64,000 nt of DNA from Candidatus Cloacimonadales bacterium (GTDB taxonomy: Bacteria; Cloacimonadota; Cloacimonadia; Cloacimonadales; JAFGVF01), in the NCBI GenBank assembly GCA_963677495.2, contig CAXXOU010000002.1, positions 1 to 64,000 on the forward strand, given 5' to 3'. Shown here piece after piece: positions 1 through 64,000 of the stretch (position 1 is the first letter of the stretch; every line of letters begins with the position of its first letter). The position numbers and the translations under genes were made by a program. Below the pieces are notes generated by a model. It was given only the letters and a program-made list of their open reading frames with translations. It ran no database searches and had not been told where the DNA came from.

Positions 1-411
1 ATGATTAATAAGCTTAGCCATATCGGTATTGCTGTTAAAGATCTTGATAAAGCTATTGAGTTCTATAAAAGCATGGGACTTGAGCTTGAAAGCATTGAAA
101 CAGTTGAATCACAGAAGATTAAAGTCGCTTTTTTCCCTGTAGGAACTGAGTGCAGACTTGAGCTTCTTTGCCCAACAAGCGAAGATAGCCCTGTTGCTAA
201 GTTTATCGAGAAGAAAGGTGAAGGAATCCAACATATAGCTCTTGCTGTTGATGACCTTCCGGCTGAACTTAAGAAAGCTGATGAGAACGGAATTCGTTTG
301 ATTGATAAGGAACCAAGACCAGGTGCTCATGGTGCCGACATTGCGTTCTTACATCCAAAATCAACCGGTGGAGTTCTGCTTGAGCTTTGCAAAGAGAAAC
401 ATCACGACTAA
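1..411 (+). CDS. mce: Methylmalonyl-CoA epimerase (VOC family)
   Basis: HIGIAV, ELLCP, EGIQHIA and FLHPKSTGGVLLEL motifs. Confidence 0.9.
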   Translation: MINKLSHIGIAVKDLDKAIEFYKSMGLELESIETVESQKIKVAFFPVGTECRLELLCPTSEDSPVAKFIEKKGEGIQHIALAVDDLPAELKKADENGIRLIDKEPRPGAHGADIAFLHPKSTGGVLLELCKEKHHD

Positions 412-431
412 GTGATATATAGATAATTCTT

Positions 432-460
432 AAAGCCCGTACATCCCGTACGGGCTTTTT
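432..460 (+). terminator. Intrinsic terminator after mce
   Basis: aaagcccgtac-atccc-gtacgggcttttt hairpin with T-tract. Confidence 0.85.
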
Positions 461-626
461 ATGTTTCCCATAGTTCTAAATGAATGGATAATTGAGAATG
501 CAAAGAATAAAGGGAGTTTGCCGGAACGAAGTTTACGAAGTGAAAGCGGACTTCCTATATTCTTTGAAGTGGCGGGAAACTCCTATGGATGCGAGCTTGG
601 AAAGTAGAACAATTATCAGTTCAAAC

Positions 627-654
627 TTGACACTTTAACTTCAATTTAGATAAT
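627..654 (+). promoter_or_regulatory. Putative sigma70 promoter
   Basis: TTGACA-N16-GATAAT, about 30 nt upstream of the ATG at 684. Confidence 0.55.
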
Positions 655-683
655 CCACATATTGATTATTGAAAGGGTTAATT

Positions 684-2667
684 ATGAAGAAAATACTGCT
701 TGTTTTACTTGTTATATCTATTGCTATTTTAAATGCTGAAATGAATCAATTGAGGATTGAGGGAAAGGCAAAATTCCAAAGTGGAGTGATTATCTCAGAA
801 AATATTGTAGATAAAAATATGGAGAAGGCTGCTCTTATTGTTTTTCTTACCGACTTGACTGTTGATATAGATTTCAGACCTTCTAAATGGGGCAGTTAGA
901 AAAGTAGATAAATCTACTAAAGGTAAGTATGAAGTTTATGTCTCCCCAGGTGAAAGGACTATCAAAGTAAATGCTCTCGGCTTCAAAGAATTTGAAGTAG
1001 TTCTATCCACTTATGGTGTGAGAAGATTACAAAGTGGAGAGACTTATCAATTAGACCTTACCGGCGACCAGAAGGTTACAGAAATACCTGTTGTGATAAC
1101 TTGTAGTGTAGATGGGGCTGAAGTGTTTGTAGATAGTAATAAAGTAGGTATTACTTCTAATAAAATGCTGACAACGAATATCAGCACTGGAGAACATATT
1201 ATTAGAGTTGATACAAATGGATTTAAGCCAAAAGAGATAACTGAAACAATTAGTACTTCTAACAACTCATTTAACTTTGACTTGAAAGTGCTTGAACCTG
1301 TTATGCTAACAATAAAATCAAACCCTAAAGAAGCTGATATTTATATCAATAATATCAAAGAGGGAAGTACCAATAAACAGCTTTTTAAGTATCCCGATAA
1401 CTATCAGCTAAGAATAGTTAAAGATAAATTTGATTCTGTTGAAGAAACGATTACTGTTACTTCAAGCGGGAGTAATGAGTTTAGCTATACTTTATTAAAA
1501 AGTACTGCTGTGCTTACTGTTAATACCACTCCATCAGGTTGTGAGATTTCTGTTAACAGAAGCATGATAAGCGGAAACAGTAAGGAAGTATCAGCTGGTA
1601 CATATTTAATAGAGGTTTCTAAAGATGGTTGGTACACGCAAACGCGAACCGTCCAAGTTGAAAAGGGAAGAGATATAATTGAAAGCTTTATCCTAAAACA
1701 GAAAACAGGGAAACTCCAATTTGTTGTTGAGCCAATGGAAGCTAAAACTACTATGAAATATATTGGTTCTACCTATAAATCATGGTCAGGTTCTAAGCAT
1801 TTATCTAAAATACCTGTCGGTTCTTATGAATTGGCTGTAGATTTGAACGGTTATAAGAAGCAAACTAGGACTATCTCTATTAAAGAGAATGAAACTACAC
1901 AAACTAATGTTACCTTAGAAAAGGGAGTATCTAAGCCTGCATATACTACAAGTGGCAGTATTGAAATGGTCTTTGTAGAAGGTGGTACCTTCCAAATGGG
2001 GAGCAATGATGGAAGTAGTGACGAGAAACCTGTGCATAGTGTAACAGTTAATGATTTCTATATTGGGAAATATGAGGTGACTCAAAAGCAATGGAAAGAA
2101 GTAATGGGGAATAATCCCTCTCGTTTTAGGGGTGAAGATAATCCGGTGGAGAAAGTTAGTTGGTATGATACTGTAGAGTTTTGTAACAAGTTGAGTGAAA
2201 GAGAAGGTTTATCTAATTGTTATAGTGGTTCAGGTAAAGGAATAACGCTGAATATTAATGCAAACGGTTATAGAATGCCAACCGAAGCGGAATGGGGATT
2301 TGCAGCAATTGGAGGTAATAAGAGTAAAGGATATAAGTACTCAGGGAGTAATAGTATTGGTGATGTTGCTTGGTATGATTCTAATTCACGTAAGAAAACA
2401 CACTTAGGTGGAACAAAGCAGGCAAATGAACTTGGAATATATGATATGAGTGGTAATGTTTGGGAATGGTGTTGGGATTGGTATGGAAGTTATAACAGAG
2501 GTTCACAGCTAAACCCAACAGGAGTTACATACGGCTCGTACCGTGTTTATATGGGCGGTAGCTGGTATTTTAATGCTTCTGACTGTCGTATTGCTAATCG
2601 TTGCTATAACTTTCCTGACGGTAGCTCTGACGATATAGGCTTTCGCTTAGTCCGCAGTTTTAATTGA
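684..2667 (+). pseudogene. Frameshifted secreted PEGA-repeat protein with C-terminal FGE/SUMF1 (CLec-fold) domain
   Basis: The signal-peptide ORF (684-899) and ORF 1018-2667 join if one base is removed near 880-887, giving ...DFRPxNGAVRKVDKSTKGKYEVYVSPGER. PEGA repeats are present, with FGE motifs F.MGS, YEVTQ, P.EKVSW, NELGIYDMSGNVWEWCWD and GFRL. Confidence 0.75.
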
Positions 2668-3045
2668 ATTGAGAATGCAAAGAATAAAGGGAGCTTATCC
2701 GTTGGTCTGGCAAACTCCCTAAAAATGGGCTGGAAGTTCTTTTCCCTTTCAGTCCAGTCTTCGCTCTACTGCTTCAACCTTCGTTAAAACTACGGCTCGA
2801 TAAAACGTCCTGACAGGCTGAAGAACTCCTTAGAATTGCAGGTAGTTATCTTCGTTCCAAACTCACAAAAAAGCAGGTTTCTTAGTTCATTGCAATACAA
2901 GTCCTAAAAAAAGCTGTAACTTCAACTCGTTCTTATAACTTACTATATAACACGAACTGTCTTTTTAGTGTAAAAAATGCTTGCTTGAAATTCGCAAGTA
3001 TGGATTATTTGCAAAAATTACAATAAAATAAGTAAGGAGTATACT

Positions 3046-4656
3046 ATGCAGAAATTGATGTTACTCGGTGATGAGGCTCTGGCACAAGGTGCAATAGACG
3101 CCGGCATGTCAGGTTGTTTTGCTTATCCCGGAACACCATCCACTGAAATAATGGAGTACATCCAACACAATAAGGAAGCTGCTGAGCTCGGTATTCACAG
3201 AACTTGGGCTTCTAATGAGAAAACAGCTGTGGAAGAAGCAGTTGGTATGTCATATGCAGGAAAGCGTACAATGACATGTATGAAACACGTTGGTCTTAAC
3301 GTTGCTGCTGATCCATTCATGAACTCAGCTTTCGTTGGCGCTAATGGTGGTTTAATCGTAGCTGTTGCTGATGACCCATCTATGCATTCATCTCAGAACG
3401 AACAGGACTCACGTTTCTATGCAAAGTTTGCAATGATTCCATGTCTTGAGCCATCAAACCAGCAAGAATGCTACGATATGGCTTTCTTGGCGTTTGAGCT
3501 TTCAGAAAAATTCAAACTTCCTGTGATGATTCGTCTTGAAACACGTCTTTCACACTCAAGAGCGGGTGTTATTAGAAGAGAAAGAATCCAGGAAAACGAG
3601 ATGAAGTTACCTGAAGATAAGAACCAATTCATGCTTTTACCTTCTTTCTCACGTAGAAAATATAAAAACCTTCTTAACATGCAGCCTGAACTTGTAAAAG
3701 CTGCTGAAGAATCACAATTCAACAACTACAAAGACGGTTCTGACAAATCACTCGGTATTATCGCTTGTGGTTTAGGTTACAACTATGTTATGGAAAACTT
3801 CCAGAACAGAGAATGTAACTTCCCTATCCTTAAAATCAGTCATTACCCACTTCCACGTACACTCATTGAGAAGATGTATAATGAATGTGATAAGATTCTC
3901 GTTGTTGAAGATGGTATGCCTGTTGTTGAAGAGATGCTTAAAGGCTATATCTCAGGAAATGAGAAGATTAAAGGTCGTTTAGATGGTACATTCTCACGTG
4001 ATGGTGAAATGAATCCTAACAAAGTAGCTGTTGCTCTCGGTTTCGAGAAAGAAGAGATTATTCCTATCCCTGAACAGCTTGTTGGCAGACCTCCTGCACT
4101 TTGTGTTGGTTGCCCACATATCGACTCTTTCGTTACTCTCAACGAAGCTCTTAAAGAGCATGGTGACGGACATGTATTCTCTGATATCGGTTGTTATACA
4201 TTAGGTTTCATGCCTCCTTACAACTCAATCAACACATGTCTTGACATGGGTGCTTCAATCACAATGGCTAAGGGTGCTGCAGATGCAGGTCTTTTCCCGG
4301 CTGTTGCTGTTATTGGTGACTCAACATTCTCACACAGTGGATTAACAGGCGTTTTAGACTGTGTTTATGACAACTCGAATGTTGTTATTGTTATCCTTGA
4401 TAATGCTACAACCGGTATGACAGGTGGTCAGGATTACACAGGAGCTAACAAAATTGAAGAGATGTGTATCGGTCTCGGTGTTGATAAAGATCATATCAGA
4501 GTCGTTACACCTCTTAAGAGATGTCATGAAGAGATGATTCAGGTTTACAAAGAGGAGTTTGCATACAACGGTGTATCTGTTGTGATTCCTCGTCGCGAAT
4601 GTATTCAGACAATGACACGTAGAATGAGAGCTCAAAAGAAAGCTCAAAAGAAATAA
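3046..4656 (+). CDS. iorA: Indolepyruvate ferredoxin oxidoreductase alpha subunit
   Basis: AYPGTPSTEI, NEKTA.E, MKHVGLNVAAD, ADDPSMHSSQNEQDSR, RPP.LC.GCPH, DIGCY and TPP motif GDSTF. Confidence 0.92.
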   Translation: MQKLMLLGDEALAQGAIDAGMSGCFAYPGTPSTEIMEYIQHNKEAAELGIHRTWASNEKTAVEEAVGMSYAGKRTMTCMKHVGLNVAADPFMNSAFVGANGGLIVAVADDPSMHSSQNEQDSRFYAKFAMIPCLEPSNQQECYDMAFLAFELSEKFKLPVMIRLETRLSHSRAGVIRRERIQENEMKLPEDKNQFMLLPSFSRRKYKNLLNMQPELVKAAEESQFNNYKDGSDKSLGIIACGLGYNYVMENFQNRECNFPILKISHYPLPRTLIEKMYNECDKILVVEDGMPVVEEMLKGYISGNEKIKGRLDGTFSRDGEMNPNKVAVALGFEKEEIIPIPEQLVGRPPALCVGCPHIDSFVTLNEALKEHGDGHVFSDIGCYTLGFMPPYNSINTCLDMGASITMAKGAADAGLFPAVAVIGDSTFSHSGLTGVLDCVYDNSNVVIVILDNATTGMTGGQDYTGANKIEEMCIGLGVDKDHIRVVTPLKRCHEEMIQVYKEEFAYNGVSVVIPRRECIQTMTRRMRAQKKAQKK

Positions 4657-4673
4657 GGACGGAGGTAAGATAA

Positions 4674-5249
4674 ATGAAATTAGATATTATTTTAGCCGGT
4701 GTTGGCGGACAAGGTATTCTTACCATCGCAAAAGTATTTGGTCAGGTTGCAGTTAAAGAAAACCTTTACCTTAAACAAGCAGAGGTTCATGGTATGAGTC
4801 AACGTGGTGGTGATGTTCAATCTCACTTACGTATCTCAGACAAAGAGATCTTCTCAGACCTTATCCCTGATGGTGAAGCTGATCTTATTCTTTCAGTTGA
4901 ACCAATGGAAAGTCTTAGATATCTTCCATTATTATCAAAAGACGGTTGGTTAATAACAAATTCAAAACCATTTGTAAATATTCCTAACTATCCTGAAATT
5001 GATACTATATATAACGAAATTAAAAAGATTAATAACCATATCCTTATCGATGCAGAAGCTATTGCCAAAGAGCTTGGTAATGCTCTTGCTTCTAACATCG
5101 TAATGGTTGGTGCTGCTGCTGAAAAGACATGTTTCACTATGGAACAGCTTCAGACAGCTCTCAAAGAGATTTTCGGTGCAAAAGGCGAGAAAGTTGTAGA
5201 TTTGAATCTTAACGCTCTTAAAGCCGGTAACGAAGCAGCATCTAAATAA
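4674..5249 (+). CDS. iorB: Indolepyruvate oxidoreductase beta subunit
   Basis: GVGGQG and EVHGMSQRGG motifs; follows iorA. Confidence 0.92.
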   Translation: MKLDIILAGVGGQGILTIAKVFGQVAVKENLYLKQAEVHGMSQRGGDVQSHLRISDKEIFSDLIPDGEADLILSVEPMESLRYLPLLSKDGWLITNSKPFVNIPNYPEIDTIYNEIKKINNHILIDAEAIAKELGNALASNIVMVGAAAEKTCFTMEQLQTALKEIFGAKGEKVVDLNLNALKAGNEAASK

Positions 5250-5257
5250 TAATAATC

Positions 5258-5292
5258 GGGAGCTTGTTTTATTAAGCAAGCTCCCTTCTTTC
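5258..5292 (+). terminator. Putative terminator after iorB
   Basis: gggagcttg...caagctccc hairpin followed by ttcttt. Confidence 0.7.
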
Positions 5293-5323
5293 TTCATAAT
5301 TAACTCTCTTTTCAGGAAATAAT

Positions 5324-8023
5324 ATGGCAACTTATAATACATTCCCGGATAAAGTTACCGATTTCTTACAGGGCACAAACTTAATTTGGTACTATACAAG
5401 AAATAATAGTACGATTTACTTCAATAAAGACTTACAGGATTTACTTGGGTATCAGGGCATAATCATTACAGATGATGGTCGAAAAGAACCCGGATTCCCA
5501 AATAGATCTGATGTCGTTTACGAAAATGATCTTCAATTAGCTTCCCGAGAAGTTACAAGACTTCAAGGTCACAACTCATTTATTGAGATTCGAGTTAAAG
5601 ATATCAATGGTAAATGGATTACTTTCTCATCTAAAATGGAGTTTGTTGACTGTAGTGAAGAAAATGCAGTACTTTGTGGTAGAGCTATCCATATCACGGA
5701 GACCGATTTTAATCATGATTATGAAGGGAACCAGGAGTTCTTTTATAAACTGTATCTTGAAAACTTGATTAATTCACTGCCTGTTGCAGTTTTTACCAAG
5801 GATCCAGTTAATCATAAATATATTACCTGGAATAATGCCATGGTTGAGTTAACAGGAATAGAGAGGGAAGAGGCTATTGATAAAACTGATTACGAAATCT
5901 ATAATCAGAAAGAAGCTGAGGGCTATATTGCTGGAGATAAGGACGTTTTAGAGAATAGGAATTCCGTAATTCTGGAGGACAATTTTTGGAACAGGAAGGG
6001 TGAGAAGAAAGCTGTTAAAATCATTAAAGTACCTAACATCTCCCGTAATAAGAAGATTGAGTTTATCATAGGAATCTGTGTTGATTTAACTATCGAAAAA
6101 GAGCACGAACAGAAATTAGCATCTAGCGAGAATAGATACCGTGCCCTACTCGAAGCACTTGATATGAGAATTGTGCTTAAAGACTTAGCAGATAATATCA
6201 TCCTTTCAAATTCAGCCTATTTCAAATCTCTAGGGTATTCCCAAGAACAATTTTATAGAATGAACCCGAGTGACTTGATACATCCTGATGATCTTGACCA
6301 TTATCTTATGGTAAAGAAAGATATAACTACCGAAGACCTTATTAGCTATGAGTATAGAATTAGACATGCGAAAGGCTATTGGCAGGATATGCTTGCAAAA
6401 TCTATTCTCATCAAGAATGAGGAGGGAAATCCTCGTCATGTATTATTCATTATCCATGATATATCCGAAAGAAAGTTTAGAGAAAAAATATTAAGGGAAA
6501 ATCAACTGTTCCTACAAACCATGATTGATAATCTTCCGGTTGCTATCTTTGTGAAAAGAGTTGACACTGGGAAGTATGAGATCTGGAATAGTGAAGCTGA
6601 GAAGCTTACAAGCATTACAAAAGAGGAAGCAATAGGGAGAGCTAATTCCGAAATATTTCCTCAGCAGCTGGCCAGTTTATTCGATTCAACAGATGAAATC
6701 GTTGTTAATACTGGAAAACCATATCGCATAAATGATGAAAAGATTACTTTGGCAGGATTAAGTAAAAGTACTCTGAATACTAGTAAAATTCCGATATCTG
6801 TTAAAGGTAAAGTTCAATATATTCTTGTAATGGTACAAGATATTACAGGTGAGAAGAACACCCAAAATGAGCTTAAAAATGCACTAGAGAAAGCAAAAGA
6901 GAGTGACCGACTAAAAGCAGCATTCATTAATAACATTTCTCATGAACTTAGAACCCCACTTAATGCAATTGTCGGATCTGCTAATATTCTTGGTCAAAGT
7001 GATTTAGATATGGATGATAAGGAAGACTATATCTCAATTATGAATCAGTCATCTGAAAAACTCCTGCATATGGTTAGTGATATTATGGATATATCTCGTA
7101 TAGAAACCAATCAATTCGAGATTAGTTTCAGTGAATCTAATGTTAACGAGTTACTACTGAAAGTCGATGAGTATACTAAAAGACTTGCAGATGATATGGA
7201 TAAATCTCATCTAAGATTCAATATTAAACTATATCCTGATAATGATATGAATATCTCAACTGATGCATCCAGGGCTTATCAAGTATTTCAGTACCTTGCA
7301 TCAAATGCTGTTAAGTTTACATCAAACGGTGAAATTGAGATAGGATATTATGACCAGAATGACAGGGAAATTACATTTTATGTAAAAGATACTGGAATTG
7401 GGATTCCTAGTTCAATGCATAAAGCAATATTTGAGAAGTTTTTCCAACTTGAAATGTCTCTTACTAAAGAGTATAGTGGTTTAGGAATCGGGTTGTATCT
7501 AACTAGAAGTATTTTACAGCTTCTTGGCGGAAGAATTTGGCTTGAATCTGAAGTAAACAATGGCTCTACTTTCTATTTTTCTCTTAAAAAGCAGATGAGT
7601 GAAGCAGAATCAAAGGGTAAGCAGATAAAAATAAATACCGGTAAGAAATACAAATGGAATGGGAAAACAATTCTAGTCGTTGATGATACAAGGTCGACTA
7701 CTACATTACTAAAAAAACTACTTGAGAGAAATGGAGCTTCTATTGTTACTGCTAATTCAGGTAAGGAAGCTATTGATATTCTCAAGAACTCTTCACTGAT
7801 CGATTTGGTGTTATTAGATCTTCAGATGCCTGTTATGTCTGGAGCTGAGACTGCTGAAAAGATGCACAAGATACATCCTGATTTGAAGATTATAGCACAA
7901 TCAGCATATACACTTGAAGAGGATAGGGAGTTTGTAGAAAATGTTAACTTTGCTGCGTATCTGACAAAGCCTATTATTACTAATGAGATGTATAAAGTTG
8001 TTGATGTATACTTGAAAAACTAA
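5324..8023 (+). CDS. Cytoplasmic multi-PAS hybrid sensor histidine kinase/response regulator
   Basis: Several PAS/PAC repeats, H-box SHELRTPLN, NAVKFT, DTGIGI and GLGIGL; C-terminal receiver (VVDD, LDLQMP, KP). Confidence 0.9.
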   Translation: MATYNTFPDKVTDFLQGTNLIWYYTRNNSTIYFNKDLQDLLGYQGIIITDDGRKEPGFPNRSDVVYENDLQLASREVTRLQGHNSFIEIRVKDINGKWITFSSKMEFVDCSEENAVLCGRAIHITETDFNHDYEGNQEFFYKLYLENLINSLPVAVFTKDPVNHKYITWNNAMVELTGIEREEAIDKTDYEIYNQKEAEGYIAGDKDVLENRNSVILEDNFWNRKGEKKAVKIIKVPNISRNKKIEFIIGICVDLTIEKEHEQKLASSENRYRALLEALDMRIVLKDLADNIILSNSAYFKSLGYSQEQFYRMNPSDLIHPDDLDHYLMVKKDITTEDLISYEYRIRHAKGYWQDMLAKSILIKNEEGNPRHVLFIIHDISERKFREKILRENQLFLQTMIDNLPVAIFVKRVDTGKYEIWNSEAEKLTSITKEEAIGRANSEIFPQQLASLFDSTDEIVVNTGKPYRINDEKITLAGLSKSTLNTSKIPISVKGKVQYILVMVQDITGEKNTQNELKNALEKAKESDRLKAAFINNISHELRTPLNAIVGSANILGQSDLDMDDKEDYISIMNQSSEKLLHMVSDIMDISRIETNQFEISFSESNVNELLLKVDEYTKRLADDMDKSHLRFNIKLYPDNDMNISTDASRAYQVFQYLASNAVKFTSNGEIEIGYYDQNDREITFYVKDTGIGIPSSMHKAIFEKFFQLEMSLTKEYSGLGIGLYLTRSILQLLGGRIWLESEVNNGSTFYFSLKKQMSEAESKGKQIKINTGKKYKWNGKTILVVDDTRSTTTLLKKLLERNGASIVTANSGKEAIDILKNSSLIDLVLLDLQMPVMSGAETAEKMHKIHPDLKIIAQSAYTLEEDREFVENVNFAAYLTKPIITNEMYKVVDVYLKN

Positions 8024-8148
8024 AGCTAAGTGATAGACTTATAGCTACTTCATTTGAAGTAGCTATTTTTTGTGTCACTCTGAGCTTATCCTCATTTCGT
8101 TCAGGAAAACAAATATGGCACTCTGATTTTCAGTAGCAATTACCTATA

Positions 8149-8556
8149 TTACTTAAACACTTCAGGAATCTCTTCAACCAGGTCCTCATTTGGTGTATAA
8201 ACCCATATTCTATTATTCTCAGGATCTTTCAATCCTCCATACCAATACTCCACCTCCTTCGAAGGGCCAAAGGATACTTTACCACCAGTCTCAGCAACTC
8301 TTTGAAAGAGTGTGAACATATGACTGCTTGATATTTGCATAAAAGTAGCACTTCTTCTTGGTAAATGAAGGGGTTTATCTGCTTCATTGTAAGCAGTAAT
8401 ACCTACTATGCACTGGTCTCCTGACATCAAATCAACATATCCATCCTCCATACCTTCATAGTATATTGGATTTAAATCAAATGTTTCTATATACCATTTT
8501 ACCATTGCTTGAAAGTCTTCTGCAAAGATCACTGTATTTATCGGTTTTATAATCAT
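8149..8556 (-). CDS. VOC/glyoxalase family protein
   Basis: D.QAMVKWY..TF, GGKV..GP and DPENNRIW pattern. Confidence 0.75.
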   Translation of the reverse strand: MIIKPINTVIFAEDFQAMVKWYIETFDLNPIYYEGMEDGYVDLMSGDQCIVGITAYNEADKPLHLPRRSATFMQISSSHMFTLFQRVAETGGKVSFGPSKEVEYWYGGLKDPENNRIWVYTPNEDLVEEIPEVFK

Positions 8557-8687
8557 TACTTCTCCTTTATCTTATTCTTTAATTCATCAGATACTTCTTC
8601 TTCTAAATCTTCATCAGGAGTAAATACCCAGATTCTATTTCCTTCCGGATCAACCATCACAACTGTATTGAATAACTTAGTTTTCAT
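8556..8687 (-). pseudogene. 43-aa internally deleted VOC paralog (MKTKLFNTVVMVDPEGNRIWVFTPDEDLEEEVSDELKNKIKEK)
   Basis: GGAGG RBS; N- and C-termini match the termini of the downstream VOC gene; TAATG stop/start overlap. Confidence 0.7.
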
Positions 8688-8753
8688 CTTTCCTCCAGTG
8701 AAAAACTATCTATAATTCTGACTAGGGCAACATAAATATCACTCAAGTCTTCT

Positions 8754-8897
8754 TCATTACTCTATCTTAATTCTCATAAAAGAACTACCGAAAGCTGGGG
8801 AGTCTCTTGGGCATTCCTGGGGCAAATGGACAAGTGACTGCTAAGATATTGATAGGAGAAAAGGTGTCTTTGACTCATAATTATGATAGAGCAATGA
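8754..8897. repeat. ~144-bp TIR element, copy A
   Basis: tcattactctatcttaatt ... aattatgatagagcaatga (17/19 inverted match); core is homologous to copy B in reverse orientation. Confidence 0.75.
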
Positions 8898-8910
8898 GAG
8901 GACATTGGAA

Positions 8911-8935
8911 AAGGCAGACTGAAATAGTCTGCCTT
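8911..8935 (-). terminator. Terminator after valS
   Basis: aaggcagact-gaaat-agtctgcctt hairpin. Confidence 0.75.
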
Positions 8936-8958
8936 CATTAAGTCTATTTATTTAAGCT

Positions 8959-11604
8959 TTAGCTTAAGCCATCAAGAAGCTCTTTGGTTTTATCCAACTT
9001 CTCCTTAACCTCTTCATACTTAGCTTTCTCTTTCTCTACAATCTCAGGTTTTGCTTTACTCAAGAACTTCTCATTACTGAGTTTTCTTGAGATACCGTTA
9101 AACTCTTTCTCAAGCTTATCAAGTTGCTTCTGAATCTTAGCTTTCTCAGCATCCATATCGATAAGACCTTCTAAGGCAAGATAGAGAGTTGTTGAACCAA
9201 CCACTGCAGCTATTGCACCTTTTGGCTTCTCTGATGTGAACTCAATACCGGTTACTTTAGCAAGCTTATTCAAATAACCATTATACTCTTTGTAAAGAGC
9301 TTCAACTGATGAATCATCAGTTACAACGGTGATATTTACCTCTAAACCGGGACTTAAGTTAACCTGCTTTCTAAGGTTTCTGATAGCAGTGATAGAGTCC
9401 TGGATGAACTTCATTTCAGCAGAGATCTTCTTATCAATCATAGCTTCATTTGCAATCGGATACTGAGCAATAATCAAAGCTTCTTCATCATTAGGAAGCT
9501 GAGACTTAATCCCCTGCCAAACCTCTTCAGTGATAAATGGCATAATCGGGTGAAGCATACGCATAGATTTCTGCATTACATCTAACAAGATATACTTAGC
9601 TGTTAGCTGACCAACTTTGTCATCAGTATTATAGATTCTATCTTTTGTTAACTCTAAGTACCAAGAACAGAACTCATTCCAGATGAACTGCATGAGTGAA
9701 GACGCAGCATCATTGAAACGAAGTGTTTCATAATACTCGCCAACCTCTTTTGATACTTCATTCAAGCGACTGTAAATCCACTTGTCTGCAAGTTCAAGTC
9801 GGAGTTCTTCCTGCTTAGGCATACCTTCAATCTGCTCAGCATTCATCATAATGTATCTATATGCATTCCATATCTTATTGGCAAAGTTTCTACCATTCTC
9901 AAGTAGAGCATCTGAGTAATAACTATCAGCACCTTTAGGAGTATTGAAGATAATACCGAATCTAAGGGCATCAGCACCAACTTTCTTGATAATATCGATA
10001 GGATCAGGTGAGTTACCAAGAGACTTACTCATCTTACGACCGATCTCGTCACGAACGATTCCATGCAGATAAACTGTATCGAAAGGAATGGCTCCTCTGA
10101 ACTCGAGAGTTGACATAATCATTCTAGCAACCCAAAGATAGATAATCTCATGACCTGTAACCAGTAGATTTGTTGGTAAGAAGTAGTTCAACTCCTCTGT
10201 TTCTTCCGGCCAACCCATGGTTGAGAAAGGCCATAACCAGCTTGAGAACCAGGTATCAAGAACATCTTCATCTTGTCTGAAAGAACCATGTCCACATTTT
10301 GGACACTCTTTAGGTGCATCAACTGAAACTACAAGTTCACCACACTCTTCACAATAGTAAGCTGGGATTCTATGACCCCACCAGATTTGACGTGAAATAC
10401 ACCAGTCTCTGATGTTGTTCATCCAATGCATGTAAACCTTGGTCCAGCGTTCAGGTTGGAACTTAATCTCACCTGATTCAACCTTCTCAATAGCCTCTTT
10501 TGCAAGTGGCTCCATCTTAACAAACCATTGGTCTGAGAGATAAGGTTCAATAACAGTATCACATCTGTAGCATTGACCAACTGAATGAGTATGTGTGTCT
10601 ATCTTCTCTAAGAGACCTTCTGCTTCCATCATCTTAACGAGTTTCTTACGACACTCATACCTATCGAGTCCGGCAAACTCTTCACCGGCTGTCTCATTCA
10701 TAACACCGTGTTCATCTATAACGAGAATACGCTCAAGGTCATGTCTGTTACCAACTTCGAAGTCGTTAGGGTCATGAGCAGGAGTGATTTTAACACAACC
10801 TGTACCGAACTCCATATCAACATAACTATCAGCAATAACCGGAATCTCACGACCGGTAAATGGAAGAATAACATTCTTACCAATAAGGTCAGCATAACGC
10901 TCATCTTTAGGATTAACCGCAACAGCTGTATCACCAAGCATAGTCTCAGGTCTGGTTGTTGCTATTATAACATGACCTTTACCATCAACGCGTGGATAGC
11001 GAAAATGCCAGAGTTTACCTTCTGCATCTTCATGCTCAACTTCGTCATTCGCAAGTGCAGTTACGCAACGAGGACACCAGTTGATAATATATTTACCTTT
11101 GTAAACTAAGCCCTTTTCATAAAGGTGAACGAATACTTCACGAACAGCTTTTGATAAGCCTTCGTCCATTGTGAAGCGTTCTCGAGTCCAATCGCAAGAA
11201 GCTCCAAGTTGTTTAAGCTGTTCAATGATTCTGCCACCTTTCTCCTCTTTCCAGGACCAGATACGCTTAACTAGCTCTTCTCTACCAATATCGTGTCGGC
11301 TTAAGCCCTCTTTCGCAAGCTGCTTCTCAACAACATTCTGAGTTGCGATACCTGCATGGTCGACTCCCGGAATCCAGAGAGTAGGTACACCATTCATTCT
11401 TTTATAACGAATGATGACATCTTGTAATGTGTTGTTTAGTACATGCCCCATGTGCAGAATACCAGTTACGTTTGGTGGTGGAATCAAGATAGTGAAAGGC
11501 TCTTTGTCCTTATCTATTGTTGGGGAAAAGTATCCCTTATCATTCCAATGTTTATACCATTTCTTCTCAATCTGACCCGGATCGTAAGTCTTATTTATTT
11601 CCAT
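8959..11604 (-). CDS. valS: Valine--tRNA ligase
   Basis: PPPNVTGILHMGH, DWCISRQIWWGHRIP and KMSKS motifs; C-terminal coiled coil. Confidence 0.98.
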   Translation of the reverse strand: MEINKTYDPGQIEKKWYKHWNDKGYFSPTIDKDKEPFTILIPPPNVTGILHMGHVLNNTLQDVIIRYKRMNGVPTLWIPGVDHAGIATQNVVEKQLAKEGLSRHDIGREELVKRIWSWKEEKGGRIIEQLKQLGASCDWTRERFTMDEGLSKAVREVFVHLYEKGLVYKGKYIINWCPRCVTALANDEVEHEDAEGKLWHFRYPRVDGKGHVIIATTRPETMLGDTAVAVNPKDERYADLIGKNVILPFTGREIPVIADSYVDMEFGTGCVKITPAHDPNDFEVGNRHDLERILVIDEHGVMNETAGEEFAGLDRYECRKKLVKMMEAEGLLEKIDTHTHSVGQCYRCDTVIEPYLSDQWFVKMEPLAKEAIEKVESGEIKFQPERWTKVYMHWMNNIRDWCISRQIWWGHRIPAYYCEECGELVVSVDAPKECPKCGHGSFRQDEDVLDTWFSSWLWPFSTMGWPEETEELNYFLPTNLLVTGHEIIYLWVARMIMSTLEFRGAIPFDTVYLHGIVRDEIGRKMSKSLGNSPDPIDIIKKVGADALRFGIIFNTPKGADSYYSDALLENGRNFANKIWNAYRYIMMNAEQIEGMPKQEELRLELADKWIYSRLNEVSKEVGEYYETLRFNDAASSLMQFIWNEFCSWYLELTKDRIYNTDDKVGQLTAKYILLDVMQKSMRMLHPIMPFITEEVWQGIKSQLPNDEEALIIAQYPIANEAMIDKKISAEMKFIQDSITAIRNLRKQVNLSPGLEVNITVVTDDSSVEALYKEYNGYLNKLAKVTGIEFTSEKPKGAIAAVVGSTTLYLALEGLIDMDAEKAKIQKQLDKLEKEFNGISRKLSNEKFLSKAKPEIVEKEKAKYEEVKEKLDKTKELLDGLS

Positions 11605-11674
11605 GTGAATCCTCTATTTATATTCTTAATTATTAACTATTATTGATTAGCTTTAGGCTTAAGGCTATAGGCTT

Positions 11675-12235
11675 TTAGCTATTATCTATGCAGTATGCTT
11701 TGTAAGGCAAACCACGTCTTTCTAATTCTTTCTCCAGAAACTCTTTCTGAGTACTGAAAGCAACAGGAATCAGATCAGACAACGGGACGAACCGGGCATC
11801 GATGGCATCGTCACCGGCCCTTAATTCACCTCCTGTAATACGCATGCAAAAGCATAATGATAGCACTTTGTGATAGAAAGGATTGTCACCCATAACATAC
11901 CCAACAAAGTGGTCAACTTCACCAATGAGACCTGTTTCCTCCAGCATCTCATCAACAACAGCAGTCTCAGGAGTCTGATAGATCTCCATATAACCGCTAG
12001 GAAGAGCCCACTCTCCGGCTGCAGGTGGCAAACCACGTTTAATCATTACAACCTCATCCTTGTCGTTGATGATTATAGCAGCAACAACAGGAACCGGGTT
12101 GCGATAGAAAGTCCAACCACATTCCGGGCATATAGCTCTAAGCTTCCCCTCATCATCTTTCTTGAGTTCCAATTTCGTGCCACATCTCTGGCAGAAATTA
12201 ACTCCTTCATAGTGCTTTTTTGTAATTAAATCCAT
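11675..12235 (-). CDS. NUDIX hydrolase with N-terminal zinc ribbon
   Basis: CQRCG...CPECG, Nudix box GYMEIYQTPETAVVDEMLEETG and GDDA; start placed at the first ATG (MDLITKK). Confidence 0.85.
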   Translation of the reverse strand: MDLITKKHYEGVNFCQRCGTKLELKKDDEGKLRAICPECGWTFYRNPVPVVAAIIINDKDEVVMIKRGLPPAAGEWALPSGYMEIYQTPETAVVDEMLEETGLIGEVDHFVGYVMGDNPFYHKVLSLCFCMRITGGELRAGDDAIDARFVPLSDLIPVAFSTQKEFLEKELERRGLPYKAYCIDNS

Positions 12236-12314
12236 AGCAGTAACAAATTTAGGATGTGAGGATAATGTCAAGGATTATGGAACTACTAATTCGCAAGGAC
12301 AAAGTATTTTATTA

Positions 12315-13997
12315 TCAATTGCTATTGATAAGATGACTATCAGATACTTGGTTATCATAGAATTGCTTAACGAACTGTACAGGTAATGGCAGTTGATGGT
12401 GTCTACATGCAACAGTAATGATTGCTCCTAATCTATTTTTTATTGCTGACATATTTTCAAACTCAAGTTTTTGAGCACAAGTGTCGTAAACTATTTTTAA
12501 CAATTCTTGTGGATTTTTTGGTAAGTCAAAAATAATAGCTGTACCAAAGTTACTGGAATATGAGTATATCTCTTCTATTGATTCATTGTTTGGAGTCCAT
12601 AACTGGAAGGAACAATGAGATAGTTTTTCATGTCGAAATTTATAGATTTTATCGTATACATTATCAAAGCTAAAGAGTGCTGAGTAAAAAGCAATTAAAG
12701 GATATATCATAGAAGCGTCAGTAACTTTCATCTTGTACTGTTTGTCAGAATTTATTGGGTGATCAGATAGATCTTGATAAGTGTATAATGAACATGGGTA
12801 TCTGAGATTCGAGTTGAATGCAAAAATAGCTCTATCAGTTAATGATTCAAGATACTCTTTCAAAAAAACTTTGTTACTACATAGTACAGACAATATTAAT
12901 GATAGTTCTGATGCTTGCTTTTCGCTCAGAGGTGAAGCTAAAATTGGATTATTTCTGATTAGTTCTTCCAGATTTTCAGTTCTTTCGTTAATACATTGTA
13001 AAAAATCTTTTTGATTATCGGGGTAAATATTGTAAAAAGTTATTAACCACCAGATGTGAACTGCCAATCTACTTGCTAATGAAAAGACTCTAATACTTAT
13101 ATCTACACTGTTACCAGAAACAATACTTTCAGAAATAGAGAATTTACTATCAAAGAAAGGACTAAGTTTATCAACATAAGTATCTGTTATCAACATATAT
13201 AGTCTAAAAATGCTATCAAAGCTTGATCCAAAGTAATCAATATCTTCTTTAACTAGATCCCAGACTTTTAAGAGTGTTCTTTCTGATGCTAGATATGCTG
13301 CTTCCAAATTCCTCAAGTCCCTGCACCAAATAAATAATATCCATAAGCTAATATTCATTTCTCTTATTGTCTTAACAACTTGTTTCTTAACAGATAATTT
13401 TGTATTATCGATTAGATTATCGATTAATAAATTGTAGTTCTTTGTAGAAACTTCGGGATGTGAAATCATTGCAATAGACTTTCTTAGGTTGCTTTGATAA
13501 TTTGGAGGAAGTGCATGTTCATTTAATAGATATCTAATCATTAAATTTGTAATTGAATCTCCATTCCATTCCATGAAAGAAATTGTATTATTCTGATTAT
13601 TCTTAATATATCCGGTGACATTACTCCTAACAGATTCAACTATTTCTCCTCCTACACAAATGCATATAACAATTGGTAAATTTTGAAGTTCAGGGGGAAT
13701 GTTAATTTGAATATACACGTCTCTAATTTCATCAAGTGAAGTTCTTAAAGCTTGAAGAGAGTTACCATCCCATGTATTACGATCTAAATCTCCTCCCTTT
13801 ATAGAAAATAGGTACAATTTATGTGTGTCTCCACCTATTCTGCCATGTGCAGCAACATCAACACCATATTGCCTGGTCCCTATTTTGGGTTTACTCAACA
13901 CAGTTAATCCCATCGAACTAAGTAATTCCGGAATAATCCTGTCAAGTTCTCCTCTCTCTTTTAAGCCTGATAAGTATTGTTTGATAATCATCCTCAT
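12315..13997 (-). CDS. Putative defence nuclease with N-terminal PD-(D/E)XK (Mrr-like) domain; OloB-like
   Basis: ELD.IIPELL..MG...RQYGVDVAA...LFSIKGGDL pattern, then a long helical region; ATGA overlap with the upstream gene. Confidence 0.6.
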   Translation of the reverse strand: MRMIIKQYLSGLKERGELDRIIPELLSSMGLTVLSKPKIGTRQYGVDVAAHGRIGGDTHKLYLFSIKGGDLDRNTWDGNSLQALRTSLDEIRDVYIQINIPPELQNLPIVICICVGGEIVESVRSNVTGYIKNNQNNTISFMEWNGDSITNLMIRYLLNEHALPPNYQSNLRKSIAMISHPEVSTKNYNLLIDNLIDNTKLSVKKQVVKTIREMNISLWILFIWCRDLRNLEAAYLASERTLLKVWDLVKEDIDYFGSSFDSIFRLYMLITDTYVDKLSPFFDSKFSISESIVSGNSVDISIRVFSLASRLAVHIWWLITFYNIYPDNQKDFLQCINERTENLEELIRNNPILASPLSEKQASELSLILSVLCSNKVFLKEYLESLTDRAIFAFNSNLRYPCSLYTYQDLSDHPINSDKQYKMKVTDASMIYPLIAFYSALFSFDNVYDKIYKFRHEKLSHCSFQLWTPNNESIEEIYSYSSNFGTAIIFDLPKNPQELLKIVYDTCAQKLEFENMSAIKNRLGAIITVACRHHQLPLPVQFVKQFYDNQVSDSHLINSN

Positions 13998-15673
13998 AAC
14001 GGATCTCCAAATCTAAGATTAAAGGATTGTATTTCAAACCCTATGGGATCCAAGATAAATGATCGAGGTAGATGAATACTTGCTCCAATTGGGTTGAGCT
14101 TCATTTCTACTTTCTGAGTCTTGTGCTCAAAATCTTTTATCAAGACACATTCTGTACCAAGCATTAAAACATTTGTAGTGCAGAGTAACGATAACAATGA
14201 GCTCTTATTTGCTTCATCTAGCATTTTTTGTTCTTTATCCCATTTAAGTTTATGAAATAGTTGCCTTTCAAAATCTGATGGCTTTAACTCTTGGATTTCA
14301 GTTGTGTTCCTTATCCTGTCCATAATTACTTTGACTTCATCTTTAAACTTTAACAAAGTACTGCTTGCATTAATCAGACCTGTATCATTAGCTAATTCTT
14401 CGATCACATATGGATAGTCTTCAATTACTAACTCAATAAACAAAACTTCAAGTCCTTCTTTTAAGCTTTGATCTACATTCTCTATGATTGAGACAAAGAA
14501 AGTTAATAAGAACTTTAAGTTAATATGCAACCAGCCAATCAGTCTTAAGCTCAAAACTTTGATTTGCTTTTCTGTTAATGTAGACAAAACACTTACATCA
14601 ATAGAACCAATGAAACTAGCATTTGAGTTATCGATAATATCATGCAGGAATCTACACAATATTGGTTCACCAGAACTCATCCATTTTGTCACAAGGAAAT
14701 TCACTAGTGCTTTGTTTACTATGTGTGTTTTAAGTATTTTAAGATGTGCGAAATCATATTCAAGAGTATCATTTCTAAGTAATGATTCTAGTAAATCTAT
14801 AGCAGTGTCAGTTTTATTTATCTCAAAAAGTTCATTAATAAGAGAGATAACACTTTCAGAGTAGTCTAAACTATTAATATTATCATTGATAAAATCAAGA
14901 AATCTTTGCAAAACAGCGTTGTGCAATTGCTTAAGATAGTAAGTAAACAATCCAATCATCTCATGAAAAGAGATTTCTTTCTTAAGTAGACTAATTTGAA
15001 TATTGCATAGTTCCTCATAGTGTAAGCCTGTATCAGTTTGTACTTTGATGGAAAAAGCAAATATTGCTCTCAATGTTGCTATTTCATTCGTATTTATTAT
15101 GTTATCTCTAATTAATGAAGTAATCTTCTGGATTATGTCTTTATCTTTGTAGCTTTCAAGATGAATCCCACTGAAAGCATTTATAACAATCAACTGATAC
15201 TTCTTCTCTTTTAGTAACTCATCAGCTTTCTTAGAGAAAAAGTCTCTATCGATATCAAATCCATCAACAAGTGCATAATACAGAAAATCCAGATATTGTT
15301 CATTGTTTACTATTAGTTTCAACAGAGCTTTATGTGCATCTATGTTCCCTTTGTATTTATTGGAATAGAATCGATGATAGTTATAAGGTGAGTTTGAAGA
15401 AATATGGCTTATTGCGTCCAAGAATTCTTGAAGTTCAACTTCTAATAAGACTAGAAGATTGCTTATTCTATACCTTAATCCTGGATTACTTTCATCATCT
15501 AGAACAAACACGGTTGATAGAATTGCTTCAGTTATGTTAATCTTACTCTCATTGTGCAAATTGCTAATTGCACCATCGACTTCCTTATGAGAGAACTTAT
15601 TAGTTAAATTAACTACTTCGTCAATCAATTTTCCGGATTTATACAATGAAATTATTTCATTTGATAAACACAA
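13994..15673 (-). CDS. Hypothetical all-alpha (solenoid-like) protein, partner of the nuclease; OloA-like
   Basis: 559 aa, Leu/Ile-rich and helical, low GC; AAGGAG RBS before TTG; translationally coupled to the nuclease. Confidence 0.5.
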   Translation of the reverse strand: MCLSNEIISLYKSGKLIDEVVNLTNKFSHKEVDGAISNLHNESKINITEAILSTVFVLDDESNPGLRYRISNLLVLLEVELQEFLDAISHISSNSPYNYHRFYSNKYKGNIDAHKALLKLIVNNEQYLDFLYYALVDGFDIDRDFFSKKADELLKEKKYQLIVINAFSGIHLESYKDKDIIQKITSLIRDNIINTNEIATLRAIFAFSIKVQTDTGLHYEELCNIQISLLKKEISFHEMIGLFTYYLKQLHNAVLQRFLDFINDNINSLDYSESVISLINELFEINKTDTAIDLLESLLRNDTLEYDFAHLKILKTHIVNKALVNFLVTKWMSSGEPILCRFLHDIIDNSNASFIGSIDVSVLSTLTEKQIKVLSLRLIGWLHINLKFLLTFFVSIIENVDQSLKEGLEVLFIELVIEDYPYVIEELANDTGLINASSTLLKFKDEVKVIMDRIRNTTEIQELKPSDFERQLFHKLKWDKEQKMLDEANKSSLLSLLCTTNVLMLGTECVLIKDFEHKTQKVEMKLNPIGASIHLPRSFILDPIGFEIQSFNLRFGDPL

Positions 15674-15684
15674 AAGCTTCTCCT

Positions 15685-16308
15685 TTAGCGATTTAATCCT
15701 ATCGATTCTAATAGAATATGAAACTCAGAAAATGGAACTTTACAGTTCTGAATTCTAGTACCCAATGAAATAGCTCTACTTCTATTCTTTATTGATTGTT
15801 TAGAGTTACTAATTGCAGTATTTAAATTGGGTTTAAGGTATTCATATAGTTTTGCTGGGCACCTAGCTTTAATATAATTAGGAATATTCTTTTTTACTTC
15901 CATTTCCATTGCTTTACAATTTGAAATTGGTTTATTAACAATTTCATAATGAAATTTAATCCAAGTTTCAAAGCAGGGATATAACTCAATAACTGTAGCA
16001 TTATCAATTTTTTGTACTTCGTTAACAAGATTTTGATAATCAGTATACAACGACTGATTATGAATTTGATCTAAATCTACAATACAATATACTTGGGAAT
16101 GTTCCTCAATTGTTAGCTTCGAGGTGCTTTTATCAATCTCTGCCATATCTTTGATTTTCTCTAAAGCTTTCAAAGTGGCAAGCTTAAGGTTTGGTCTCAT
16201 TGAGAAAGGAATGTGATCATACTTTTTTAAATCCTTTAAATAAAGCTTCTCAGTTTCTCCATCACAATATACAAGAATCTGTTTTTTCTCACTTCTCTGT
16301 TTTCCCAT
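15685..16308 (-). CDS. RloB-like (TOPRIM-like) protein
   Basis: LVYCDGETEKLY, YCIVDLD and PCFETWIKFHYE motifs. Confidence 0.8.
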   Translation of the reverse strand: MGKQRSEKKQILVYCDGETEKLYLKDLKKYDHIPFSMRPNLKLATLKALEKIKDMAEIDKSTSKLTIEEHSQVYCIVDLDQIHNQSLYTDYQNLVNEVQKIDNATVIELYPCFETWIKFHYEIVNKPISNCKAMEMEVKKNIPNYIKARCPAKLYEYLKPNLNTAISNSKQSIKNRSRAISLGTRIQNCKVPFSEFHILLESIGLNR

Positions 16309-16310
16309 AA

Positions 16311-17615
16311 TTATCCCTTACATAGACCATCAATATAGAAGTCATAGATGTCTGGTGTGGCTCCATAGTTTCCTGCCATATATTTCTTTAAGACTTTGCT
16401 TCGTTTAGTACCTTTAAAATCCGCAAGTGAATACAATTCGGTTGAACCATCCCTTCTTTTGTCAGTAAAGAATACTGTGTCATTTCTTACTTCATCCCAG
16501 TCTAAAAGCATTAGATTGTGGGTTGTGAAAAAGAATTGGGTGTCTTTAGCATTATGGAGAAATACTAGGATTAAATACTTCTGAAGTTCAAAGTGTAATG
16601 ATGATTCAAGTTCATCAATATACAATATCCTATCCTTTTTGATTGCCTCTAGGAAAGGACCGGCTAAATCAAACATTTTTTGGGTACCTAACGATTCTTC
16701 ATCAAAATCTAAACTTGTTTCAACATTTTCTACTAAATCATTTTCGATTTCATGAATTAGTGTTCTTTTATAAGTAGACATTTTCGAAGGAAGTTTTTCT
16801 TTGTTTTCCACTTGTTGTTTTAGAAACTCTAAAAACTCAGCTGGTACATCTTCCTCGATAGCCTCAATGACAATATCCGAAATGTTAAAGTCAGCTTTCT
16901 GTAAGAAGCTCAGTAACAACTCTTTTTGATCCTTGTTATCAAGAAAGAAATCAGTTGAATAAGTTCGTATAGACGAGTTTTCATTAATTATTGGATTGAG
17001 GTTGTCTTTTAAATATGCATAAGCAGTTTTTAAAGCTGGAAACAGAGGGTTAACTTTTTTCAGGACTGAAACTATTGATGTATTATGGAGGGTATTTGCT
17101 TCAATAACTTCTCTATCCGAGATTTTAAGCTGTAATGTAGTTGGGATCTTTAAGTCAAATCCTCTTTCATTCTCAAGGTTTTGCCTTCGGTGGAAAACTA
17201 ATGCGGGTTGTATTGATGGATAATACTCCAGTTTTTCTTCAATAATAGATTTTTTATTTACTATTAGTTGATATTTATACTTAACATACTCTTCATCTTT
17301 CTTTGCAAAGAATATTAATGTTAGCTCAGTGTTACTTTTTCCTGTTGACTTGCAGAACTTAAAAGGTTCAGTATAAATCCGAGCATCTGAATCTCTTCGA
17401 CCAATAGCAAGAATACGCAATAAATGGAGTGCATCTAAAACATTCGATTTCCCGGAAGCATTAGCTCCGTAAATCATAGCCATTTTAAGAAGACGATATT
17501 TACCAATCTTTGTTACATAGTAGTCTTCATACTCTTTATCTTTGCTTGCTTCGAAGCTTAAAACTTGTTCATCTTTAATGGAACGAAAATTCTTCACTTT
17601 GAATTCAATTATCAT
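16311..17615 (-). CDS. RloA-like AAA_21/ABC ATPase
   Basis: NFRSIKD, Walker A YGANASGKSN, ESLGTQK, IDELESSLH, FTTHN and Y.AG.YGATP; GGAGG RBS. Confidence 0.88.
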   Translation of the reverse strand: MIIEFKVKNFRSIKDEQVLSFEASKDKEYEDYYVTKIGKYRLLKMAMIYGANASGKSNVLDALHLLRILAIGRRDSDARIYTEPFKFCKSTGKSNTELTLIFFAKKDEEYVKYKYQLIVNKKSIIEEKLEYYPSIQPALVFHRRQNLENERGFDLKIPTTLQLKISDREVIEANTLHNTSIVSVLKKVNPLFPALKTAYAYLKDNLNPIINENSSIRTYSTDFFLDNKDQKELLLSFLQKADFNISDIVIEAIEEDVPAEFLEFLKQQVENKEKLPSKMSTYKRTLIHEIENDLVENVETSLDFDEESLGTQKMFDLAGPFLEAIKKDRILYIDELESSLHFELQKYLILVFLHNAKDTQFFFTTHNLMLLDWDEVRNDTVFFTDKRRDGSTELYSLADFKGTKRSKVLKKYMAGNYGATPDIYDFYIDGLCKG

Positions 17616-17735
17616 AATACCTCCATCTAATTGCGAAAACTGCAATAATTACGCAAATATTATAAATAGAAAGAGGTGTCAAGCTAATTCTATTTTCTCA
17701 AACGTGATTAAAGATGTAGTAGGTTTAAAGTTTCA

Positions 17736-17972
17736 TCACACCAAAAGCATAGATTTAAACTTAGCTTCCATAACCAAAACTAAAACTGCTACTTTGATGA
17801 TAATTAGGATTGCATAAAACAGTTTGTGACGTCTTGGGACAATAAATGAGAAAGCTAAAACTAGGGGGATTAATCCTAAGAAATAGACTGATACAATCAT
17901 CAGCAATATTTCACCTGCAAAGCGTAAGTTGATTTCTTGCTTATCTTTTTTGCTTTCATAAAGTTGTCGCAT
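17736..17972 (-). CDS. Small hypothetical membrane protein
   Basis: 78 aa, hydrophobic, GGAGG RBS. Confidence 0.6.
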   Translation of the reverse strand: MRQLYESKKDKQEINLRFAGEILLMIVSVYFLGLIPLVLAFSFIVPRRHKLFYAILIIIKVAVLVLVMEAKFKSMLLV

Positions 17973-18078
17973 GTTACCTCCGTTGAATACTTAATACATA
18001 AAAGCTATTATGAACAAATAAAGTCAAGATTATTCACTCAAGCTTTCTGCTTTTTTTCTCTGTTTTCATTTCCATCAA

Positions 18079-18221
18079 TTCTAACTCTGCTACGAGTCTG
18101 GTACGTGCTATATCAAAAACCTGGAGTCTCGCTTGTCCCTCCCTTTAGCCTCCCTAGACCCTCCCTATGAAGTGATAAAGTTATCCACATCGTGTGCATA
18201 ACTTATTTAACGGTGCAAAGA
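18079..18221. repeat. ~143-bp TIR element, copy C, with DnaA-box palindrome
   Basis: Degenerate TIRs (ctctgctac ... cggtgcaaaga); cctccct at 18138/18149/18160; ttatccaca-tcg-tgtgcataa at 18181-18201. Confidence 0.6.
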
Positions 18222-18482
18222 AGCTCTTGATGCGACATGATAAAGAGAAGAAGCAGACTTGAAAATATAAGATAAAACTAGTTAGAACTATAAAATGAGC
18301 AATAGTCTATAGGAAGAGTACTTGTGCTTATAATGATTTTTGAATAATTGTGCCACTTATGGTTTGTTTCTTAAGAAGTCTGTTTCCGCTCCGCAAGCTT
18401 CGCATCTGACAAACTCCTTTTGAAACAGAGGGAGTTGACCTCTCCTTCTGAGTTAAATGAGTGAAGACTGGACTTGATAGGA

Positions 18483-18731
18483 TTAGAAGATTGCTCTAAA
18501 CATAGAGACTCGACTACCAAATGTCAGATAATAACTCATAATAACAAGAATCCATATTATACGATGCAACCAAATCTTTTCAGGAAGAAACTTCAGAACA
18601 ACTATGTCGATAATTAGTAAAAGGATAGATAGAAACTCATATTTTGTGTGCCCGACTAACCAAATCCGTATTGATGTTGCGATGATGAATACAACGTCGA
18701 TTCCGATATAAATGCTTTGAAAACCTTCCAC
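18483..18731 (-). CDS. Small 3-TM membrane protein
   Basis: Three hydrophobic segments; paralogous pattern with the next ORF. Confidence 0.6.
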   Translation of the reverse strand: MEGFQSIYIGIDVVFIIATSIRIWLVGHTKYEFLSILLLIIDIVVLKFLPEKIWLHRIIWILVIMSYYLTFGSRVSMFRAIF

Positions 18732-18773
18732 ACTAGACCCCTTTGTATTTAACTAAATACAGATAAACTATCC

Positions 18774-19016
18774 TCACATGAATCCTTGTCGGAAACTGAA
18801 GTTAAAGCTTGCAAACATTAGGGCAATTATCGCAACAAATATTATGTTTCTTACCAATCGAGCTTTAGGGTACTTCACCGCAATGTACATATCTGCTAAT
18901 AGGAGAGCAATCTCAATTGCACCGACTAGATAATCACATCTCATGTACATTGATATAGCGAATACTATTATCAGGAATATATCTGCAACAATTACCGTTC
19001 TAGTTTTAGTCTCCAT
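18774..19016 (-). CDS. Small 3-TM membrane protein
   Basis: GAGGT RBS before METK; three hydrophobic segments. Confidence 0.65.
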   Translation of the reverse strand: METKTRTVIVADIFLIIVFAISMYMRCDYLVGAIEIALLLADMYIAVKYPKARLVRNIIFVAIIALMFASFNFSFRQGFM

Positions 19017-19056
19017 CTTTACCTCATTTATGACTCTCACGTATTGATTCTGTTTA

Positions 19057-21642
19057 TCACTTTATCAGAACCATCTTCTTAAGAGAATAAACAGAATCAG
19101 AATCCAGACGATAAAAATATACACCGGAACAGACTTTCCCGTTATTAACATTGGTTCCGTCCCAGATAACTGAATGCTGTCCGGCTTCAAACTCAGGATA
19201 GTCTTTTACAACTTGTCCTTTGATATTGAAGATTGTCAAGGTACCTTTTTGATTCTTAGGGATAAAGAACTCAATCGTTGTTTCAGGGTTGAATGGATTT
19301 GGATAGGCAGAATTTAGTGATGCTAATTGTGGTTGAGATTGATGGTTTTCATACTCGAAGTTGTCCACAGTTTGATCCATACTTTGAAGATATGGGTAAG
19401 AATTATTGATTACGCTATTCACCGTCCAAGTATTTTCAAAGTCCCATCCCTGTTGATAAAAGTTCAGATAGTCTTGCATCTCGGTTGTAGGTAACCCGTG
19501 GATATCAAAGTTATGACTATTTGCTGCGACTCCAATGCTTTCTTCAAGTGAGCATACATCCGTATCCCAAAAGCAATCATCAACATCTGCATCACAGCAC
19601 CCGAACAAACCACCGACATAGTTGTTGATATAATAGGGGTCATCAGGGTTGGGTATGACAGTAATTTCTGAGACAGAATAGCTGTTCTTGATTCCATCAG
19701 TTTCATCGTCTCTGAAATGACCAATCAAACCTCCCATATAACCTTCTCCTGTAAGATGACTGAAACTGTAACAATTAGAGATTGAATTGTCCAGGTTAGT
19801 GTAATCCTGCCAATTATAGAGACCACAAATACCTCCAATATAAGCAACTCCGTTTATTGTTACTTCCGTAGCACAATTAGTAATAGTAGTATCAAGTCCA
19901 AAACTTGCAATTCCTCCTAAGTTAACGTCTCCATTAATAATTCCGGAAGCGAAGCAGTTGGTTATGTCAGAATTAGTAGCAATACCAGCTATTATACCGG
20001 AATTAGAACCTTCTATAGTCGAGTTTAGTACATACAGGTTTTGTATAGCTACGTTATCTATTTGGCCAAAAAGACCTTGACTTCCATGTGTATCACTAAT
20101 GTTACAATTCGATATAGAGTTGTTGTATCCTTCGAAATCTGCTGAAAGATAAGGGATATGGAGATTAGGCTCATCGCATAGATCAATGTCTCTAATCAAA
20201 GCAAATCTTACATCCGAGTAATCTGAGAAGGCTAAGAGATTCTTGAAATCTGTAACACTATTTATCAAATAGGAACCACTAACAAAGCTGAAATAGTCAT
20301 CTATATTCAATGACATACCATTAGCTAGCCAAGTTGTGAATAGCTCGTTTGAGATGGCTCTATTGGTTATGATATGTTCGTCGTTTATAGTGACAGCTTC
20401 GTAATTGTAGAAACTATTTATAATTGATGATGAATAATGATTATTTAAGTTATTACATAAACCTGAAAGATTATGAGTTCCAGTAACATTTACAGTGGAA
20501 TATGAACCAGTTATTATTGAACCATCTCTGAATAGTCCAACCAAGCCAGCCACATAACTGTTTCCTTCAACTGAGCCTGATGCACTGCATCTGTTAATAA
20601 CAGAATAATAGCTTTCCCCTGCAATACTGCCAACTCTTCCTTCTGAGACAATTGAAACGTTATCTAATATTAGGTCTTCGATTGTTGCACCTCTTATCTG
20701 TCCAAAGAGTCCCTTAGGAGATGCTCCGCCATCGATAGTGAGGTTGCTAATTGTCTGATTTGATCCATTAAAATTTGCTTTAAAGTATGGAATATAGAAA
20801 TTTGGGTGCTCTGAAAGATCTATATCAGATAGTAGTTTAAAAGATATGCTGTCCTGCATACCAAATGCTAGTAGTTTCTCAAAATCGTTAAAGTCACATA
20901 TAATGAACTCATCGTTTAAGTCAGTTAGATAGTCAGAGATATTCAATTGATAATTGTTTGCAATCCAATCAGAATATATATAGTTAGGTATTCCCCCAAC
21001 AGTTAATTGATTAATACCATTTATTAAAACTTGGTCCATATCATAATAACTATTAGTAATATTGGAGATAGAGGAAGCTAAGCCACCAAAAGCATCATTC
21101 GCTGACGTAACATAAGCACTTGAGGAGCAATTAACCATACTCGAAGCACTTGCTGCTAAACCACCTACAAAATTGTCTCCAACGACACTTCCGGAAACAT
21201 GACAATTCGAGATACTGCCTGCTCTACCGGCAATAATCCCAACAGAATTGTGTCCTATAATGTTAGCATTAATAAGATTTAAATCTTCAACACTACCATA
21301 TGTATAACTAAACATTCCAATATTGTCAGTTGAAGGTCTGTTTATGAATAAATTCTGTATCTCGAATCCTTGTCCATCATAATGTAGCTGCCAGTAATCC
21401 TCTAATCCAATTGGGATAAATCCTGCTCCATTATTCCAGTTCTGTGTATCACTTGCATCTATATCTGAAGTTTGAATAAAATGATAATCCCACAAGTACT
21501 GAGTTGTACTTAACCAAAGAAGATTGTCTAACGTTGCTATCTGAAACGGGTCATACTCAGAGCCCGTACCTTGTGGTTGTACACCATCGGCGATTAAGAT
21601 GGAAATGAGAAATACAAATGTTAGTGTGAAAAGAGTTTTCAT
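19057..21642 (-). CDS. Secreted GLUG-repeat protein with C-terminal FlgD-Ig/T9SS-CTD-like domain
   Basis: Signal peptide, G.GS..DPFQI, repeated VGGL/GLVG motifs, C-terminal AYPNPFNPETTI..IFNIKGQ..WDG..SGVYFY. Confidence 0.8.
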   Translation of the reverse strand: MKTLFTLTFVFLISILIADGVQPQGTGSEYDPFQIATLDNLLWLSTTQYLWDYHFIQTSDIDASDTQNWNNGAGFIPIGLEDYWQLHYDGQGFEIQNLFINRPSTDNIGMFSYTYGSVEDLNLINANIIGHNSVGIIAGRAGSISNCHVSGSVVGDNFVGGLAASASSMVNCSSSAYVTSANDAFGGLASSISNITNSYYDMDQVLINGINQLTVGGIPNYIYSDWIANNYQLNISDYLTDLNDEFIICDFNDFEKLLAFGMQDSISFKLLSDIDLSEHPNFYIPYFKANFNGSNQTISNLTIDGGASPKGLFGQIRGATIEDLILDNVSIVSEGRVGSIAGESYYSVINRCSASGSVEGNSYVAGLVGLFRDGSIITGSYSTVNVTGTHNLSGLCNNLNNHYSSSIINSFYNYEAVTINDEHIITNRAISNELFTTWLANGMSLNIDDYFSFVSGSYLINSVTDFKNLLAFSDYSDVRFALIRDIDLCDEPNLHIPYLSADFEGYNNSISNCNISDTHGSQGLFGQIDNVAIQNLYVLNSTIEGSNSGIIAGIATNSDITNCFASGIINGDVNLGGIASFGLDTTITNCATEVTINGVAYIGGICGLYNWQDYTNLDNSISNCYSFSHLTGEGYMGGLIGHFRDDETDGIKNSYSVSEITVIPNPDDPYYINNYVGGLFGCCDADVDDCFWDTDVCSLEESIGVAANSHNFDIHGLPTTEMQDYLNFYQQGWDFENTWTVNSVINNSYPYLQSMDQTVDNFEYENHQSQPQLASLNSAYPNPFNPETTIEFFIPKNQKGTLTIFNIKGQVVKDYPEFEAGQHSVIWDGTNVNNGKVCSGVYFYRLDSDSVYSLKKMVLIK

Positions 21643-21941
21643 GATTCCTCCATTACAGTTTTTTCTGAAATGCAGGTATAAATCTTACTTTGTAAAAGCT
21701 ATATCTACATTTAACATGGCAATTATGGTTTTGGTTTGATAGTAGTCAAGAAGTTTGTTTAAATGAAAGCATCAATTGGTTATTGGGAACATTTTCTGCA
21801 TACTATTAAATGCAACTTACACCCTGATTATAGTATTATATAATTAAGGTGCAGGTGACTATTGTCAATTTAAGCATGGAAAATGGTTGCCATTTAATAT
21901 AGTTATAAAAAACTGGTATGAAATTAATGTGAGGTAAGATA

Positions 21942-22268
21942 ATGAATAATATAGAGAAAGGTCGCGACGCGATTATTGAAAATGCAGAAGATATAATATT
22001 AGAGATGGAGGACGGAAGAAACCTCAAAGTTACACCAATTGCTATGACTGAGATGAATAATAAGCAATACATCGCAGTACTCCCTGAGGACTCTGATGAG
22101 TTTTGGGTCTACATCAGTGAAGATCATGGAGAGACAATTGATTTGATTAGCATTGAGGATGAGAAGGAATTTGATCTGGTCTGTGAATATTTTGAAAACA
22201 TGATAAATGATGCATATGATGAAGCTGATGATGAAGAAGCTGAATATGAAGATGAAAATGAAGAATAA
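21942..22268 (+). CDS. DUF1292-like acidic protein
   Basis: I.LE.EDG...KQYIAVLP...L.SIEDEKEF..V pattern. Confidence 0.7.
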   Translation: MNNIEKGRDAIIENAEDIILEMEDGRNLKVTPIAMTEMNNKQYIAVLPEDSDEFWVYISEDHGETIDLISIEDEKEFDLVCEYFENMINDAYDEADDEEAEYEDENEE

Positions 22269-22287
22269 TTTATAAATAGGAGATAAA

Positions 22288-25215
22288 ATGGTACTCGAAA
22301 AAGGTAAAACAATCCAAGGTTTCAAATGCGAATGGATTAAAGAAGTACACGAAGTTAATTCAACTGTATACTTCCTTGTCCACGAAAAAACAAAAGCACA
22401 ACTATGTTATCTTAAAAATGATGACCCAAATAAAGTATTTATGGTGGGTTTCAAAACTCCACCGGAGGATAGCTTCGGAACTCCTCATATCTTAGAACAT
22501 TCAGTTCTTAATGGTTCTAAGAACTTCCCTGCAAAAGATACCTTCACTGAGCTTATTAAAGGTTCAATGAAAACATTCATCAATGCTTTCACTGCATCTG
22601 ATCACACTATGTATCCTATTGCCAGTACTAATGATAAAGATTTCCTAAATCTTATGACAGTTTACCTTGATGCTGTTTTTAATCCTATGATCTATGATCG
22701 TCCTGAGATATTCTGGCAGGAAGGTTGGCACCATGAACTTGAAAACATGGAAGCTCCTCTCACATACAAAGGTGTTGTATATAATGAGATGCTTGGTGCT
22801 TTCAGTTCACCTGAATCAATTCTTTATCGTTCTATCCAATCTACTCAGAATCCTGATAATGCTTATCAGCATGAGTCAGGCGGAGACCCTGAAGTTATCC
22901 CTGAACTTAGCTATGAGAAGTTCTTAAACTTCCACAAAAAGTATTACCATCCCGGTAACTCATATATCTATCTCTTCGGTGATATGGATATTGAAGCTAC
23001 TCTCAAAATCATGAATGAACAGTACCTTGCTAACTTTGAATATCAGGAGTTCCAAGTAGTTATCGATGAGCAGAAACCTTTCGAACAGCTCGTTGAAAAA
23101 GAGTTAACATATCCTGTTTCTAAAGATGAATCTACAGATGAGAAAGATTACTTCTCTTTAACATATACAATTGGACACATGGAAGATGAGAAGCTTGCTT
23201 TAGCTATGAACATCATTACTGACATTCTTCTTCAATCAGATGCGGCTATCCTTAAGAGAGCTCTTCTTGAAGCTCAGATAGGTAAAGATATAATGGGTTC
23301 ATTTGATGATGGTATTCTTCAACCTGCTCTTTCTATCATTGTTAAGAATACAACTGCTGATAAGAAAGCTAAGTTTTTCGAAGTTATTGAGAACACTCTC
23401 AAGAAACTCGTTGAGGAAGGAATCAACAAAGAGCTTATCGAAGCTTGTATAAACAAACGTGAGTTTGTGATGAGAGAAGCTGACATGCGTGGCTTCCCAA
23501 TCGGTTTATTCTATGCAATGATGGCTACACGTGGTTGGATGCATGGCTATAGCCCACTTAAATATCTTGCTTTTGACGAAGCACTTCAAGATGTTAAGAA
23601 AGCTCTTACTGAACCATATCTTGAGAATATCATTAAGGAACATATCCTTGCAAACAACAACAAGAGCTTTATCCATATGAAACCGGAACCGGGTTTAGCT
23701 GACAAGAAAGCTGCTGACCTTGCTAAGAAACTTGCAGGTGTTAAAGCTGCAATGAGTGAAACAGAACTTCAAGAAATCATTGATAGAACTGCTAATCTTA
23801 AAGTTTATCAGACAACTGCTGATACTCAGGAAGACCTTGAAAGAATTCCAATGCTCTCACTTGAAGACCTTGATAGAAACTCAAAACCTTTACCAATGGT
23901 TGAGAAAGAGATTTCTGGTGCTAAAGTTATTGAACACCCAACATTCTCAAATGGTATTGTTTATCTCAATGGCTACTTCAATCTTGCACGCTTGAATGAA
24001 GATGAGTTACGCTATTTCAGCTTACTCACTAACTTCTTAGGTAAACTTGATACTAAAGAGTTAAGTTACGCAGACCTTTCAAACCAGATTAACATCCACA
24101 CAGGTGGTATCTATACTGATGCTCAGTTTGTAAGAAACGTTCAGGATCCTAACTGCTTCAGTAACTGGGCGACTCTTAATGCTAAAGTAAGCAAAGACAA
24201 GCTCCCTGAGCTTCTTAACCTTATCAAAGCTATCATCAAAGATACACTCTTTGATAATAAAGAAAGAATTTCACAGCTTCTTATGGAATCACAGTCTCGT
24301 AAAGAGATGATAATGATGTCATCCGGTCATGTTGCTGCGATTACAAGAGCCGGTAGCTATGTAAGTCCTCTTGGTAAGCTTCAAGAGATCTATTCAGGTC
24401 TTGATTATTACAAATTCATTTGCAAGATTAACAGTGAGTTTAATAGCAACCCTGATGAGCTTATCAATAAACTTCAATCTATGATGGCTAAGATCTTTAA
24501 CGTTGAGAATCTCATTCTCAGCATCACATGTGATGAGGAAGATATGGCAGCTGTAGAAGCTACTATCCCTCAATTTGTTGAAGCTCTTTACACTGATTCA
24601 TATCCTGTTCAGGAGTTCAAGTTTGAACAAGATATCAAGAATGAAGGTCTTATGGCTCCAAGTAATGTTCAATATGCAGCCCTTGTTGGTAATGCAAAGA
24701 ACAATGGCTTTGAATACAGTGGCTCAGCTAGAGTTATGAGTAATGTTCTCAGAAACGAATATCTCTACAACCAGATTCGTGTTCAGGGTGGTGCCTATGG
24801 AGCAATGTTCAACTATGGAATGGATGGACAGATGTATTTCTCATCTTACAGAGATCCAAACCTTGGTAGAACTTATGATGTCTACAAAGGTGCAGGTGAG
24901 TTCTTAAGAAACTTCACATGCTCAGACAGAGATTTAACTAAGTACATAATAGGTGCTGTTAGTCCTCTTGATAACCCTGTTACACCGGCACAAGTTGGTG
25001 GAATCGTTATGCGTCGTTTCCTATCCGGAACTACTGAAGCTATGATTCAGAAAGATAGGGAAGAGGTAATCGATACTAAGATAGAAGATATCAATAAACA
25101 TGGTGATTTAGTAGATTCTGTTGTTAAAGGTAACGTTATTTGTGCCTTTGGTAATGGAGCTAAGATTGAAGCAGAGAATGAACTCTTCAATAACCTTGTA
25201 AATATCTTCGAATAG
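22288..25215 (+). CDS. Insulinase family M16C metallopeptidase (presequence protease-like)
   Basis: HILEH inverted zinc motif, FINAFT, KGVVYNEM, IRVQGGAYGA and SYRDP. Confidence 0.92.
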   Translation: MVLEKGKTIQGFKCEWIKEVHEVNSTVYFLVHEKTKAQLCYLKNDDPNKVFMVGFKTPPEDSFGTPHILEHSVLNGSKNFPAKDTFTELIKGSMKTFINAFTASDHTMYPIASTNDKDFLNLMTVYLDAVFNPMIYDRPEIFWQEGWHHELENMEAPLTYKGVVYNEMLGAFSSPESILYRSIQSTQNPDNAYQHESGGDPEVIPELSYEKFLNFHKKYYHPGNSYIYLFGDMDIEATLKIMNEQYLANFEYQEFQVVIDEQKPFEQLVEKELTYPVSKDESTDEKDYFSLTYTIGHMEDEKLALAMNIITDILLQSDAAILKRALLEAQIGKDIMGSFDDGILQPALSIIVKNTTADKKAKFFEVIENTLKKLVEEGINKELIEACINKREFVMREADMRGFPIGLFYAMMATRGWMHGYSPLKYLAFDEALQDVKKALTEPYLENIIKEHILANNNKSFIHMKPEPGLADKKAADLAKKLAGVKAAMSETELQEIIDRTANLKVYQTTADTQEDLERIPMLSLEDLDRNSKPLPMVEKEISGAKVIEHPTFSNGIVYLNGYFNLARLNEDELRYFSLLTNFLGKLDTKELSYADLSNQINIHTGGIYTDAQFVRNVQDPNCFSNWATLNAKVSKDKLPELLNLIKAIIKDTLFDNKERISQLLMESQSRKEMIMMSSGHVAAITRAGSYVSPLGKLQEIYSGLDYYKFICKINSEFNSNPDELINKLQSMMAKIFNVENLILSITCDEEDMAAVEATIPQFVEALYTDSYPVQEFKFEQDIKNEGLMAPSNVQYAALVGNAKNNGFEYSGSARVMSNVLRNEYLYNQIRVQGGAYGAMFNYGMDGQMYFSSYRDPNLGRTYDVYKGAGEFLRNFTCSDRDLTKYIIGAVSPLDNPVTPAQVGGIVMRRFLSGTTEAMIQKDREEVIDTKIEDINKHGDLVDSVVKGNVICAFGNGAKIEAENELFNNLVNIFE

Positions 25216-25227
25216 ATAACTATATTG

Positions 25228-25265
25228 AAAGGCAAATCCATATCGGATTTGCCTTTTCTTTTTTT
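25228..25265 (+). terminator. Intrinsic terminator
   Basis: aaaggcaaatcc-atatc-ggatttgccttt followed by a T-tract. Confidence 0.85.
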
Positions 25266-25277
25266 GTTTTTAATCTT

Positions 25278-25561
25278 AGCCCCTTGTGGGCTGAATAACA
25301 ATAGCTATAGGTGCAAACCCATAGATGGTTAGTGTTTTAAATCTCAGCCCCTTGTGAGCTGAATAATAATAGCTATGGGTGCAAACCCATTGATGGTTAG
25401 TGTTTTAAATCTCTGCCCCTTGTGGGCAGAACAATAATAGCTATGGGTGCAAACCCATTGATGGTTAGTGTTTTAAATCTCTGCCCCTTGTGGGCAGAAC
25501 AATAATAGCTATGGGTGCAAACCCATAGATTGATACCCAACCAACCAGCCCTTTATGGGCT
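25278..25561. repeat. Tandem array of 68-bp REP-like units (three full units, a 65-bp unit and a final hairpin)
   Basis: Units start at 25278, 25346, 25414, 25482 and 25547; each has two hairpins. Confidence 0.9.
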
Positions 25562-25583
25562 GAATGATTAATCGGACAGACAA

Positions 25584-26162
25584 ATGCAATACAAAATTAA
25601 ACACATTGATGAGATAGAGATTAACTCACAACTTGAGACACTTCTTCCAAACTTCAAATTAGCACAGTTCTGTAGCTATAGTACTGATAAATTGCAAGAT
25701 ATGCATCTTGCCGGTTGGTCATTACTAATAGAGTTACTTGAAGAAAATGGTTACTCTCGTACTCTTCTGACTGAGTTATTATGCAATGACTATGGTAAAC
25801 CATATGTTGATGATGTCTATTTCAGTATATCCTACTCAGAACCCTATGTGATAGTTGCTATTAGTGATGAAGAGATTGGGGTTGACATAGAAGTAATTGA
25901 TGAACTTACATATGATGATGTCAAGCCTTTTTTAAACAAGAAAGAGAAGATATCGATAACACCTGAATCATCAGTTGAAGAGTATTACACAATTTGGACA
26001 AAGAAAGAAGCAGTGCTTAAGTTAATAGGAACAGGCTTTCAAAAAGAACCTGATAGTGTTAACGTAAATTCTTCTCAGATAAAAGTCGATGGTAAGGTTG
26101 TAAGTCTATGCAAGTTGGATTCTGTTGAAACAACTATTGCATTTATAGCAAGTTATCGGTGA
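25584..26162 (+). CDS. Sfp-type 4'-phosphopantetheinyl transferase
   Basis: YGKP, FSISYS, IGVDIE and WTKKEAVLK..G.G motifs. Confidence 0.88.
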   Translation: MQYKIKHIDEIEINSQLETLLPNFKLAQFCSYSTDKLQDMHLAGWSLLIELLEENGYSRTLLTELLCNDYGKPYVDDVYFSISYSEPYVIVAISDEEIGVDIEVIDELTYDDVKPFLNKKEKISITPESSVEEYYTIWTKKEAVLKLIGTGFQKEPDSVNVNSSQIKVDGKVVSLCKLDSVETTIAFIASYR

Positions 26163-26589
26163 CTAATTCCAGTAAAACATCCTTATCAATCATAATTTGC
26201 ACCCAGGTTTTATATATACCATCTCCTTTTGAATAATACCTGATTTCTGAATTAGTAATAATGCACTTCTTTATCCGACTTGCTCCAACAATCTTTACTG
26301 ATTTTTCAAGTTCTACATCAGAAAGCTCAGTGTCCTCAACCTGTGTCCCTTCCAGATCCATCTGAATCTGGCTTGCACATTGGTAATAAGCATAAGCAAG
26401 AGCATCACTTCTACCTTTTTCTAAGCAATTAATTTCGTGTGCACTCACTTCTGATGTGCCATAGAAAAAGTAGTAATCTGTTGAATTTTGGGTTTCATAC
26501 CATTCAGGATAATACACTTTCTTAGGACCTAGACACCCTACTAACAGAAGAGAAACAAATATTATTACAAAGAATAGAATCTTCCTCAT
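26143..26589 (-). CDS. LPP20-like lipoprotein
   Basis: Lipobox LVGC; YPEWY and FFYGTS motifs. Confidence 0.65.
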   Translation of the reverse strand: MRKILFFVIIFVSLLLVGCLGPKKVYYPEWYETQNSTDYYFFYGTSEVSAHEINCLEKGRSDALAYAYYQCASQIQMDLEGTQVEDTELSDVELEKSVKIVGASRIKKCIITNSEIRYYSKGDGIYKTWVQIMIDKDVLLELVTDNLL

Positions 26590-26592
26590 AAC

Positions 26593-27147
26593 CTAATCCC
26601 CAATCTCAGCTTCGAGCTCTTTAAATGCCTGAGAAGCTTTAAACTTCTGGTAAAGAGCTTTTTCTTCATCTTGCTGACTCTTAAGTTTTTTGGATTGATC
26701 AATAGCAATCTCAATAAATGCTCTAAACTGCAAGGCTTTAGTAGTATTAACTCTCTCGATATATGTGTTCGTTATCTTATGAGCTTCACTAAAACTTCCT
26801 TTTCGTTCTACTTTAATTGCAAGTTCGGATGTCTCTTCGAAGTCTACATTGTCCTCAGCTGTAGTCTCTTTTGCAAAATGTTTAGAGATGAAATCAACAT
26901 CTGCTTTGAGATAAAGTGCATACTGTGAAAGAGCATGTTCCAAAGCTTTCTTCGTTGCTTCCGCTTCACTTTCACCTGTACCGATTCCATAGAAATGTAA
27001 ATTACTTTCAGTGACAGCTCTACTGTCCCACCATTCCGGTAATACTACCTTTTTACCTTCAGGATTTAATTCACATGTCTTATACCCGGCAACAAATGCA
27101 AGACATAGTAGTACAATAATTGCAATGATTCCCAATACTTTTGTCAT
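26593..27147 (-). CDS. LPP20-like membrane-anchored protein
   Basis: N-terminal TM, LPEWW, FYGIG and C-terminal FKASQAFKELEAE. Confidence 0.65.
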   Translation of the reverse strand: MTKVLGIIAIIVLLCLAFVAGYKTCELNPEGKKVVLPEWWDSRAVTESNLHFYGIGTGESEAEATKKALEHALSQYALYLKADVDFISKHFAKETTAEDNVDFEETSELAIKVERKGSFSEAHKITNTYIERVNTTKALQFRAFIEIAIDQSKKLKSQQDEEKALYQKFKASQAFKELEAEIGD

Positions 27148-27218
27148 AAATACCTCCATTAAGCATTAAGCATCTTTCACAAATAAAATATTGCTGTCAA
27201 GTCAATGTTATCAGTATT

Positions 27219-27362
27219 TCAATGCTCTATCACAATAAGTAGTTGAGAACCATCAATATCTACTCCATTTCCGGACAGTCTCTTGTCAATTTCCCCAAGG
27301 GAGCCCCAAGAGACTCATTGGAATCGGACCTGTCTTCCATGGTAATTATGATAGAGCAATGA
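27219..27362. repeat. ~144-bp TIR element, copy B
   Basis: tcaatgctctatcacaata ... aattatgatagagcaatga; core is the reverse-complement homolog of copy A. Confidence 0.75.
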
Positions 27363-27416
27363 TGCTGAAATGATATAACTTGACCCATAACCAAAACTTA
27401 ATAAGGTTGTAACTAA

Positions 27417-27811
27417 TAAGGAGAGGGTACAATATCTGCCTTGTGCAGGAGGAAAGTCCGAACACCGCAGAACAGGATACTTTCTAACGGAAAGTCCCGG
27501 TAACGGGAAGCTAGCTCCACAGAAACAAACCGCCGGTATTAATCGGTAAGGGTGAAATGGTGGTGTAAGAGACCACCGGAAACTCGGGTGACCGGGTTTG
27601 CCAGGAAAGCCTTATCCGGTGCAATGCCAAATAGGGGAGAAATTCGCTTTGCGAATACGGGGTTGTTCGTCCCGTTGTACTCTCGGGTAGGCAGCTAAAG
27701 CCGTTCCCTTAAAAGGAGCTCAATTGAGCGTCGTAAGACACGGATTAGATGAATAGATATTCCTGCTGTTTTTAGCAGCAGCACAGAATTCGGCTTATGA
27801 CCTTCTCCTTA
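27417..27811 (+). ncRNA. rnpB: RNase P RNA, bacterial type A
   Basis: GAGGAAAGTCC, ACAGAAACAAACCGCC, AAGGGTGAAA, ACAGAATTCGGCTTA; P1 pairing taaggaga/tctcctta. Confidence 0.95.
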
Positions 27812-27849
27812 ATTGCTTATTTTTACTTTTTAGATATATAAGGGGTAGT

Positions 27850-28671
27850 ATGAAAAAGATTTTAGTTATTGGATTTATAGGTTTACTATTACTAGGGTGC
27901 TCGGGAAATAAGAAGCATCATCATAAAAGACCGCCAAAACCAAGAAGAGTGTTGTCTATTGATATCCCTGTATGGTTTTATGATATTCCACAACATTCAT
28001 CCACCGGTATTGGAATTGGCATAAATGAGGACAGTGCTCGAATTAACGCAGCAAAGCAGGTTGCACTGTTTGAAGAAAGCCATATTGTATGTAAGTTTTG
28101 TGAATATGATAATGAACGTGATAAACTCGGTCTTCGCTTGCAAAGGATGGAAGTTAAGTACACTGAGATTAATGATGAATTACGTCATGATTATTTGAAA
28201 GAAAACCTAAATCACATTGACGGTGTAAATATTAAAGGTGATTATATCGGCCTATTTTCAGTGAATGAAATCGAAGCACCCTTTGGTAACAAAACAGTTA
28301 GTGAGAACGATGTGCCTGAATGGTATGATGAAGGCAAAGAACTTCAAGTTGAAGGACAGAATGTATTGGGTTTTGGCATGGGACGTTCTCATACAATTAG
28401 TAGAGCTTTTGAAAAAGCTTATAACGATGCACTTCTTAAATTCAGTCGTTATATATCAACAAAGGTTGAATCCTATGTTGAATCAAAGTTGAAGGAAGAT
28501 ACTGATTGGGTTTATAATGCCCAGGCTATTGAGTCAGATATTATTCTTAAGAATGTAAAGCTTGTAAAACTATTTGTTATCCCATCAGCTGATGCTGTTG
28601 GATTACAGCAATACAAAGTCTTCTGTCAGATTCGCTGGAACAAACAACAGGAGATTATTGACCTAAAATAG
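27850..28671 (+). CDS. Lipoprotein with two LPP20-like repeats
   Basis: Lipobox LLGC; IPVWF..GIG and VPEWY..GFGMG repeats. Confidence 0.6.
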   Translation: MKKILVIGFIGLLLLGCSGNKKHHHKRPPKPRRVLSIDIPVWFYDIPQHSSTGIGIGINEDSARINAAKQVALFEESHIVCKFCEYDNERDKLGLRLQRMEVKYTEINDELRHDYLKENLNHIDGVNIKGDYIGLFSVNEIEAPFGNKTVSENDVPEWYDEGKELQVEGQNVLGFGMGRSHTISRAFEKAYNDALLKFSRYISTKVESYVESKLKEDTDWVYNAQAIESDIILKNVKLVKLFVIPSADAVGLQQYKVFCQIRWNKQQEIIDLK

Positions 28672-29085
28672 TTACTCCTGTTCATCCTTTAAAGTTTCTA
28701 ACACAGCCTTCGGAATAGTATATTGAACGAAGGCTTTGTTTTTGTCTGCATTCTGGAGATAATATATCTCTGAGTTAGTTCTTTTCAGTTTTGAAACAAC
28801 AAACTTAGTTGAGTACGCGTCATCACTAACTTCATCTTTAAGATAATCAATCAATGCCTGTTTGGCTCTGTTACCGGCTCTGTAGACTGCAACATCTTCT
28901 GACTTAGCAGATGCTGTCCCATAGAAATAAACTACATCGCTATCTATGGGTTGAGTCTCCCACCAAGCCGGAGCTAATGTATTATTTTTTGCTGTATCTT
29001 TGCTCCCAACGTTGAAACCAATCACGAAGCTGATAAGGATAAGTATAAATACAAATAAGTAGTTAAACAGTCTGTTTGCCATCAT
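28672..29085 (-). CDS. LPP20-like membrane-anchored protein
   Basis: N-terminal TM, APAWWETQ, YFYGTA and TNSEIYY. Confidence 0.65.
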   Translation of the reverse strand: MMANRLFNYLFVFILILISFVIGFNVGSKDTAKNNTLAPAWWETQPIDSDVVYFYGTASAKSEDVAVYRAGNRAKQALIDYLKDEVSDDAYSTKFVVSKLKRTNSEIYYLQNADKNKAFVQYTIPKAVLETLKDEQE

Positions 29086-29161
29086 TCCTCCAAAAGTTAT
29101 TAGTTATACAAAAAGCCCTTTCCGGTCGGAAAGGGCCTGGATTGTTATCCGACTCTAATTT

Positions 29162-29728
29162 TTATTTTCCTGAAAGTTCAGCTTCAAGTTTCTGGAAAGC
29201 TTGAGTTGCTTTGAACTCATTATACATTGCTTCTTCGTTCTGTATAGCACTTGTCATCTCTTGATTAACTGTATCTTTTGGAATAGCTAATTGAGCAAAA
29301 ACTTTATAGCGATCTGCTCCGTTTACTTCAACAATAATAGCTTCTGATTTAGTTGGAACCGCGTTTGCAAATTTAGCATCTGAAACAACTTTAGTTACTC
29401 TTTCTGTAAACTGTAAAACGCGAGGATTGTCAGTACCTGATTCTTGAATGAAATCACTCATCATGTCCTTAACATAAGCTTTAACGTATTGAGCTGCATT
29501 ACTGAAGGCTTCAGTTTTTGCAGATGAACGAGCAGCTTTTTCACTAGCTTTTGTTGCTGAACCGTAGAAATATAAGTATTCAGCACTAGGATCCTGTGAT
29601 TCCCACCATGCAGGAGCATATACTTTTTTAACACCACTAGGCTTTTCTCCGCCTTTAGCACCACCACATCCTACTAACAATAAAGCTAATAAGATAAGAC
29701 CAATCAATAGAATTTTAGTTCCTTTCAT
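29162..29728 (-). CDS. LPP20-like lipoprotein
   Basis: Lipobox LVGC, APAWWESQ, YFYGSA and C-terminal FKATQAFQKLEAEL. Confidence 0.75.
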   Translation of the reverse strand: MKGTKILLIGLILLALLLVGCGGAKGGEKPSGVKKVYAPAWWESQDPSAEYLYFYGSATKASEKAARSSAKTEAFSNAAQYVKAYVKDMMSDFIQESGTDNPRVLQFTERVTKVVSDAKFANAVPTKSEAIIVEVNGADRYKVFAQLAIPKDTVNQEMTSAIQNEEAMYNEFKATQAFQKLEAELSGK

Positions 29729-29910
29729 ATTTATCCTCCTCTATGAGTTTCGAATAACAATACTCAATAAAAGTGACTCCAAAAAAAGTTGTCAATCAAA
29801 ATGTTGTGCATTATTACCGCTTACTATGCATATCCTTTCTATCTTGCTTGTAGATAACAATAAAGCGGAGAAAGAAAACTTCTCCGCTTTTGATTAGTTA
29901 AGTATTTATC

Positions 29911-32640
29911 TTAGTCAAAGATTCTTAATACTACAAGTCCATCTTCTCCATTAGAGATGAAGATATGGTTGTTATCGAATCTGACATCTTTTACTGTTGT
30001 AAGACCATCGTCGTTTGTTTGCTGAAGCACTGTAGGGTTACTTGTGTCAGTTACATTAGCAATTGTTATACCACCATCACCGGCTGCAATTACTGCGAAG
30101 TTATCTTTTACATAACATGATACCGGAGTACCTACTACAGTACATGAACCCAATGGACTCAGCTGTGAAGGTGTTGCCATGCTGAATGAATAGAATCCAT
30201 CCCCTGTTGTTACATAAAGAACATCATCAACTGGGAATACGTCTGTTGCCGGAGCTGTTGTTGCTGTTGTGTTTGCAACTGTTGGATTAGCAGGATCTGA
30301 TACATCAACAATAACGATTCCGTTATCCATATCAGCTACATAAGCATAGTTGCCAACCACACATACTTGATGAGCTGAACCATCAGTATCGAGATTACCT
30401 ACTATCACAGGACTGGTCTGATCAGTTAAATCTAATATCTGCAATCCATTCCCTGCATCAGCAACGTAAGCATAGTTACCTTCAACCCAGATGCCTTCTG
30501 CATTACCAGGTGTGTTTGCGTAGCCAACATATTGTGGTAATATTGGATTAGAAACATTATTTACCTGCATACCCCATTCAAGGTCAACAGAATAAGCGTG
30601 ATCATTATAATAGAATACATCATAACAGAATTCAGGAGTGTTAATCAATCCACCAACGTAAGGACTTGAAGGATTGTTCACATTGATTACAACCATGCCT
30701 GAGCCGTTATCAGCTGCGTAGATGTAACCATCGTTGTAGTCCATTCCATAAATACCATTTGGTACATCACAATTTGCAACAGGGTGTAAGCTCCATTCAC
30801 CGGCAGTAATACCGGTATCGAATGACCATGTTGGTCCCTCAGTTTCTAAGGCTCCATCTGATGCTACAACTTTCCAGTAGTAAGTTGTTGATGTATCTAA
30901 ATCTTCAACTGTATAAGTTGTATCAACTATCCCATCTGCATAAAGAGAAGGAGTTGCTTCTGTTCCTAAATATAATGAATAAGTTAGTGGTTGACCTGTG
31001 TTTGCATCGCTACAAATCCATTGGAAATCAATAGTAGTATGTACATCCACTGCTAAGTCTTCAGGATAAGGTGCTGAAGGCACATCAGGAGCTACGTTAG
31101 GTCCATCGATAGTACTAAATTCCCAAACCGGACCATTTCTCCATAAACTGCCATCAAACGCCTTAACTCTCCAGAAATATGTCTGTGCATATTCAAGATT
31201 GGTAGGAGCAAAAGTAGTTTCTGTAAGATTTTCTGCAATAGTATCCATACTTAAAGAAGTACCCATTTGAACTTCATAAGTTAAGTCATCTCCATCAGGA
31301 TCTGAGCATTCCCAGCTTAAAACGGTATCTAAGAATAAGTATTCAGTTTCATCAGCAGGATATGGATTCTCTAATGGATAAGGTTGTGTATTTGTTCTGA
31401 ACTCCCATATTGGGCTGGAAACAGAAGAATAATCGTCAAAAGCTTCAATACGCCAGTAATAGATTGTCGCTGATAAAAGATCAACAGCTTCGTATGTATT
31501 AGCTGACTGGTTATTACTCATGAGTGGTGGATCTTCCTGTGTACCGAAATAAACCTTATATACAAGATCATTACCATCAGCATCCGGGCAGTCCCAAGAC
31601 AATGTAACATTATTTGGAATACCAACAGCATCGTGTGCAGGCATAGGGTTTGATGGTACAGGAGGTATATTGTTTGTAGTAAATGACCAAATAGGACCTG
31701 ATGTCTCATTATAGCCATCAGAAGCTACAACTCTCCAGTAGTAGGCTGTTCCATTATCCAGCTGGTTTGGTATGTATTCACTATATATATAGTTCTCATT
31801 AACTAGTGGAGGATCAGCTTCTGTGCCAAAATAAAAGTCATATTGAAGCTGAGTTCCATCCGGATCTGTGCATTCCCAAGTCATTCTAGGATTTGGTGTC
31901 ACACCTGTAGCTTCATCAGCAGGAAACTGGTTACCCGGTTCATTTGGTGGTGCGTTTTCTCCAAGAGTAGTTCTAAATTTCCATCTTTCACCAACAGTTT
32001 TGACAAAGCCATCATAAACATCAATTCTCCAGTAATAGGTAGTACCTAATTCAAGTTCTAAAGAATCAGGGAAGGCAAATGATGTTGTTGTCTGGTTATC
32101 AGATATAGGATTAGATGGAAGAGATGTTGATGTACCATAATAAACATCATAAACTAATGCATCACCATCTTCATCAAAACTTTCCCATGTAAGAGTCGGA
32201 AGTGTTGGAACACCTTCAGCTTCGTGATCCGGTGTTGGGTTGCTTGCTCTTTCCGGTGCAACATTAGGTCTGGTTAACTCAATGTTTACAGGTGTACTAT
32301 CTGTACTGTTACCGCTTTTGTCCACTGCTTTAGCAATAAGTACATAGTCACCGGGTGTTAAACCTGAAGTAGCCCAAGCATATGAGTATGGAGAAGTTGT
32401 AAGTGTCTCTACTATCTCTCCATTTGCTTTAAATTCAACACGATTTACACTCTTGTTGTCATCAGCATTAATTGATACATTGATAGTATTACCAATAACG
32501 TAGTTCGCACCCTCAATTGGTTGAGCGATACTTACTGTAGGGGGGGTTTTATCCGAGCTGGTTGAATCCCCACAACCGGTAAATATTGCTAAACTAAGGC
32601 ATAAAAGACTAATAATTATATATTTAGTCCCTTTCATCAT
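29911..32640 (-). CDS. Lipoprotein with Ig-like domain, five FN3-like repeats and LVIVD-repeat propeller
   Basis: Lipobox FTGC, DKTPPTVSI, repeated W...D.DG..L.Y.VY.GT...YYWR...D and VEGNYAYVAD...GLQILD. Confidence 0.82.
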   Translation of the reverse strand: MMKGTKYIIISLLCLSLAIFTGCGDSTSSDKTPPTVSIAQPIEGANYVIGNTINVSINADDNKSVNRVEFKANGEIVETLTTSPYSYAWATSGLTPGDYVLIAKAVDKSGNSTDSTPVNIELTRPNVAPERASNPTPDHEAEGVPTLPTLTWESFDEDGDALVYDVYYGTSTSLPSNPISDNQTTTSFAFPDSLELELGTTYYWRIDVYDGFVKTVGERWKFRTTLGENAPPNEPGNQFPADEATGVTPNPRMTWECTDPDGTQLQYDFYFGTEADPPLVNENYIYSEYIPNQLDNGTAYYWRVVASDGYNETSGPIWSFTTNNIPPVPSNPMPAHDAVGIPNNVTLSWDCPDADGNDLVYKVYFGTQEDPPLMSNNQSANTYEAVDLLSATIYYWRIEAFDDYSSVSSPIWEFRTNTQPYPLENPYPADETEYLFLDTVLSWECSDPDGDDLTYEVQMGTSLSMDTIAENLTETTFAPTNLEYAQTYFWRVKAFDGSLWRNGPVWEFSTIDGPNVAPDVPSAPYPEDLAVDVHTTIDFQWICSDANTGQPLTYSLYLGTEATPSLYADGIVDTTYTVEDLDTSTTYYWKVVASDGALETEGPTWSFDTGITAGEWSLHPVANCDVPNGIYGMDYNDGYIYAADNGSGMVVINVNNPSSPYVGGLINTPEFCYDVFYYNDHAYSVDLEWGMQVNNVSNPILPQYVGYANTPGNAEGIWVEGNYAYVADAGNGLQILDLTDQTSPVIVGNLDTDGSAHQVCVVGNYAYVADMDNGIVIVDVSDPANPTVANTTATTAPATDVFPVDDVLYVTTGDGFYSFSMATPSQLSPLGSCTVVGTPVSCYVKDNFAVIAAGDGGITIANVTDTSNPTVLQQTNDDGLTTVKDVRFDNNHIFISNGEDGLVVLRIFD

Positions 32641-32710
32641 TCTAACCTCCAGTAGATTATTATTTATATTTTTATGACATCTATATCTTTGCATGTCAAC
32701 TAAAAACTAT

Positions 32711-33448
32711 TTATTTCTTATCCCAACGATAATCTATTGCATTATTCTTTAACGCTTTTATTAGTCGGTATTGTAGCTCATCCTTCCCAAACAGCTCATC
32801 CAACAGTGTTTTCTTATCTCTATAAGTGTCTCGTATATTACTTGATTCATAAGGGCATTCATAAGATAAGAGTGGTAGTTTAAGTGTATTGTAAACCTTT
32901 ATTATATCCTTTTCGCTTACAGTAAGCATGGGTCGGATCACAATCAAAGGATACTTCTCATATCTCAATTTCGGCTTTAAACCATCAATTCTGTTATGCT
33001 CTAGCAGATTCATTAGGAAAGTTTCAACTACATCCCCGGCATGATGACCGAATACTACTCTTTTAATACTACGTTCCTGCATGAATTCCCACATTGCTAA
33101 TCTTTTAAAGCGTGAACAGGAATAGCATACACCCTTTTTATTTGCTAAACTTCGCTCCATATCGATTTTTAGATCAACATATTCTACACCAAGCTCATCA
33201 CATAGAACTCTCATACTGTCCGTATTATAGTCATCTGTTCTAACATGCAGGGCAACGAGATTGAAGTTTAGATAGGAGTATTTATTTATGTACCACAGTA
33301 GGTAAAGAAGAGTAGTGCTGTCCTTTCCACCTGAAAGAGCGAGAGCAATGGTCTCATGATCATTGATCAAGTTGTAATGCCTAATTGTTCTGATTATCTC
33401 AGCAACAATGGGTTCAAAAGACTTTTGAAACTCCTTTATTATCCTCAC
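32711..33448 (-). CDS. TtcA/Ctu1-like PP-loop ATPase (tRNA thiolation family)
   Basis: SGGKDS, CYSCSR, GHH.GD..ETFLMN, IRPM and CPY; probable GTG start after AAGGAG. Confidence 0.8.
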   Translation of the reverse strand: MRIIKEFQKSFEPIVAEIIRTIRHYNLINDHETIALALSGGKDSTTLLYLLWYINKYSYLNFNLVALHVRTDDYNTDSMRVLCDELGVEYVDLKIDMERSLANKKGVCYSCSRFKRLAMWEFMQERSIKRVVFGHHAGDVVETFLMNLLEHNRIDGLKPKLRYEKYPLIVIRPMLTVSEKDIIKVYNTLKLPLLSYECPYESSNIRDTYRDKKTLLDELFGKDELQYRLIKALKNNAIDYRWDKK

Positions 33449-33606
33449 CTGTACTCCTTTAAATAATCCCTGTACACAATTCATTTATGCAGTTTTCTAT
33501 CCAAAGCACTAGTTAATTACTATATGCAGAGATTTTTTACCCCTTTACCCCTTAGAGCTCGGGAATGAAGTGATTTGATTATTCTCTAATACCATTTTGT
33601 ATGAAG

Positions 33607-33635
33607 AAAAGAGTCGTAGTTGTATACGACTCTTT
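33607..33635 (-). terminator. Terminator after the orphan gene
   Basis: aaaagagtcgta-gttg-tatacgactcttt. Confidence 0.7.
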
Positions 33636-33660
33636 GTTATTGGTTACTTAATTGCTGATA

Positions 33661-34113
33661 CTATAAAATCCCATTCATTAGCTCTTCATAGCGCGGAACA
33701 ATGGGTATAATCCCTGCTTCCACTGCCTGACGAACTGTGGTTATTGGAAGTCCACTATCTATTGCATATTGTGGAGTAATAGTTACTAAATTTACTGATG
33801 GTACTTCTCTTTTCAAAGAGTAAAGCATTTTAATTAGAAGTGAGTTTGAATTGACCCGAGTACCATGTCCCAGAACCATAATGTTGAATCGGTCTGAGTA
33901 GTTTTGCAAATCGGTGAGATAACCTTGGCTGATAGAATGATAGAACCTTCCAATATTGGATGAGCGTTCTGCCATACTATAGTGATTTTCTCCCATTGTT
34001 GGTTTAACATAAGCTCGAGCTAAAGGTGCTCCTGTAATCTTATCGACATAATAGACCATCTTTGCTAACTTGCCTACAAATCCATCTACCGGTCGCATGT
34101 ACTTAACTTTCAT
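33661..34113 (-). CDS. Hypothetical basic 150-aa protein (N-terminal G..GK...VYY...R pattern reminiscent of DUF6266-like proteins)
   Basis: GGAGGA RBS before MKVKY; has its own terminator; family resemblance is from memory only. Confidence 0.6.
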   Translation of the reverse strand: MKVKYMRPVDGFVGKLAKMVYYVDKITGAPLARAYVKPTMGENHYSMAERSSNIGRFYHSISQGYLTDLQNYSDRFNIMVLGHGTRVNSNSLLIKMLYSLKREVPSVNLVTITPQYAIDSGLPITTVRQAVEAGIIPIVPRYEELMNGIL

Positions 34114-34285
34114 TTTCTTTTCCTCCGTTGAGTTTAAGTTTTTTATTTGAAAGAAATACAACGATATGAGGTACTATTAACCTCCCTAATTATTGACCAT
34201 CTGCTCCTCCCTCTCGTAAAGGGTTAAAAACGTGTTTTACCTAAGCAAAATCAATGTGTATAATCGACATTAATTTAACACTAAT

Positions 34286-34480
34286 TCCATCTGTGCCAAT
34301 CTTATCCCTGCTAGTCCCGTGGTCAACAAAAATGTTGCTATAGTCATCAAGTTATCCACATGATGTGGATAAATCGAGCCCTTCCACGAGAGGGTCACGA
34401 GAGGGTCACCTGTGGCGAACCTTTGAAACACCTTTTTTAGTCACGGGACCAGAAGGGATGAGGAAGGGCAAAATTGGAGC
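34286..34480. repeat. Long imperfect inverted repeat enclosing a DnaA-box palindrome and 11-bp repeats (element G)
   Basis: atccctgctagtcccgtg (34304-34321) pairs 16/18 with 34442-34459; ttatccaca-tga-tgtggataa at 34352-34372; cacgagagggt x2 plus cac at 34385/34396/34407. Confidence 0.75.
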
Positions 34481-34514
34481 AAAATTGGGAAAATTGATAG
34501 TGGAAAATTGTTAG

Positions 34515-35080
34515 CTGGAGTCAAAGCGACCGAATGGGAGTTGGACTCATAGCGAAATATGGCAATATTCTACCTTTCGAATTTCCTTAGACCTTGGAAA
34601 TGGTACTCTTGTAAATTCCCCTCTCGTAGCCTGTCAGGGCGTAGCTTTAAGCGAAGACTGAAGAGGTGCCGTTTTTAACGGTGGGGTGTTTCTTTCTTCT
34701 TAGTGCACCATTTGCAAGGTTTACAACCATTCCAAAGGTACAGATTGCAGATGGTATTTTCATAGCCCCATGCGACTTGTTGCTTGGGGTTAAAGCTCTC
34801 GGATATTTTTAGCCCTGAAGGGGCGTAAGAACACAAATGTGTTAATCTTTCGCCCCTATAGGGCTGCAAGCTTCGTTGATTACGTTACCACATGCCCAAG
34901 CATGTGGCTATTGAACAGACGCCTTTTCAAGGCTAAAGGGCGCTATGATAGCTATGTGAAAGTGAGGACACTTGCACTACATTCCAGCCCTAAATGGGCT
35001 AAATATGAATAGCCCCCAGGTTTTGTGAACCCGGGGTCATGTTCCCAAAAGACCATTAGAACCCTGAAGGGGTTCAACGA
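34515..35080. repeat. REP-like mosaic region
   Basis: Hairpins agccctgaaggggc, gcccctatagggct and agccctaaatgggct; modules shared with 37707-38230, 46283 and 51141-51535. Confidence 0.7.
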
Positions 35081-35290
35081 TTCCTTGACAAAGAAAATGA
35101 TGCTGCTCAAATAACCGAATAGTTATTTGAAATTATGAATTAGAAATTACTAATTAGAAATTGGGCAGGTTTCACCTTCATTAAAGTTATGGCGAACAAG
35201 TTGCCTGCCCGTTTTAGATTTTGGAGTGCATCGTCTATGTAGATGCTTTAGACCGACACAATAGGTAAACTCCATATAAAAGCAGGAACA

Positions 35291-37705
35291 ATGAATAAAT
35301 TATTAATACTACTTATGATTCTCTCAGCATTTTTAATGCTTAATGCAACGACTCTCGAAGTCTCTTTAGATGGTTCACATCCATACACCTCTATCCAAGA
35401 TGCTATTGATGATACCATTATTGGGGATACAGTACTAGTACATCCCGGGAGATACCTTGAAAATTTAAGTATTTATGGTAAAAGCATCTCCATGTGTAGT
35501 GAGTTTAACAATAACCGAGATTGGAATGTTGTTGAATCAACGATAATTGATGGGAATCTGCAAGCAAGGTGTTTATTAATAGATAGTTATTCAGCAGTTA
35601 TACTCAATGGGCTTACGTTCACAAATGGGACTAGACGGCCTAATTTTCATCCTTATCACGGTGGAGGACTCTCCATTAACGGGAGTTCTACTGTATCCTT
35701 ATCCAATTGCATCATTGACAATAATGAATCTGAAATGGGGGGAGGAGTTTCCTGTTCAGATAACTCTTCATTAACTCTATCTGGAAATATAATCCGTGCT
35801 AACAGAGCATTTGATAGGGGTGGAGGTATAAGCATTTCAGAGTCCAGTGTCTTGTTTGACCCCACAAATTTGAATAGTATTTTTGACAACTATGGCTCTG
35901 TTCTGGATATTTCAATTTCGAATTCTTCCTGTAGTGATATAATTTTGGACACATTAAGTGTAGTTCTTTCGGAACCTGATGGATATTTTATTTCATATAA
36001 CTCCATAGATAATATAGAAGATCCTTTTGTTTCTGTTCAAAACGGGAAGCTAAATTTGATTGATTCTGATCTTTATGTCTCCCCTAGTGGTAACGATAAC
36101 AATGATGGTTTAACTCCATCTACAGCACTTAAGACAATTGCTTATGCGACAAAAATTATACAACCAAATGAAGTAAACCCAAGACAAATTCTGCTATTGC
36201 CAGGGACTTATAGTAGAGATGTGAATAATCAGATATTCCCAATCGCTCTAAAATCAAATACAAAACTCATAGGTAGTAGTAACTCTCCTCATGAAGTAAT
36301 TCTGGGAGGTTGGATCGATACAAGCACAATACAGCTAAGTTTTGGAGAAAACATCGAGATTGGCCACTTCTTCATTAGTAGTAATTACGAAATCATATCT
36401 CCTATAGGAATGTATCAATGTAGCAATATCTCAGTGCACGATATTGAATTTAGATGCTCTGAAAGTGTTTTCTTAGGTGTTTGGGCGAGTCATATCAACT
36501 ATCTTAACATCAGCAACTGCTCAATCACTGATGTTGTTGCCAATAGAAACATGTTTGGTCACTATATAGGAAGGTGTAGCAATGTATCTCTTAATAATAT
36601 TGTAATCAATAATGTTACAGGACTAACTGATGTTGGTTTTCAATATGGTATAGACATGTCAGCCTCTTCTGTAACTGCGAATAACATCATAATTTCAAAC
36701 ACTCATTTTAGGAATTTGGCAATAGCAACTAGTAACTTTGAAAGCGAGTTTTATACTGAAATTGGGAGTCTTCAACTTACAAATTTGATTATGTATGATA
36801 ATATTTCTACTTCTGATATGCCCTTGATAAATCTCACTAACTGGGGAAGCCAGAATTATCTGAATAACATGACAGTCTATAACAACGACTTAGCTGCTGA
36901 AATGATAAGAGTAGTAGGCGATTATACTGTAAAAAATTGTGTTTTGTATAATCCAGAGGCAAGTTATGAAATAAAGATGTGGGAACCTTACGATTTTGAA
37001 ATAGACCCTCAATATTCTGATTTACATCTTGATTATAATCTTGTAAGAGATGGGAATCAAGGAATAGGTGGTACTGATGAGCCTAATAACACCCTCACAT
37101 GGGGAAGTCACAACATTGATGCTGACCCAATGTTTAGGGGAGATGTCATAGGTGATGTACCCCTAGGAGATTACAGATGGTTACAACTCACTGAAAACTC
37201 TCCCTGCGTGAATGCGGGAACACCTGATACACTTGGTATGAACTTGCCAACAGTAGATATTGCAGGAAACCCGAGAGTATGGGATGATATAATAGATATG
37301 GGTGCTTATGAGTATAATCCGACTCCTAATAGTGATGAAACAGCTCCATCCCCACCTGCAACGATACAGGTGTCTCATTTTCCTAATCCTGTAACACCAA
37401 ATGGTAGTAACGGAAAAGTTGCATTTATCGAGTTCACACTTCCTAAGAAACCTATAGAAAAACCAACCCTTGAGATATTCAATATCAAAGGGCAGAAGGT
37501 TAGGGATCTGAAGATAACCCAGAGTTTTTCACAACTTGTGAGAAGTGCAGGATTATCATCAGAGGATAAGCAAACCGGGGAGCATTACTCTAAGATCTGG
37601 GATTGTAAAGATAATAATCTTAAGACGGTTGCATCGGGGATATATTTTTATAAGGTTAGTTGTGAGGGGGAAGAAGCGATTGGCAGAATGATGGTGGTGA
37701 AGTAG
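35291..37705 (+). CDS. Secreted beta-helix protein with choice-of-anchor-Q-like region and C-terminal FlgD-Ig/CTD-like domain
   Basis: Signal peptide, YTSIQDAI..GDTVLV.PGRY.E, GGG repeats, YVSPSG.D.NDG, SPCVNAG..DIAGNPR..IDMGAYE and IFNIKGQKV..SGIYFY. Confidence 0.8.
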   Translation: MNKLLILLMILSAFLMLNATTLEVSLDGSHPYTSIQDAIDDTIIGDTVLVHPGRYLENLSIYGKSISMCSEFNNNRDWNVVESTIIDGNLQARCLLIDSYSAVILNGLTFTNGTRRPNFHPYHGGGLSINGSSTVSLSNCIIDNNESEMGGGVSCSDNSSLTLSGNIIRANRAFDRGGGISISESSVLFDPTNLNSIFDNYGSVLDISISNSSCSDIILDTLSVVLSEPDGYFISYNSIDNIEDPFVSVQNGKLNLIDSDLYVSPSGNDNNDGLTPSTALKTIAYATKIIQPNEVNPRQILLLPGTYSRDVNNQIFPIALKSNTKLIGSSNSPHEVILGGWIDTSTIQLSFGENIEIGHFFISSNYEIISPIGMYQCSNISVHDIEFRCSESVFLGVWASHINYLNISNCSITDVVANRNMFGHYIGRCSNVSLNNIVINNVTGLTDVGFQYGIDMSASSVTANNIIISNTHFRNLAIATSNFESEFYTEIGSLQLTNLIMYDNISTSDMPLINLTNWGSQNYLNNMTVYNNDLAAEMIRVVGDYTVKNCVLYNPEASYEIKMWEPYDFEIDPQYSDLHLDYNLVRDGNQGIGGTDEPNNTLTWGSHNIDADPMFRGDVIGDVPLGDYRWLQLTENSPCVNAGTPDTLGMNLPTVDIAGNPRVWDDIIDMGAYEYNPTPNSDETAPSPPATIQVSHFPNPVTPNGSNGKVAFIEFTLPKKPIEKPTLEIFNIKGQKVRDLKITQSFSQLVRSAGLSSEDKQTGEHYSKIWDCKDNNLKTVASGIYFYKVSCEGEEAIGRMMVVK

Positions 37706-37706
37706 G

Positions 37707-38230
37707 AAGAAGTGAGTTGCAACGTAGTGTGACTCGCTAATTCCGTCATTCGAAGCAGATTTCGTTCTCGCGTCACGCTAACGCTGCAACGCAAGTCCGA
37801 ATGATGTAGCTGTCACTATAGCGACAGAATGGGAGTTGGGTGAATAGCGGAAGATGGCAAAGAATAGTTTTGTGACAAGACACACCTACACAGTTGGTGC
37901 ACTCCATGAAGTCCGTTTTCGCTCGTAAACTTCACTCTGACAAACTCCTTTTCTAAACCTGAAACTCGTTATGACTCCAATGATGGAAGAGATTGCTTCG
38001 TAGCGCACCATTCGGAAGGTCTAAGGACCATTCCGAAGGTACGATTATACTTGTAGATTTCGTTCTCGCCCCACACTTCGCTGCGGTGCAAGTCCGAAGG
38101 CTGTAGCAGTCACCTTTGCGAGTTTGCGAGCTCGGGGAAATGCGGAATTGGTAAAGAAACGTTTTGTGACAAGACGCACCTACACAGTTGGTGCACTTCA
38201 TAGCTTGGTGTCGAAGTCGTAAGCTAAGGG
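37707..38230. repeat. REP-like mosaic with internal duplication
   Basis: ttttgtgacaagacRcacctacacagttggtgcact at 37868 and 38162; gatttcgttctcgc...gcaagtccgaa at 37758 and 38056. Confidence 0.75.
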
Positions 38231-38415
38231 TGATCGGTTTGGATATCATTCTTTTAACCAAAAAAGTAGAATTTGCTTATCAGATATAGTGTCATATATT
38301 CTGATTGACAAGGAGAGTGGTTAATAACTTAATGTCAGATAGTCACTAAGAATAAAGCTAAAAGCAGTGAAATTCTTGCTTGACACCGTAAGCGAAGAAA
38401 ATAATTTGGTGCAGT

Positions 38416-38501
38416 GCGAAAGTGGCGGAATTGGCAGACGCGCTGGACTTAGAATCCAGTGAGCTTAGCTCGTAGGGGTTCAAGTCCCCTCTTTCGCACC
38501 A
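38416..38501 (+). tRNA. tRNA-Leu(TAG)
   Basis: Cloverleaf with variable arm, anticodon loop ct-TAG-aa, encoded CCA; TTGACA promoter at 38380. Confidence 0.95.
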
Positions 38502-38545
38502 TTTTTTTATTCAAAAACAAATAAGATAATATAAAGGAGACTGTT

Positions 38546-39811
38546 GTGAAAATTGAAATCAATAACAAGAGTCAAGTATTGCAGGAAGCTGTAATCACAG
38601 TTGATGCTGATCAGGCATTAAAAGATTATAATAAAGCACTTAAGAAAGTATCAAACAAGGTTGTTATCCCTGGTTTCAGAAAGGGTAAAGCACCACTTTC
38701 AAGAGTTGAGAAAGACTATGAACCACAGATAGTGAATGAGTATTACAATACTTATATCGATAAGTATTATCAGCAGGCACTTGAAGAGGGTGATTTCCAT
38801 CCAATGACAGAACCAACTCCTACAAATATCGATTGGGAAAAGGGTAAAGACTTTGTTCTTACACTTACATATGAAATTGAACCTACAATCGAACTTACAA
38901 AGTATGAAGGTCTTGAAGTTCCATTTAAGCCAATGCCTATCGATGCTCAGTTAGACAGCTACTTAGAGCAGCTTAGACAGCGTGGTTCAACTCAGGTTGA
39001 TGTTGATGAACCTGTTATGGAAAGAGATATTATCGATGTAACTGTAACTCAAGGTGAAGTTGCAACTCAAAGAGAACTTCTTGTAGACCCAAGTCTTGGT
39101 GATGACCTTTATAATGGATTACTTGAAAAGAAAATCGGTGATGAGTTTGAAACTAAGATGAAAGCTCGTCTAATCGACAAAGATGCAGAGAACGGGGAAG
39201 AGGAAGTAGAAGTTAAGATCAGTGTTGATGCAGTACGCAGAGTTAAACTTCCAGAAATCGATGATGAGTTTGCTAAAGATTATGAGTATGAAAACCTTGA
39301 AGATATGAAAGCAAAACTTGCTGAAGAACTTAAGGTTGATAACGATAAAACAAACCGTGAAACAGGTCGCTCAAACATTCTTGTGAAGATTTCTGAAGAG
39401 AATGAGTTTGAAGTACCAAAAGTAATGGTTGATAACTATGCATATCATATGGCTAAACCATATATTGATGCTTATAACATGGAAGCTGAGAAGATTCTTC
39501 CTATGTTCCAACCTGAAGCACAGCGTGAAGTTAAACACTACTTCGTACTCAAAACACTTAAAGATATGATCGAAGTAGATTATGATGATGCTTTCAAAGC
39601 TGAAATGATTGAAAGATTTGCTCTTGAAGCTAAAAAGACAATTGATGAATACAAAGAAACTCAGAAGAGCTTCATCGAATCTGATGATTTTGAAGATGTG
39701 CTCAAAACTGAGAAACTCTATCGCTGGTTAGAAGAGAAGAACACTTTCGTTGAACCGGTTGTAGAAGAACCAAAACAAGATGAGGAGCCTGAAACAGCTC
39801 CTGAAGCATAA
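38546..39811 (+). CDS. tig: Trigger factor
   Basis: IPGFRKGKAP and LPEIDDEFAK; tRNA-Leu-tig-clpP-clpX synteny. Confidence 0.93.
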   Translation: MKIEINNKSQVLQEAVITVDADQALKDYNKALKKVSNKVVIPGFRKGKAPLSRVEKDYEPQIVNEYYNTYIDKYYQQALEEGDFHPMTEPTPTNIDWEKGKDFVLTLTYEIEPTIELTKYEGLEVPFKPMPIDAQLDSYLEQLRQRGSTQVDVDEPVMERDIIDVTVTQGEVATQRELLVDPSLGDDLYNGLLEKKIGDEFETKMKARLIDKDAENGEEEVEVKISVDAVRRVKLPEIDDEFAKDYEYENLEDMKAKLAEELKVDNDKTNRETGRSNILVKISEENEFEVPKVMVDNYAYHMAKPYIDAYNMEAEKILPMFQPEAQREVKHYFVLKTLKDMIEVDYDDAFKAEMIERFALEAKKTIDEYKETQKSFIESDDFEDVLKTEKLYRWLEEKNTFVEPVVEEPKQDEEPETAPEA

Positions 39812-39826
39812 AGCTTAGGAGGGTAC

Positions 39827-40411
39827 ATGAGCTTTATACCTTTCGTAATTGAACAGACAGGTAGAGCTGAACGCTCTTATGATATCTTTTCAAGATTACT
39901 TAAAGATAGAATCATCTTTATCGGTGGTCCTATTAATGATGTAGTTGCTAACCTTGTGGTTGCACAGCTTCTTCACCTTGAAGCTGAAGCTCCTGAAAAA
40001 GATATCTATATGTATATTAACAGCCCCGGTGGTGTTATCACTTCCGGTTTGGCTATATATGATACTATGCAGTATATTAAACCTGATGTAAGCACAATCT
40101 GTATTGGTCAAGCTGCAAGTATGGGTGCGGTTCTCTTAGCTGCAGGTGCAGAAGGTAAACGTTTTGCCTTACCTAGTAGCCGAGTTATGATTCACCAACC
40201 ACTTGGTGGAGCACAAGGTCAGGCAACTGATATTGAGATTCAAGCGAATGAAATTCTCTATATGAAAGATAAGCTTACTGATATCCTTCGTAAACACACA
40301 GGTAAAACTGCTAAAAGAATCAAAGCTGATTCCGATAGAAACTTCTTTATGAGTGCTCAAGAAGCACTTGAATATGGAATCATTGATACAGTTATTGATA
40401 AAAGGAAATAA
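39827..40411 (+). CDS. clpP: ATP-dependent Clp protease proteolytic subunit
   Basis: [26 protein letters not shown] and MIHQP. Confidence 0.98.
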
Positions 40412-40413
40412 CC

Positions 40414-41634
40414 TTGAGTGATATTTTAGAAGAAAGCTGTTCGATATGTGGTAGACCACAGTCAGAAGTACGCTCCATGATACATGGTGTTACAGGTAAT
40501 ATTTGTAACGAGTGCATTGAACTTTGCCATGATATGGTACACAGTCAGAACAAAACTGAAGAGGTTGATAACGAGTTTAAACTTCCAACTCCATCCGAGC
40601 TTAAGAAGCATCTCGATAGTTATGTTATTGATCAGGATAGAGCTAAAACAGCAATATCTGTGGCCGTATACAATCATTACAAACGTATCTTCAAACAACA
40701 ATATATGGATGAAGATATCGATATTGAGAAAAGTAATATCTTGCTTCTTGGACCAACCGGTTCAGGTAAGACCTTATTAGCTCAAACTCTTGCCCGTTTC
40801 TTGAAAGTACCATTCGCTATTGCAGATGCTACTACTCTGACAGAAGCAGGGTATGTTGGTGATGATGTAGAGAACATTCTTACAAGACTACTTCAAGCTG
40901 CTGACTTCGATGTTGATAAAGCTGAACGTGGAATTATCTACGTTGATGAACTTGATAAGATTGCCAGAAAATCAGAGACACCATCTATTACACGTGATGT
41001 TTCAGGTGAAGGTGTTCAACAAGCACTTCTTAAAATCCTTGAAGGCTCAGTAGTGAATGTACCACCAAAGGGCGGGAGAAAGCATCCTTATCAGGACTTC
41101 ATTCATCTAAATACAAAGAACATCCTCTTTATTTGCGGTGGAGCATTCTTTGGACTTGATAAGCTTATCAAGAGCAGAACTAACAAGAAAACTGTTGGTT
41201 TTGATGCTGTGATAGCAGGTGAAAAGATTGATAAAGATATTCTTAGCAAAGTAAGCTATGAAGATCTGCTTAAGTTTGGTATTATCCCGGAACTTATTGG
41301 TCGTTTACCTGTAGTGACTGCTCTTCATGAGCTCAATGAAGAAGCACTTGTTAAAATTCTTACAGAACCTAAGAACTGTCTAGTGAAGCAATATGAGAAA
41401 CTCTTTAAGATTGATGGTGTGCAACTAACATTCGAAGTTAAAGCACTTAAAGCTATTGCAGAGCAAGCACAGAAGCAACGTACAGGTGCTAGAAGTCTCC
41501 GTTCTATCATGGAGAAGACTATGCAGGATATCATGTTTGATCTTCCTGATAAGAAGAATGTTGTTGAATGTATAATTACTGAGGATGTTGTCAGAAATGG
41601 TGGCACACCGAAGTATAAGACAAAGAAGATTTAG
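40414..41634 (+). CDS. clpX: ATP-dependent Clp protease ATP-binding subunit
   Basis: C4 zinc finger, [25 protein letters not shown] and GGRKHP. Confidence 0.98.
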
Positions 41635-41652
41635 ATTTATATATAATATAGA

Positions 41653-41681
41653 AAAGCCTGCTGATTCCAGCAGGCTTTTTT
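41653..41681. terminator. Bidirectional terminator, left copy of a 29-bp direct repeat
   Basis: aaagcctgctgattccagcaggctttttt. Confidence 0.9.
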
Positions 41682-41748
41682 TGTTCTATCTTTTATATTG
41701 ACAAAGAAAATCCTAAAGAAAATCATTAGACAATCTATTGGAGGTACA

Positions 41749-42927
41749 ATGACTCTTGAAGAAATCACAATAAGTAATTATAAAACTTTTAGAAATGTCA
41801 CATTTACTAGTATTAGGAAAATGTGCGTGGTTGTAGGTGCAAATGGATGTGGTAAAACTACTTTCTTCGACGTCTTTGGTTTTTTGAAGGATGCTCTTTT
41901 ATATAATGTAACTATAGCATTAAATAAAAGGGGAGGTTTCAAAGAAGTTGTAAGTAGAGGGTATGAAAATGAAAACATATCTTTTGAGATTAAGTTTAGA
42001 AGTACTGAAAATAGATTAGTAACATACAAGTTGGAAATAGCATTAGCAAATGATGTAGTTACAGTAGCTAGAGAAGTGTTAAGATTTAGACGGGGCTCGA
42101 GAGGTAAACCTTGGCATTTCTTGGACTTTAGTAATGGTACTGGTACTGCTATCACAAATGAAGATGAGTATGATAGAGCAGACACTACAGAAATGAAAAG
42201 AGAACAACACACACTAGATTCTGCAGATATTCTTGCAATTAAAGGAATTGGTCAGTTTTCTAAGTTCAAAATAGTTTCAATGTTTAGAAAGACTATAGAA
42301 CAGTGGCAAGTTTCAGACTTTCACATAACTGAAGCAAGGAAAATCCAAGATGAAGGGATAGCACAGCATTTATCAGAGCAAGGCGAAAATTTACCACAAG
42401 TAACAAAATATATTTATCAGAATTATCCAGATATTTTCGAGAATATTCTTCTTAAGATGTCTGAACGAGTTCCTGGAGTTACAAAAGTAGAAGCAAAATC
42501 AACAGAAGATGGTCGCATAGTCCTTCGATTCCAAGATGGTAACTTTAAGGATCCATTTTATGCAAAGTTTGTGTCTGATGGAACAATTAAAATGTTTGCT
42601 TATCTTATGCTGCTTTATGATCCAATACCACATAACTTACTTTGTGTAGAGGAACCTGAAAACCAGCTATATCCTCAATTAATGCTTGAATTAGCTGAAG
42701 AATTCAAACTATATGCCATGCGGGGTGGGCAAATTTTTGTGTCTACACATTCTCCTGATTTCTTGAATGGTGTGAACCTTGATGAGATATTTTGGCTAGA
42801 GAAAAGAGATGGATTTACGATTGTACATAAAGCATCAGAGTATAGGGAACTTCGTAATCTGGTAGATGTTGGGGATAAACCTGGTACTCTGTGGAAACAG
42901 AGATTGTTTATTGGGGCTAATCTATGA
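41749..42927 (+). CDS. AAA_21/ABC-type ATPase (putative defence)
   Basis: GANGCGKT, SDGT, VEEPEN.LYP and STHS; GGAGG RBS; TTGACA at 41698. Confidence 0.88.
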   Translation: MTLEEITISNYKTFRNVTFTSIRKMCVVVGANGCGKTTFFDVFGFLKDALLYNVTIALNKRGGFKEVVSRGYENENISFEIKFRSTENRLVTYKLEIALANDVVTVAREVLRFRRGSRGKPWHFLDFSNGTGTAITNEDEYDRADTTEMKREQHTLDSADILAIKGIGQFSKFKIVSMFRKTIEQWQVSDFHITEARKIQDEGIAQHLSEQGENLPQVTKYIYQNYPDIFENILLKMSERVPGVTKVEAKSTEDGRIVLRFQDGNFKDPFYAKFVSDGTIKMFAYLMLLYDPIPHNLLCVEEPENQLYPQLMLELAEEFKLYAMRGGQIFVSTHSPDFLNGVNLDEIFWLEKRDGFTIVHKASEYRELRNLVDVGDKPGTLWKQRLFIGANL

Positions 42928-43481
42928 TAGTTTACATTTTTATGGTAGAGGAAGAATCAATAGAACCCTGTATCAAGAAAATGATTCAAGAACTTTCACC
43001 AAATATATCTTATAGAGTAATAATACATGATGGGAAGCAAGATTTAGAAAAATCAATACCAAGGAAATTACGAGCGTTTCAAAACTATGATGATGTTGAG
43101 TATAAATTTGTAATTCTTAGAGATCAAGATTCAAGTAATTGTATCGCATTAAAACAAAGACTTTACAAAATGTGCTGTGATGAAAACAAGAATGACTCAA
43201 TTGTAAGAATTGTTTGCAACAGTTTAGAAGGATGGTTTCTTGGAGATTTGGATGCTATAGCTCTTACATTTAATGTTAGAGTTCCTAGTCAGAAAAAAAA
43301 GAAGTTTCGGAATCCTGATATTATCACTAATCCGATCAAAGAAATTGAGACTATTACTTCTGAACATTACAGTAAAGTCTCAAATGCTCGTAAAATATCA
43401 CAAAATCTGGATTTAGAAAGAAATGTATCAAATAGTTTCAATGTGTTCAAGGAAACCATAGTTTCATTTAATAATGATTGA
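42924..43481 (+). CDS. DUF4276-like (TOPRIM-like) protein
   Basis: FMVEEES, HDGKQDL..SIP, LRDQDS..C..LK, LEGWFLGD and N.S.SF; ATGA overlap with the ATPase. Confidence 0.75.
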   Translation: MIVYIFMVEEESIEPCIKKMIQELSPNISYRVIIHDGKQDLEKSIPRKLRAFQNYDDVEYKFVILRDQDSSNCIALKQRLYKMCCDENKNDSIVRIVCNSLEGWFLGDLDAIALTFNVRVPSQKKKKFRNPDIITNPIKEIETITSEHYSKVSNARKISQNLDLERNVSNSFNVFKETIVSFNND

Positions 43482-43494
43482 TTGGTAATAATGT

Positions 43495-43523
43495 AAAGCC
43501 TGCTGATTCCAGCAGGCTTTTTT
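43495..43523. terminator. Bidirectional terminator, right copy of the 29-bp direct repeat
   Basis: Identical to 41653-41681. Confidence 0.9.
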
Positions 43524-43536
43524 ATTGCAATGCAAT

Positions 43537-44355
43537 TTATCTAATAAACTCTTCCAGCTCGAGGGCTTGATCTGTGCTCTCATCTCTGTACTTAACAATC
43601 ACAGGACAATATATGTGATGTGCTGGATTATTCTTTAGTGGTCTGCTACCCGGCACAACAACTGCTCCTTCAGGTATTACGAGAGAACCATCAATCTTCT
43701 CGAGATAGCAATCATTCACAGAATCATATACAGGAGTAGATGAAGAGATGATTGTACCGGGAGCGAGTACAGCTTCCTTCTTAACAATAACACCTTCATA
43801 AAGTCCGGATTGTCCACCTAAGAAAACGTTATCTTCAATAATAACAGGTTTACTTCCAATTGGTTCTATCACTCCACCAATCTGAACACCTGCTGAAATA
43901 TGGCAATGTTTACCAACTTGGGCACAACTACCAACGAGGGCATGAGAATCAATCAATGTTCCCTCATCTACATATGCGCCAACGTTAACATATGCAGGCG
44001 GCATTATAATCACGCTATGAGCAATATAAGCTCCATCACGTACTGATGAACCACCAGGCACAAGACGCACATGACTATCTAGGTTAAACTGTTTTGGTGG
44101 GTATGTATTCTTATCCCAGAAACTGTGGCCGTTTTGAAGTGGGTACTCGGTGATAGCACCAATCTGGAAACCGAGTAAGATACCTTTCTTTACCCATTCA
44201 TTAACCTTCCAGCAGTTCTCCACATATTCAGCAGAGCGGATAAGACCACTATTAAGTCTGAACTTAAACTCATTAAAAATGTTAAGCTTTTCTTCGTAGT
44301 ATTCCGAATTGTCCGCTTTATCATAAAGGTCGATAATCTTCTTTTGTAAATCCAT
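43537..44355 (-). CDS. dapD: Tetrahydrodipicolinate N-succinyltransferase
   Basis: [33 protein letters not shown] and IGGVIEP. Confidence 0.93.
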
Positions 44356-44365
44356 TATAGCCTCC

Positions 44366-45529
44366 CTAAAGTTCTTTTATGGCTTTTACCATCTTATCTA
44401 ATGCTAACTCTAATCTATTTTTTGGCAAGGCAAAATTTAGTCTCATGTAACCTTCACCAGATGGGCCGAACTCTGAACCCGGGCTTAAGGCAATGTTTGC
44501 CTCTTTCAGGAAGTAATCATTCAGCTCTTTACTTGTCTTGCCTGTGAATCTCAAATCAACCCAAGCAAGATAGGTTGCTTCTTGCTGTGCAACCTTTAGC
44601 TCAGGATGTATACCCTTAAGTTTTTCAACGACTAAGTTCAAGTTTTCACGTAAATAATCTTTTAACTCTTCCAACCAAGCTTCTCCATGATTATAAGCTG
44701 CTTCAAGAGCAACCATACCAAACGTATTAGCTGAGAACATATGAAGTTTAAACATATAAGCCTTTAGCTGTTTGCTAATTTTCTCATTAGGAATAATCAA
44801 AGCAGATGACATCAAACCTGGGATATTGAAGGTTTTACTTGGAGCAATACCTGTTATAGTGAATTCACTGAAATCTTCTAAAGTAGCAATCGGGATATGT
44901 TTTCTTTCTGAGAGAATCAAATCGTTGTGGATTTCATCACTAAACAAAAGTACGTTATGTTTCTTACAGAGTCTACCGAGTTTGAGAAGTTCCTCTTCTG
45001 TCCACATTCTACCAACCGGGTTATGAGGACTGCAGAATATGAACATCTTAATACCTTCAAGCTCTTTATCAAGTGCATCAAAGTCCATTTCCCAACTTCC
45101 ATTATTGTTGATTAGTTCATTAACAACAAGTTCTCTTTTATGGTCTAACACTGTATGTCTGAATGGACTGTAAACCGGTTCTTGAATCAGCACTTTGTCT
45201 CCTGGTTTAGTGAACTCTAAGAGCACGAAGTTTATCCCGGGAACGATACCGGGACTGTTTGTAATCCAATCTTTCTGAATCTTCCAGCCATGTCGTCTAT
45301 CCACCCAATTGATGATAGATTGGTAGTAACTATCAGGTCTGAAGTTATAGCCGTAAACCGGATGCTTCAGTCTCTCTTCCATGGCTTTAGTAATTTCCGG
45401 CGCAATCGCGAAGTCCATATCAGCTACCCAAAGTGGGATAATGTCATCTTTCTTGTAAAACATGCTAAGAGCATCATATTTATAACAACCTGTGCCATTA
45501 CGGTCATACAGTTTATCAAAATCGTACAT
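44366..45529 (-). CDS. MalY/PatB family PLP-dependent enzyme
   Basis: [35 protein letters not shown] and RLNFA. Confidence 0.9.
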
Positions 45530-45726
45530 AAATGGTTTCCTTTATATATTGTTTTCTTTAGCTACGTAAGTGATTCTCAAACGTCAATAAAAATATAAAC
45601 TATTCTCTTACTGCTCCCATTCAACCCTCGGGAATGTGACGCGACTTGCTCGGGATTTTCATGGGAATTTCTCGGGCAAAGCCCCGAGTGATTCTTATAT
45701 TGACTGAAGAATCAAACATCAGTCTG

Positions 45727-45871
45727 TCATTGCTCTGCTACAATCTTTAACACTTCCGAATGAGACTCCTATTGAAACCCTATTCAAATGTTGCGTGTGA
45801 ATAATAAGATTTGGATATGTTTTTGAAAGGGTAGAGATTGGTTTAGATTGATAATTATGGCAGTGCAATGA
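45727..45871. repeat. ~145-bp TIR element, copy D
   Basis: tcattgctctgctacaatc ... aattatggcagtgcaatga; core is the reverse-complement homolog of copy F. Confidence 0.75.
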
Positions 45872-45885
45872 GGATGAGATGAGGT

Positions 45886-45997
45886 GTAAGGGTTCAACAA
45901 CTTGAACCCTTGTTTGATGACAATAATATCCGATAAACCAAGCATAATAAAGTACACATATGGAGACACCTTAGGGCTCAAAATGTTGAGCCCCTAC
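45886..45997. repeat. REPIN-like inverted REP doublet
   Basis: GTAA-gggttcaa...ttgaaccct and, on the minus strand, GTAG-gggctcaa...ttgagccct. Confidence 0.65.
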
Positions 45998-46418
45998 GAT
46001 AGAATGGCAAAGATTCTACCTTGATAATGGTCGCAGACCTTCTCAATGGTGCTCTTGGAAGAAGTGAATCGCAACGAAGTGTGATTCGCTAATTCCTGTA
46101 TTCGAAGCCTGATTCGTTCTCGCACCACACTTCGTTGCGGTGCAAGTCTGAGATAGTTTCTTCGAAGTGCACCATTCGGAAGGATTCGCAAGCTCAACCA
46201 TTACGAAGGTACATCTTTTCGCACTTCCCCAAACTCCCGATGGTCGTACAAGTGATCGCTTCACTTCTCTTCATTCAGCTTCAGTCTTCGCTTAAAGCTA
46301 CGCCCAGATAATTAAATTGTAAACTTCTGTGTATTGATTTAAAGTGCACTAATACAAGAAAAAGCTTTACTATTCTAAACAAAGTATTTTTAATTGCAAA
46401 AAATATTATTGGGGTAAT

Positions 46419-48308
46419 ATGAAAAGAGCGATTGTAGTATTGGGGTTACTGTTGATTGCGATATCATTATACTGTTGGAACAAAACAGGGGAGAAGGAAG
46501 CAATCCTACATCTTTTTGAGAATAGTGAAAATCAAGAGAATTTATTAAACATTTTAGAATTTTCATCAACTGCTGATGAGTATTTTCAAAAGACAGACTT
46601 ATTGATTCCTGAGGTTTTGAAAAAGAAAGAATATAGAAGAGCATTAAGCCTTCATTTAGTCAGTTATGCTCATCATCGTAATAGCAAATCTCCTTCTGTT
46701 GTGGATAGCTTAGCAAAAGAGATAGTAAATCTATATGAAGCTAACAAACTCAATCCTAAAGAGTTCGAGATTCTAACTAAAATGGGTCAAGTCTATAACG
46801 ATCTTGAGATGATAGATAAAGCATACGAATGTTATATTAAAGGAATTCAGAACTTTGTTGTAGGATATGACTCACAAGATTTATTGCAGACTACCCATTC
46901 GAGAACAGGATATTTAGCAAGATTGTTAGGTGATTTAGATAGTGCTGAAAACCATGCAAAGATAGCCATTGATTTAGCAAAAAAAGATAATAATGTTGCT
47001 AAACTAGGCTATGAATACAATAACTTGGGTAATGTTTATCTAGATAGAAAGAATATGGATAAAGCCTTAGAGTACTACCAAAAGTCATTAAGATATAAAA
47101 TTGAAACCGGAGACAAGAGAAGAATTGGTGGTGCATATAACAATATAGCGTTGATTCAATATGAAAGAGGTGACAAAAAGGGTTGTTTAGAGAACTTAAA
47201 ACTTGCTGTTTCATATTATGAGGCTACCGATAATGAGACAGAAGCCTTAATCACGAGTTATCAGAACATATGTCAAGTTTATCACGAAACTGGTGATAAT
47301 AAAAGAGCTATTTACTATGGAAGATTGGCTATTAAGAAGGCTAATGAAAGCAAGCTGCCTATTAGTGAATCATGGTCTGTTTATACACTTGAAGAGGTTT
47401 ATAGAAATATTGGTGATTACAAAGAAGCCTACAAACTTTCCAAAAGACATCGAACAATTAAAGACTCTTTGTTCAAGGCTGAAATGACTAGGAACATAGC
47501 AGAGATGAAGGCAGAATTTAACCTTTTCGAAGCTGAGAAGAAGCAAGAACTGCAGGCTATCCGGATAAAACGGCAACATATAATGATTATTGGAGCTTTC
47601 ACTATTATGATAGGTCTGATTATTATAATTTACCAGAACATTCGCAACTCGAAAAATCAGCAGAGATCAATGCAGGTTATAAAAAAAGAGCAACAAAACT
47701 CAGAAGCCCTATTGGCAAATGTTTTACCTGATTCAATAATCAAAGAGATTAAGACTAAAGGAGAAGCAAGTCCGCGTTTATATGAAAATGTTGCAGTTTT
47801 AAATATAGATATTGTTGGGTTTACTAAACTAGCTGATACTCAAGATCCAGACAAGTTGTTTAGCAAAGTAAACAAAGTTTTTACTGTGTTTGATGATATA
47901 GCACTTAAACATGGCTGTCAAAGGATCAAAACATCCGGTGATGCGTACTTGGCGGTGTCAGGTATGTTTAGTCATGACCCGGATTACATTCAAAATATAT
48001 TCAATGCTGCGGTAGAGATATTGAGTCATATGAATAGTGATTGTAAAGATATGCAATTCAGAGCTGGTATAGCTTGTGGGAGGATAGTTGGGGCAGTCGT
48101 TGGAACCAAAAACTTCATTTATGATATTTTTGGAGCAACAGTCAATACAGCTTTTAGATTGCAACAAGGAGCTGAGCCGGGAACAATATTAATCGATGAG
48201 AAAATTGCATTAGCGATAGACAGAGAGAACCTTGAACTTAAGGATATAGAATTAGTTATAAAGGATAAAAAGTATCAGGCAAAATGGGTGCAGTTAAATA
48301 AAAATTGA
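46419..48308 (+). CDS. TPR-repeat membrane adenylate/guanylate cyclase (class III)
   Basis: Signal, TPRs (YNNLGNVY, AYNNIA), TM, DIVGFT, IKTSGDAY and YDIFGATVNTA.RL. Confidence 0.88.
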   Translation: MKRAIVVLGLLLIAISLYCWNKTGEKEAILHLFENSENQENLLNILEFSSTADEYFQKTDLLIPEVLKKKEYRRALSLHLVSYAHHRNSKSPSVVDSLAKEIVNLYEANKLNPKEFEILTKMGQVYNDLEMIDKAYECYIKGIQNFVVGYDSQDLLQTTHSRTGYLARLLGDLDSAENHAKIAIDLAKKDNNVAKLGYEYNNLGNVYLDRKNMDKALEYYQKSLRYKIETGDKRRIGGAYNNIALIQYERGDKKGCLENLKLAVSYYEATDNETEALITSYQNICQVYHETGDNKRAIYYGRLAIKKANESKLPISESWSVYTLEEVYRNIGDYKEAYKLSKRHRTIKDSLFKAEMTRNIAEMKAEFNLFEAEKKQELQAIRIKRQHIMIIGAFTIMIGLIIIIYQNIRNSKNQQRSMQVIKKEQQNSEALLANVLPDSIIKEIKTKGEASPRLYENVAVLNIDIVGFTKLADTQDPDKLFSKVNKVFTVFDDIALKHGCQRIKTSGDAYLAVSGMFSHDPDYIQNIFNAAVEILSHMNSDCKDMQFRAGIACGRIVGAVVGTKNFIYDIFGATVNTAFRLQQGAEPGTILIDEKIALAIDRENLELKDIELVIKDKKYQAKWVQLNKN

Positions 48309-48427
48309 CAAACATAATCCCCATATGAATGATTGAAGAGAAAAAGCATTATTTTTCTTTGGTATTCTTAAGAACATGCTTAGTATATTCAAGTGAAAAG
48401 AACATGAATATAAATAAAGGAGATAAA

Positions 48428-48802
48428 ATGGAAAGTAAACAAGTTTATTATTGCCCGGTTTGTGGGAATGTAATTGAAGTCTTACATCCTGGAGCTCCTG
48501 CACTAGTTTGTTGTGGGCAGGATATGGAATTGTTAGAAGAGAAAACAGCTGATTTTGTTAACGAAAAGCATGTGCCAATAGTAGAAGAAGTAGATGGAGG
48601 CGTGTTAGTAAAAGTTGGTTCAACAAAGCATCCTATGGTTGATGATCACTACATTGCATTTATCCAAATTGTTACAAAAGACACTGTTATGCGTGTTGAA
48701 TTGAAACCTGGCGATGAGCCTGAAGCATTCTTCCCAGTAAAGAAAGAAGATGTACTCTACGCTCGCGAATGGTGTAATAAGCACGGGCTTTGGAAAGGCT
48801 AA
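48428..48802 (+). CDS. dfx: Desulfoferrodoxin (2Fe superoxide reductase)
   Basis: CPVCGN..LVCCG, EKHVP, HPM..DHYI and CNKHGLW; AAGGAG RBS. Confidence 0.93.
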   Translation: MESKQVYYCPVCGNVIEVLHPGAPALVCCGQDMELLEEKTADFVNEKHVPIVEEVDGGVLVKVGSTKHPMVDDHYIAFIQIVTKDTVMRVELKPGDEPEAFFPVKKEDVLYAREWCNKHGLWKG

Positions 48803-48804
48803 AA

Positions 48805-48987
48805 ATGGCAGATGTTAAAGATAAAGTTTTAGAGATATTCAAGAATGCAGCAGAACCGATGAAAGCCGGAGAAGTTGCAGAAAAGGGTAACTTGGATTCT
48901 AAAGAAGTATCAAAAGAGATTACTAAACTAAAGAAAGAGGGATTACTAGAATCCCCCAAAAGATGTTATTATCAAATAAAAAAATAA
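48805..48987 (+). CDS. 60-aa winged-helix protein
   Basis: KVLE....EPMKAGEVAE...DSKEV.K.I.KLKKEG..ESPKRCYY. Confidence 0.8.
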   Translation: MADVKDKVLEIFKNAAEPMKAGEVAEKGNLDSKEVSKEITKLKKEGLLESPKRCYYQIKK

Positions 48988-49001
48988 TGTGAGGAGATAG
49001 A

Positions 49002-49580
49002 ATGAAAGGCACTAAAACCGCAGAAAATCTTATGAAAGCTTTTGCCGGAGAATCACAGGCAAGAAATCGTTATATGTTTGCAGCAAAAACAGCAAAGAAA
49101 GAGGGATTTGAAGAGATCTCTGCTATCTTTAAAGAAACTGCAGAAAATGAACAGGAACATGCCAAGTTATTCCTTAAACATTTATTAAAGCATGGAATGG
49201 AAGGCGAAGGTGTTGAAATTACAGCGATGTATCCTGCTGCCTGGGCAAAAACCAGTACTTTAAAGAATCTTGAGTATGCAGCAAATGGTGAGAACGAAGA
49301 GTGGACTGAGCTTTATCCTGAATTTGCAAAGATTGCTGAAGAGGAAGGATTCAAAGATGTAGCTGTAGCCTTCAAAATGGTTGCTCTTGTAGAAAAAGAC
49401 CATGAAGAACGTTATCGTCGTCTTCATAAATTTGTCCAAGATAATGAAGTTTTCAAACGTGATGGAAAAGTTTTCTGGAAATGCCGTAACTGTGGTTATA
49501 TTACAGAATCAATGGAAGCACCAACAGTTTGTCCTGTTTGTGATCACCCTCAATCTTATTTTGAAGTAACATATAAATAG
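49002..49580 (+). CDS. rbr: Rubrerythrin
   Basis: [28 protein letters not shown] and C-terminal [15 protein letters not shown]. Confidence 0.95.
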
Positions 49581-49600
49581 TAAATAACATAGGAGGAAAC

Positions 49601-49741
49601 ATGCAAAAATATCAATGTCTCGCTTGTGGATGGATCTATGATCCCGCTGAAAATGACAATGTAACATTTGAAGACTTACCAGAAGATTGGGTTTGCCCAG
49701 ATTGTGGTGTCGGCAAAGATATGTTCGAACCAGTAGACTAA
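49601..49741 (+). CDS. Rubredoxin, 46 aa (missing from the ORF track)
   Basis: [55 protein letters not shown]. Confidence 0.93.
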
Positions 49742-49752
49742 ATTATAGTAAT

Positions 49753-49783
49753 GGGCTGTACGATAAGTACAGCCCTTTCTTTT
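49753..49783 (+). terminator. Terminator after rubredoxin
   Basis: gggctgtac-gataa-gtacagccc followed by a T-tract. Confidence 0.85.
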
Positions 49784-49805
49784 TAAACTTATTTCAGGAG
49801 GATTA

Positions 49806-50252
49806 ATGCAAGCCAATTCAGATGTATTTGATATCATGATTGATAAAGAGCAGGAAGCAGTAGCTTTCTATACTGCCATGTTAGAACAGGCAAAATTCGA
49901 AGCTTTCAAAGATACTATTAGGGAATTTATCAAAATGGAAGAGAACCATGTTAAAATTATAGAAGACTTTAAAGAACATGGTTTCAAAGACAGACAAATG
50001 AAAGACTTTAAATCTCTTGGGTTAAGTTCTGAAACTGATGAAGCAAAACCTATTGATGCTACATCTTATGAGTCAATTCTGCATCAAGCAATCCAAAGAG
50101 AAGAAGCTGCTTTTCAGTTATATACTCAATTACAAAATGATATGCAGGGAACTGAATATGAGTCCATATTTGCAACAATGGCGAAAGAGGAAAAGAGTCA
50201 TAAATATTACTTTGAAAAACTCTATGATGAGCATATTCTAAAGGACAATTAG
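49806..50252 (+). CDS. Ferritin-like/rubrerythrin-domain protein
   Basis: E..A..FY, EENH, E..A..LY and EKSH di-iron pattern. Confidence 0.85.
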   Translation: MQANSDVFDIMIDKEQEAVAFYTAMLEQAKFEAFKDTIREFIKMEENHVKIIEDFKEHGFKDRQMKDFKSLGLSSETDEAKPIDATSYESILHQAIQREEAAFQLYTQLQNDMQGTEYESIFATMAKEEKSHKYYFEKLYDEHILKDN

Positions 50253-50293
50253 TTCAAAAATTTATAAGCCTGATGTTTTGCATCAGGCTTTCT

Positions 50294-50740
50294 TTAATCT
50301 TCTAAAACACTAAACGGGTTCTGTGAATTCTCCTGCAATTGCTTAGTTGCTTTGGAAGGCCCTGATTTATCTATTCTAAATGCTCTCGGATTATCAATGA
50401 ATCCACATTTTTTATAGAATGCTTCGTTCCCTTCCGTTGATGTCAGAAAGAAATATGTCCCTTCAAATTCATCTTTTATCAGTTCCAGCATCGCTCGTGC
50501 GATACCTTTCTTCTGATATTTAGGAGATACAATTACATCAAAGATATTTGTGTAATAGTATTTATCAGATATAGCCCTAGCGAAGCCAACAAGTTTTTTA
50601 CCATCTCTAGCCGTGATATAATATGAGTTTTCAAATGCTTGGATTATATCAATGCCCGATTTATTCCAACCAACACTTTTAAAAAGTGCAATTATCTCTT
50701 CTGCATCAATCACTGAGTTAATCGAATATGTTATTGTCAT
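50294..50740 (-). CDS. GNAT N-acetyltransferase
   Basis: LVGFARA, DVIV.PKYQKKGIA and FYKKCGF. Confidence 0.88.
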   Translation of the reverse strand: MTITYSINSVIDAEEIIALFKSVGWNKSGIDIIQAFENSYYITARDGKKLVGFARAISDKYYYTNIFDVIVSPKYQKKGIARAMLELIKDEFEGTYFFLTSTEGNEAFYKKCGFIDNPRAFRIDKSGPSKATKQLQENSQNPFSVLED

Positions 50741-50850
50741 GGTTCCTCCATATTGCTTTGGAATATCTAAACAAACCTATGAAATATGTCAACAACTGTT
50801 CAGCTCTATCTGTTCATGGACTTAGTGGACAGGAGTTGACTGAGTGATTG

Positions 50851-50992
50851 ATTGCTCTCTGCTACTAGTTATTACTCTTGTATCTTATCATCATCTGAAA
50901 CTAATCCGATTCCCATCTCCCGTAACGTGTTTCTAACGGGGAGCTAACGGGAAGCTAACGGGTATCTAATTGGAATTATGGCAGAGAAATTC
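50851..50992. repeat. ~142-bp TIR element, copy E
   Basis: ctctgctac ... aattatggcagag; taacg at 50923/50934/50945/50956. Confidence 0.7.
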
Positions 50993-51140
50993 ATCGGCGT
51001 TGTACCGTTTAAACGGCGGGGTGTTTTTTTAGAATATACTCTAATTACTCAAACCACGAAATGCACAAAAACACACGAAAAGGGATTACATTATTTTAGT
51101 GCTCTTTCGAGTGTTTCGTGGTTAATAAGTCCTGAGAATT

Positions 51141-51452
51141 GCAGTACAATCGTAGTGCAAGTGTCCCCACTTGCACATAGCTCGATAGAGCTATAACCGG
51201 GAAGCCAATCGTGATCTGGAACTAGTATTGACCTGAATAATCATAGACTAAGTTCTACGTTCGAACGTATGATTTCCAAGTTCCGGTCAGTGGAAGCTGT
51301 CGACTTTGTCGGCACAGCAACTCGGGAGAGTCGCAGTACAATCGTAGTGCAAGTGTCCCCACTTGCACATAGCTCGATAGAGCTATAACCGGGAAAACAA
51401 TCGAGTTCAGAAACTAGTATTGACATGTATAATTAAAAGCTAAGTCTATGTT
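51141..51452. repeat. ~120-bp direct repeat pair containing a GTAG-REP hairpin
   Basis: gcagtacaatcGTAGtgcaagtgtccccacttgcacatagc... at 51141 and 51333; an inverted copy of the hairpin lies near 34951-34980. Confidence 0.85.
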
Positions 51453-51577
51453 TATATGGGCTTAATATGAATAGCCCCGGGTTTTGTGAACCTGGGGTCA
51501 AGTATCCCCATAAGTCATTTAGAACCCTAAGGGGACAAGATAAAGCATTTGCTATCAGTTTCACAGCTATTTAGCTC

Positions 51578-51722
51578 TCACTCTTCTGCTATAATCAATA
51601 TTCATTAGATATTTCAATCTTATCAAATTCGTGTCTAAGACCTGTTAAAGAATAACTACATTCTAATAGGGATTCAACAGGTGTCTCATTCTAGATGGAT
51701 GATAATTGTAGCAGAGCAGTGA
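51578..51722. repeat. ~145-bp TIR element, copy F
   Basis: tcactcttctgctataatc ... aattgtagcagagcagtga. Confidence 0.75.
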
Positions 51723-52166
51723 CAGTATAATGATGTTGCTCAAATAGCGTAGGGGCACAACAACTTGTGCCCGTGTAAACTGATTTTGTGACAGTTGATA
51801 GGATGTTTTCTGTATTATGTGGTGACATCAAAGGGGTGTAGCTGTCACCGTGCGACCGAATGGGAGTTGGGTGAATAGCGGAATATTACATGGTTCATCA
51901 CTATGAGTCCAACTCGTTTTTAAATATTCCAGGAAGTCCGTTTTCGGCACACTTCCGTGTACTTCAGACAAACTCCATCAGGAGCTCAGTAGTTTTCTTT
52001 TTCGTGCAAGTCCGAAGTTGTGTGAGAAGACAAACCGACACAGTCGGTTAAATCCACAATATAGTAGATTTCGTTCCCGCCAAGAACCTTCGCTTATCAG
52101 CTACAGCTTCTCAGGCATTATCGTTGCGATACAGATCTGAGATTAGTTCTCATAACTACTTAGGGA

Positions 52167-52847
52167 TTATCTAACTTTGAAATGCTTAAGCTTGTTTGTT
52201 ACTTCTTCTTGGATAAGGTTCTTTTCTAATGATTTGAAATCTTCTCTAGTCGCAATCTTATCGATGCAACCATCTTTCAGGAGTATGAAGCTATCACAGA
52301 TGTTTGAAAGAGAGGAGAGGATGTGGGAAGAGATTATTACTGTTTTGCCTGCCGCTTTCAGACGGAGAATTATTTCAGATAGAAGGATGTTACTTTGTAT
52401 ATCAACTCCATTGAAGGGTTCATCCAGAAGAAATATGTCATTTGATTGCAAAAGGATGGCTGTAAATGCAAGCTTCTTTTTCATACCTGTAGAGTAGGAT
52501 GTGGCAAATCTGTATAGAGGTAGGTTGAAGATATTACTTTGCTTAAAATTGGGCTTTGAAACTCCCTTGGCATTACAAATTAGCTGTAGATATTCTTTAC
52601 CAGTTATTAATGAAAGAAAGGTGGGATTGGTTGGAAGATACGCTATTCGCTGTAATGCTTCTTTTGAGGGAAAAGTAATAGTACCAGAATAATCCAAGAG
52701 ATTTGCCATGCATTGGAAAAAGGTGGTTTTACCGGCTCCATTAGGCCCAATAAGTCCGTAGATGTTTCCTTCTTCGAAATCGATTGTTATATTATCAAGT
52801 GCTTTTACTTTTCCAAAGTGTTTGCTGACAGCTTTTAATGAAATCAT
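52167..52847 (-). CDS. ABC transporter ATP-binding protein
   Basis: GPNGAGKTT, YSTGMKKK, LDEPFNGVD and ISSH. Confidence 0.92.
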   Translation of the reverse strand: MISLKAVSKHFGKVKALDNITIDFEEGNIYGLIGPNGAGKTTFFQCMANLLDYSGTITFPSKEALQRIAYLPTNPTFLSLITGKEYLQLICNAKGVSKPNFKQSNIFNLPLYRFATSYSTGMKKKLAFTAILLQSNDIFLLDEPFNGVDIQSNILLSEIILRLKAAGKTVIISSHILSSLSNICDSFILLKDGCIDKIATREDFKSLEKNLIQEEVTNKLKHFKVR

Positions 52848-53770
52848 AATAAAATACCCTTTAGTTGTTTCTTTGCCCGGTAGTAGAAATAGGGGAATGC
52901 GATTATTGAAAACCCGGGGAATAGAACTGTGAACAGTAATAGCATACCTTCTTTAAGGGAAGGTTCATCTGGAAAAGCTGAGTATTTACTGACTACTGCA
53001 GTTAGTACAATACTGATTCCAAGGAATAATGCCAAGCCAATTAGGTGTAGCCCATTGGAGTCGATTAGTATAGAAGTTAATGTTGGAATCAGGGCTAGCC
53101 CGAAGTATGACAGAACTGCTTCTTTCAATTTATAAAGTAAGAACTTGTTGGGAGTAAGCTTGAAAACCCAGACAAAATAGGGTTCTTCTATTTTTAAGTA
53201 ATAGAATAAGCTTAGGATTGAAAGAGCAAGAATGACGAAAATGCTTAAATAGAAGTTTGAATATCTATAGGCAGTGTAGGATAAATAGTATCCAAAGAAA
53301 ATCAGATAGAAGGAAAGTCTGAACCCTATGATAAACTCAAAAGGATGCTTATAAAAGGGAGTGGGTATAGGCTTTGCTTCAAACTTAACAGGATCAAAGT
53401 ATATTGATGCTAAGCAAACAATCAAAGCTCCGAGACTTAACAGGGCTGAGCCTGCGATAAACAGCATTATTACGAAAGGGGAGAGCAAAAGAAGGTTTTC
53501 AGTTATTCTAATTCTGTGATAGTCTTTTTTAGTATAAGTTGTTCTTAAAAAGTAAGCATGTTTGGAATTGCTCAAACTCAAGGGATTGTAGAGAGCTAAG
53601 CCGGCATAGATGTATTGAAAGTTCTTTATGGTCATAAAAAGAGCACTTGAGAGAGCAGTGAACCCTCCAATTAAAAGAATTAGTGCAAGAATCAAGGGGA
53701 TTTGTAATCTATCAATCTTCCTTAAGAACCTAAGCTTTTGAAGTTTTAGATAGAACTTAACTACATGCAT
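52844..53770 (-). CDS. ABC transporter permease-like membrane protein
   Basis: Multi-TM; overlaps the ATPase start (ATGA). Confidence 0.75.
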   Translation of the reverse strand: MHVVKFYLKLQKLRFLRKIDRLQIPLILALILLIGGFTALSSALFMTIKNFQYIYAGLALYNPLSLSNSKHAYFLRTTYTKKDYHRIRITENLLLLSPFVIMLFIAGSALLSLGALIVCLASIYFDPVKFEAKPIPTPFYKHPFEFIIGFRLSFYLIFFGYYLSYTAYRYSNFYLSIFVILALSILSLFYYLKIEEPYFVWVFKLTPNKFLLYKLKEAVLSYFGLALIPTLTSILIDSNGLHLIGLALFLGISIVLTAVVSKYSAFPDEPSLKEGMLLLFTVLFPGFSIIAFPYFYYRAKKQLKGILL

Positions 53771-53802
53771 ATAACCTTCAATATAGTTTGTAACTAATGG
53801 AA

Positions 53803-53891
53803 TGGCGGAGAGTCAGGGATTCGAACCCTGGGTACGCATAGCGCACAACGATTTTCGAGACCGCCCCGTTCAACCGCTCCGGCAACTCTCC
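53803..53891 (-). tRNA. tRNA-Ser(CGA)
   Basis: Reverse complement ggagagttgccggagcgg...ct-CGA-aa...ggttcgaatccctgactctccgcca; long variable arm. Confidence 0.95.
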
Positions 53892-54347
53892 TTATTTACG
53901 TTTAGAACTAAAGAAATTTTTCAAGATAGAGGAGCATTCCTCTTCAAGTATTCCCTTAACAATTTCAGGATGATGATTAAAACATTTATTCCTGAGAACA
54001 TCATAGATAGAACCAACAGCACCTGCTTTATCATCAGAAGCACCGAAAACAACTGTTCCCACTCTGCTCCATAAGATTACACCTGCACACATCACGCATG
54101 GTTCTAGTGTTACATATAATGTGTAATCATTCAGATAGATATTTGACTTAGCAGATAGCATTTCGTCAATGATTAACTTTTCTGCATGTGCTAAAGGGTT
54201 ATCTAATTGCTTTGTCCTATTATGATTAGAAATGATAACTTTGTTATCCTTAACAAGCACAGCCCCAACGGGAATTTCACCCTCTTCAGTGGCCAAAACA
54301 GCTTCATTTAAAGCAAAACGCATCCAATATTCGTGATTATATTTCAT
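53892..54347 (-). CDS. tadA: tRNA adenosine(34) deaminase
   Basis: EIPVGAV, HAE, LYVTLEPCVMC and KAGAVGS; adjacent to tRNA-Ser. Confidence 0.93.
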   Translation of the reverse strand: MKYNHEYWMRFALNEAVLATEEGEIPVGAVLVKDNKVIISNHNRTKQLDNPLAHAEKLIIDEMLSAKSNIYLNDYTLYVTLEPCVMCAGVILWSRVGTVVFGASDDKAGAVGSIYDVLRNKCFNHHPEIVKGILEEECSSILKNFFSSKRK

Positions 54348-54392
54348 AAAAGTAGAAAGGGGCTATACAGCCCCTTATTTAAATTTGTCTGA

Positions 54393-55715
54393 TTATGGAC
54401 GACCTATAGCGAAATAGGTAAATCCTTTATCTTTTAATTGTGTTGGTTTGTATTGGTTTCTACCATCGAAAAGAACAGGTTTTGCCAATTCAGATTTGAT
54501 TCTATCGAAATCAGGGTACCTGAATTGATGCCATTCTGTAACAAGAAGAAGTGCATCAGAGTCTTTGAGAACCTCATATTGATCTTCAATATAAGTAATA
54601 CCTTCAACACCGGCAAGACGGCGCTTTGCTTCATCCATAGCAACAGGATCATATACTCTTACTTTAGCACCAGCTTTTAGAAGACCATCAATAATAACTA
54701 ATGATGGAGCTTCACGCATATCATCAGTTTGAGGTTTGAAAGAAAGTCCCCAGATGGCAAAGGTTTTACCTGTAAGGTCATCTCCAAAATGAGCTTGAAC
54801 CTTTTTGATGAGCACTTTCTTTTGTTCATCATTTACATCTTCAACTGCTTGAAGAACGCGAGAAACAACTCCCATCTCTTTTTCCATTGCAATAAGAGCT
54901 TTCACATCTTTAGGGAAACAACTTCCTCCATATCCAACACCGGGATAGATGAATTTGTAACCAATGCGAGTATCTGAACCGATTCCATGTCTAACTTCAG
55001 CAATATCTGAACCCATCTTCTCACAAAGAGTAGCGAGTTCATTCATAAATGATATCTTCGTTGCAAGCATTGCGTTTGCAGCATATTTAGTCATCTCAGC
55101 TGAGCGAATAGACATAGTGATAACTCGGTCACTGCTTCTATTGAACGGTTCGTATAAAGCTTTCATCAATTCACCAACACGTACGTTATCAACACCAACA
55201 ACAACACGATCAGGTTTCATTGAATCTTCTATAGCTGCACCTTCTTTGAGGAATTCAGGGTTAGATACAACATCATATTCGAAATCTGTACCTCTTTCAT
55301 CTTGAATCTTAGCTATTTGAGCTTTAACTTTATCAGCTGTGCCAACAGGGACAGTAGATTTATCAACAACGACTTTATAGTCATTCATATAGTTAGCAAT
55401 ATCACTTGCAACTGCTAGTACATATTGCAAATCAGCAGAACCATCTTCATCCGGAGGAGTACCAACAGCGATGAATATGATAAGGGATTCTTCTACAGCA
55501 GACTTAATATCAGTAGTGAATTTAAGTCTACCCTCAGAAGCGTTTCTTTGCACCATCTCTTCGAGACCCGGTTCCCAGATAGGGATTTTACCATTGTTGA
55601 GCATATCAATTTTAGTTACATCGTTATCTACACAGATAACGTCGTTACCCATTTCTGCAAAACAAGTTCCTGTTACTAAACCGACATAACCGGTTCCAAC
55701 AACTGCTAATTTCAT
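54393..55715 (-). CDS. ugd: UDP-glucose 6-dehydrogenase
   Basis: [33 protein letters not shown] and FKP.TDDMRE. Confidence 0.92.
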
Positions 55716-55724
55716 TTTATCTCC

Positions 55725-56747
55725 TTAGTAAGTATTATAACCTTCAGGGTTCCTTACTTGCCAATTCCAGGCATCTTTACACATATCTTCAAGAGACAAC
55801 TCAGTTTTCCAATTAAGGAGTCGATTTGCCTTTTGAGGATCTGCATAGCTTATGGGAATATCTCCCATTCTTCTCTCTTTAAACTTATATGGAATCTTCT
55901 TACCGGATACAGTCTCGAAACATTTTATTGCATCTAATACACTGTAACCGATTCCAGTTCCAAGATTAAACACATCAATGTCATGCACTTTGTCCATGTA
56001 GTCAAGTGCAGCTAAATGCCCATTAACAAGGTCAACAACGTGAATATAATCACGAATGCAAGTGCCATCAGATGTTTCATAATCGTTTCCATAAACATCT
56101 AAATTTTCACGTTTGCCTAAAGCTACGTCTGTCAAAATCGGGAAGAGATTTGTAATTGTACCTTTTGGGTCTTCACCAATCAATCCACTTGGATGAGCAC
56201 CAACCGGATTAAAGTACCTCAAAATACTTATATTCCAACTATTGTCTGACTTATGTAAATCAAAAAGAATGTCTTCAATCATTTTTTTTGATCTACCATA
56301 CGGACTATCTGCTGAAGTTGGTGTTGTTTCGATTATGGGGAACTCCTGAGCATTTGAATAAACTGTTGCTGATGAGCTAAATATAAGGTTTTTCACATTA
56401 TGGAGTGTCATTGCTTTTATAAGATTAACTGATGAGAACAGATTGTTATAGTAAGTAGTAATGGGGTCAATTACAGATTCACCAACAGATTTATTACCAG
56501 CAAAATGAATTACTGCATCTATTTTGTTCTGCTCAAAAACCTCAGCTAAAGAATTAAGATTACAAAGGTCTACGTGATAGAAAACGGGAGTTGTATCAGT
56601 AATAGCATGAATCCTATTTAATACTTCAATCTTACTATTAGTGAGATTATCAACAATAACAACATCATAACCCTTTTGAATTAGGGCAACTGCAGTGTGG
56701 GAACCAATGTATCCGGTACCGCCTGTGAGAAGAATTGTTTTAGACAT
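55725..56747 (-). CDS. galE: UDP-glucose 4-epimerase
   Basis: GGTGYIGSH, SSSATVY, YGRSK, LRYFNPVGAH and RDYIHV. Confidence 0.95.
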   Translation of the reverse strand: MSKTILLTGGTGYIGSHTAVALIQKGYDVVIVDNLTNSKIEVLNRIHAITDTTPVFYHVDLCNLNSLAEVFEQNKIDAVIHFAGNKSVGESVIDPITTYYNNLFSSVNLIKAMTLHNVKNLIFSSSATVYSNAQEFPIIETTPTSADSPYGRSKKMIEDILFDLHKSDNSWNISILRYFNPVGAHPSGLIGEDPKGTITNLFPILTDVALGKRENLDVYGNDYETSDGTCIRDYIHVVDLVNGHLAALDYMDKVHDIDVFNLGTGIGYSVLDAIKCFETVSGKKIPYKFKERRMGDIPISYADPQKANRLLNWKTELSLEDMCKDAWNWQVRNPEGYNTY

Positions 56748-57296
56748 CTATTTAACTACCCTTACCTTGCTAGGTGCGACTGTTACTTGCACCGCTTGAC
56801 TTAGCATATTCACTTTTAGAATTATCTTATCTAACTCATCATGTGAAAGTACGAGACCTGTTAACCCTTTTAGAGGACCATCCGTAATGCTTACTTCTAT
56901 CCCTTTATCTATGAACTCATGAATCGCAAATTCTGCCCCTTTACTTCTGTAAGAATAAATATTGTTCAGTTCAGAAAGCAACTCCCTTTCATTTTGAATC
57001 TTTATTACTGAAGCTATAGCACCGGAATAGAACAACGAGTTCATCTCCTCAGCACTCGCTTTGATGAAGATATATCCCGGGAACAATGGTTTTGTGAATT
57101 TCACTTTCCTATATTGATATGTTTTAATGCTGTCGAAAAGGGGGAGATAATAGCAGATATTATTCTTCAAGGCATAATCAGCAAGTTTCTTCTCAGCTCT
57201 GGATTTAGTATGAATAACTCGCCAGATGTGTGATGAATCGGATGGAGTTAGTTCTCCATTGAGTTCAACAATATCTATAGGTTTGTGTGTTGCCAT
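56748..57296 (-). CDS. NusG paralog (UpxY/RfaH/LoaP-like antiterminator)
   Basis: W.VIHTKSRAEKK, PLFPGYIF and KOW motif V.ITDGPLKGL.G. Confidence 0.88.
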   Translation of the reverse strand: MATHKPIDIVELNGELTPSDSSHIWRVIHTKSRAEKKLADYALKNNICYYLPLFDSIKTYQYRKVKFTKPLFPGYIFIKASAEEMNSLFYSGAIASVIKIQNERELLSELNNIYSYRSKGAEFAIHEFIDKGIEVSITDGPLKGLTGLVLSHDELDKIILKVNMLSQAVQVTVAPSKVRVVK

Positions 57297-57302
57297 TAAA
57301 TT

Positions 57303-57334
57303 AAAAAAAGGAGCTTAAGCTAGGCCTAAGCTCC
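57303..57334 (-). terminator. Intrinsic terminator immediately upstream of the NusG-paralog start
   Basis: Minus strand ggagctta...taagctcc followed by 7 T. Confidence 0.75.
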
Positions 57335-57342
57335 AATATTCT

Positions 57343-58650
57343 TTATAATAATGTGATATTTGGTGCAGAGATGCCTTTTGTAGCATTTCTAGTATCAAGA
57401 ATATCAACACCGGAATTAACGATTGTTTGATAATCATAACAGCTATGAGCAGTTACGATCATTATGAGGTCATAAGATTTGAGATTTAACTCATCCCATG
57501 GTTTGGTCTCATAATGCTTGTCGTTGAATTCGTTATGGAACGGAGACTCAACGTGTGGATCGTTGAGGTCGAATGTTACATTAAGATCTTCAAGCTCTTT
57601 GATAACTCTTTCAACCGGAGATTCTCTTGGATCTGCAATATCTTTTTTATAAGCTACACCCAAAACTAAAATCTTAGCTTTAGAGATACTTAAACCTTTG
57701 TTGTTGAGCATTTTGATAGAACGTTGAACAACATACTCAGGCATAGAGTTATTAATCTCACCAGCAAGCTCGATAAGTCTTGTGTGATATGTGAATTCAC
57801 GTGCTTTCCAAGTTAAATAGAAAGGATCAAGAGGAATACAATGCCCACCGATACCAGGACCAGGATAGAAAGCCATAAAGCCATAAGGTTTTGTTTTAGC
57901 TGCTTCAATCACTTCCCACATATTGATACCCATTCTCTCACAAAGAATAGTCATTTCATTTGCAAGAGCGATATTGATGTTACGGAATGTATTCTCATAA
58001 ATCTTTTCCATTTCAGCAATTTCAGGGCTTGAAACTGTATGGATAGGTGCTTCTAGAATAACCTCATAAAAAGCTTTTGAGATGGCATTACATTTCTCAG
58101 ACATACCACCAACAACCTTATCAGTATTTGCTGTGTGATAATCTGGATTTCCAGGATCAACACGTTCCGGAGAGAATGCTACAAACATATCTTCACCAAT
58201 AACGAATCCCTTCTTCTCTAAGGCAGGAACAACTATTTCACGAGTAGTGCCCGGATATGTTGTACTCTCAAGGATAATAAGAGTATTCTTTGATACAACT
58301 TCAGCTAATGAATCTGTAGACTCTCTAACATAAGAAGAATCCGGTTGCTGGTACTTATCCAATGGTGTTGGAACAGCTGTCATAATAATGTCAGCTTCAT
58401 GAAGAGGGGCATAGTCAAGTGATGCACTTAATAAGCCTTTTTCAACAAGCTCTTTAAGTTCGTTGTCATCAACGTCTCCAATGTAGTTTTCTCCCTTGTT
58501 TACAGAAGTAACCGCATGCTCACTTACATCAACGCCTAAAACTTTGAAGCCTTTTCTAGCAACAGCTACAGCCATTGGTAAGCCAACATAACCTAAGCCT
58601 ACAACTCCAATAACAGCAGTTCTGTCATGAATCTTCTTAATCATATCCAT
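57343..58650 (-). CDS. UDP-N-acetylhexosamine 6-dehydrogenase (WbpA/WecC family)
   Basis: GLGYVGLP, ESTTYPGTT, SPERVDPG, GPGIGGHCIP.DP and RESP. Confidence 0.9.
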   Translation of the reverse strand: MDMIKKIHDRTAVIGVVGLGYVGLPMAVAVARKGFKVLGVDVSEHAVTSVNKGENYIGDVDDNELKELVEKGLLSASLDYAPLHEADIIMTAVPTPLDKYQQPDSSYVRESTDSLAEVVSKNTLIILESTTYPGTTREIVVPALEKKGFVIGEDMFVAFSPERVDPGNPDYHTANTDKVVGGMSEKCNAISKAFYEVILEAPIHTVSSPEIAEMEKIYENTFRNINIALANEMTILCERMGINMWEVIEAAKTKPYGFMAFYPGPGIGGHCIPLDPFYLTWKAREFTYHTRLIELAGEINNSMPEYVVQRSIKMLNNKGLSISKAKILVLGVAYKKDIADPRESPVERVIKELEDLNVTFDLNDPHVESPFHNEFNDKHYETKPWDELNLKSYDLIMIVTAHSCYDYQTIVNSGVDILDTRNATKGISAPNITLL

Positions 58651-58679
58651 TTAAATCCTCCAATTATTATGTTTATCTA

Positions 58680-60086
58680 TCAATATCTATAATGTTCAGG
58701 CTTGTAAGGTCCTTTAACTTCAACACCTATATATTCAGCCTGTTCGGGTGACAATTTTGTTAACTTCACACCAAGCTTGTCAAGGTGTAATCTAGCAACT
58801 TCTTCATCTAGTTTTTTTGGTAACCTGTACACGATATTATCATGGTCATTTTGCCATAATTGTAACTGAGCTAATACCTGATTAGTAAATGAATTACTCA
58901 TTACAAATGATGGGTGTCCAGTTGCATTACCAAGATTCACTAAACGACCTTCGCTGAGAAGAATTATACAATGACCATCAGGGAAAACTATCTTATCAAC
59001 TTGTGGTTTGATGTTTACTTTAGTAACTCCAGGAGTTTCATAAAGCTTATCTACCTGAATTTCATTATCAAAATGACCAATATTACAAACAATTGCTTGG
59101 TCCTTCATTGCCTGCATATGCTCAACAGTAATGACGTCTTTATTTCCAGTTGCTGTAACAAATATATCTCCTGTTGCAAGGTAATCTTCAACAGGACCAA
59201 CAGTAAGTCCATCCATCGCAGCTTGTAATGCACAAATAGGGTCAATTTCAGTTACAACAACTCTAGCTCCGAAACCGTACATTGATTTAGCACATCCTTT
59301 ACCAACATCACCATAACCGCAGACAACTACTTGTTTTCCTGCAATCATGACATCGGTACCACGTTTGATGCCATCAGCAAGAGACTCTCTGCATCCATAT
59401 GTGTTATCAAATTTAGATTTTGTTACTGAATCATTAACGTTGATAGCTGGGAATGGTAACTCACCCGTTTCCATGCGTTGATAGAGCCTGTGAACACCGG
59501 TTGTTGTTTCTTCACTAACACCTTTGAGTTTTGAAGCCATATCCTGCCACTTGGTTGGATACTTCTCTAAGTCTTCGATTATTGCTTGTTGCAGTATTGC
59601 GAACTCTCTATTATCTCTAGTTATAATAGGAAGTTTACCTGAAGAAGCATACTCTTTTTCAAGCTTTGCTCCTTCAAGAATCATCAGTGTTGCATCTCCT
59701 CCATCATCAACAATAAGGTCTGGTCCATCAGAATTACCCCATGTAAGTGCTTGTTTTGTACACCACCAGTACTCTTCAAGAGTTTCACCTTTCCATGCAA
59801 AGACAGGTATATCTTGTGTAGCAATAGCAGCTGCTGCATGGTCTTGTGTGGAATAGATATTACAGCTAGCCCATCTAACCTCAGCTCCTAAAGCAACTAA
59901 AGTCTCTATAAGAACAGCTGTCTGGATTGTCATATGAAGGCTGCCGGTAATCTTAGCTCCTTTGAGAGGCTTTGACTCACCATATTTATCTTGTAAAGCC
60001 ATGAGACCAGGCATTTCAGATTCAGAGATTTTAATCTCCATCTTACCAAAGTCAGCTAAACTAATATCTTTAATCTTATAATCCAT
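58680..60086 (-). CDS. ahcY: Adenosylhomocysteinase
   Basis: [37 protein letters not shown] and GHPSFVMS; true start MDYKIK. Confidence 0.97.
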
Positions 60087-60099
60087 TTTGAATCCTTGA

Positions 60100-62358
60100 T
60101 TATCTTCTTCTGTTATCTCTATCTCGTCCACCACGACGGTCTCTGTCACCACCACCACGTCTATTGTCATAACGACCTCTTCCACGGTCACGGTCTCTGT
60201 CGCTACGTTCCCTTGGTGGAGCTGGTTTTAAAGCTTCCTCGTCCGGCTCAGGATTTCCTTCAATACCTTTCATTGAAAGCTGAACTTTACCATTATCTGA
60301 ACCTGTGTATCTTACTTTTACTGTATCTCCTACAAACAAGTATGAAGCAGGGCTACTGATTCTTCTCTCATCAAGTTTAGAAACGTGAACAAGACCTTCC
60401 TTGCAACCACCCATGAACTTCACGAATACACCGTATGATTCTACACGTGTAATAAGACCTTCATAGATTGCGTTCATCTCAGGATCTCTATAAATGTTTC
60501 CAATCATCTCTTTAGCTGCATTCATACTAGCTGCATCGCTAGCAAAGATACGAACAAGGCCACTATCCTGTATATCGATTTCTGCCTGTGTCTGTTCGAT
60601 GATTGCTTTAATATTCTTTCCTCCAGGTCCAATAATCTCGCCTATCTTATCTGTAGGAACATTAATTGCCTCGATTGCTGGAGCGTATGCAGAAAGATTT
60701 TGTCTTGGTTCCGGAATAGCTTTATCCATCTGCTCAAGAATATGCATTCTGGCAACGTGTGCTTTCTGAAGAGCTAATGACATGATGTCTTTAGTTATAC
60801 CATCTATCTTGATATCCATCTGCATAGCAGTTATACCATCTTTAGTACCTGCAACTTTGAAATCCATATCACCAAGGTGATCTTCAAGACCCATGATATC
60901 TGTTAGAACAACAAAATCATCATTTTCCATAATAAGACCGTTAGCAATACCTGCAACAGCGGCCTTTATAGGTACACCGGCAGCCATAAGTGCTAAACTT
61001 CCACTACAAATAGTCGCCTGTGATGATGAACCATTTGATTCTGTAATTTCAGATACTACTCGGATTGTATAAGGGAAGTCATCTTTACTTGGCATTACTA
61101 TTGATAAGGCTCTTTCAGCAAGATTACCATGACCGAGTTCTCTACGTCCCGGACCTCTCATGAAGCCTGCTTCACCAACACTAAATGGTGGGAAGTTATA
61201 ATGTAAGAAGAAGTTTTTCTTATATTCCTCATCAAGCCCGTCAATAATCTGTTCGCCGGCAGCACTACCTAATGTAACTGCACCTAATGATTGAGTTTCA
61301 CCTCTTGTGAATAATGCAGTGCCATGAACTCTTGGAAGTACATCAATTTCACAAGTAATATCTCTGATATCATCTAATCCTCTGCCATCAACTCTGTGAT
61401 GATCAAATAGAATGGCATGACGAACAAATTTCTTTATGAGATCATGGTATCCGTTTGCAAACCATCTTTTCTGTTCTGCAAAATCATCTTCACTAAGTGC
61501 TTCTTCGTAATCAGCTAACATCTGCTCTTCGATAGCATCAAAAGCTTGGTTACGCTCTAATTTACCATCAATACCGGCTGCTTCTTTAACTTTAGCTCCA
61601 TACTTCTCTTCAAGGTCTTGCATGATTTCTTCAGGAACAAGGTCAAGCTTAGGAACTATCTTTTCTTTACCGGCAACTTCAATAAACTCAGTCTGCATCG
61701 CAATAACTTTCTTAATCTCTTCATGACCTGTATAAACAGCTTCAAGAAGTTGGTCTTCTGAAAGCTCATTTGCATGTGCTTCAATCATTACAATAGAGGT
61801 CTCTGAACCTGAAATTGTAAGGTTCAGTTTTGATTCCTCATGAAGCTTATCATTTGGAGGGTTTACAACAAACTGGTCATCTAAATAGCCAACTGTGATA
61901 CCGGCAATTTTTCCATTGAAAGGAATGTCTGAAATCCCAAGTGCAGCTGAAGCAGCTGAAACTGCCATGATACCAGGATCATTAATGCCATCATATGAAA
62001 GTACAGTTACAACAACATGAACTGCATTTCTGAATCCCTCAGGGAATAAAGGTCTGATTGATCTATCAACGATACGAGCGTTGAGTGTTGCATTAGTTGA
62101 AGGTTTAGCTTCACGCTTGAAAAAACCACCCGGAATCTTACCGGAGGCATACATCTTTTCTATGAAATCTACTGTTAATGGGAAGAAATCTGTGAACTCT
62201 TTTGGCTCTTTTCCCATTGTTGCTGTTACAAGAATTGTTGTTTCACCTTGTGTTGCTAAAACTGCTCCATTAGCCTGCTTAGCAATTCTACCTGTTTCAA
62301 AGGTTAACTTTGTTCCACAAAGATCCATCTCTTTTTTAATAATATTAAAATTATGCAT
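60100..62358 (-). CDS. pnp: Polyribonucleotide nucleotidyltransferase
   Basis: FFPLTV, GGFFKRE, FTRGETQ, RRELGHG, SNGSSS and [11 protein letters not shown] and S1 domains; start MHNF. Confidence 0.98.
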
Positions 62359-62380
62359 TTCTGCTCCTTTTCTGATTTGT

Positions 62381-62457
62381 GTCAGTCGGGACAAAAAGCA
62401 ATAGATTAAAGTCATTGATGAATGAACTTAATGTATTGCTTAACACCCGATACTGAC
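62381..62457 (-). promoter_or_regulatory. Long stem-loop in the pnp leader (putative RNase III site)
   Basis: Imperfect inverted repeat with arms of about 37 nt between rpsO and pnp. Confidence 0.6.
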
Positions 62458-62483
62458 TTAACTGTAATTTAACGATTCAAAAT

Positions 62484-62508
62484 AAAAGGGGGATATAAAT
62501 CCCCCCTT
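62484..62508 (-). terminator. rpsO terminator
   Basis: aaaagggggat-ataa-atccccccTT hairpin. Confidence 0.75.
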
Positions 62509-62513
62509 CAACA

Positions 62514-62783
62514 TTATCTTCTTAAGCCTAATGCTTTTATAATAGCACGATATCTTTCAATATCTTTGTCCATAAGGTAATTAAGAAGTCTTCTACGTTT
62601 ACCAATCATTTTAAGTAAACCTCTTCTGGTAGAAAAGTCTTTCTTATGAACTTTCAAATGCTCGGTTATCTCTTTAATTCTTGTAGTTAAAAGAGCGATC
62701 TGAACTTCAGGACTTCCTGTGTCACCCTCATGGAGTTTAAACTCTGCCATGATAGCCAATTTGGCCTCTTTCTTCAACGCCAT
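62514..62783 (-). CDS. rpsO: 30S ribosomal protein S15
   Basis: [17 protein letters not shown]...RRGLL and LGLRR. Confidence 0.98.
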
Positions 62784-62958
62784 TTCGTTTCTCCTTTAGA
62801 TTTATGAAACTCCACTTAATTTTCGGCTCTATATTTGTAAAGAAAATTCTATCTATTATAGTGTTATTAGCTTGCTTGATCTAGTTGTGGTATTGTTAGA
62901 ATTAAGTGAGTTTCACATTCCTTATTTTATGACAATAGCAAGTATTTTTTAAAGGCTC

Positions 62959-63243
62959 TTATTGAAAATCTGGGAAATAATCAGCTAAATTAAATCCGTT
63001 AATGTAAACATCACATTCTAGTGTTGAATCTTGAATTTTTCGGATGGATCTAATTTCTACGCATTTATCCATAACCAGATACGATAGTCTTTTCTCGATT
63101 GATGTCTTTTGCCTTTCGTTTAGCTTAGAAATTTTGTACCCATTTATTTTAATGAGTGTCCCATACTGGGATTGATGTTTCCATCCCGGTTCAATTCTTA
63201 AAATATTCGAGTCTATAATTTCAACTACAATATGACGTCCCAT
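62959..63243 (-). CDS. Small degenerate thermonuclease (SNase)-like OB-fold protein
   Basis: Paralog of the next ORF (L.CDVY.NG.NLADYFP.F); catalytic motifs absent. Confidence 0.6.
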   Translation of the reverse strand: MGRHIVVEIIDSNILRIEPGWKHQSQYGTLIKINGYKISKLNERQKTSIEKRLSYLVMDKCVEIRSIRKIQDSTLECDVYINGFNLADYFPDFQ

Positions 63244-63348
63244 TAATTTGCCTGCCTAAAGTTAGTGACTAAATTTAGGTCACACTTGAGGTGAAGTCAA
63301 GTTAATATTTAGAAAACTGGTGATTAAAGACTGTTAATATGTTGTATT

Positions 63349-63633
63349 CTATTTGAATTCCGGAAAATAATCAGCTAAGTTGATTCCATTTAGATAAACA
63401 TCACACACAAGTCGCTCTTTCTCAACTCTGTATGCATGTCTTAATTCAACATGTTTACCCTTTATGAGATTTTTAAGTCTTCTAAGGGCAGACTTATAAA
63501 TTGGACTATCGCATCCGGGACAGTTGTAACCTGTAACTCTAATTCGTTGTCCCACGTCTCCTTGCCAATTCCAGGAAGGAGATACAATAAAAGTGCCTGG
63601 ATCAACAATATCAGTAACTTTGAATCTGCTCAT
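63349..63633 (-). CDS. Small thermonuclease (SNase)-like OB-fold protein
   Basis: V..IVDPGTF, RIRVTGYNCP, LK.LI.GK.VEL and RLVCDVY. Confidence 0.65.
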   Translation of the reverse strand: MSRFKVTDIVDPGTFIVSPSWNWQGDVGQRIRVTGYNCPGCDSPIYKSALRRLKNLIKGKHVELRHAYRVEKERLVCDVYLNGINLADYFPEFK

Positions 63634-63856
63634 ATTATTATTCCTCCTACAGAAAGTACTTACTGATTGTATTAGAATGTAAAAAGTGTCAATAGATATT
63701 TAGTTTAAATAAGCAATAATAAATACTTAGGAATGTTTTGATCCGGTAATAGTTTTGGGTTGCTATTTGTTAAATAGTACATTTTCAGAATAATTATGTA
63801 AATACGATATTGACAACAATCTAAAGGCGCATGATCTTGTTTGTGAGGAGCTTTAA

Positions 63857-64000
63857 ATGAAAAAGATTCATTTGTTAATTGTTGTTTTTATTCTAATCAC
63901 TTGCTTAAGTAAAGCTGAAAAAAAAGATCTTAAAATCGGATTGACTCTCAGTGGGGGAGGGGCAAAAGGTCTCGCTCATATTGGAGTATTAAAAGTTCTT
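63857..64000 (+). CDS. Patatin-like phospholipase, N-terminus only (truncated by the window)
   Basis: Signal peptide then KIGLTLSGGGAKGLAHIGVLKVL. Confidence 0.88.
   Translation, partial: MKKIHLLIVVFILITCLSKAEKKDLKIGLTLSGGGAKGLAHIGVLKVL

What the first reader, a model, noticed from the sequence alone, without database searches (positions are those of the whole stretch)
8754..51722. Dispersed family of ~144-bp elements with conserved TIRs, constant length and 11-bp-phased, highly variable cores
Seen: six intergenic elements at 8754-8897 (144 bp), 18079-18221 (143), 27219-27362 (144), 45727-45871 (145), 50851-50992 (142) and 51578-51722 (145). They share ~19-bp terminal inverted repeats (approximate consensus tcattgctctRYYayaatt; degenerate in the 18079 copy). 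The cores fall into subtypes (A with B and D with F are reverse-complement homologs; C and E are distinct), yet each has 2-4 short repeats spaced 11 bp apart, e.g. taacg at 50923/34/45/56, cctccct at 18138/49/60 and cctatt x2 in D. Copies A and C both have ggagtctc 44-45 bp from the left end. A further phased tract (gctcgggattt/tcatgggaatt/tctcgggcaaa) at about 45649-45688 abuts D. I see no target-site duplication and no transposase. Inference: conserved geometry without conserved sequence suggests a protein-bound or wrapped DNA unit, an invertible segment, or an unusual non-autonomous mobile element. I do not recognise it as a described family. Most copies lie upstream of promoters, including that of rnpB.
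Basis: partly seen in the sequence, partly recalled or inferred. Interest (0 to 1): 0.8.

Follow-up and report, generated by a model that had tools for sequence, protein, structure and literature searches.

The report
Evenly spaced helical-lattice DNA landmarks
Hundreds of 144-base DNA modules built on a one-turn (11-base) grid sit between the genes of a Cloacimonadota bacterium, keep an unusually even spacing along the chromosome whatever their sequence family, and lie upstream of an unstudied multi-copy protein gene whose product likely coats them, which would make them an undescribed kind of chromosome landmark.

Summary
The genome holds 78 inverted-end pairs, 77 of them 144 or 145 bp, against 0.08 per other length. 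All fit one frame, 14+5x11+6+5x11+14, shared by seven subtypes with 291 members in two congeneric genomes; length changes mostly by 11 or 22 bp. I found no target duplication, matching IS end, Rfam match or promoter bias. At orthologous loci, conserved positions (80-90% identical) and length persist while synonymous sites are at 42%. (1) Pooled over 11-bp-lattice families, the sites are evenly spaced: gap CV 0.58 and 0.52 against about 0.9 expected; other repeats 1.0. (2) An orphan 150-aa gene family has a lattice upstream of 24 of 24 main-clade copies and downstream of none; a clade of 8 was excluded post hoc. Best reading: protein-coated chromosome landmarks (0.45). Main rival: selfish elements spaced by target immunity (0.3). 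Binding, function and the spreading enzyme are untested. This scan noted the repeat family before in other windows of this genome; the even spacing was in no note shown to me.

The parts
8754..8897 (.). 144-bp element, AAGAGA subtype, downstream of valS
   Evidence: valS
18100..18243 (.). 144-bp element, DnaA-box subtype (frame corrected from 18079-18221); TTATCCACA at 18181-18189 (the DnaA-box label is recalled); end repeats degenerate
27219..27362 (.). 144-bp element, AAGAGA subtype, opposite orientation to 8754, 56 bp before the RNase P RNA match (27419-27813); a decayed remnant of about 90 bp lies at the same place in G001
33661..34113 (-). Orphan 150-aa gene, one of 22-23 paralogues in the genome; candidate reader protein (inferred)
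34324..34404 (.). 11-bp lattice (partial match to the DnaA-box subtype) about 210 bp upstream of the orphan gene's ATG
45609..45694 (.). Truncated element of the CTCGGG subtype: cap, five units, centre and one unit; the rest is missing next to the 45727 element
45727..45871 (.). 145-bp element, subtype with a 7-bp centre
50849..50992 (.). 144-bp element, TAACG subtype; one end degenerate
51578..51722 (.). 145-bp element, same subtype as 45727, opposite orientation

Best explanation
These are fixed-length double-stranded DNA modules, two head-to-head rows of five 11-bp units between 14-bp caps, that are likely coated one helical turn at a time by a family of small Cloacimonadota proteins and likely serve the host as interchangeable chromosome landmarks kept about 10-25 kb apart. 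Shown: the frame; the length constraint; the absence of target duplications; gain and loss between species; conservation of blocks and length at retained loci; even spacing of the pooled families; and the position upstream of the orphan genes. Inferred: that the orphan protein binds the lattice; that the bound modules anchor loops or limit supercoiling domains; and that new copies arrive by a copying route without target duplication (enzyme unknown) and are kept where no other lattice is near.
For: Frame and length: 195 of 220 near-full profile matches have no length deviation, 15 differ by 11 or 22 bp, 10 otherwise. The invariant block sits 11 or 22 bp out of place in several copies with total length kept. 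Selection in place: in three orthologous pairs conserved positions are 80-90% identical with no gap, and variable positions in the two ordinary loci are 22-31%, against 42% at four-fold sites of 193 genes; 0 of 30 ordinary convergent spacers keep their length. Spacing: gap CV 0.58 (G000, 292 spacers) and 0.52 (G001, 117) against 0.86 and 0.93 for random spacers and 0.87 and 0.92 size-matched; non-lattice repeats give 1.06 and 1.01. Spacers with an end-paired element lie a median 7.3 kb from the next lattice against 3.8 kb for empty spacers (G001: 14.9 against 6.7 kb). Interchangeability: 8 of 244 syntenic spacers carry a lattice in both species (odds ratio 15), and in 6 of these 8 the family differs. 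Protein link: lattice upstream of 15 of 15 and 9 of 9 main-clade orphan genes (8.5 and 3.0 expected), downstream of 0 of 24 (4.1 expected); the three genes behind AAGAGA elements form one supported clade and the three behind CTTGG elements another; dN/dS about 0.04-0.13 in five orthologue pairs; confident model, pLDDT 95.5.
Against: No binding, expression or chromosome-contact data exist. The orphan link reaches 24 of 24 only after a clade of 8 genes (1 of 8 with a lattice) was set aside post hoc; with it the counts are 16 of 22 and 9 of 10, and two earlier, coarser tests showed little or no enrichment (12 of 22; 9 of 22 and 4 of 10). The two genomes are not independent. The variety of families upstream of orphan genes is no greater than random draws (p 0.19 and 0.09), so one protein per family is not shown; shared clade and subtype may be co-inheritance. 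The fold resemblance to ribbon-helix-helix proteins is weak (best Z 4.0, none of 48,161 chains at Z 5 or more). Most loci are not conserved: of 9 syntenic G000 loci, 7 lack an end-paired element in G001. Spacing differs twofold between the species. Single families are mostly spaced at random. The orphan family occurs in 39 of 61 relatives while this element's core pattern is confined to the genus. The syntenic co-occupancy was not corrected for spacer size.
Confidence: 0.45

Rival explanations
1. Selfish non-autonomous mobile elements. The lattice is a transpososome-type assembly platform, the orphan gene with its upstream lattice is the master copy or helper, and the even spacing comes from target immunity shared across families, not from a benefit to the host.
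For: Presence and absence between species; young families with nearest-neighbour identity of 85-90%; homology between some close copies ends within 3 bp of a cap and one element in G003 abuts a truncated gene at its cap; Mu cis-immunity is strongest near 5 kb and fades by 25 kb (PMC7350765, passages); IS607 ends use helically phased motifs and make no target duplication (PMC6188088, passages).
Against: No catalytic fold was recognised in the orphan protein; no serine recombinase; caps score below zero at the ends of the resident IS3-, IS21- and IS110-type elements; retained copies keep blocks and length while their variable positions are saturated, which selection between transposing lineages alone would not give; several elements share one spacer; in most close pairs homology runs tens to hundreds of bases past the cap.
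Confidence: 0.3
2. Operators of a family of paralogous, autoregulated transcription factors; the dispersed copies are their regulons.
For: Lattices lie upstream and never downstream of main-clade orphan genes; copies sit before rnpB and before two of three rRNA operons; the geometry recalls parC-ParR autoregulation (PMC2241845, passages).
Against: Convergent spacers are occupied as often as tandem ones; neighbours share no function; the rRNA operons of G001 that were read lack the element; regulation does not predict even spacing.
Confidence: 0.08
3. Fold-back single-stranded elements moved by the genome's Y1 (RAYT-type) transposases together with neighbouring REP-like repeats.
For: 14 Y1 matches in the genome; left and right caps co-vary in three subtypes (z 4.6, 3.2, 2.6); the 145-bp subtype is often next to repeats that flank Y1 genes (12 of 18 within 150 bp); some homology tracts end at such repeats.
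Against: AAGAGA (5 of 47), DnaA-box (1 of 68), CTCGGG (0 of 24) and CTTGG (2 of 39) copies are rarely within 60 bp of those repeats; no cap covariation in the AAGAGA, TAACG and 145-bp subtypes; the repeats flanking the Y1 genes are different sequences.
Confidence: 0.08
4. A family of structured non-coding RNAs closed by a terminal stem.
For: Single strands fold better than shuffles, z -1.3 to -4.5 as DNA; cap covariation in three subtypes.
Against: No covariation between caps or any dominant pairing diagonal in 53 AAGAGA copies (p 0.35-0.46); core-only folding z about -1.3 on both strands; no Rfam match at gathering score; an RNA does not explain chromosomal spacing.
Confidence: 0.05
5. Invertible promoter segments flipped by a site-specific recombinase.
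For: Inverted ends without target duplication; the centre has an 11-6-11 geometry like a tyrosine-recombinase core (recalled).
Against: No serine recombinase and only two tyrosine recombinases; same orientation at three orthologous loci; inversion needs neither fixed length nor phased cores.
Confidence: 0.03

Closest known systems
Bacterial MITEs (Correia/CREE, ERIC, Nezha, Chunjie; PMC3184786, abstract and section 4 read)
   Same: Under 200 bp, intergenic, terminal inverted repeats, no coding core, present or absent between relatives.
   Different: No target duplication; no resident IS with the same ends; cores 42% identical at the median yet gap-free; built on an 11-bp grid; different families exclude each other along the chromosome.
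REP/BIME elements with RAYT (PMC3333891, passages)
   Same: Hundreds of dispersed intergenic copies, mosaic composites, proposed DNA-structuring role, targeted by an IS3-family element (compare IS1397; PMC1525189, passages).
   Different: No 5' GTAG plus short hairpin unit; unit is a helical-turn repeat; fixed total length; the genome's own Y1-flanking repeats are a separate class and are not evenly spaced as part of the non-lattice control.
Plasmid R1 parC with ParR (PMC2241845, passages)
   Same: Two sets of five 11-bp repeats in about 150 bp, upstream of the gene for a small protein; weak ribbon-helix-helix-like resemblance of the candidate reader.
   Different: Arms are inverted around a 6-bp centre, not direct around a 39-bp promoter; hundreds of chromosomal copies in many sequence families; no adjacent partition ATPase gene seen.
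IS607-family ends with serine TnpA (PMC6188088, passages)
   Same: Helically phased short motifs that nucleate a protein filament; no target duplication.
   Different: IS607 ends lack terminal inverted repeats; no serine recombinase in this genome.
BldC/Xis-type head-to-tail binders (PMC5859096, passages)
   Same: One protomer per direct repeat, AT-rich stretch plus one read C-G pair; variable repeat number.
   Different: The candidate protein is 150 aa and its model did not match a MerR-like winged helix; a Cox-like profile hit was weak (E 7e-4, 1 of 89 members).

Membership tests
MITE | Terminal inverted repeats around a short non-coding core | tested here: met
MITE | Target-site duplication | tested here: not met
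   No excess over expectation in 78 copies for repeats of 2-9 bp and end trims of 0-6 bp; at most 6 of 194 copies for any 4-bp window with both ends slid from -20 to +7
MITE | Ends shared with an autonomous IS | tested here: not met
   Cap profile scores -3.7 to -12.7 at the ends of four IS pairs; no PF01609 match; strict end pattern in 185,579 genomes gave six stretches, all short elements. Not every transposase family was searched, and ISfinder was not available.
MITE | Filled and empty sites between relatives | tested here: met
   7 of 9 and 3 of 5 syntenic loci lack an end-paired copy in the other genome; the species are too distant (about 80% amino-acid identity) to fix the junctions
REP/REPIN with RAYT | 5' GTAG tetranucleotide followed by a short imperfect hairpin | tested here: not met
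   Consensus caps and units show no such unit
REP/REPIN with RAYT | The same repeat flanks a Y1 transposase gene | tested here: not met
   Flanks of 11 Y1-family genes printed carry other repeats; one has a 145-bp element 393 bp downstream
IS607-family ends | Helically phased motifs, no target duplication | tested here: met
IS607-family ends | No terminal inverted repeats; serine-recombinase TnpA | tested here: not met
   Inverted caps present; no PF00239 match in the 99.5%-complete genome
parC/ParR centromere | Two sets of five 11-bp repeats upstream of the binder's gene | tested here: met
   arms are inverted here
parC/ParR centromere | Binder is a ribbon-helix-helix protein | tested here: inconclusive
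   Several RHH domains among the top rows but Z at most 4.0 (TraM N-domain, rmsd 2.4, 49 aligned)
parC/ParR centromere | Single locus in an operon with a partition ATPase | tested here: not met
   Hundreds of chromosomal copies; no shared ATPase neighbour
Described RNA family | Rfam match at gathering score | tested here: not met
   only RNase P RNA and a tRNA in the window
Inverton | Both orientations in a population | tested here: inconclusive
   Only contigs of one sample were available

The most novel reading that the evidence does not exclude
Cloacimonadota carry an undescribed chromosome-marking system: a diversifying family of small proteins and cognate 144-bp helical-lattice DNA modules that spread through the genome, replace one another across sequence families, and settle into an even grid of protein-coated anchors every 10-25 kb, a sequence-encoded scaffold for the nucleoid.
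Probability: 0.35. Interest if true: 0.92.

Novelty: categorically new. Interest (0 to 1): 0.78.

Why it matters
What sets the boundaries of the roughly 10-kb supercoiling domains of bacterial chromosomes is an old open question (own knowledge). A genome that writes interchangeable, fixed-geometry modules at that spacing, next to a small candidate binder that should be easy to express, makes the question directly testable by binding assays, structure and Hi-C. If the spacing instead reflects target immunity, it points to a mobile element with no recognisable transposase and an exclusion mechanism that works across sequence families.

Tried and rejected
Inversion: contigs of four runs (one sample, probably the genome's source) laid on 44500-53000 gave only joints between repeat copies among the rows shown, and two runs on 8300-27700 gave no joint; contigs drop rare variants. 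Expression: no RNA holder listed. Rearrangement hot spots: element spacers are less often syntenic in G000 (10 of 50 against 158 of 380, p 0.003) but not in G001 (p 0.78), and the effect is confounded with spacer length. Replication-strand bias: none visible. Proximity of the six short Y1 genes to elements (4 of 6 within 2.5 kb): their flanks carry other repeats. Xis/Cox-like helix-turn-helix in the orphan's C-terminus: one weak profile hit, not borne out by the fold searches; Foldseek found nothing at E 0.001 in PDB or BFVD; no Pfam family at cut-off; no match in phage or plasmid records; no longer fused form among 8000 candidates scored; Atlas gave unnamed Cloacimonadota clusters and a weak DUF6266 lead (0.86, 12% of members). 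One reader per family: not supported by the diversity test. Replication of the gene-lattice link outside the genus: the DNA was not read; a CACTG lattice pattern had no match in five genomes of other genera. A homodimer prediction for the orphan protein was not available. GANTC methylation sites in the units: not on the 11-bp grid in the main subtype, dropped. A 199-aa gene family lies within 2.5 kb of orphan genes in 8 of 10 cases and has no Pfam match at cut-off; not pursued.
Full report
Setting. The window is the start of contig C2 of a 3.41-Mb, 99.5%-complete genome in four contigs. The only records with the strict end pattern among 185,579 genomes are Cloacimonadota assemblies: five stretches titled Ca. 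Zophobacter franzmannii and one unnamed Cloacimonadota bin. For comparison I read 2.8 of the 3.1 Mb of G001, a closed genome of the same genus with about 80% amino-acid identity over 1,656 reciprocal best hits.

Observation. An end profile iterated from four window copies finds 78 pairs: 62 of 144 bp, 15 of 145 bp and 1 of 143 bp, against 0.08 pairs per other length. G001 has 17. Median core identity among the 78 is 42%. Lag-11 identity is 0.40 against 0.264 in shuffles. In non-coding DNA generally, 283 tracts repeat at lag 11, against 8 at lag 10 and 2 at lag 12.

Anatomy. Every subtype parses as a 14-bp cap, five 11-bp units, a 6-bp centre (7 bp in the 145-bp subtype), five inverted units and a cap. 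A weak base bias continues for one more unit outside the caps. One arm usually keeps near-perfect units and the other is degenerate but in register. Profiles of seven subtypes give 291 members, 233 in G000 and 58 in G001; of 220 near-full matches 195 have no length deviation, 15 differ by 11 or 22 bp and 10 otherwise. In several copies the invariant block lies 11 or 22 bp out of place with total length kept, and some copies mix units of two subtypes. Adding the other 11-bp tracts gives 528 sites, and 16 families with five or more copies. The core pattern of the main subtype occurs in 4 of 232 genomes of the phylum, all in this genus.

Not an ordinary MITE. No target duplication appears at any tested boundary. 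The caps do not match the ends of the resident IS3-, IS21- and IS110-type elements (family names recalled from the protein sequences). The genome has no serine recombinase, two tyrosine recombinases, no PF01609 match and 14 Y1 matches whose flanks carry other repeats. Homology between close copies ends at the cap in some pairs and up to several hundred bases beyond it in others. The elements do come and go: 7 of 9 syntenic G000 loci and 3 of 5 G001 loci have no end-paired copy in the other genome; 69 of 78 loci could not be tested for lack of synteny.

Selection in place. At three orthologous loci the copies align without a gap. Conserved positions are 80-90% identical, while variable positions in the two ordinary loci are at 22-31% and four-fold sites at 42%. 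None of 30 ordinary convergent spacers keeps its length. Against this, the copy before rnpB has decayed to about 90 bp in G001. Left and right caps do not co-vary in the AAGAGA, TAACG and 145-bp subtypes; they do in three others (z 2.6-4.6), which may reflect arm-to-arm copying or sub-lineages. I read the constraint as acting on double-stranded DNA.

Even spacing. With all lattice families pooled and each spacer counted once, the coefficient of variation of the gaps is 0.58 in G000 (292 of 611 spacers of 250 bp or more) and 0.52 in G001 (117 of 455), against 0.86 +/- 0.05 and 0.93 +/- 0.08 for random spacers; none of 1,000 draws reached the observed value. Size-matched draws give 0.87 and 0.92, and dispersed non-lattice repeats give 1.06 and 1.01. 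Gaps under 6 kb number 55 against 111 expected in G000; gaps under 10 kb number 9 against 38 in G001. Median gaps are 10 and 22 kb. Single families are mostly random (AAGAGA p 0.4; CTTGG is the exception), and the seven subtypes alone are regular in G000 but not significantly in G001 (p 0.2). The finding's own elements take part: median distance to the next lattice 7.3 kb against 3.8 kb for empty spacers (68 and 319 spacers), and 14.9 against 6.7 kb in G001. In the window the occupied spacers are 9.3, 9.1, 7.1, 11.3 and 5.2 kb apart. Of 244 syntenic spacers, 8 are occupied in both species, 27 in G000 only and 4 in G001 only; in 6 of the 8 the family differs (not corrected for spacer size). The pattern therefore belongs to the lattice as a class, not to one sequence.

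Candidate reader. A note from this scan on another genome (e1-7067511) tied a similar element to a many-copy orphan gene, so I looked for one. The window holds one (33661-34113, minus strand), from a family of 22-23 paralogues in G000 and 13 matches in G001, of which 10 were called in the part read. First tests over the whole family were unimpressive. The protein tree then showed a long-branch clade of 8 with a lattice upstream of only one member. For the other 24, a lattice lies in the upstream spacer in 15 of 15 and 9 of 9 cases (8.5 and 3.0 expected from gap-matched genes; p about 1e-4 and 1e-5) and in the downstream spacer in none (4.1 expected). The exclusion was post hoc. Subtype follows clade for the AAGAGA and CTTGG groups (3 of 3 each), and the linked elements are 68-90% identical between species. 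Most families with five or more copies have a member upstream of an orphan gene; TAACG, the 145-bp subtype and one small family do not. The variety is not above random draws. The genes are under purifying selection. The model is confident (pLDDT 95.5; three short strands then five helices) but has no clear structural match; the best rows include many ribbon-helix-helix domains at Z 3-4, which is inconclusive.

Mechanism. Shown: frame, length constraint, turnover, block conservation, spacing, gene linkage. Inferred: a small protein binds once per helical turn and coats both arms, as ParR does on the two sets of five 11-bp iterons of parC (PMC2241845) or BldC on direct repeats (PMC5859096); the coated module acts as a loop anchor or supercoiling barrier, as proposed in part for BIMEs (PMC3333891); one module per 10-25 kb is favoured, so families can replace each other. 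I put this at 0.45. The main rival (0.3) is a selfish element with target immunity, whose range in Mu (strongest near 5 kb, fading by 25 kb; PMC7350765) fits the gap deficit. Conservation in place and the lack of a catalytic partner weigh against it; the high turnover weighs for it. The two are not exclusive.

Literature. Read: PMC3184786 (abstract and section 4); passages only of PMC6188088, PMC5859096, PMC2241845, PMC3333891, PMC1525189 and PMC7350765. No supplement was read. Five searches returned no listing that describes such elements or the protein (titles and abstract starts only); the library lacks most subscription papers, and a 2026 preprint on intergenic features listed was not opened. 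This scan has reported the repeat family several times from other windows of this genome and similar phased elements from other lineages; those notes are unchecked and are not independent support. A look-up for even spacing with an upstream orphan gene returned nothing.

Verdict. The feature is real and fails the defining tests for MITE, REP, IS607 ends and parC while sharing traits with each. The even spacing across families and the candidate binder make it testable; function remains inferred. Interest 0.78.

Noticed in passing
G000 C2:141822-143059, C2:234403-235640, C2:359505-360742, C3:92692-93929, C4:221018-222255, C4:1237849-1239086: All six copies of an IS3-type element have their left end within about 30 bp of, or inside, the cap of a CTTGG lattice element, in the same orientation; four show a 3-bp duplication. 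It appears to target the lattice, as IS1397 targets REPs.
   Followed up: partly
G000 C2:80970-81113 and C4:10210-10353: A CTCGGG element lies upstream of two of the three rRNA operons; the homology between the two operons ends at the element's outer end. The third operon has a DnaA-box-subtype copy nearby (C3:413308).
   Followed up: partly
window 18100-18243 and 34324-34404: The most numerous subtype (68 matches in G000, 10 in G001) keeps an inverted pair of DnaA-box-like 9-mers (label recalled).
   Followed up: partly
L024:1350-1640 (G003): An element abuts the last third of an orphan-family gene, with the junction at the cap; the rest of the gene is absent from the locus.
   Followed up: partly
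G000 C1:784049-784627, C3:297731-298330, C4:1464981-1465571 and four more: A seven-member family of about 199-aa proteins without Pfam match often lies convergent to the orphan genes.
   Followed up: partly
window 34500-35100, 45900-46300, 51000-52130: Spacers packed with other palindromic repeat families, some of which flank Y1 transposase genes elsewhere in the genome.
   Followed up: partly
G000, 17 sites such as C1:188674 and C4:986331: An IS21-type element of 2,361 bp with 7-8-bp duplications; many insertions fall in repeats, three inside lattice elements.
   Followed up: no
window 48329-50252: Oxidative-stress cluster: desulfoferrodoxin, rubrerythrin and a second rubrerythrin-like protein.
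   Followed up: no
upstream of several orphan-family genes, e.g. G000 C3:297206, C4:453465, C4:1070940: A recurring motif of the form TATARHWATAGRGG some 60-190 bp before the start; about 60 near-matches per genome.
   Followed up: partly
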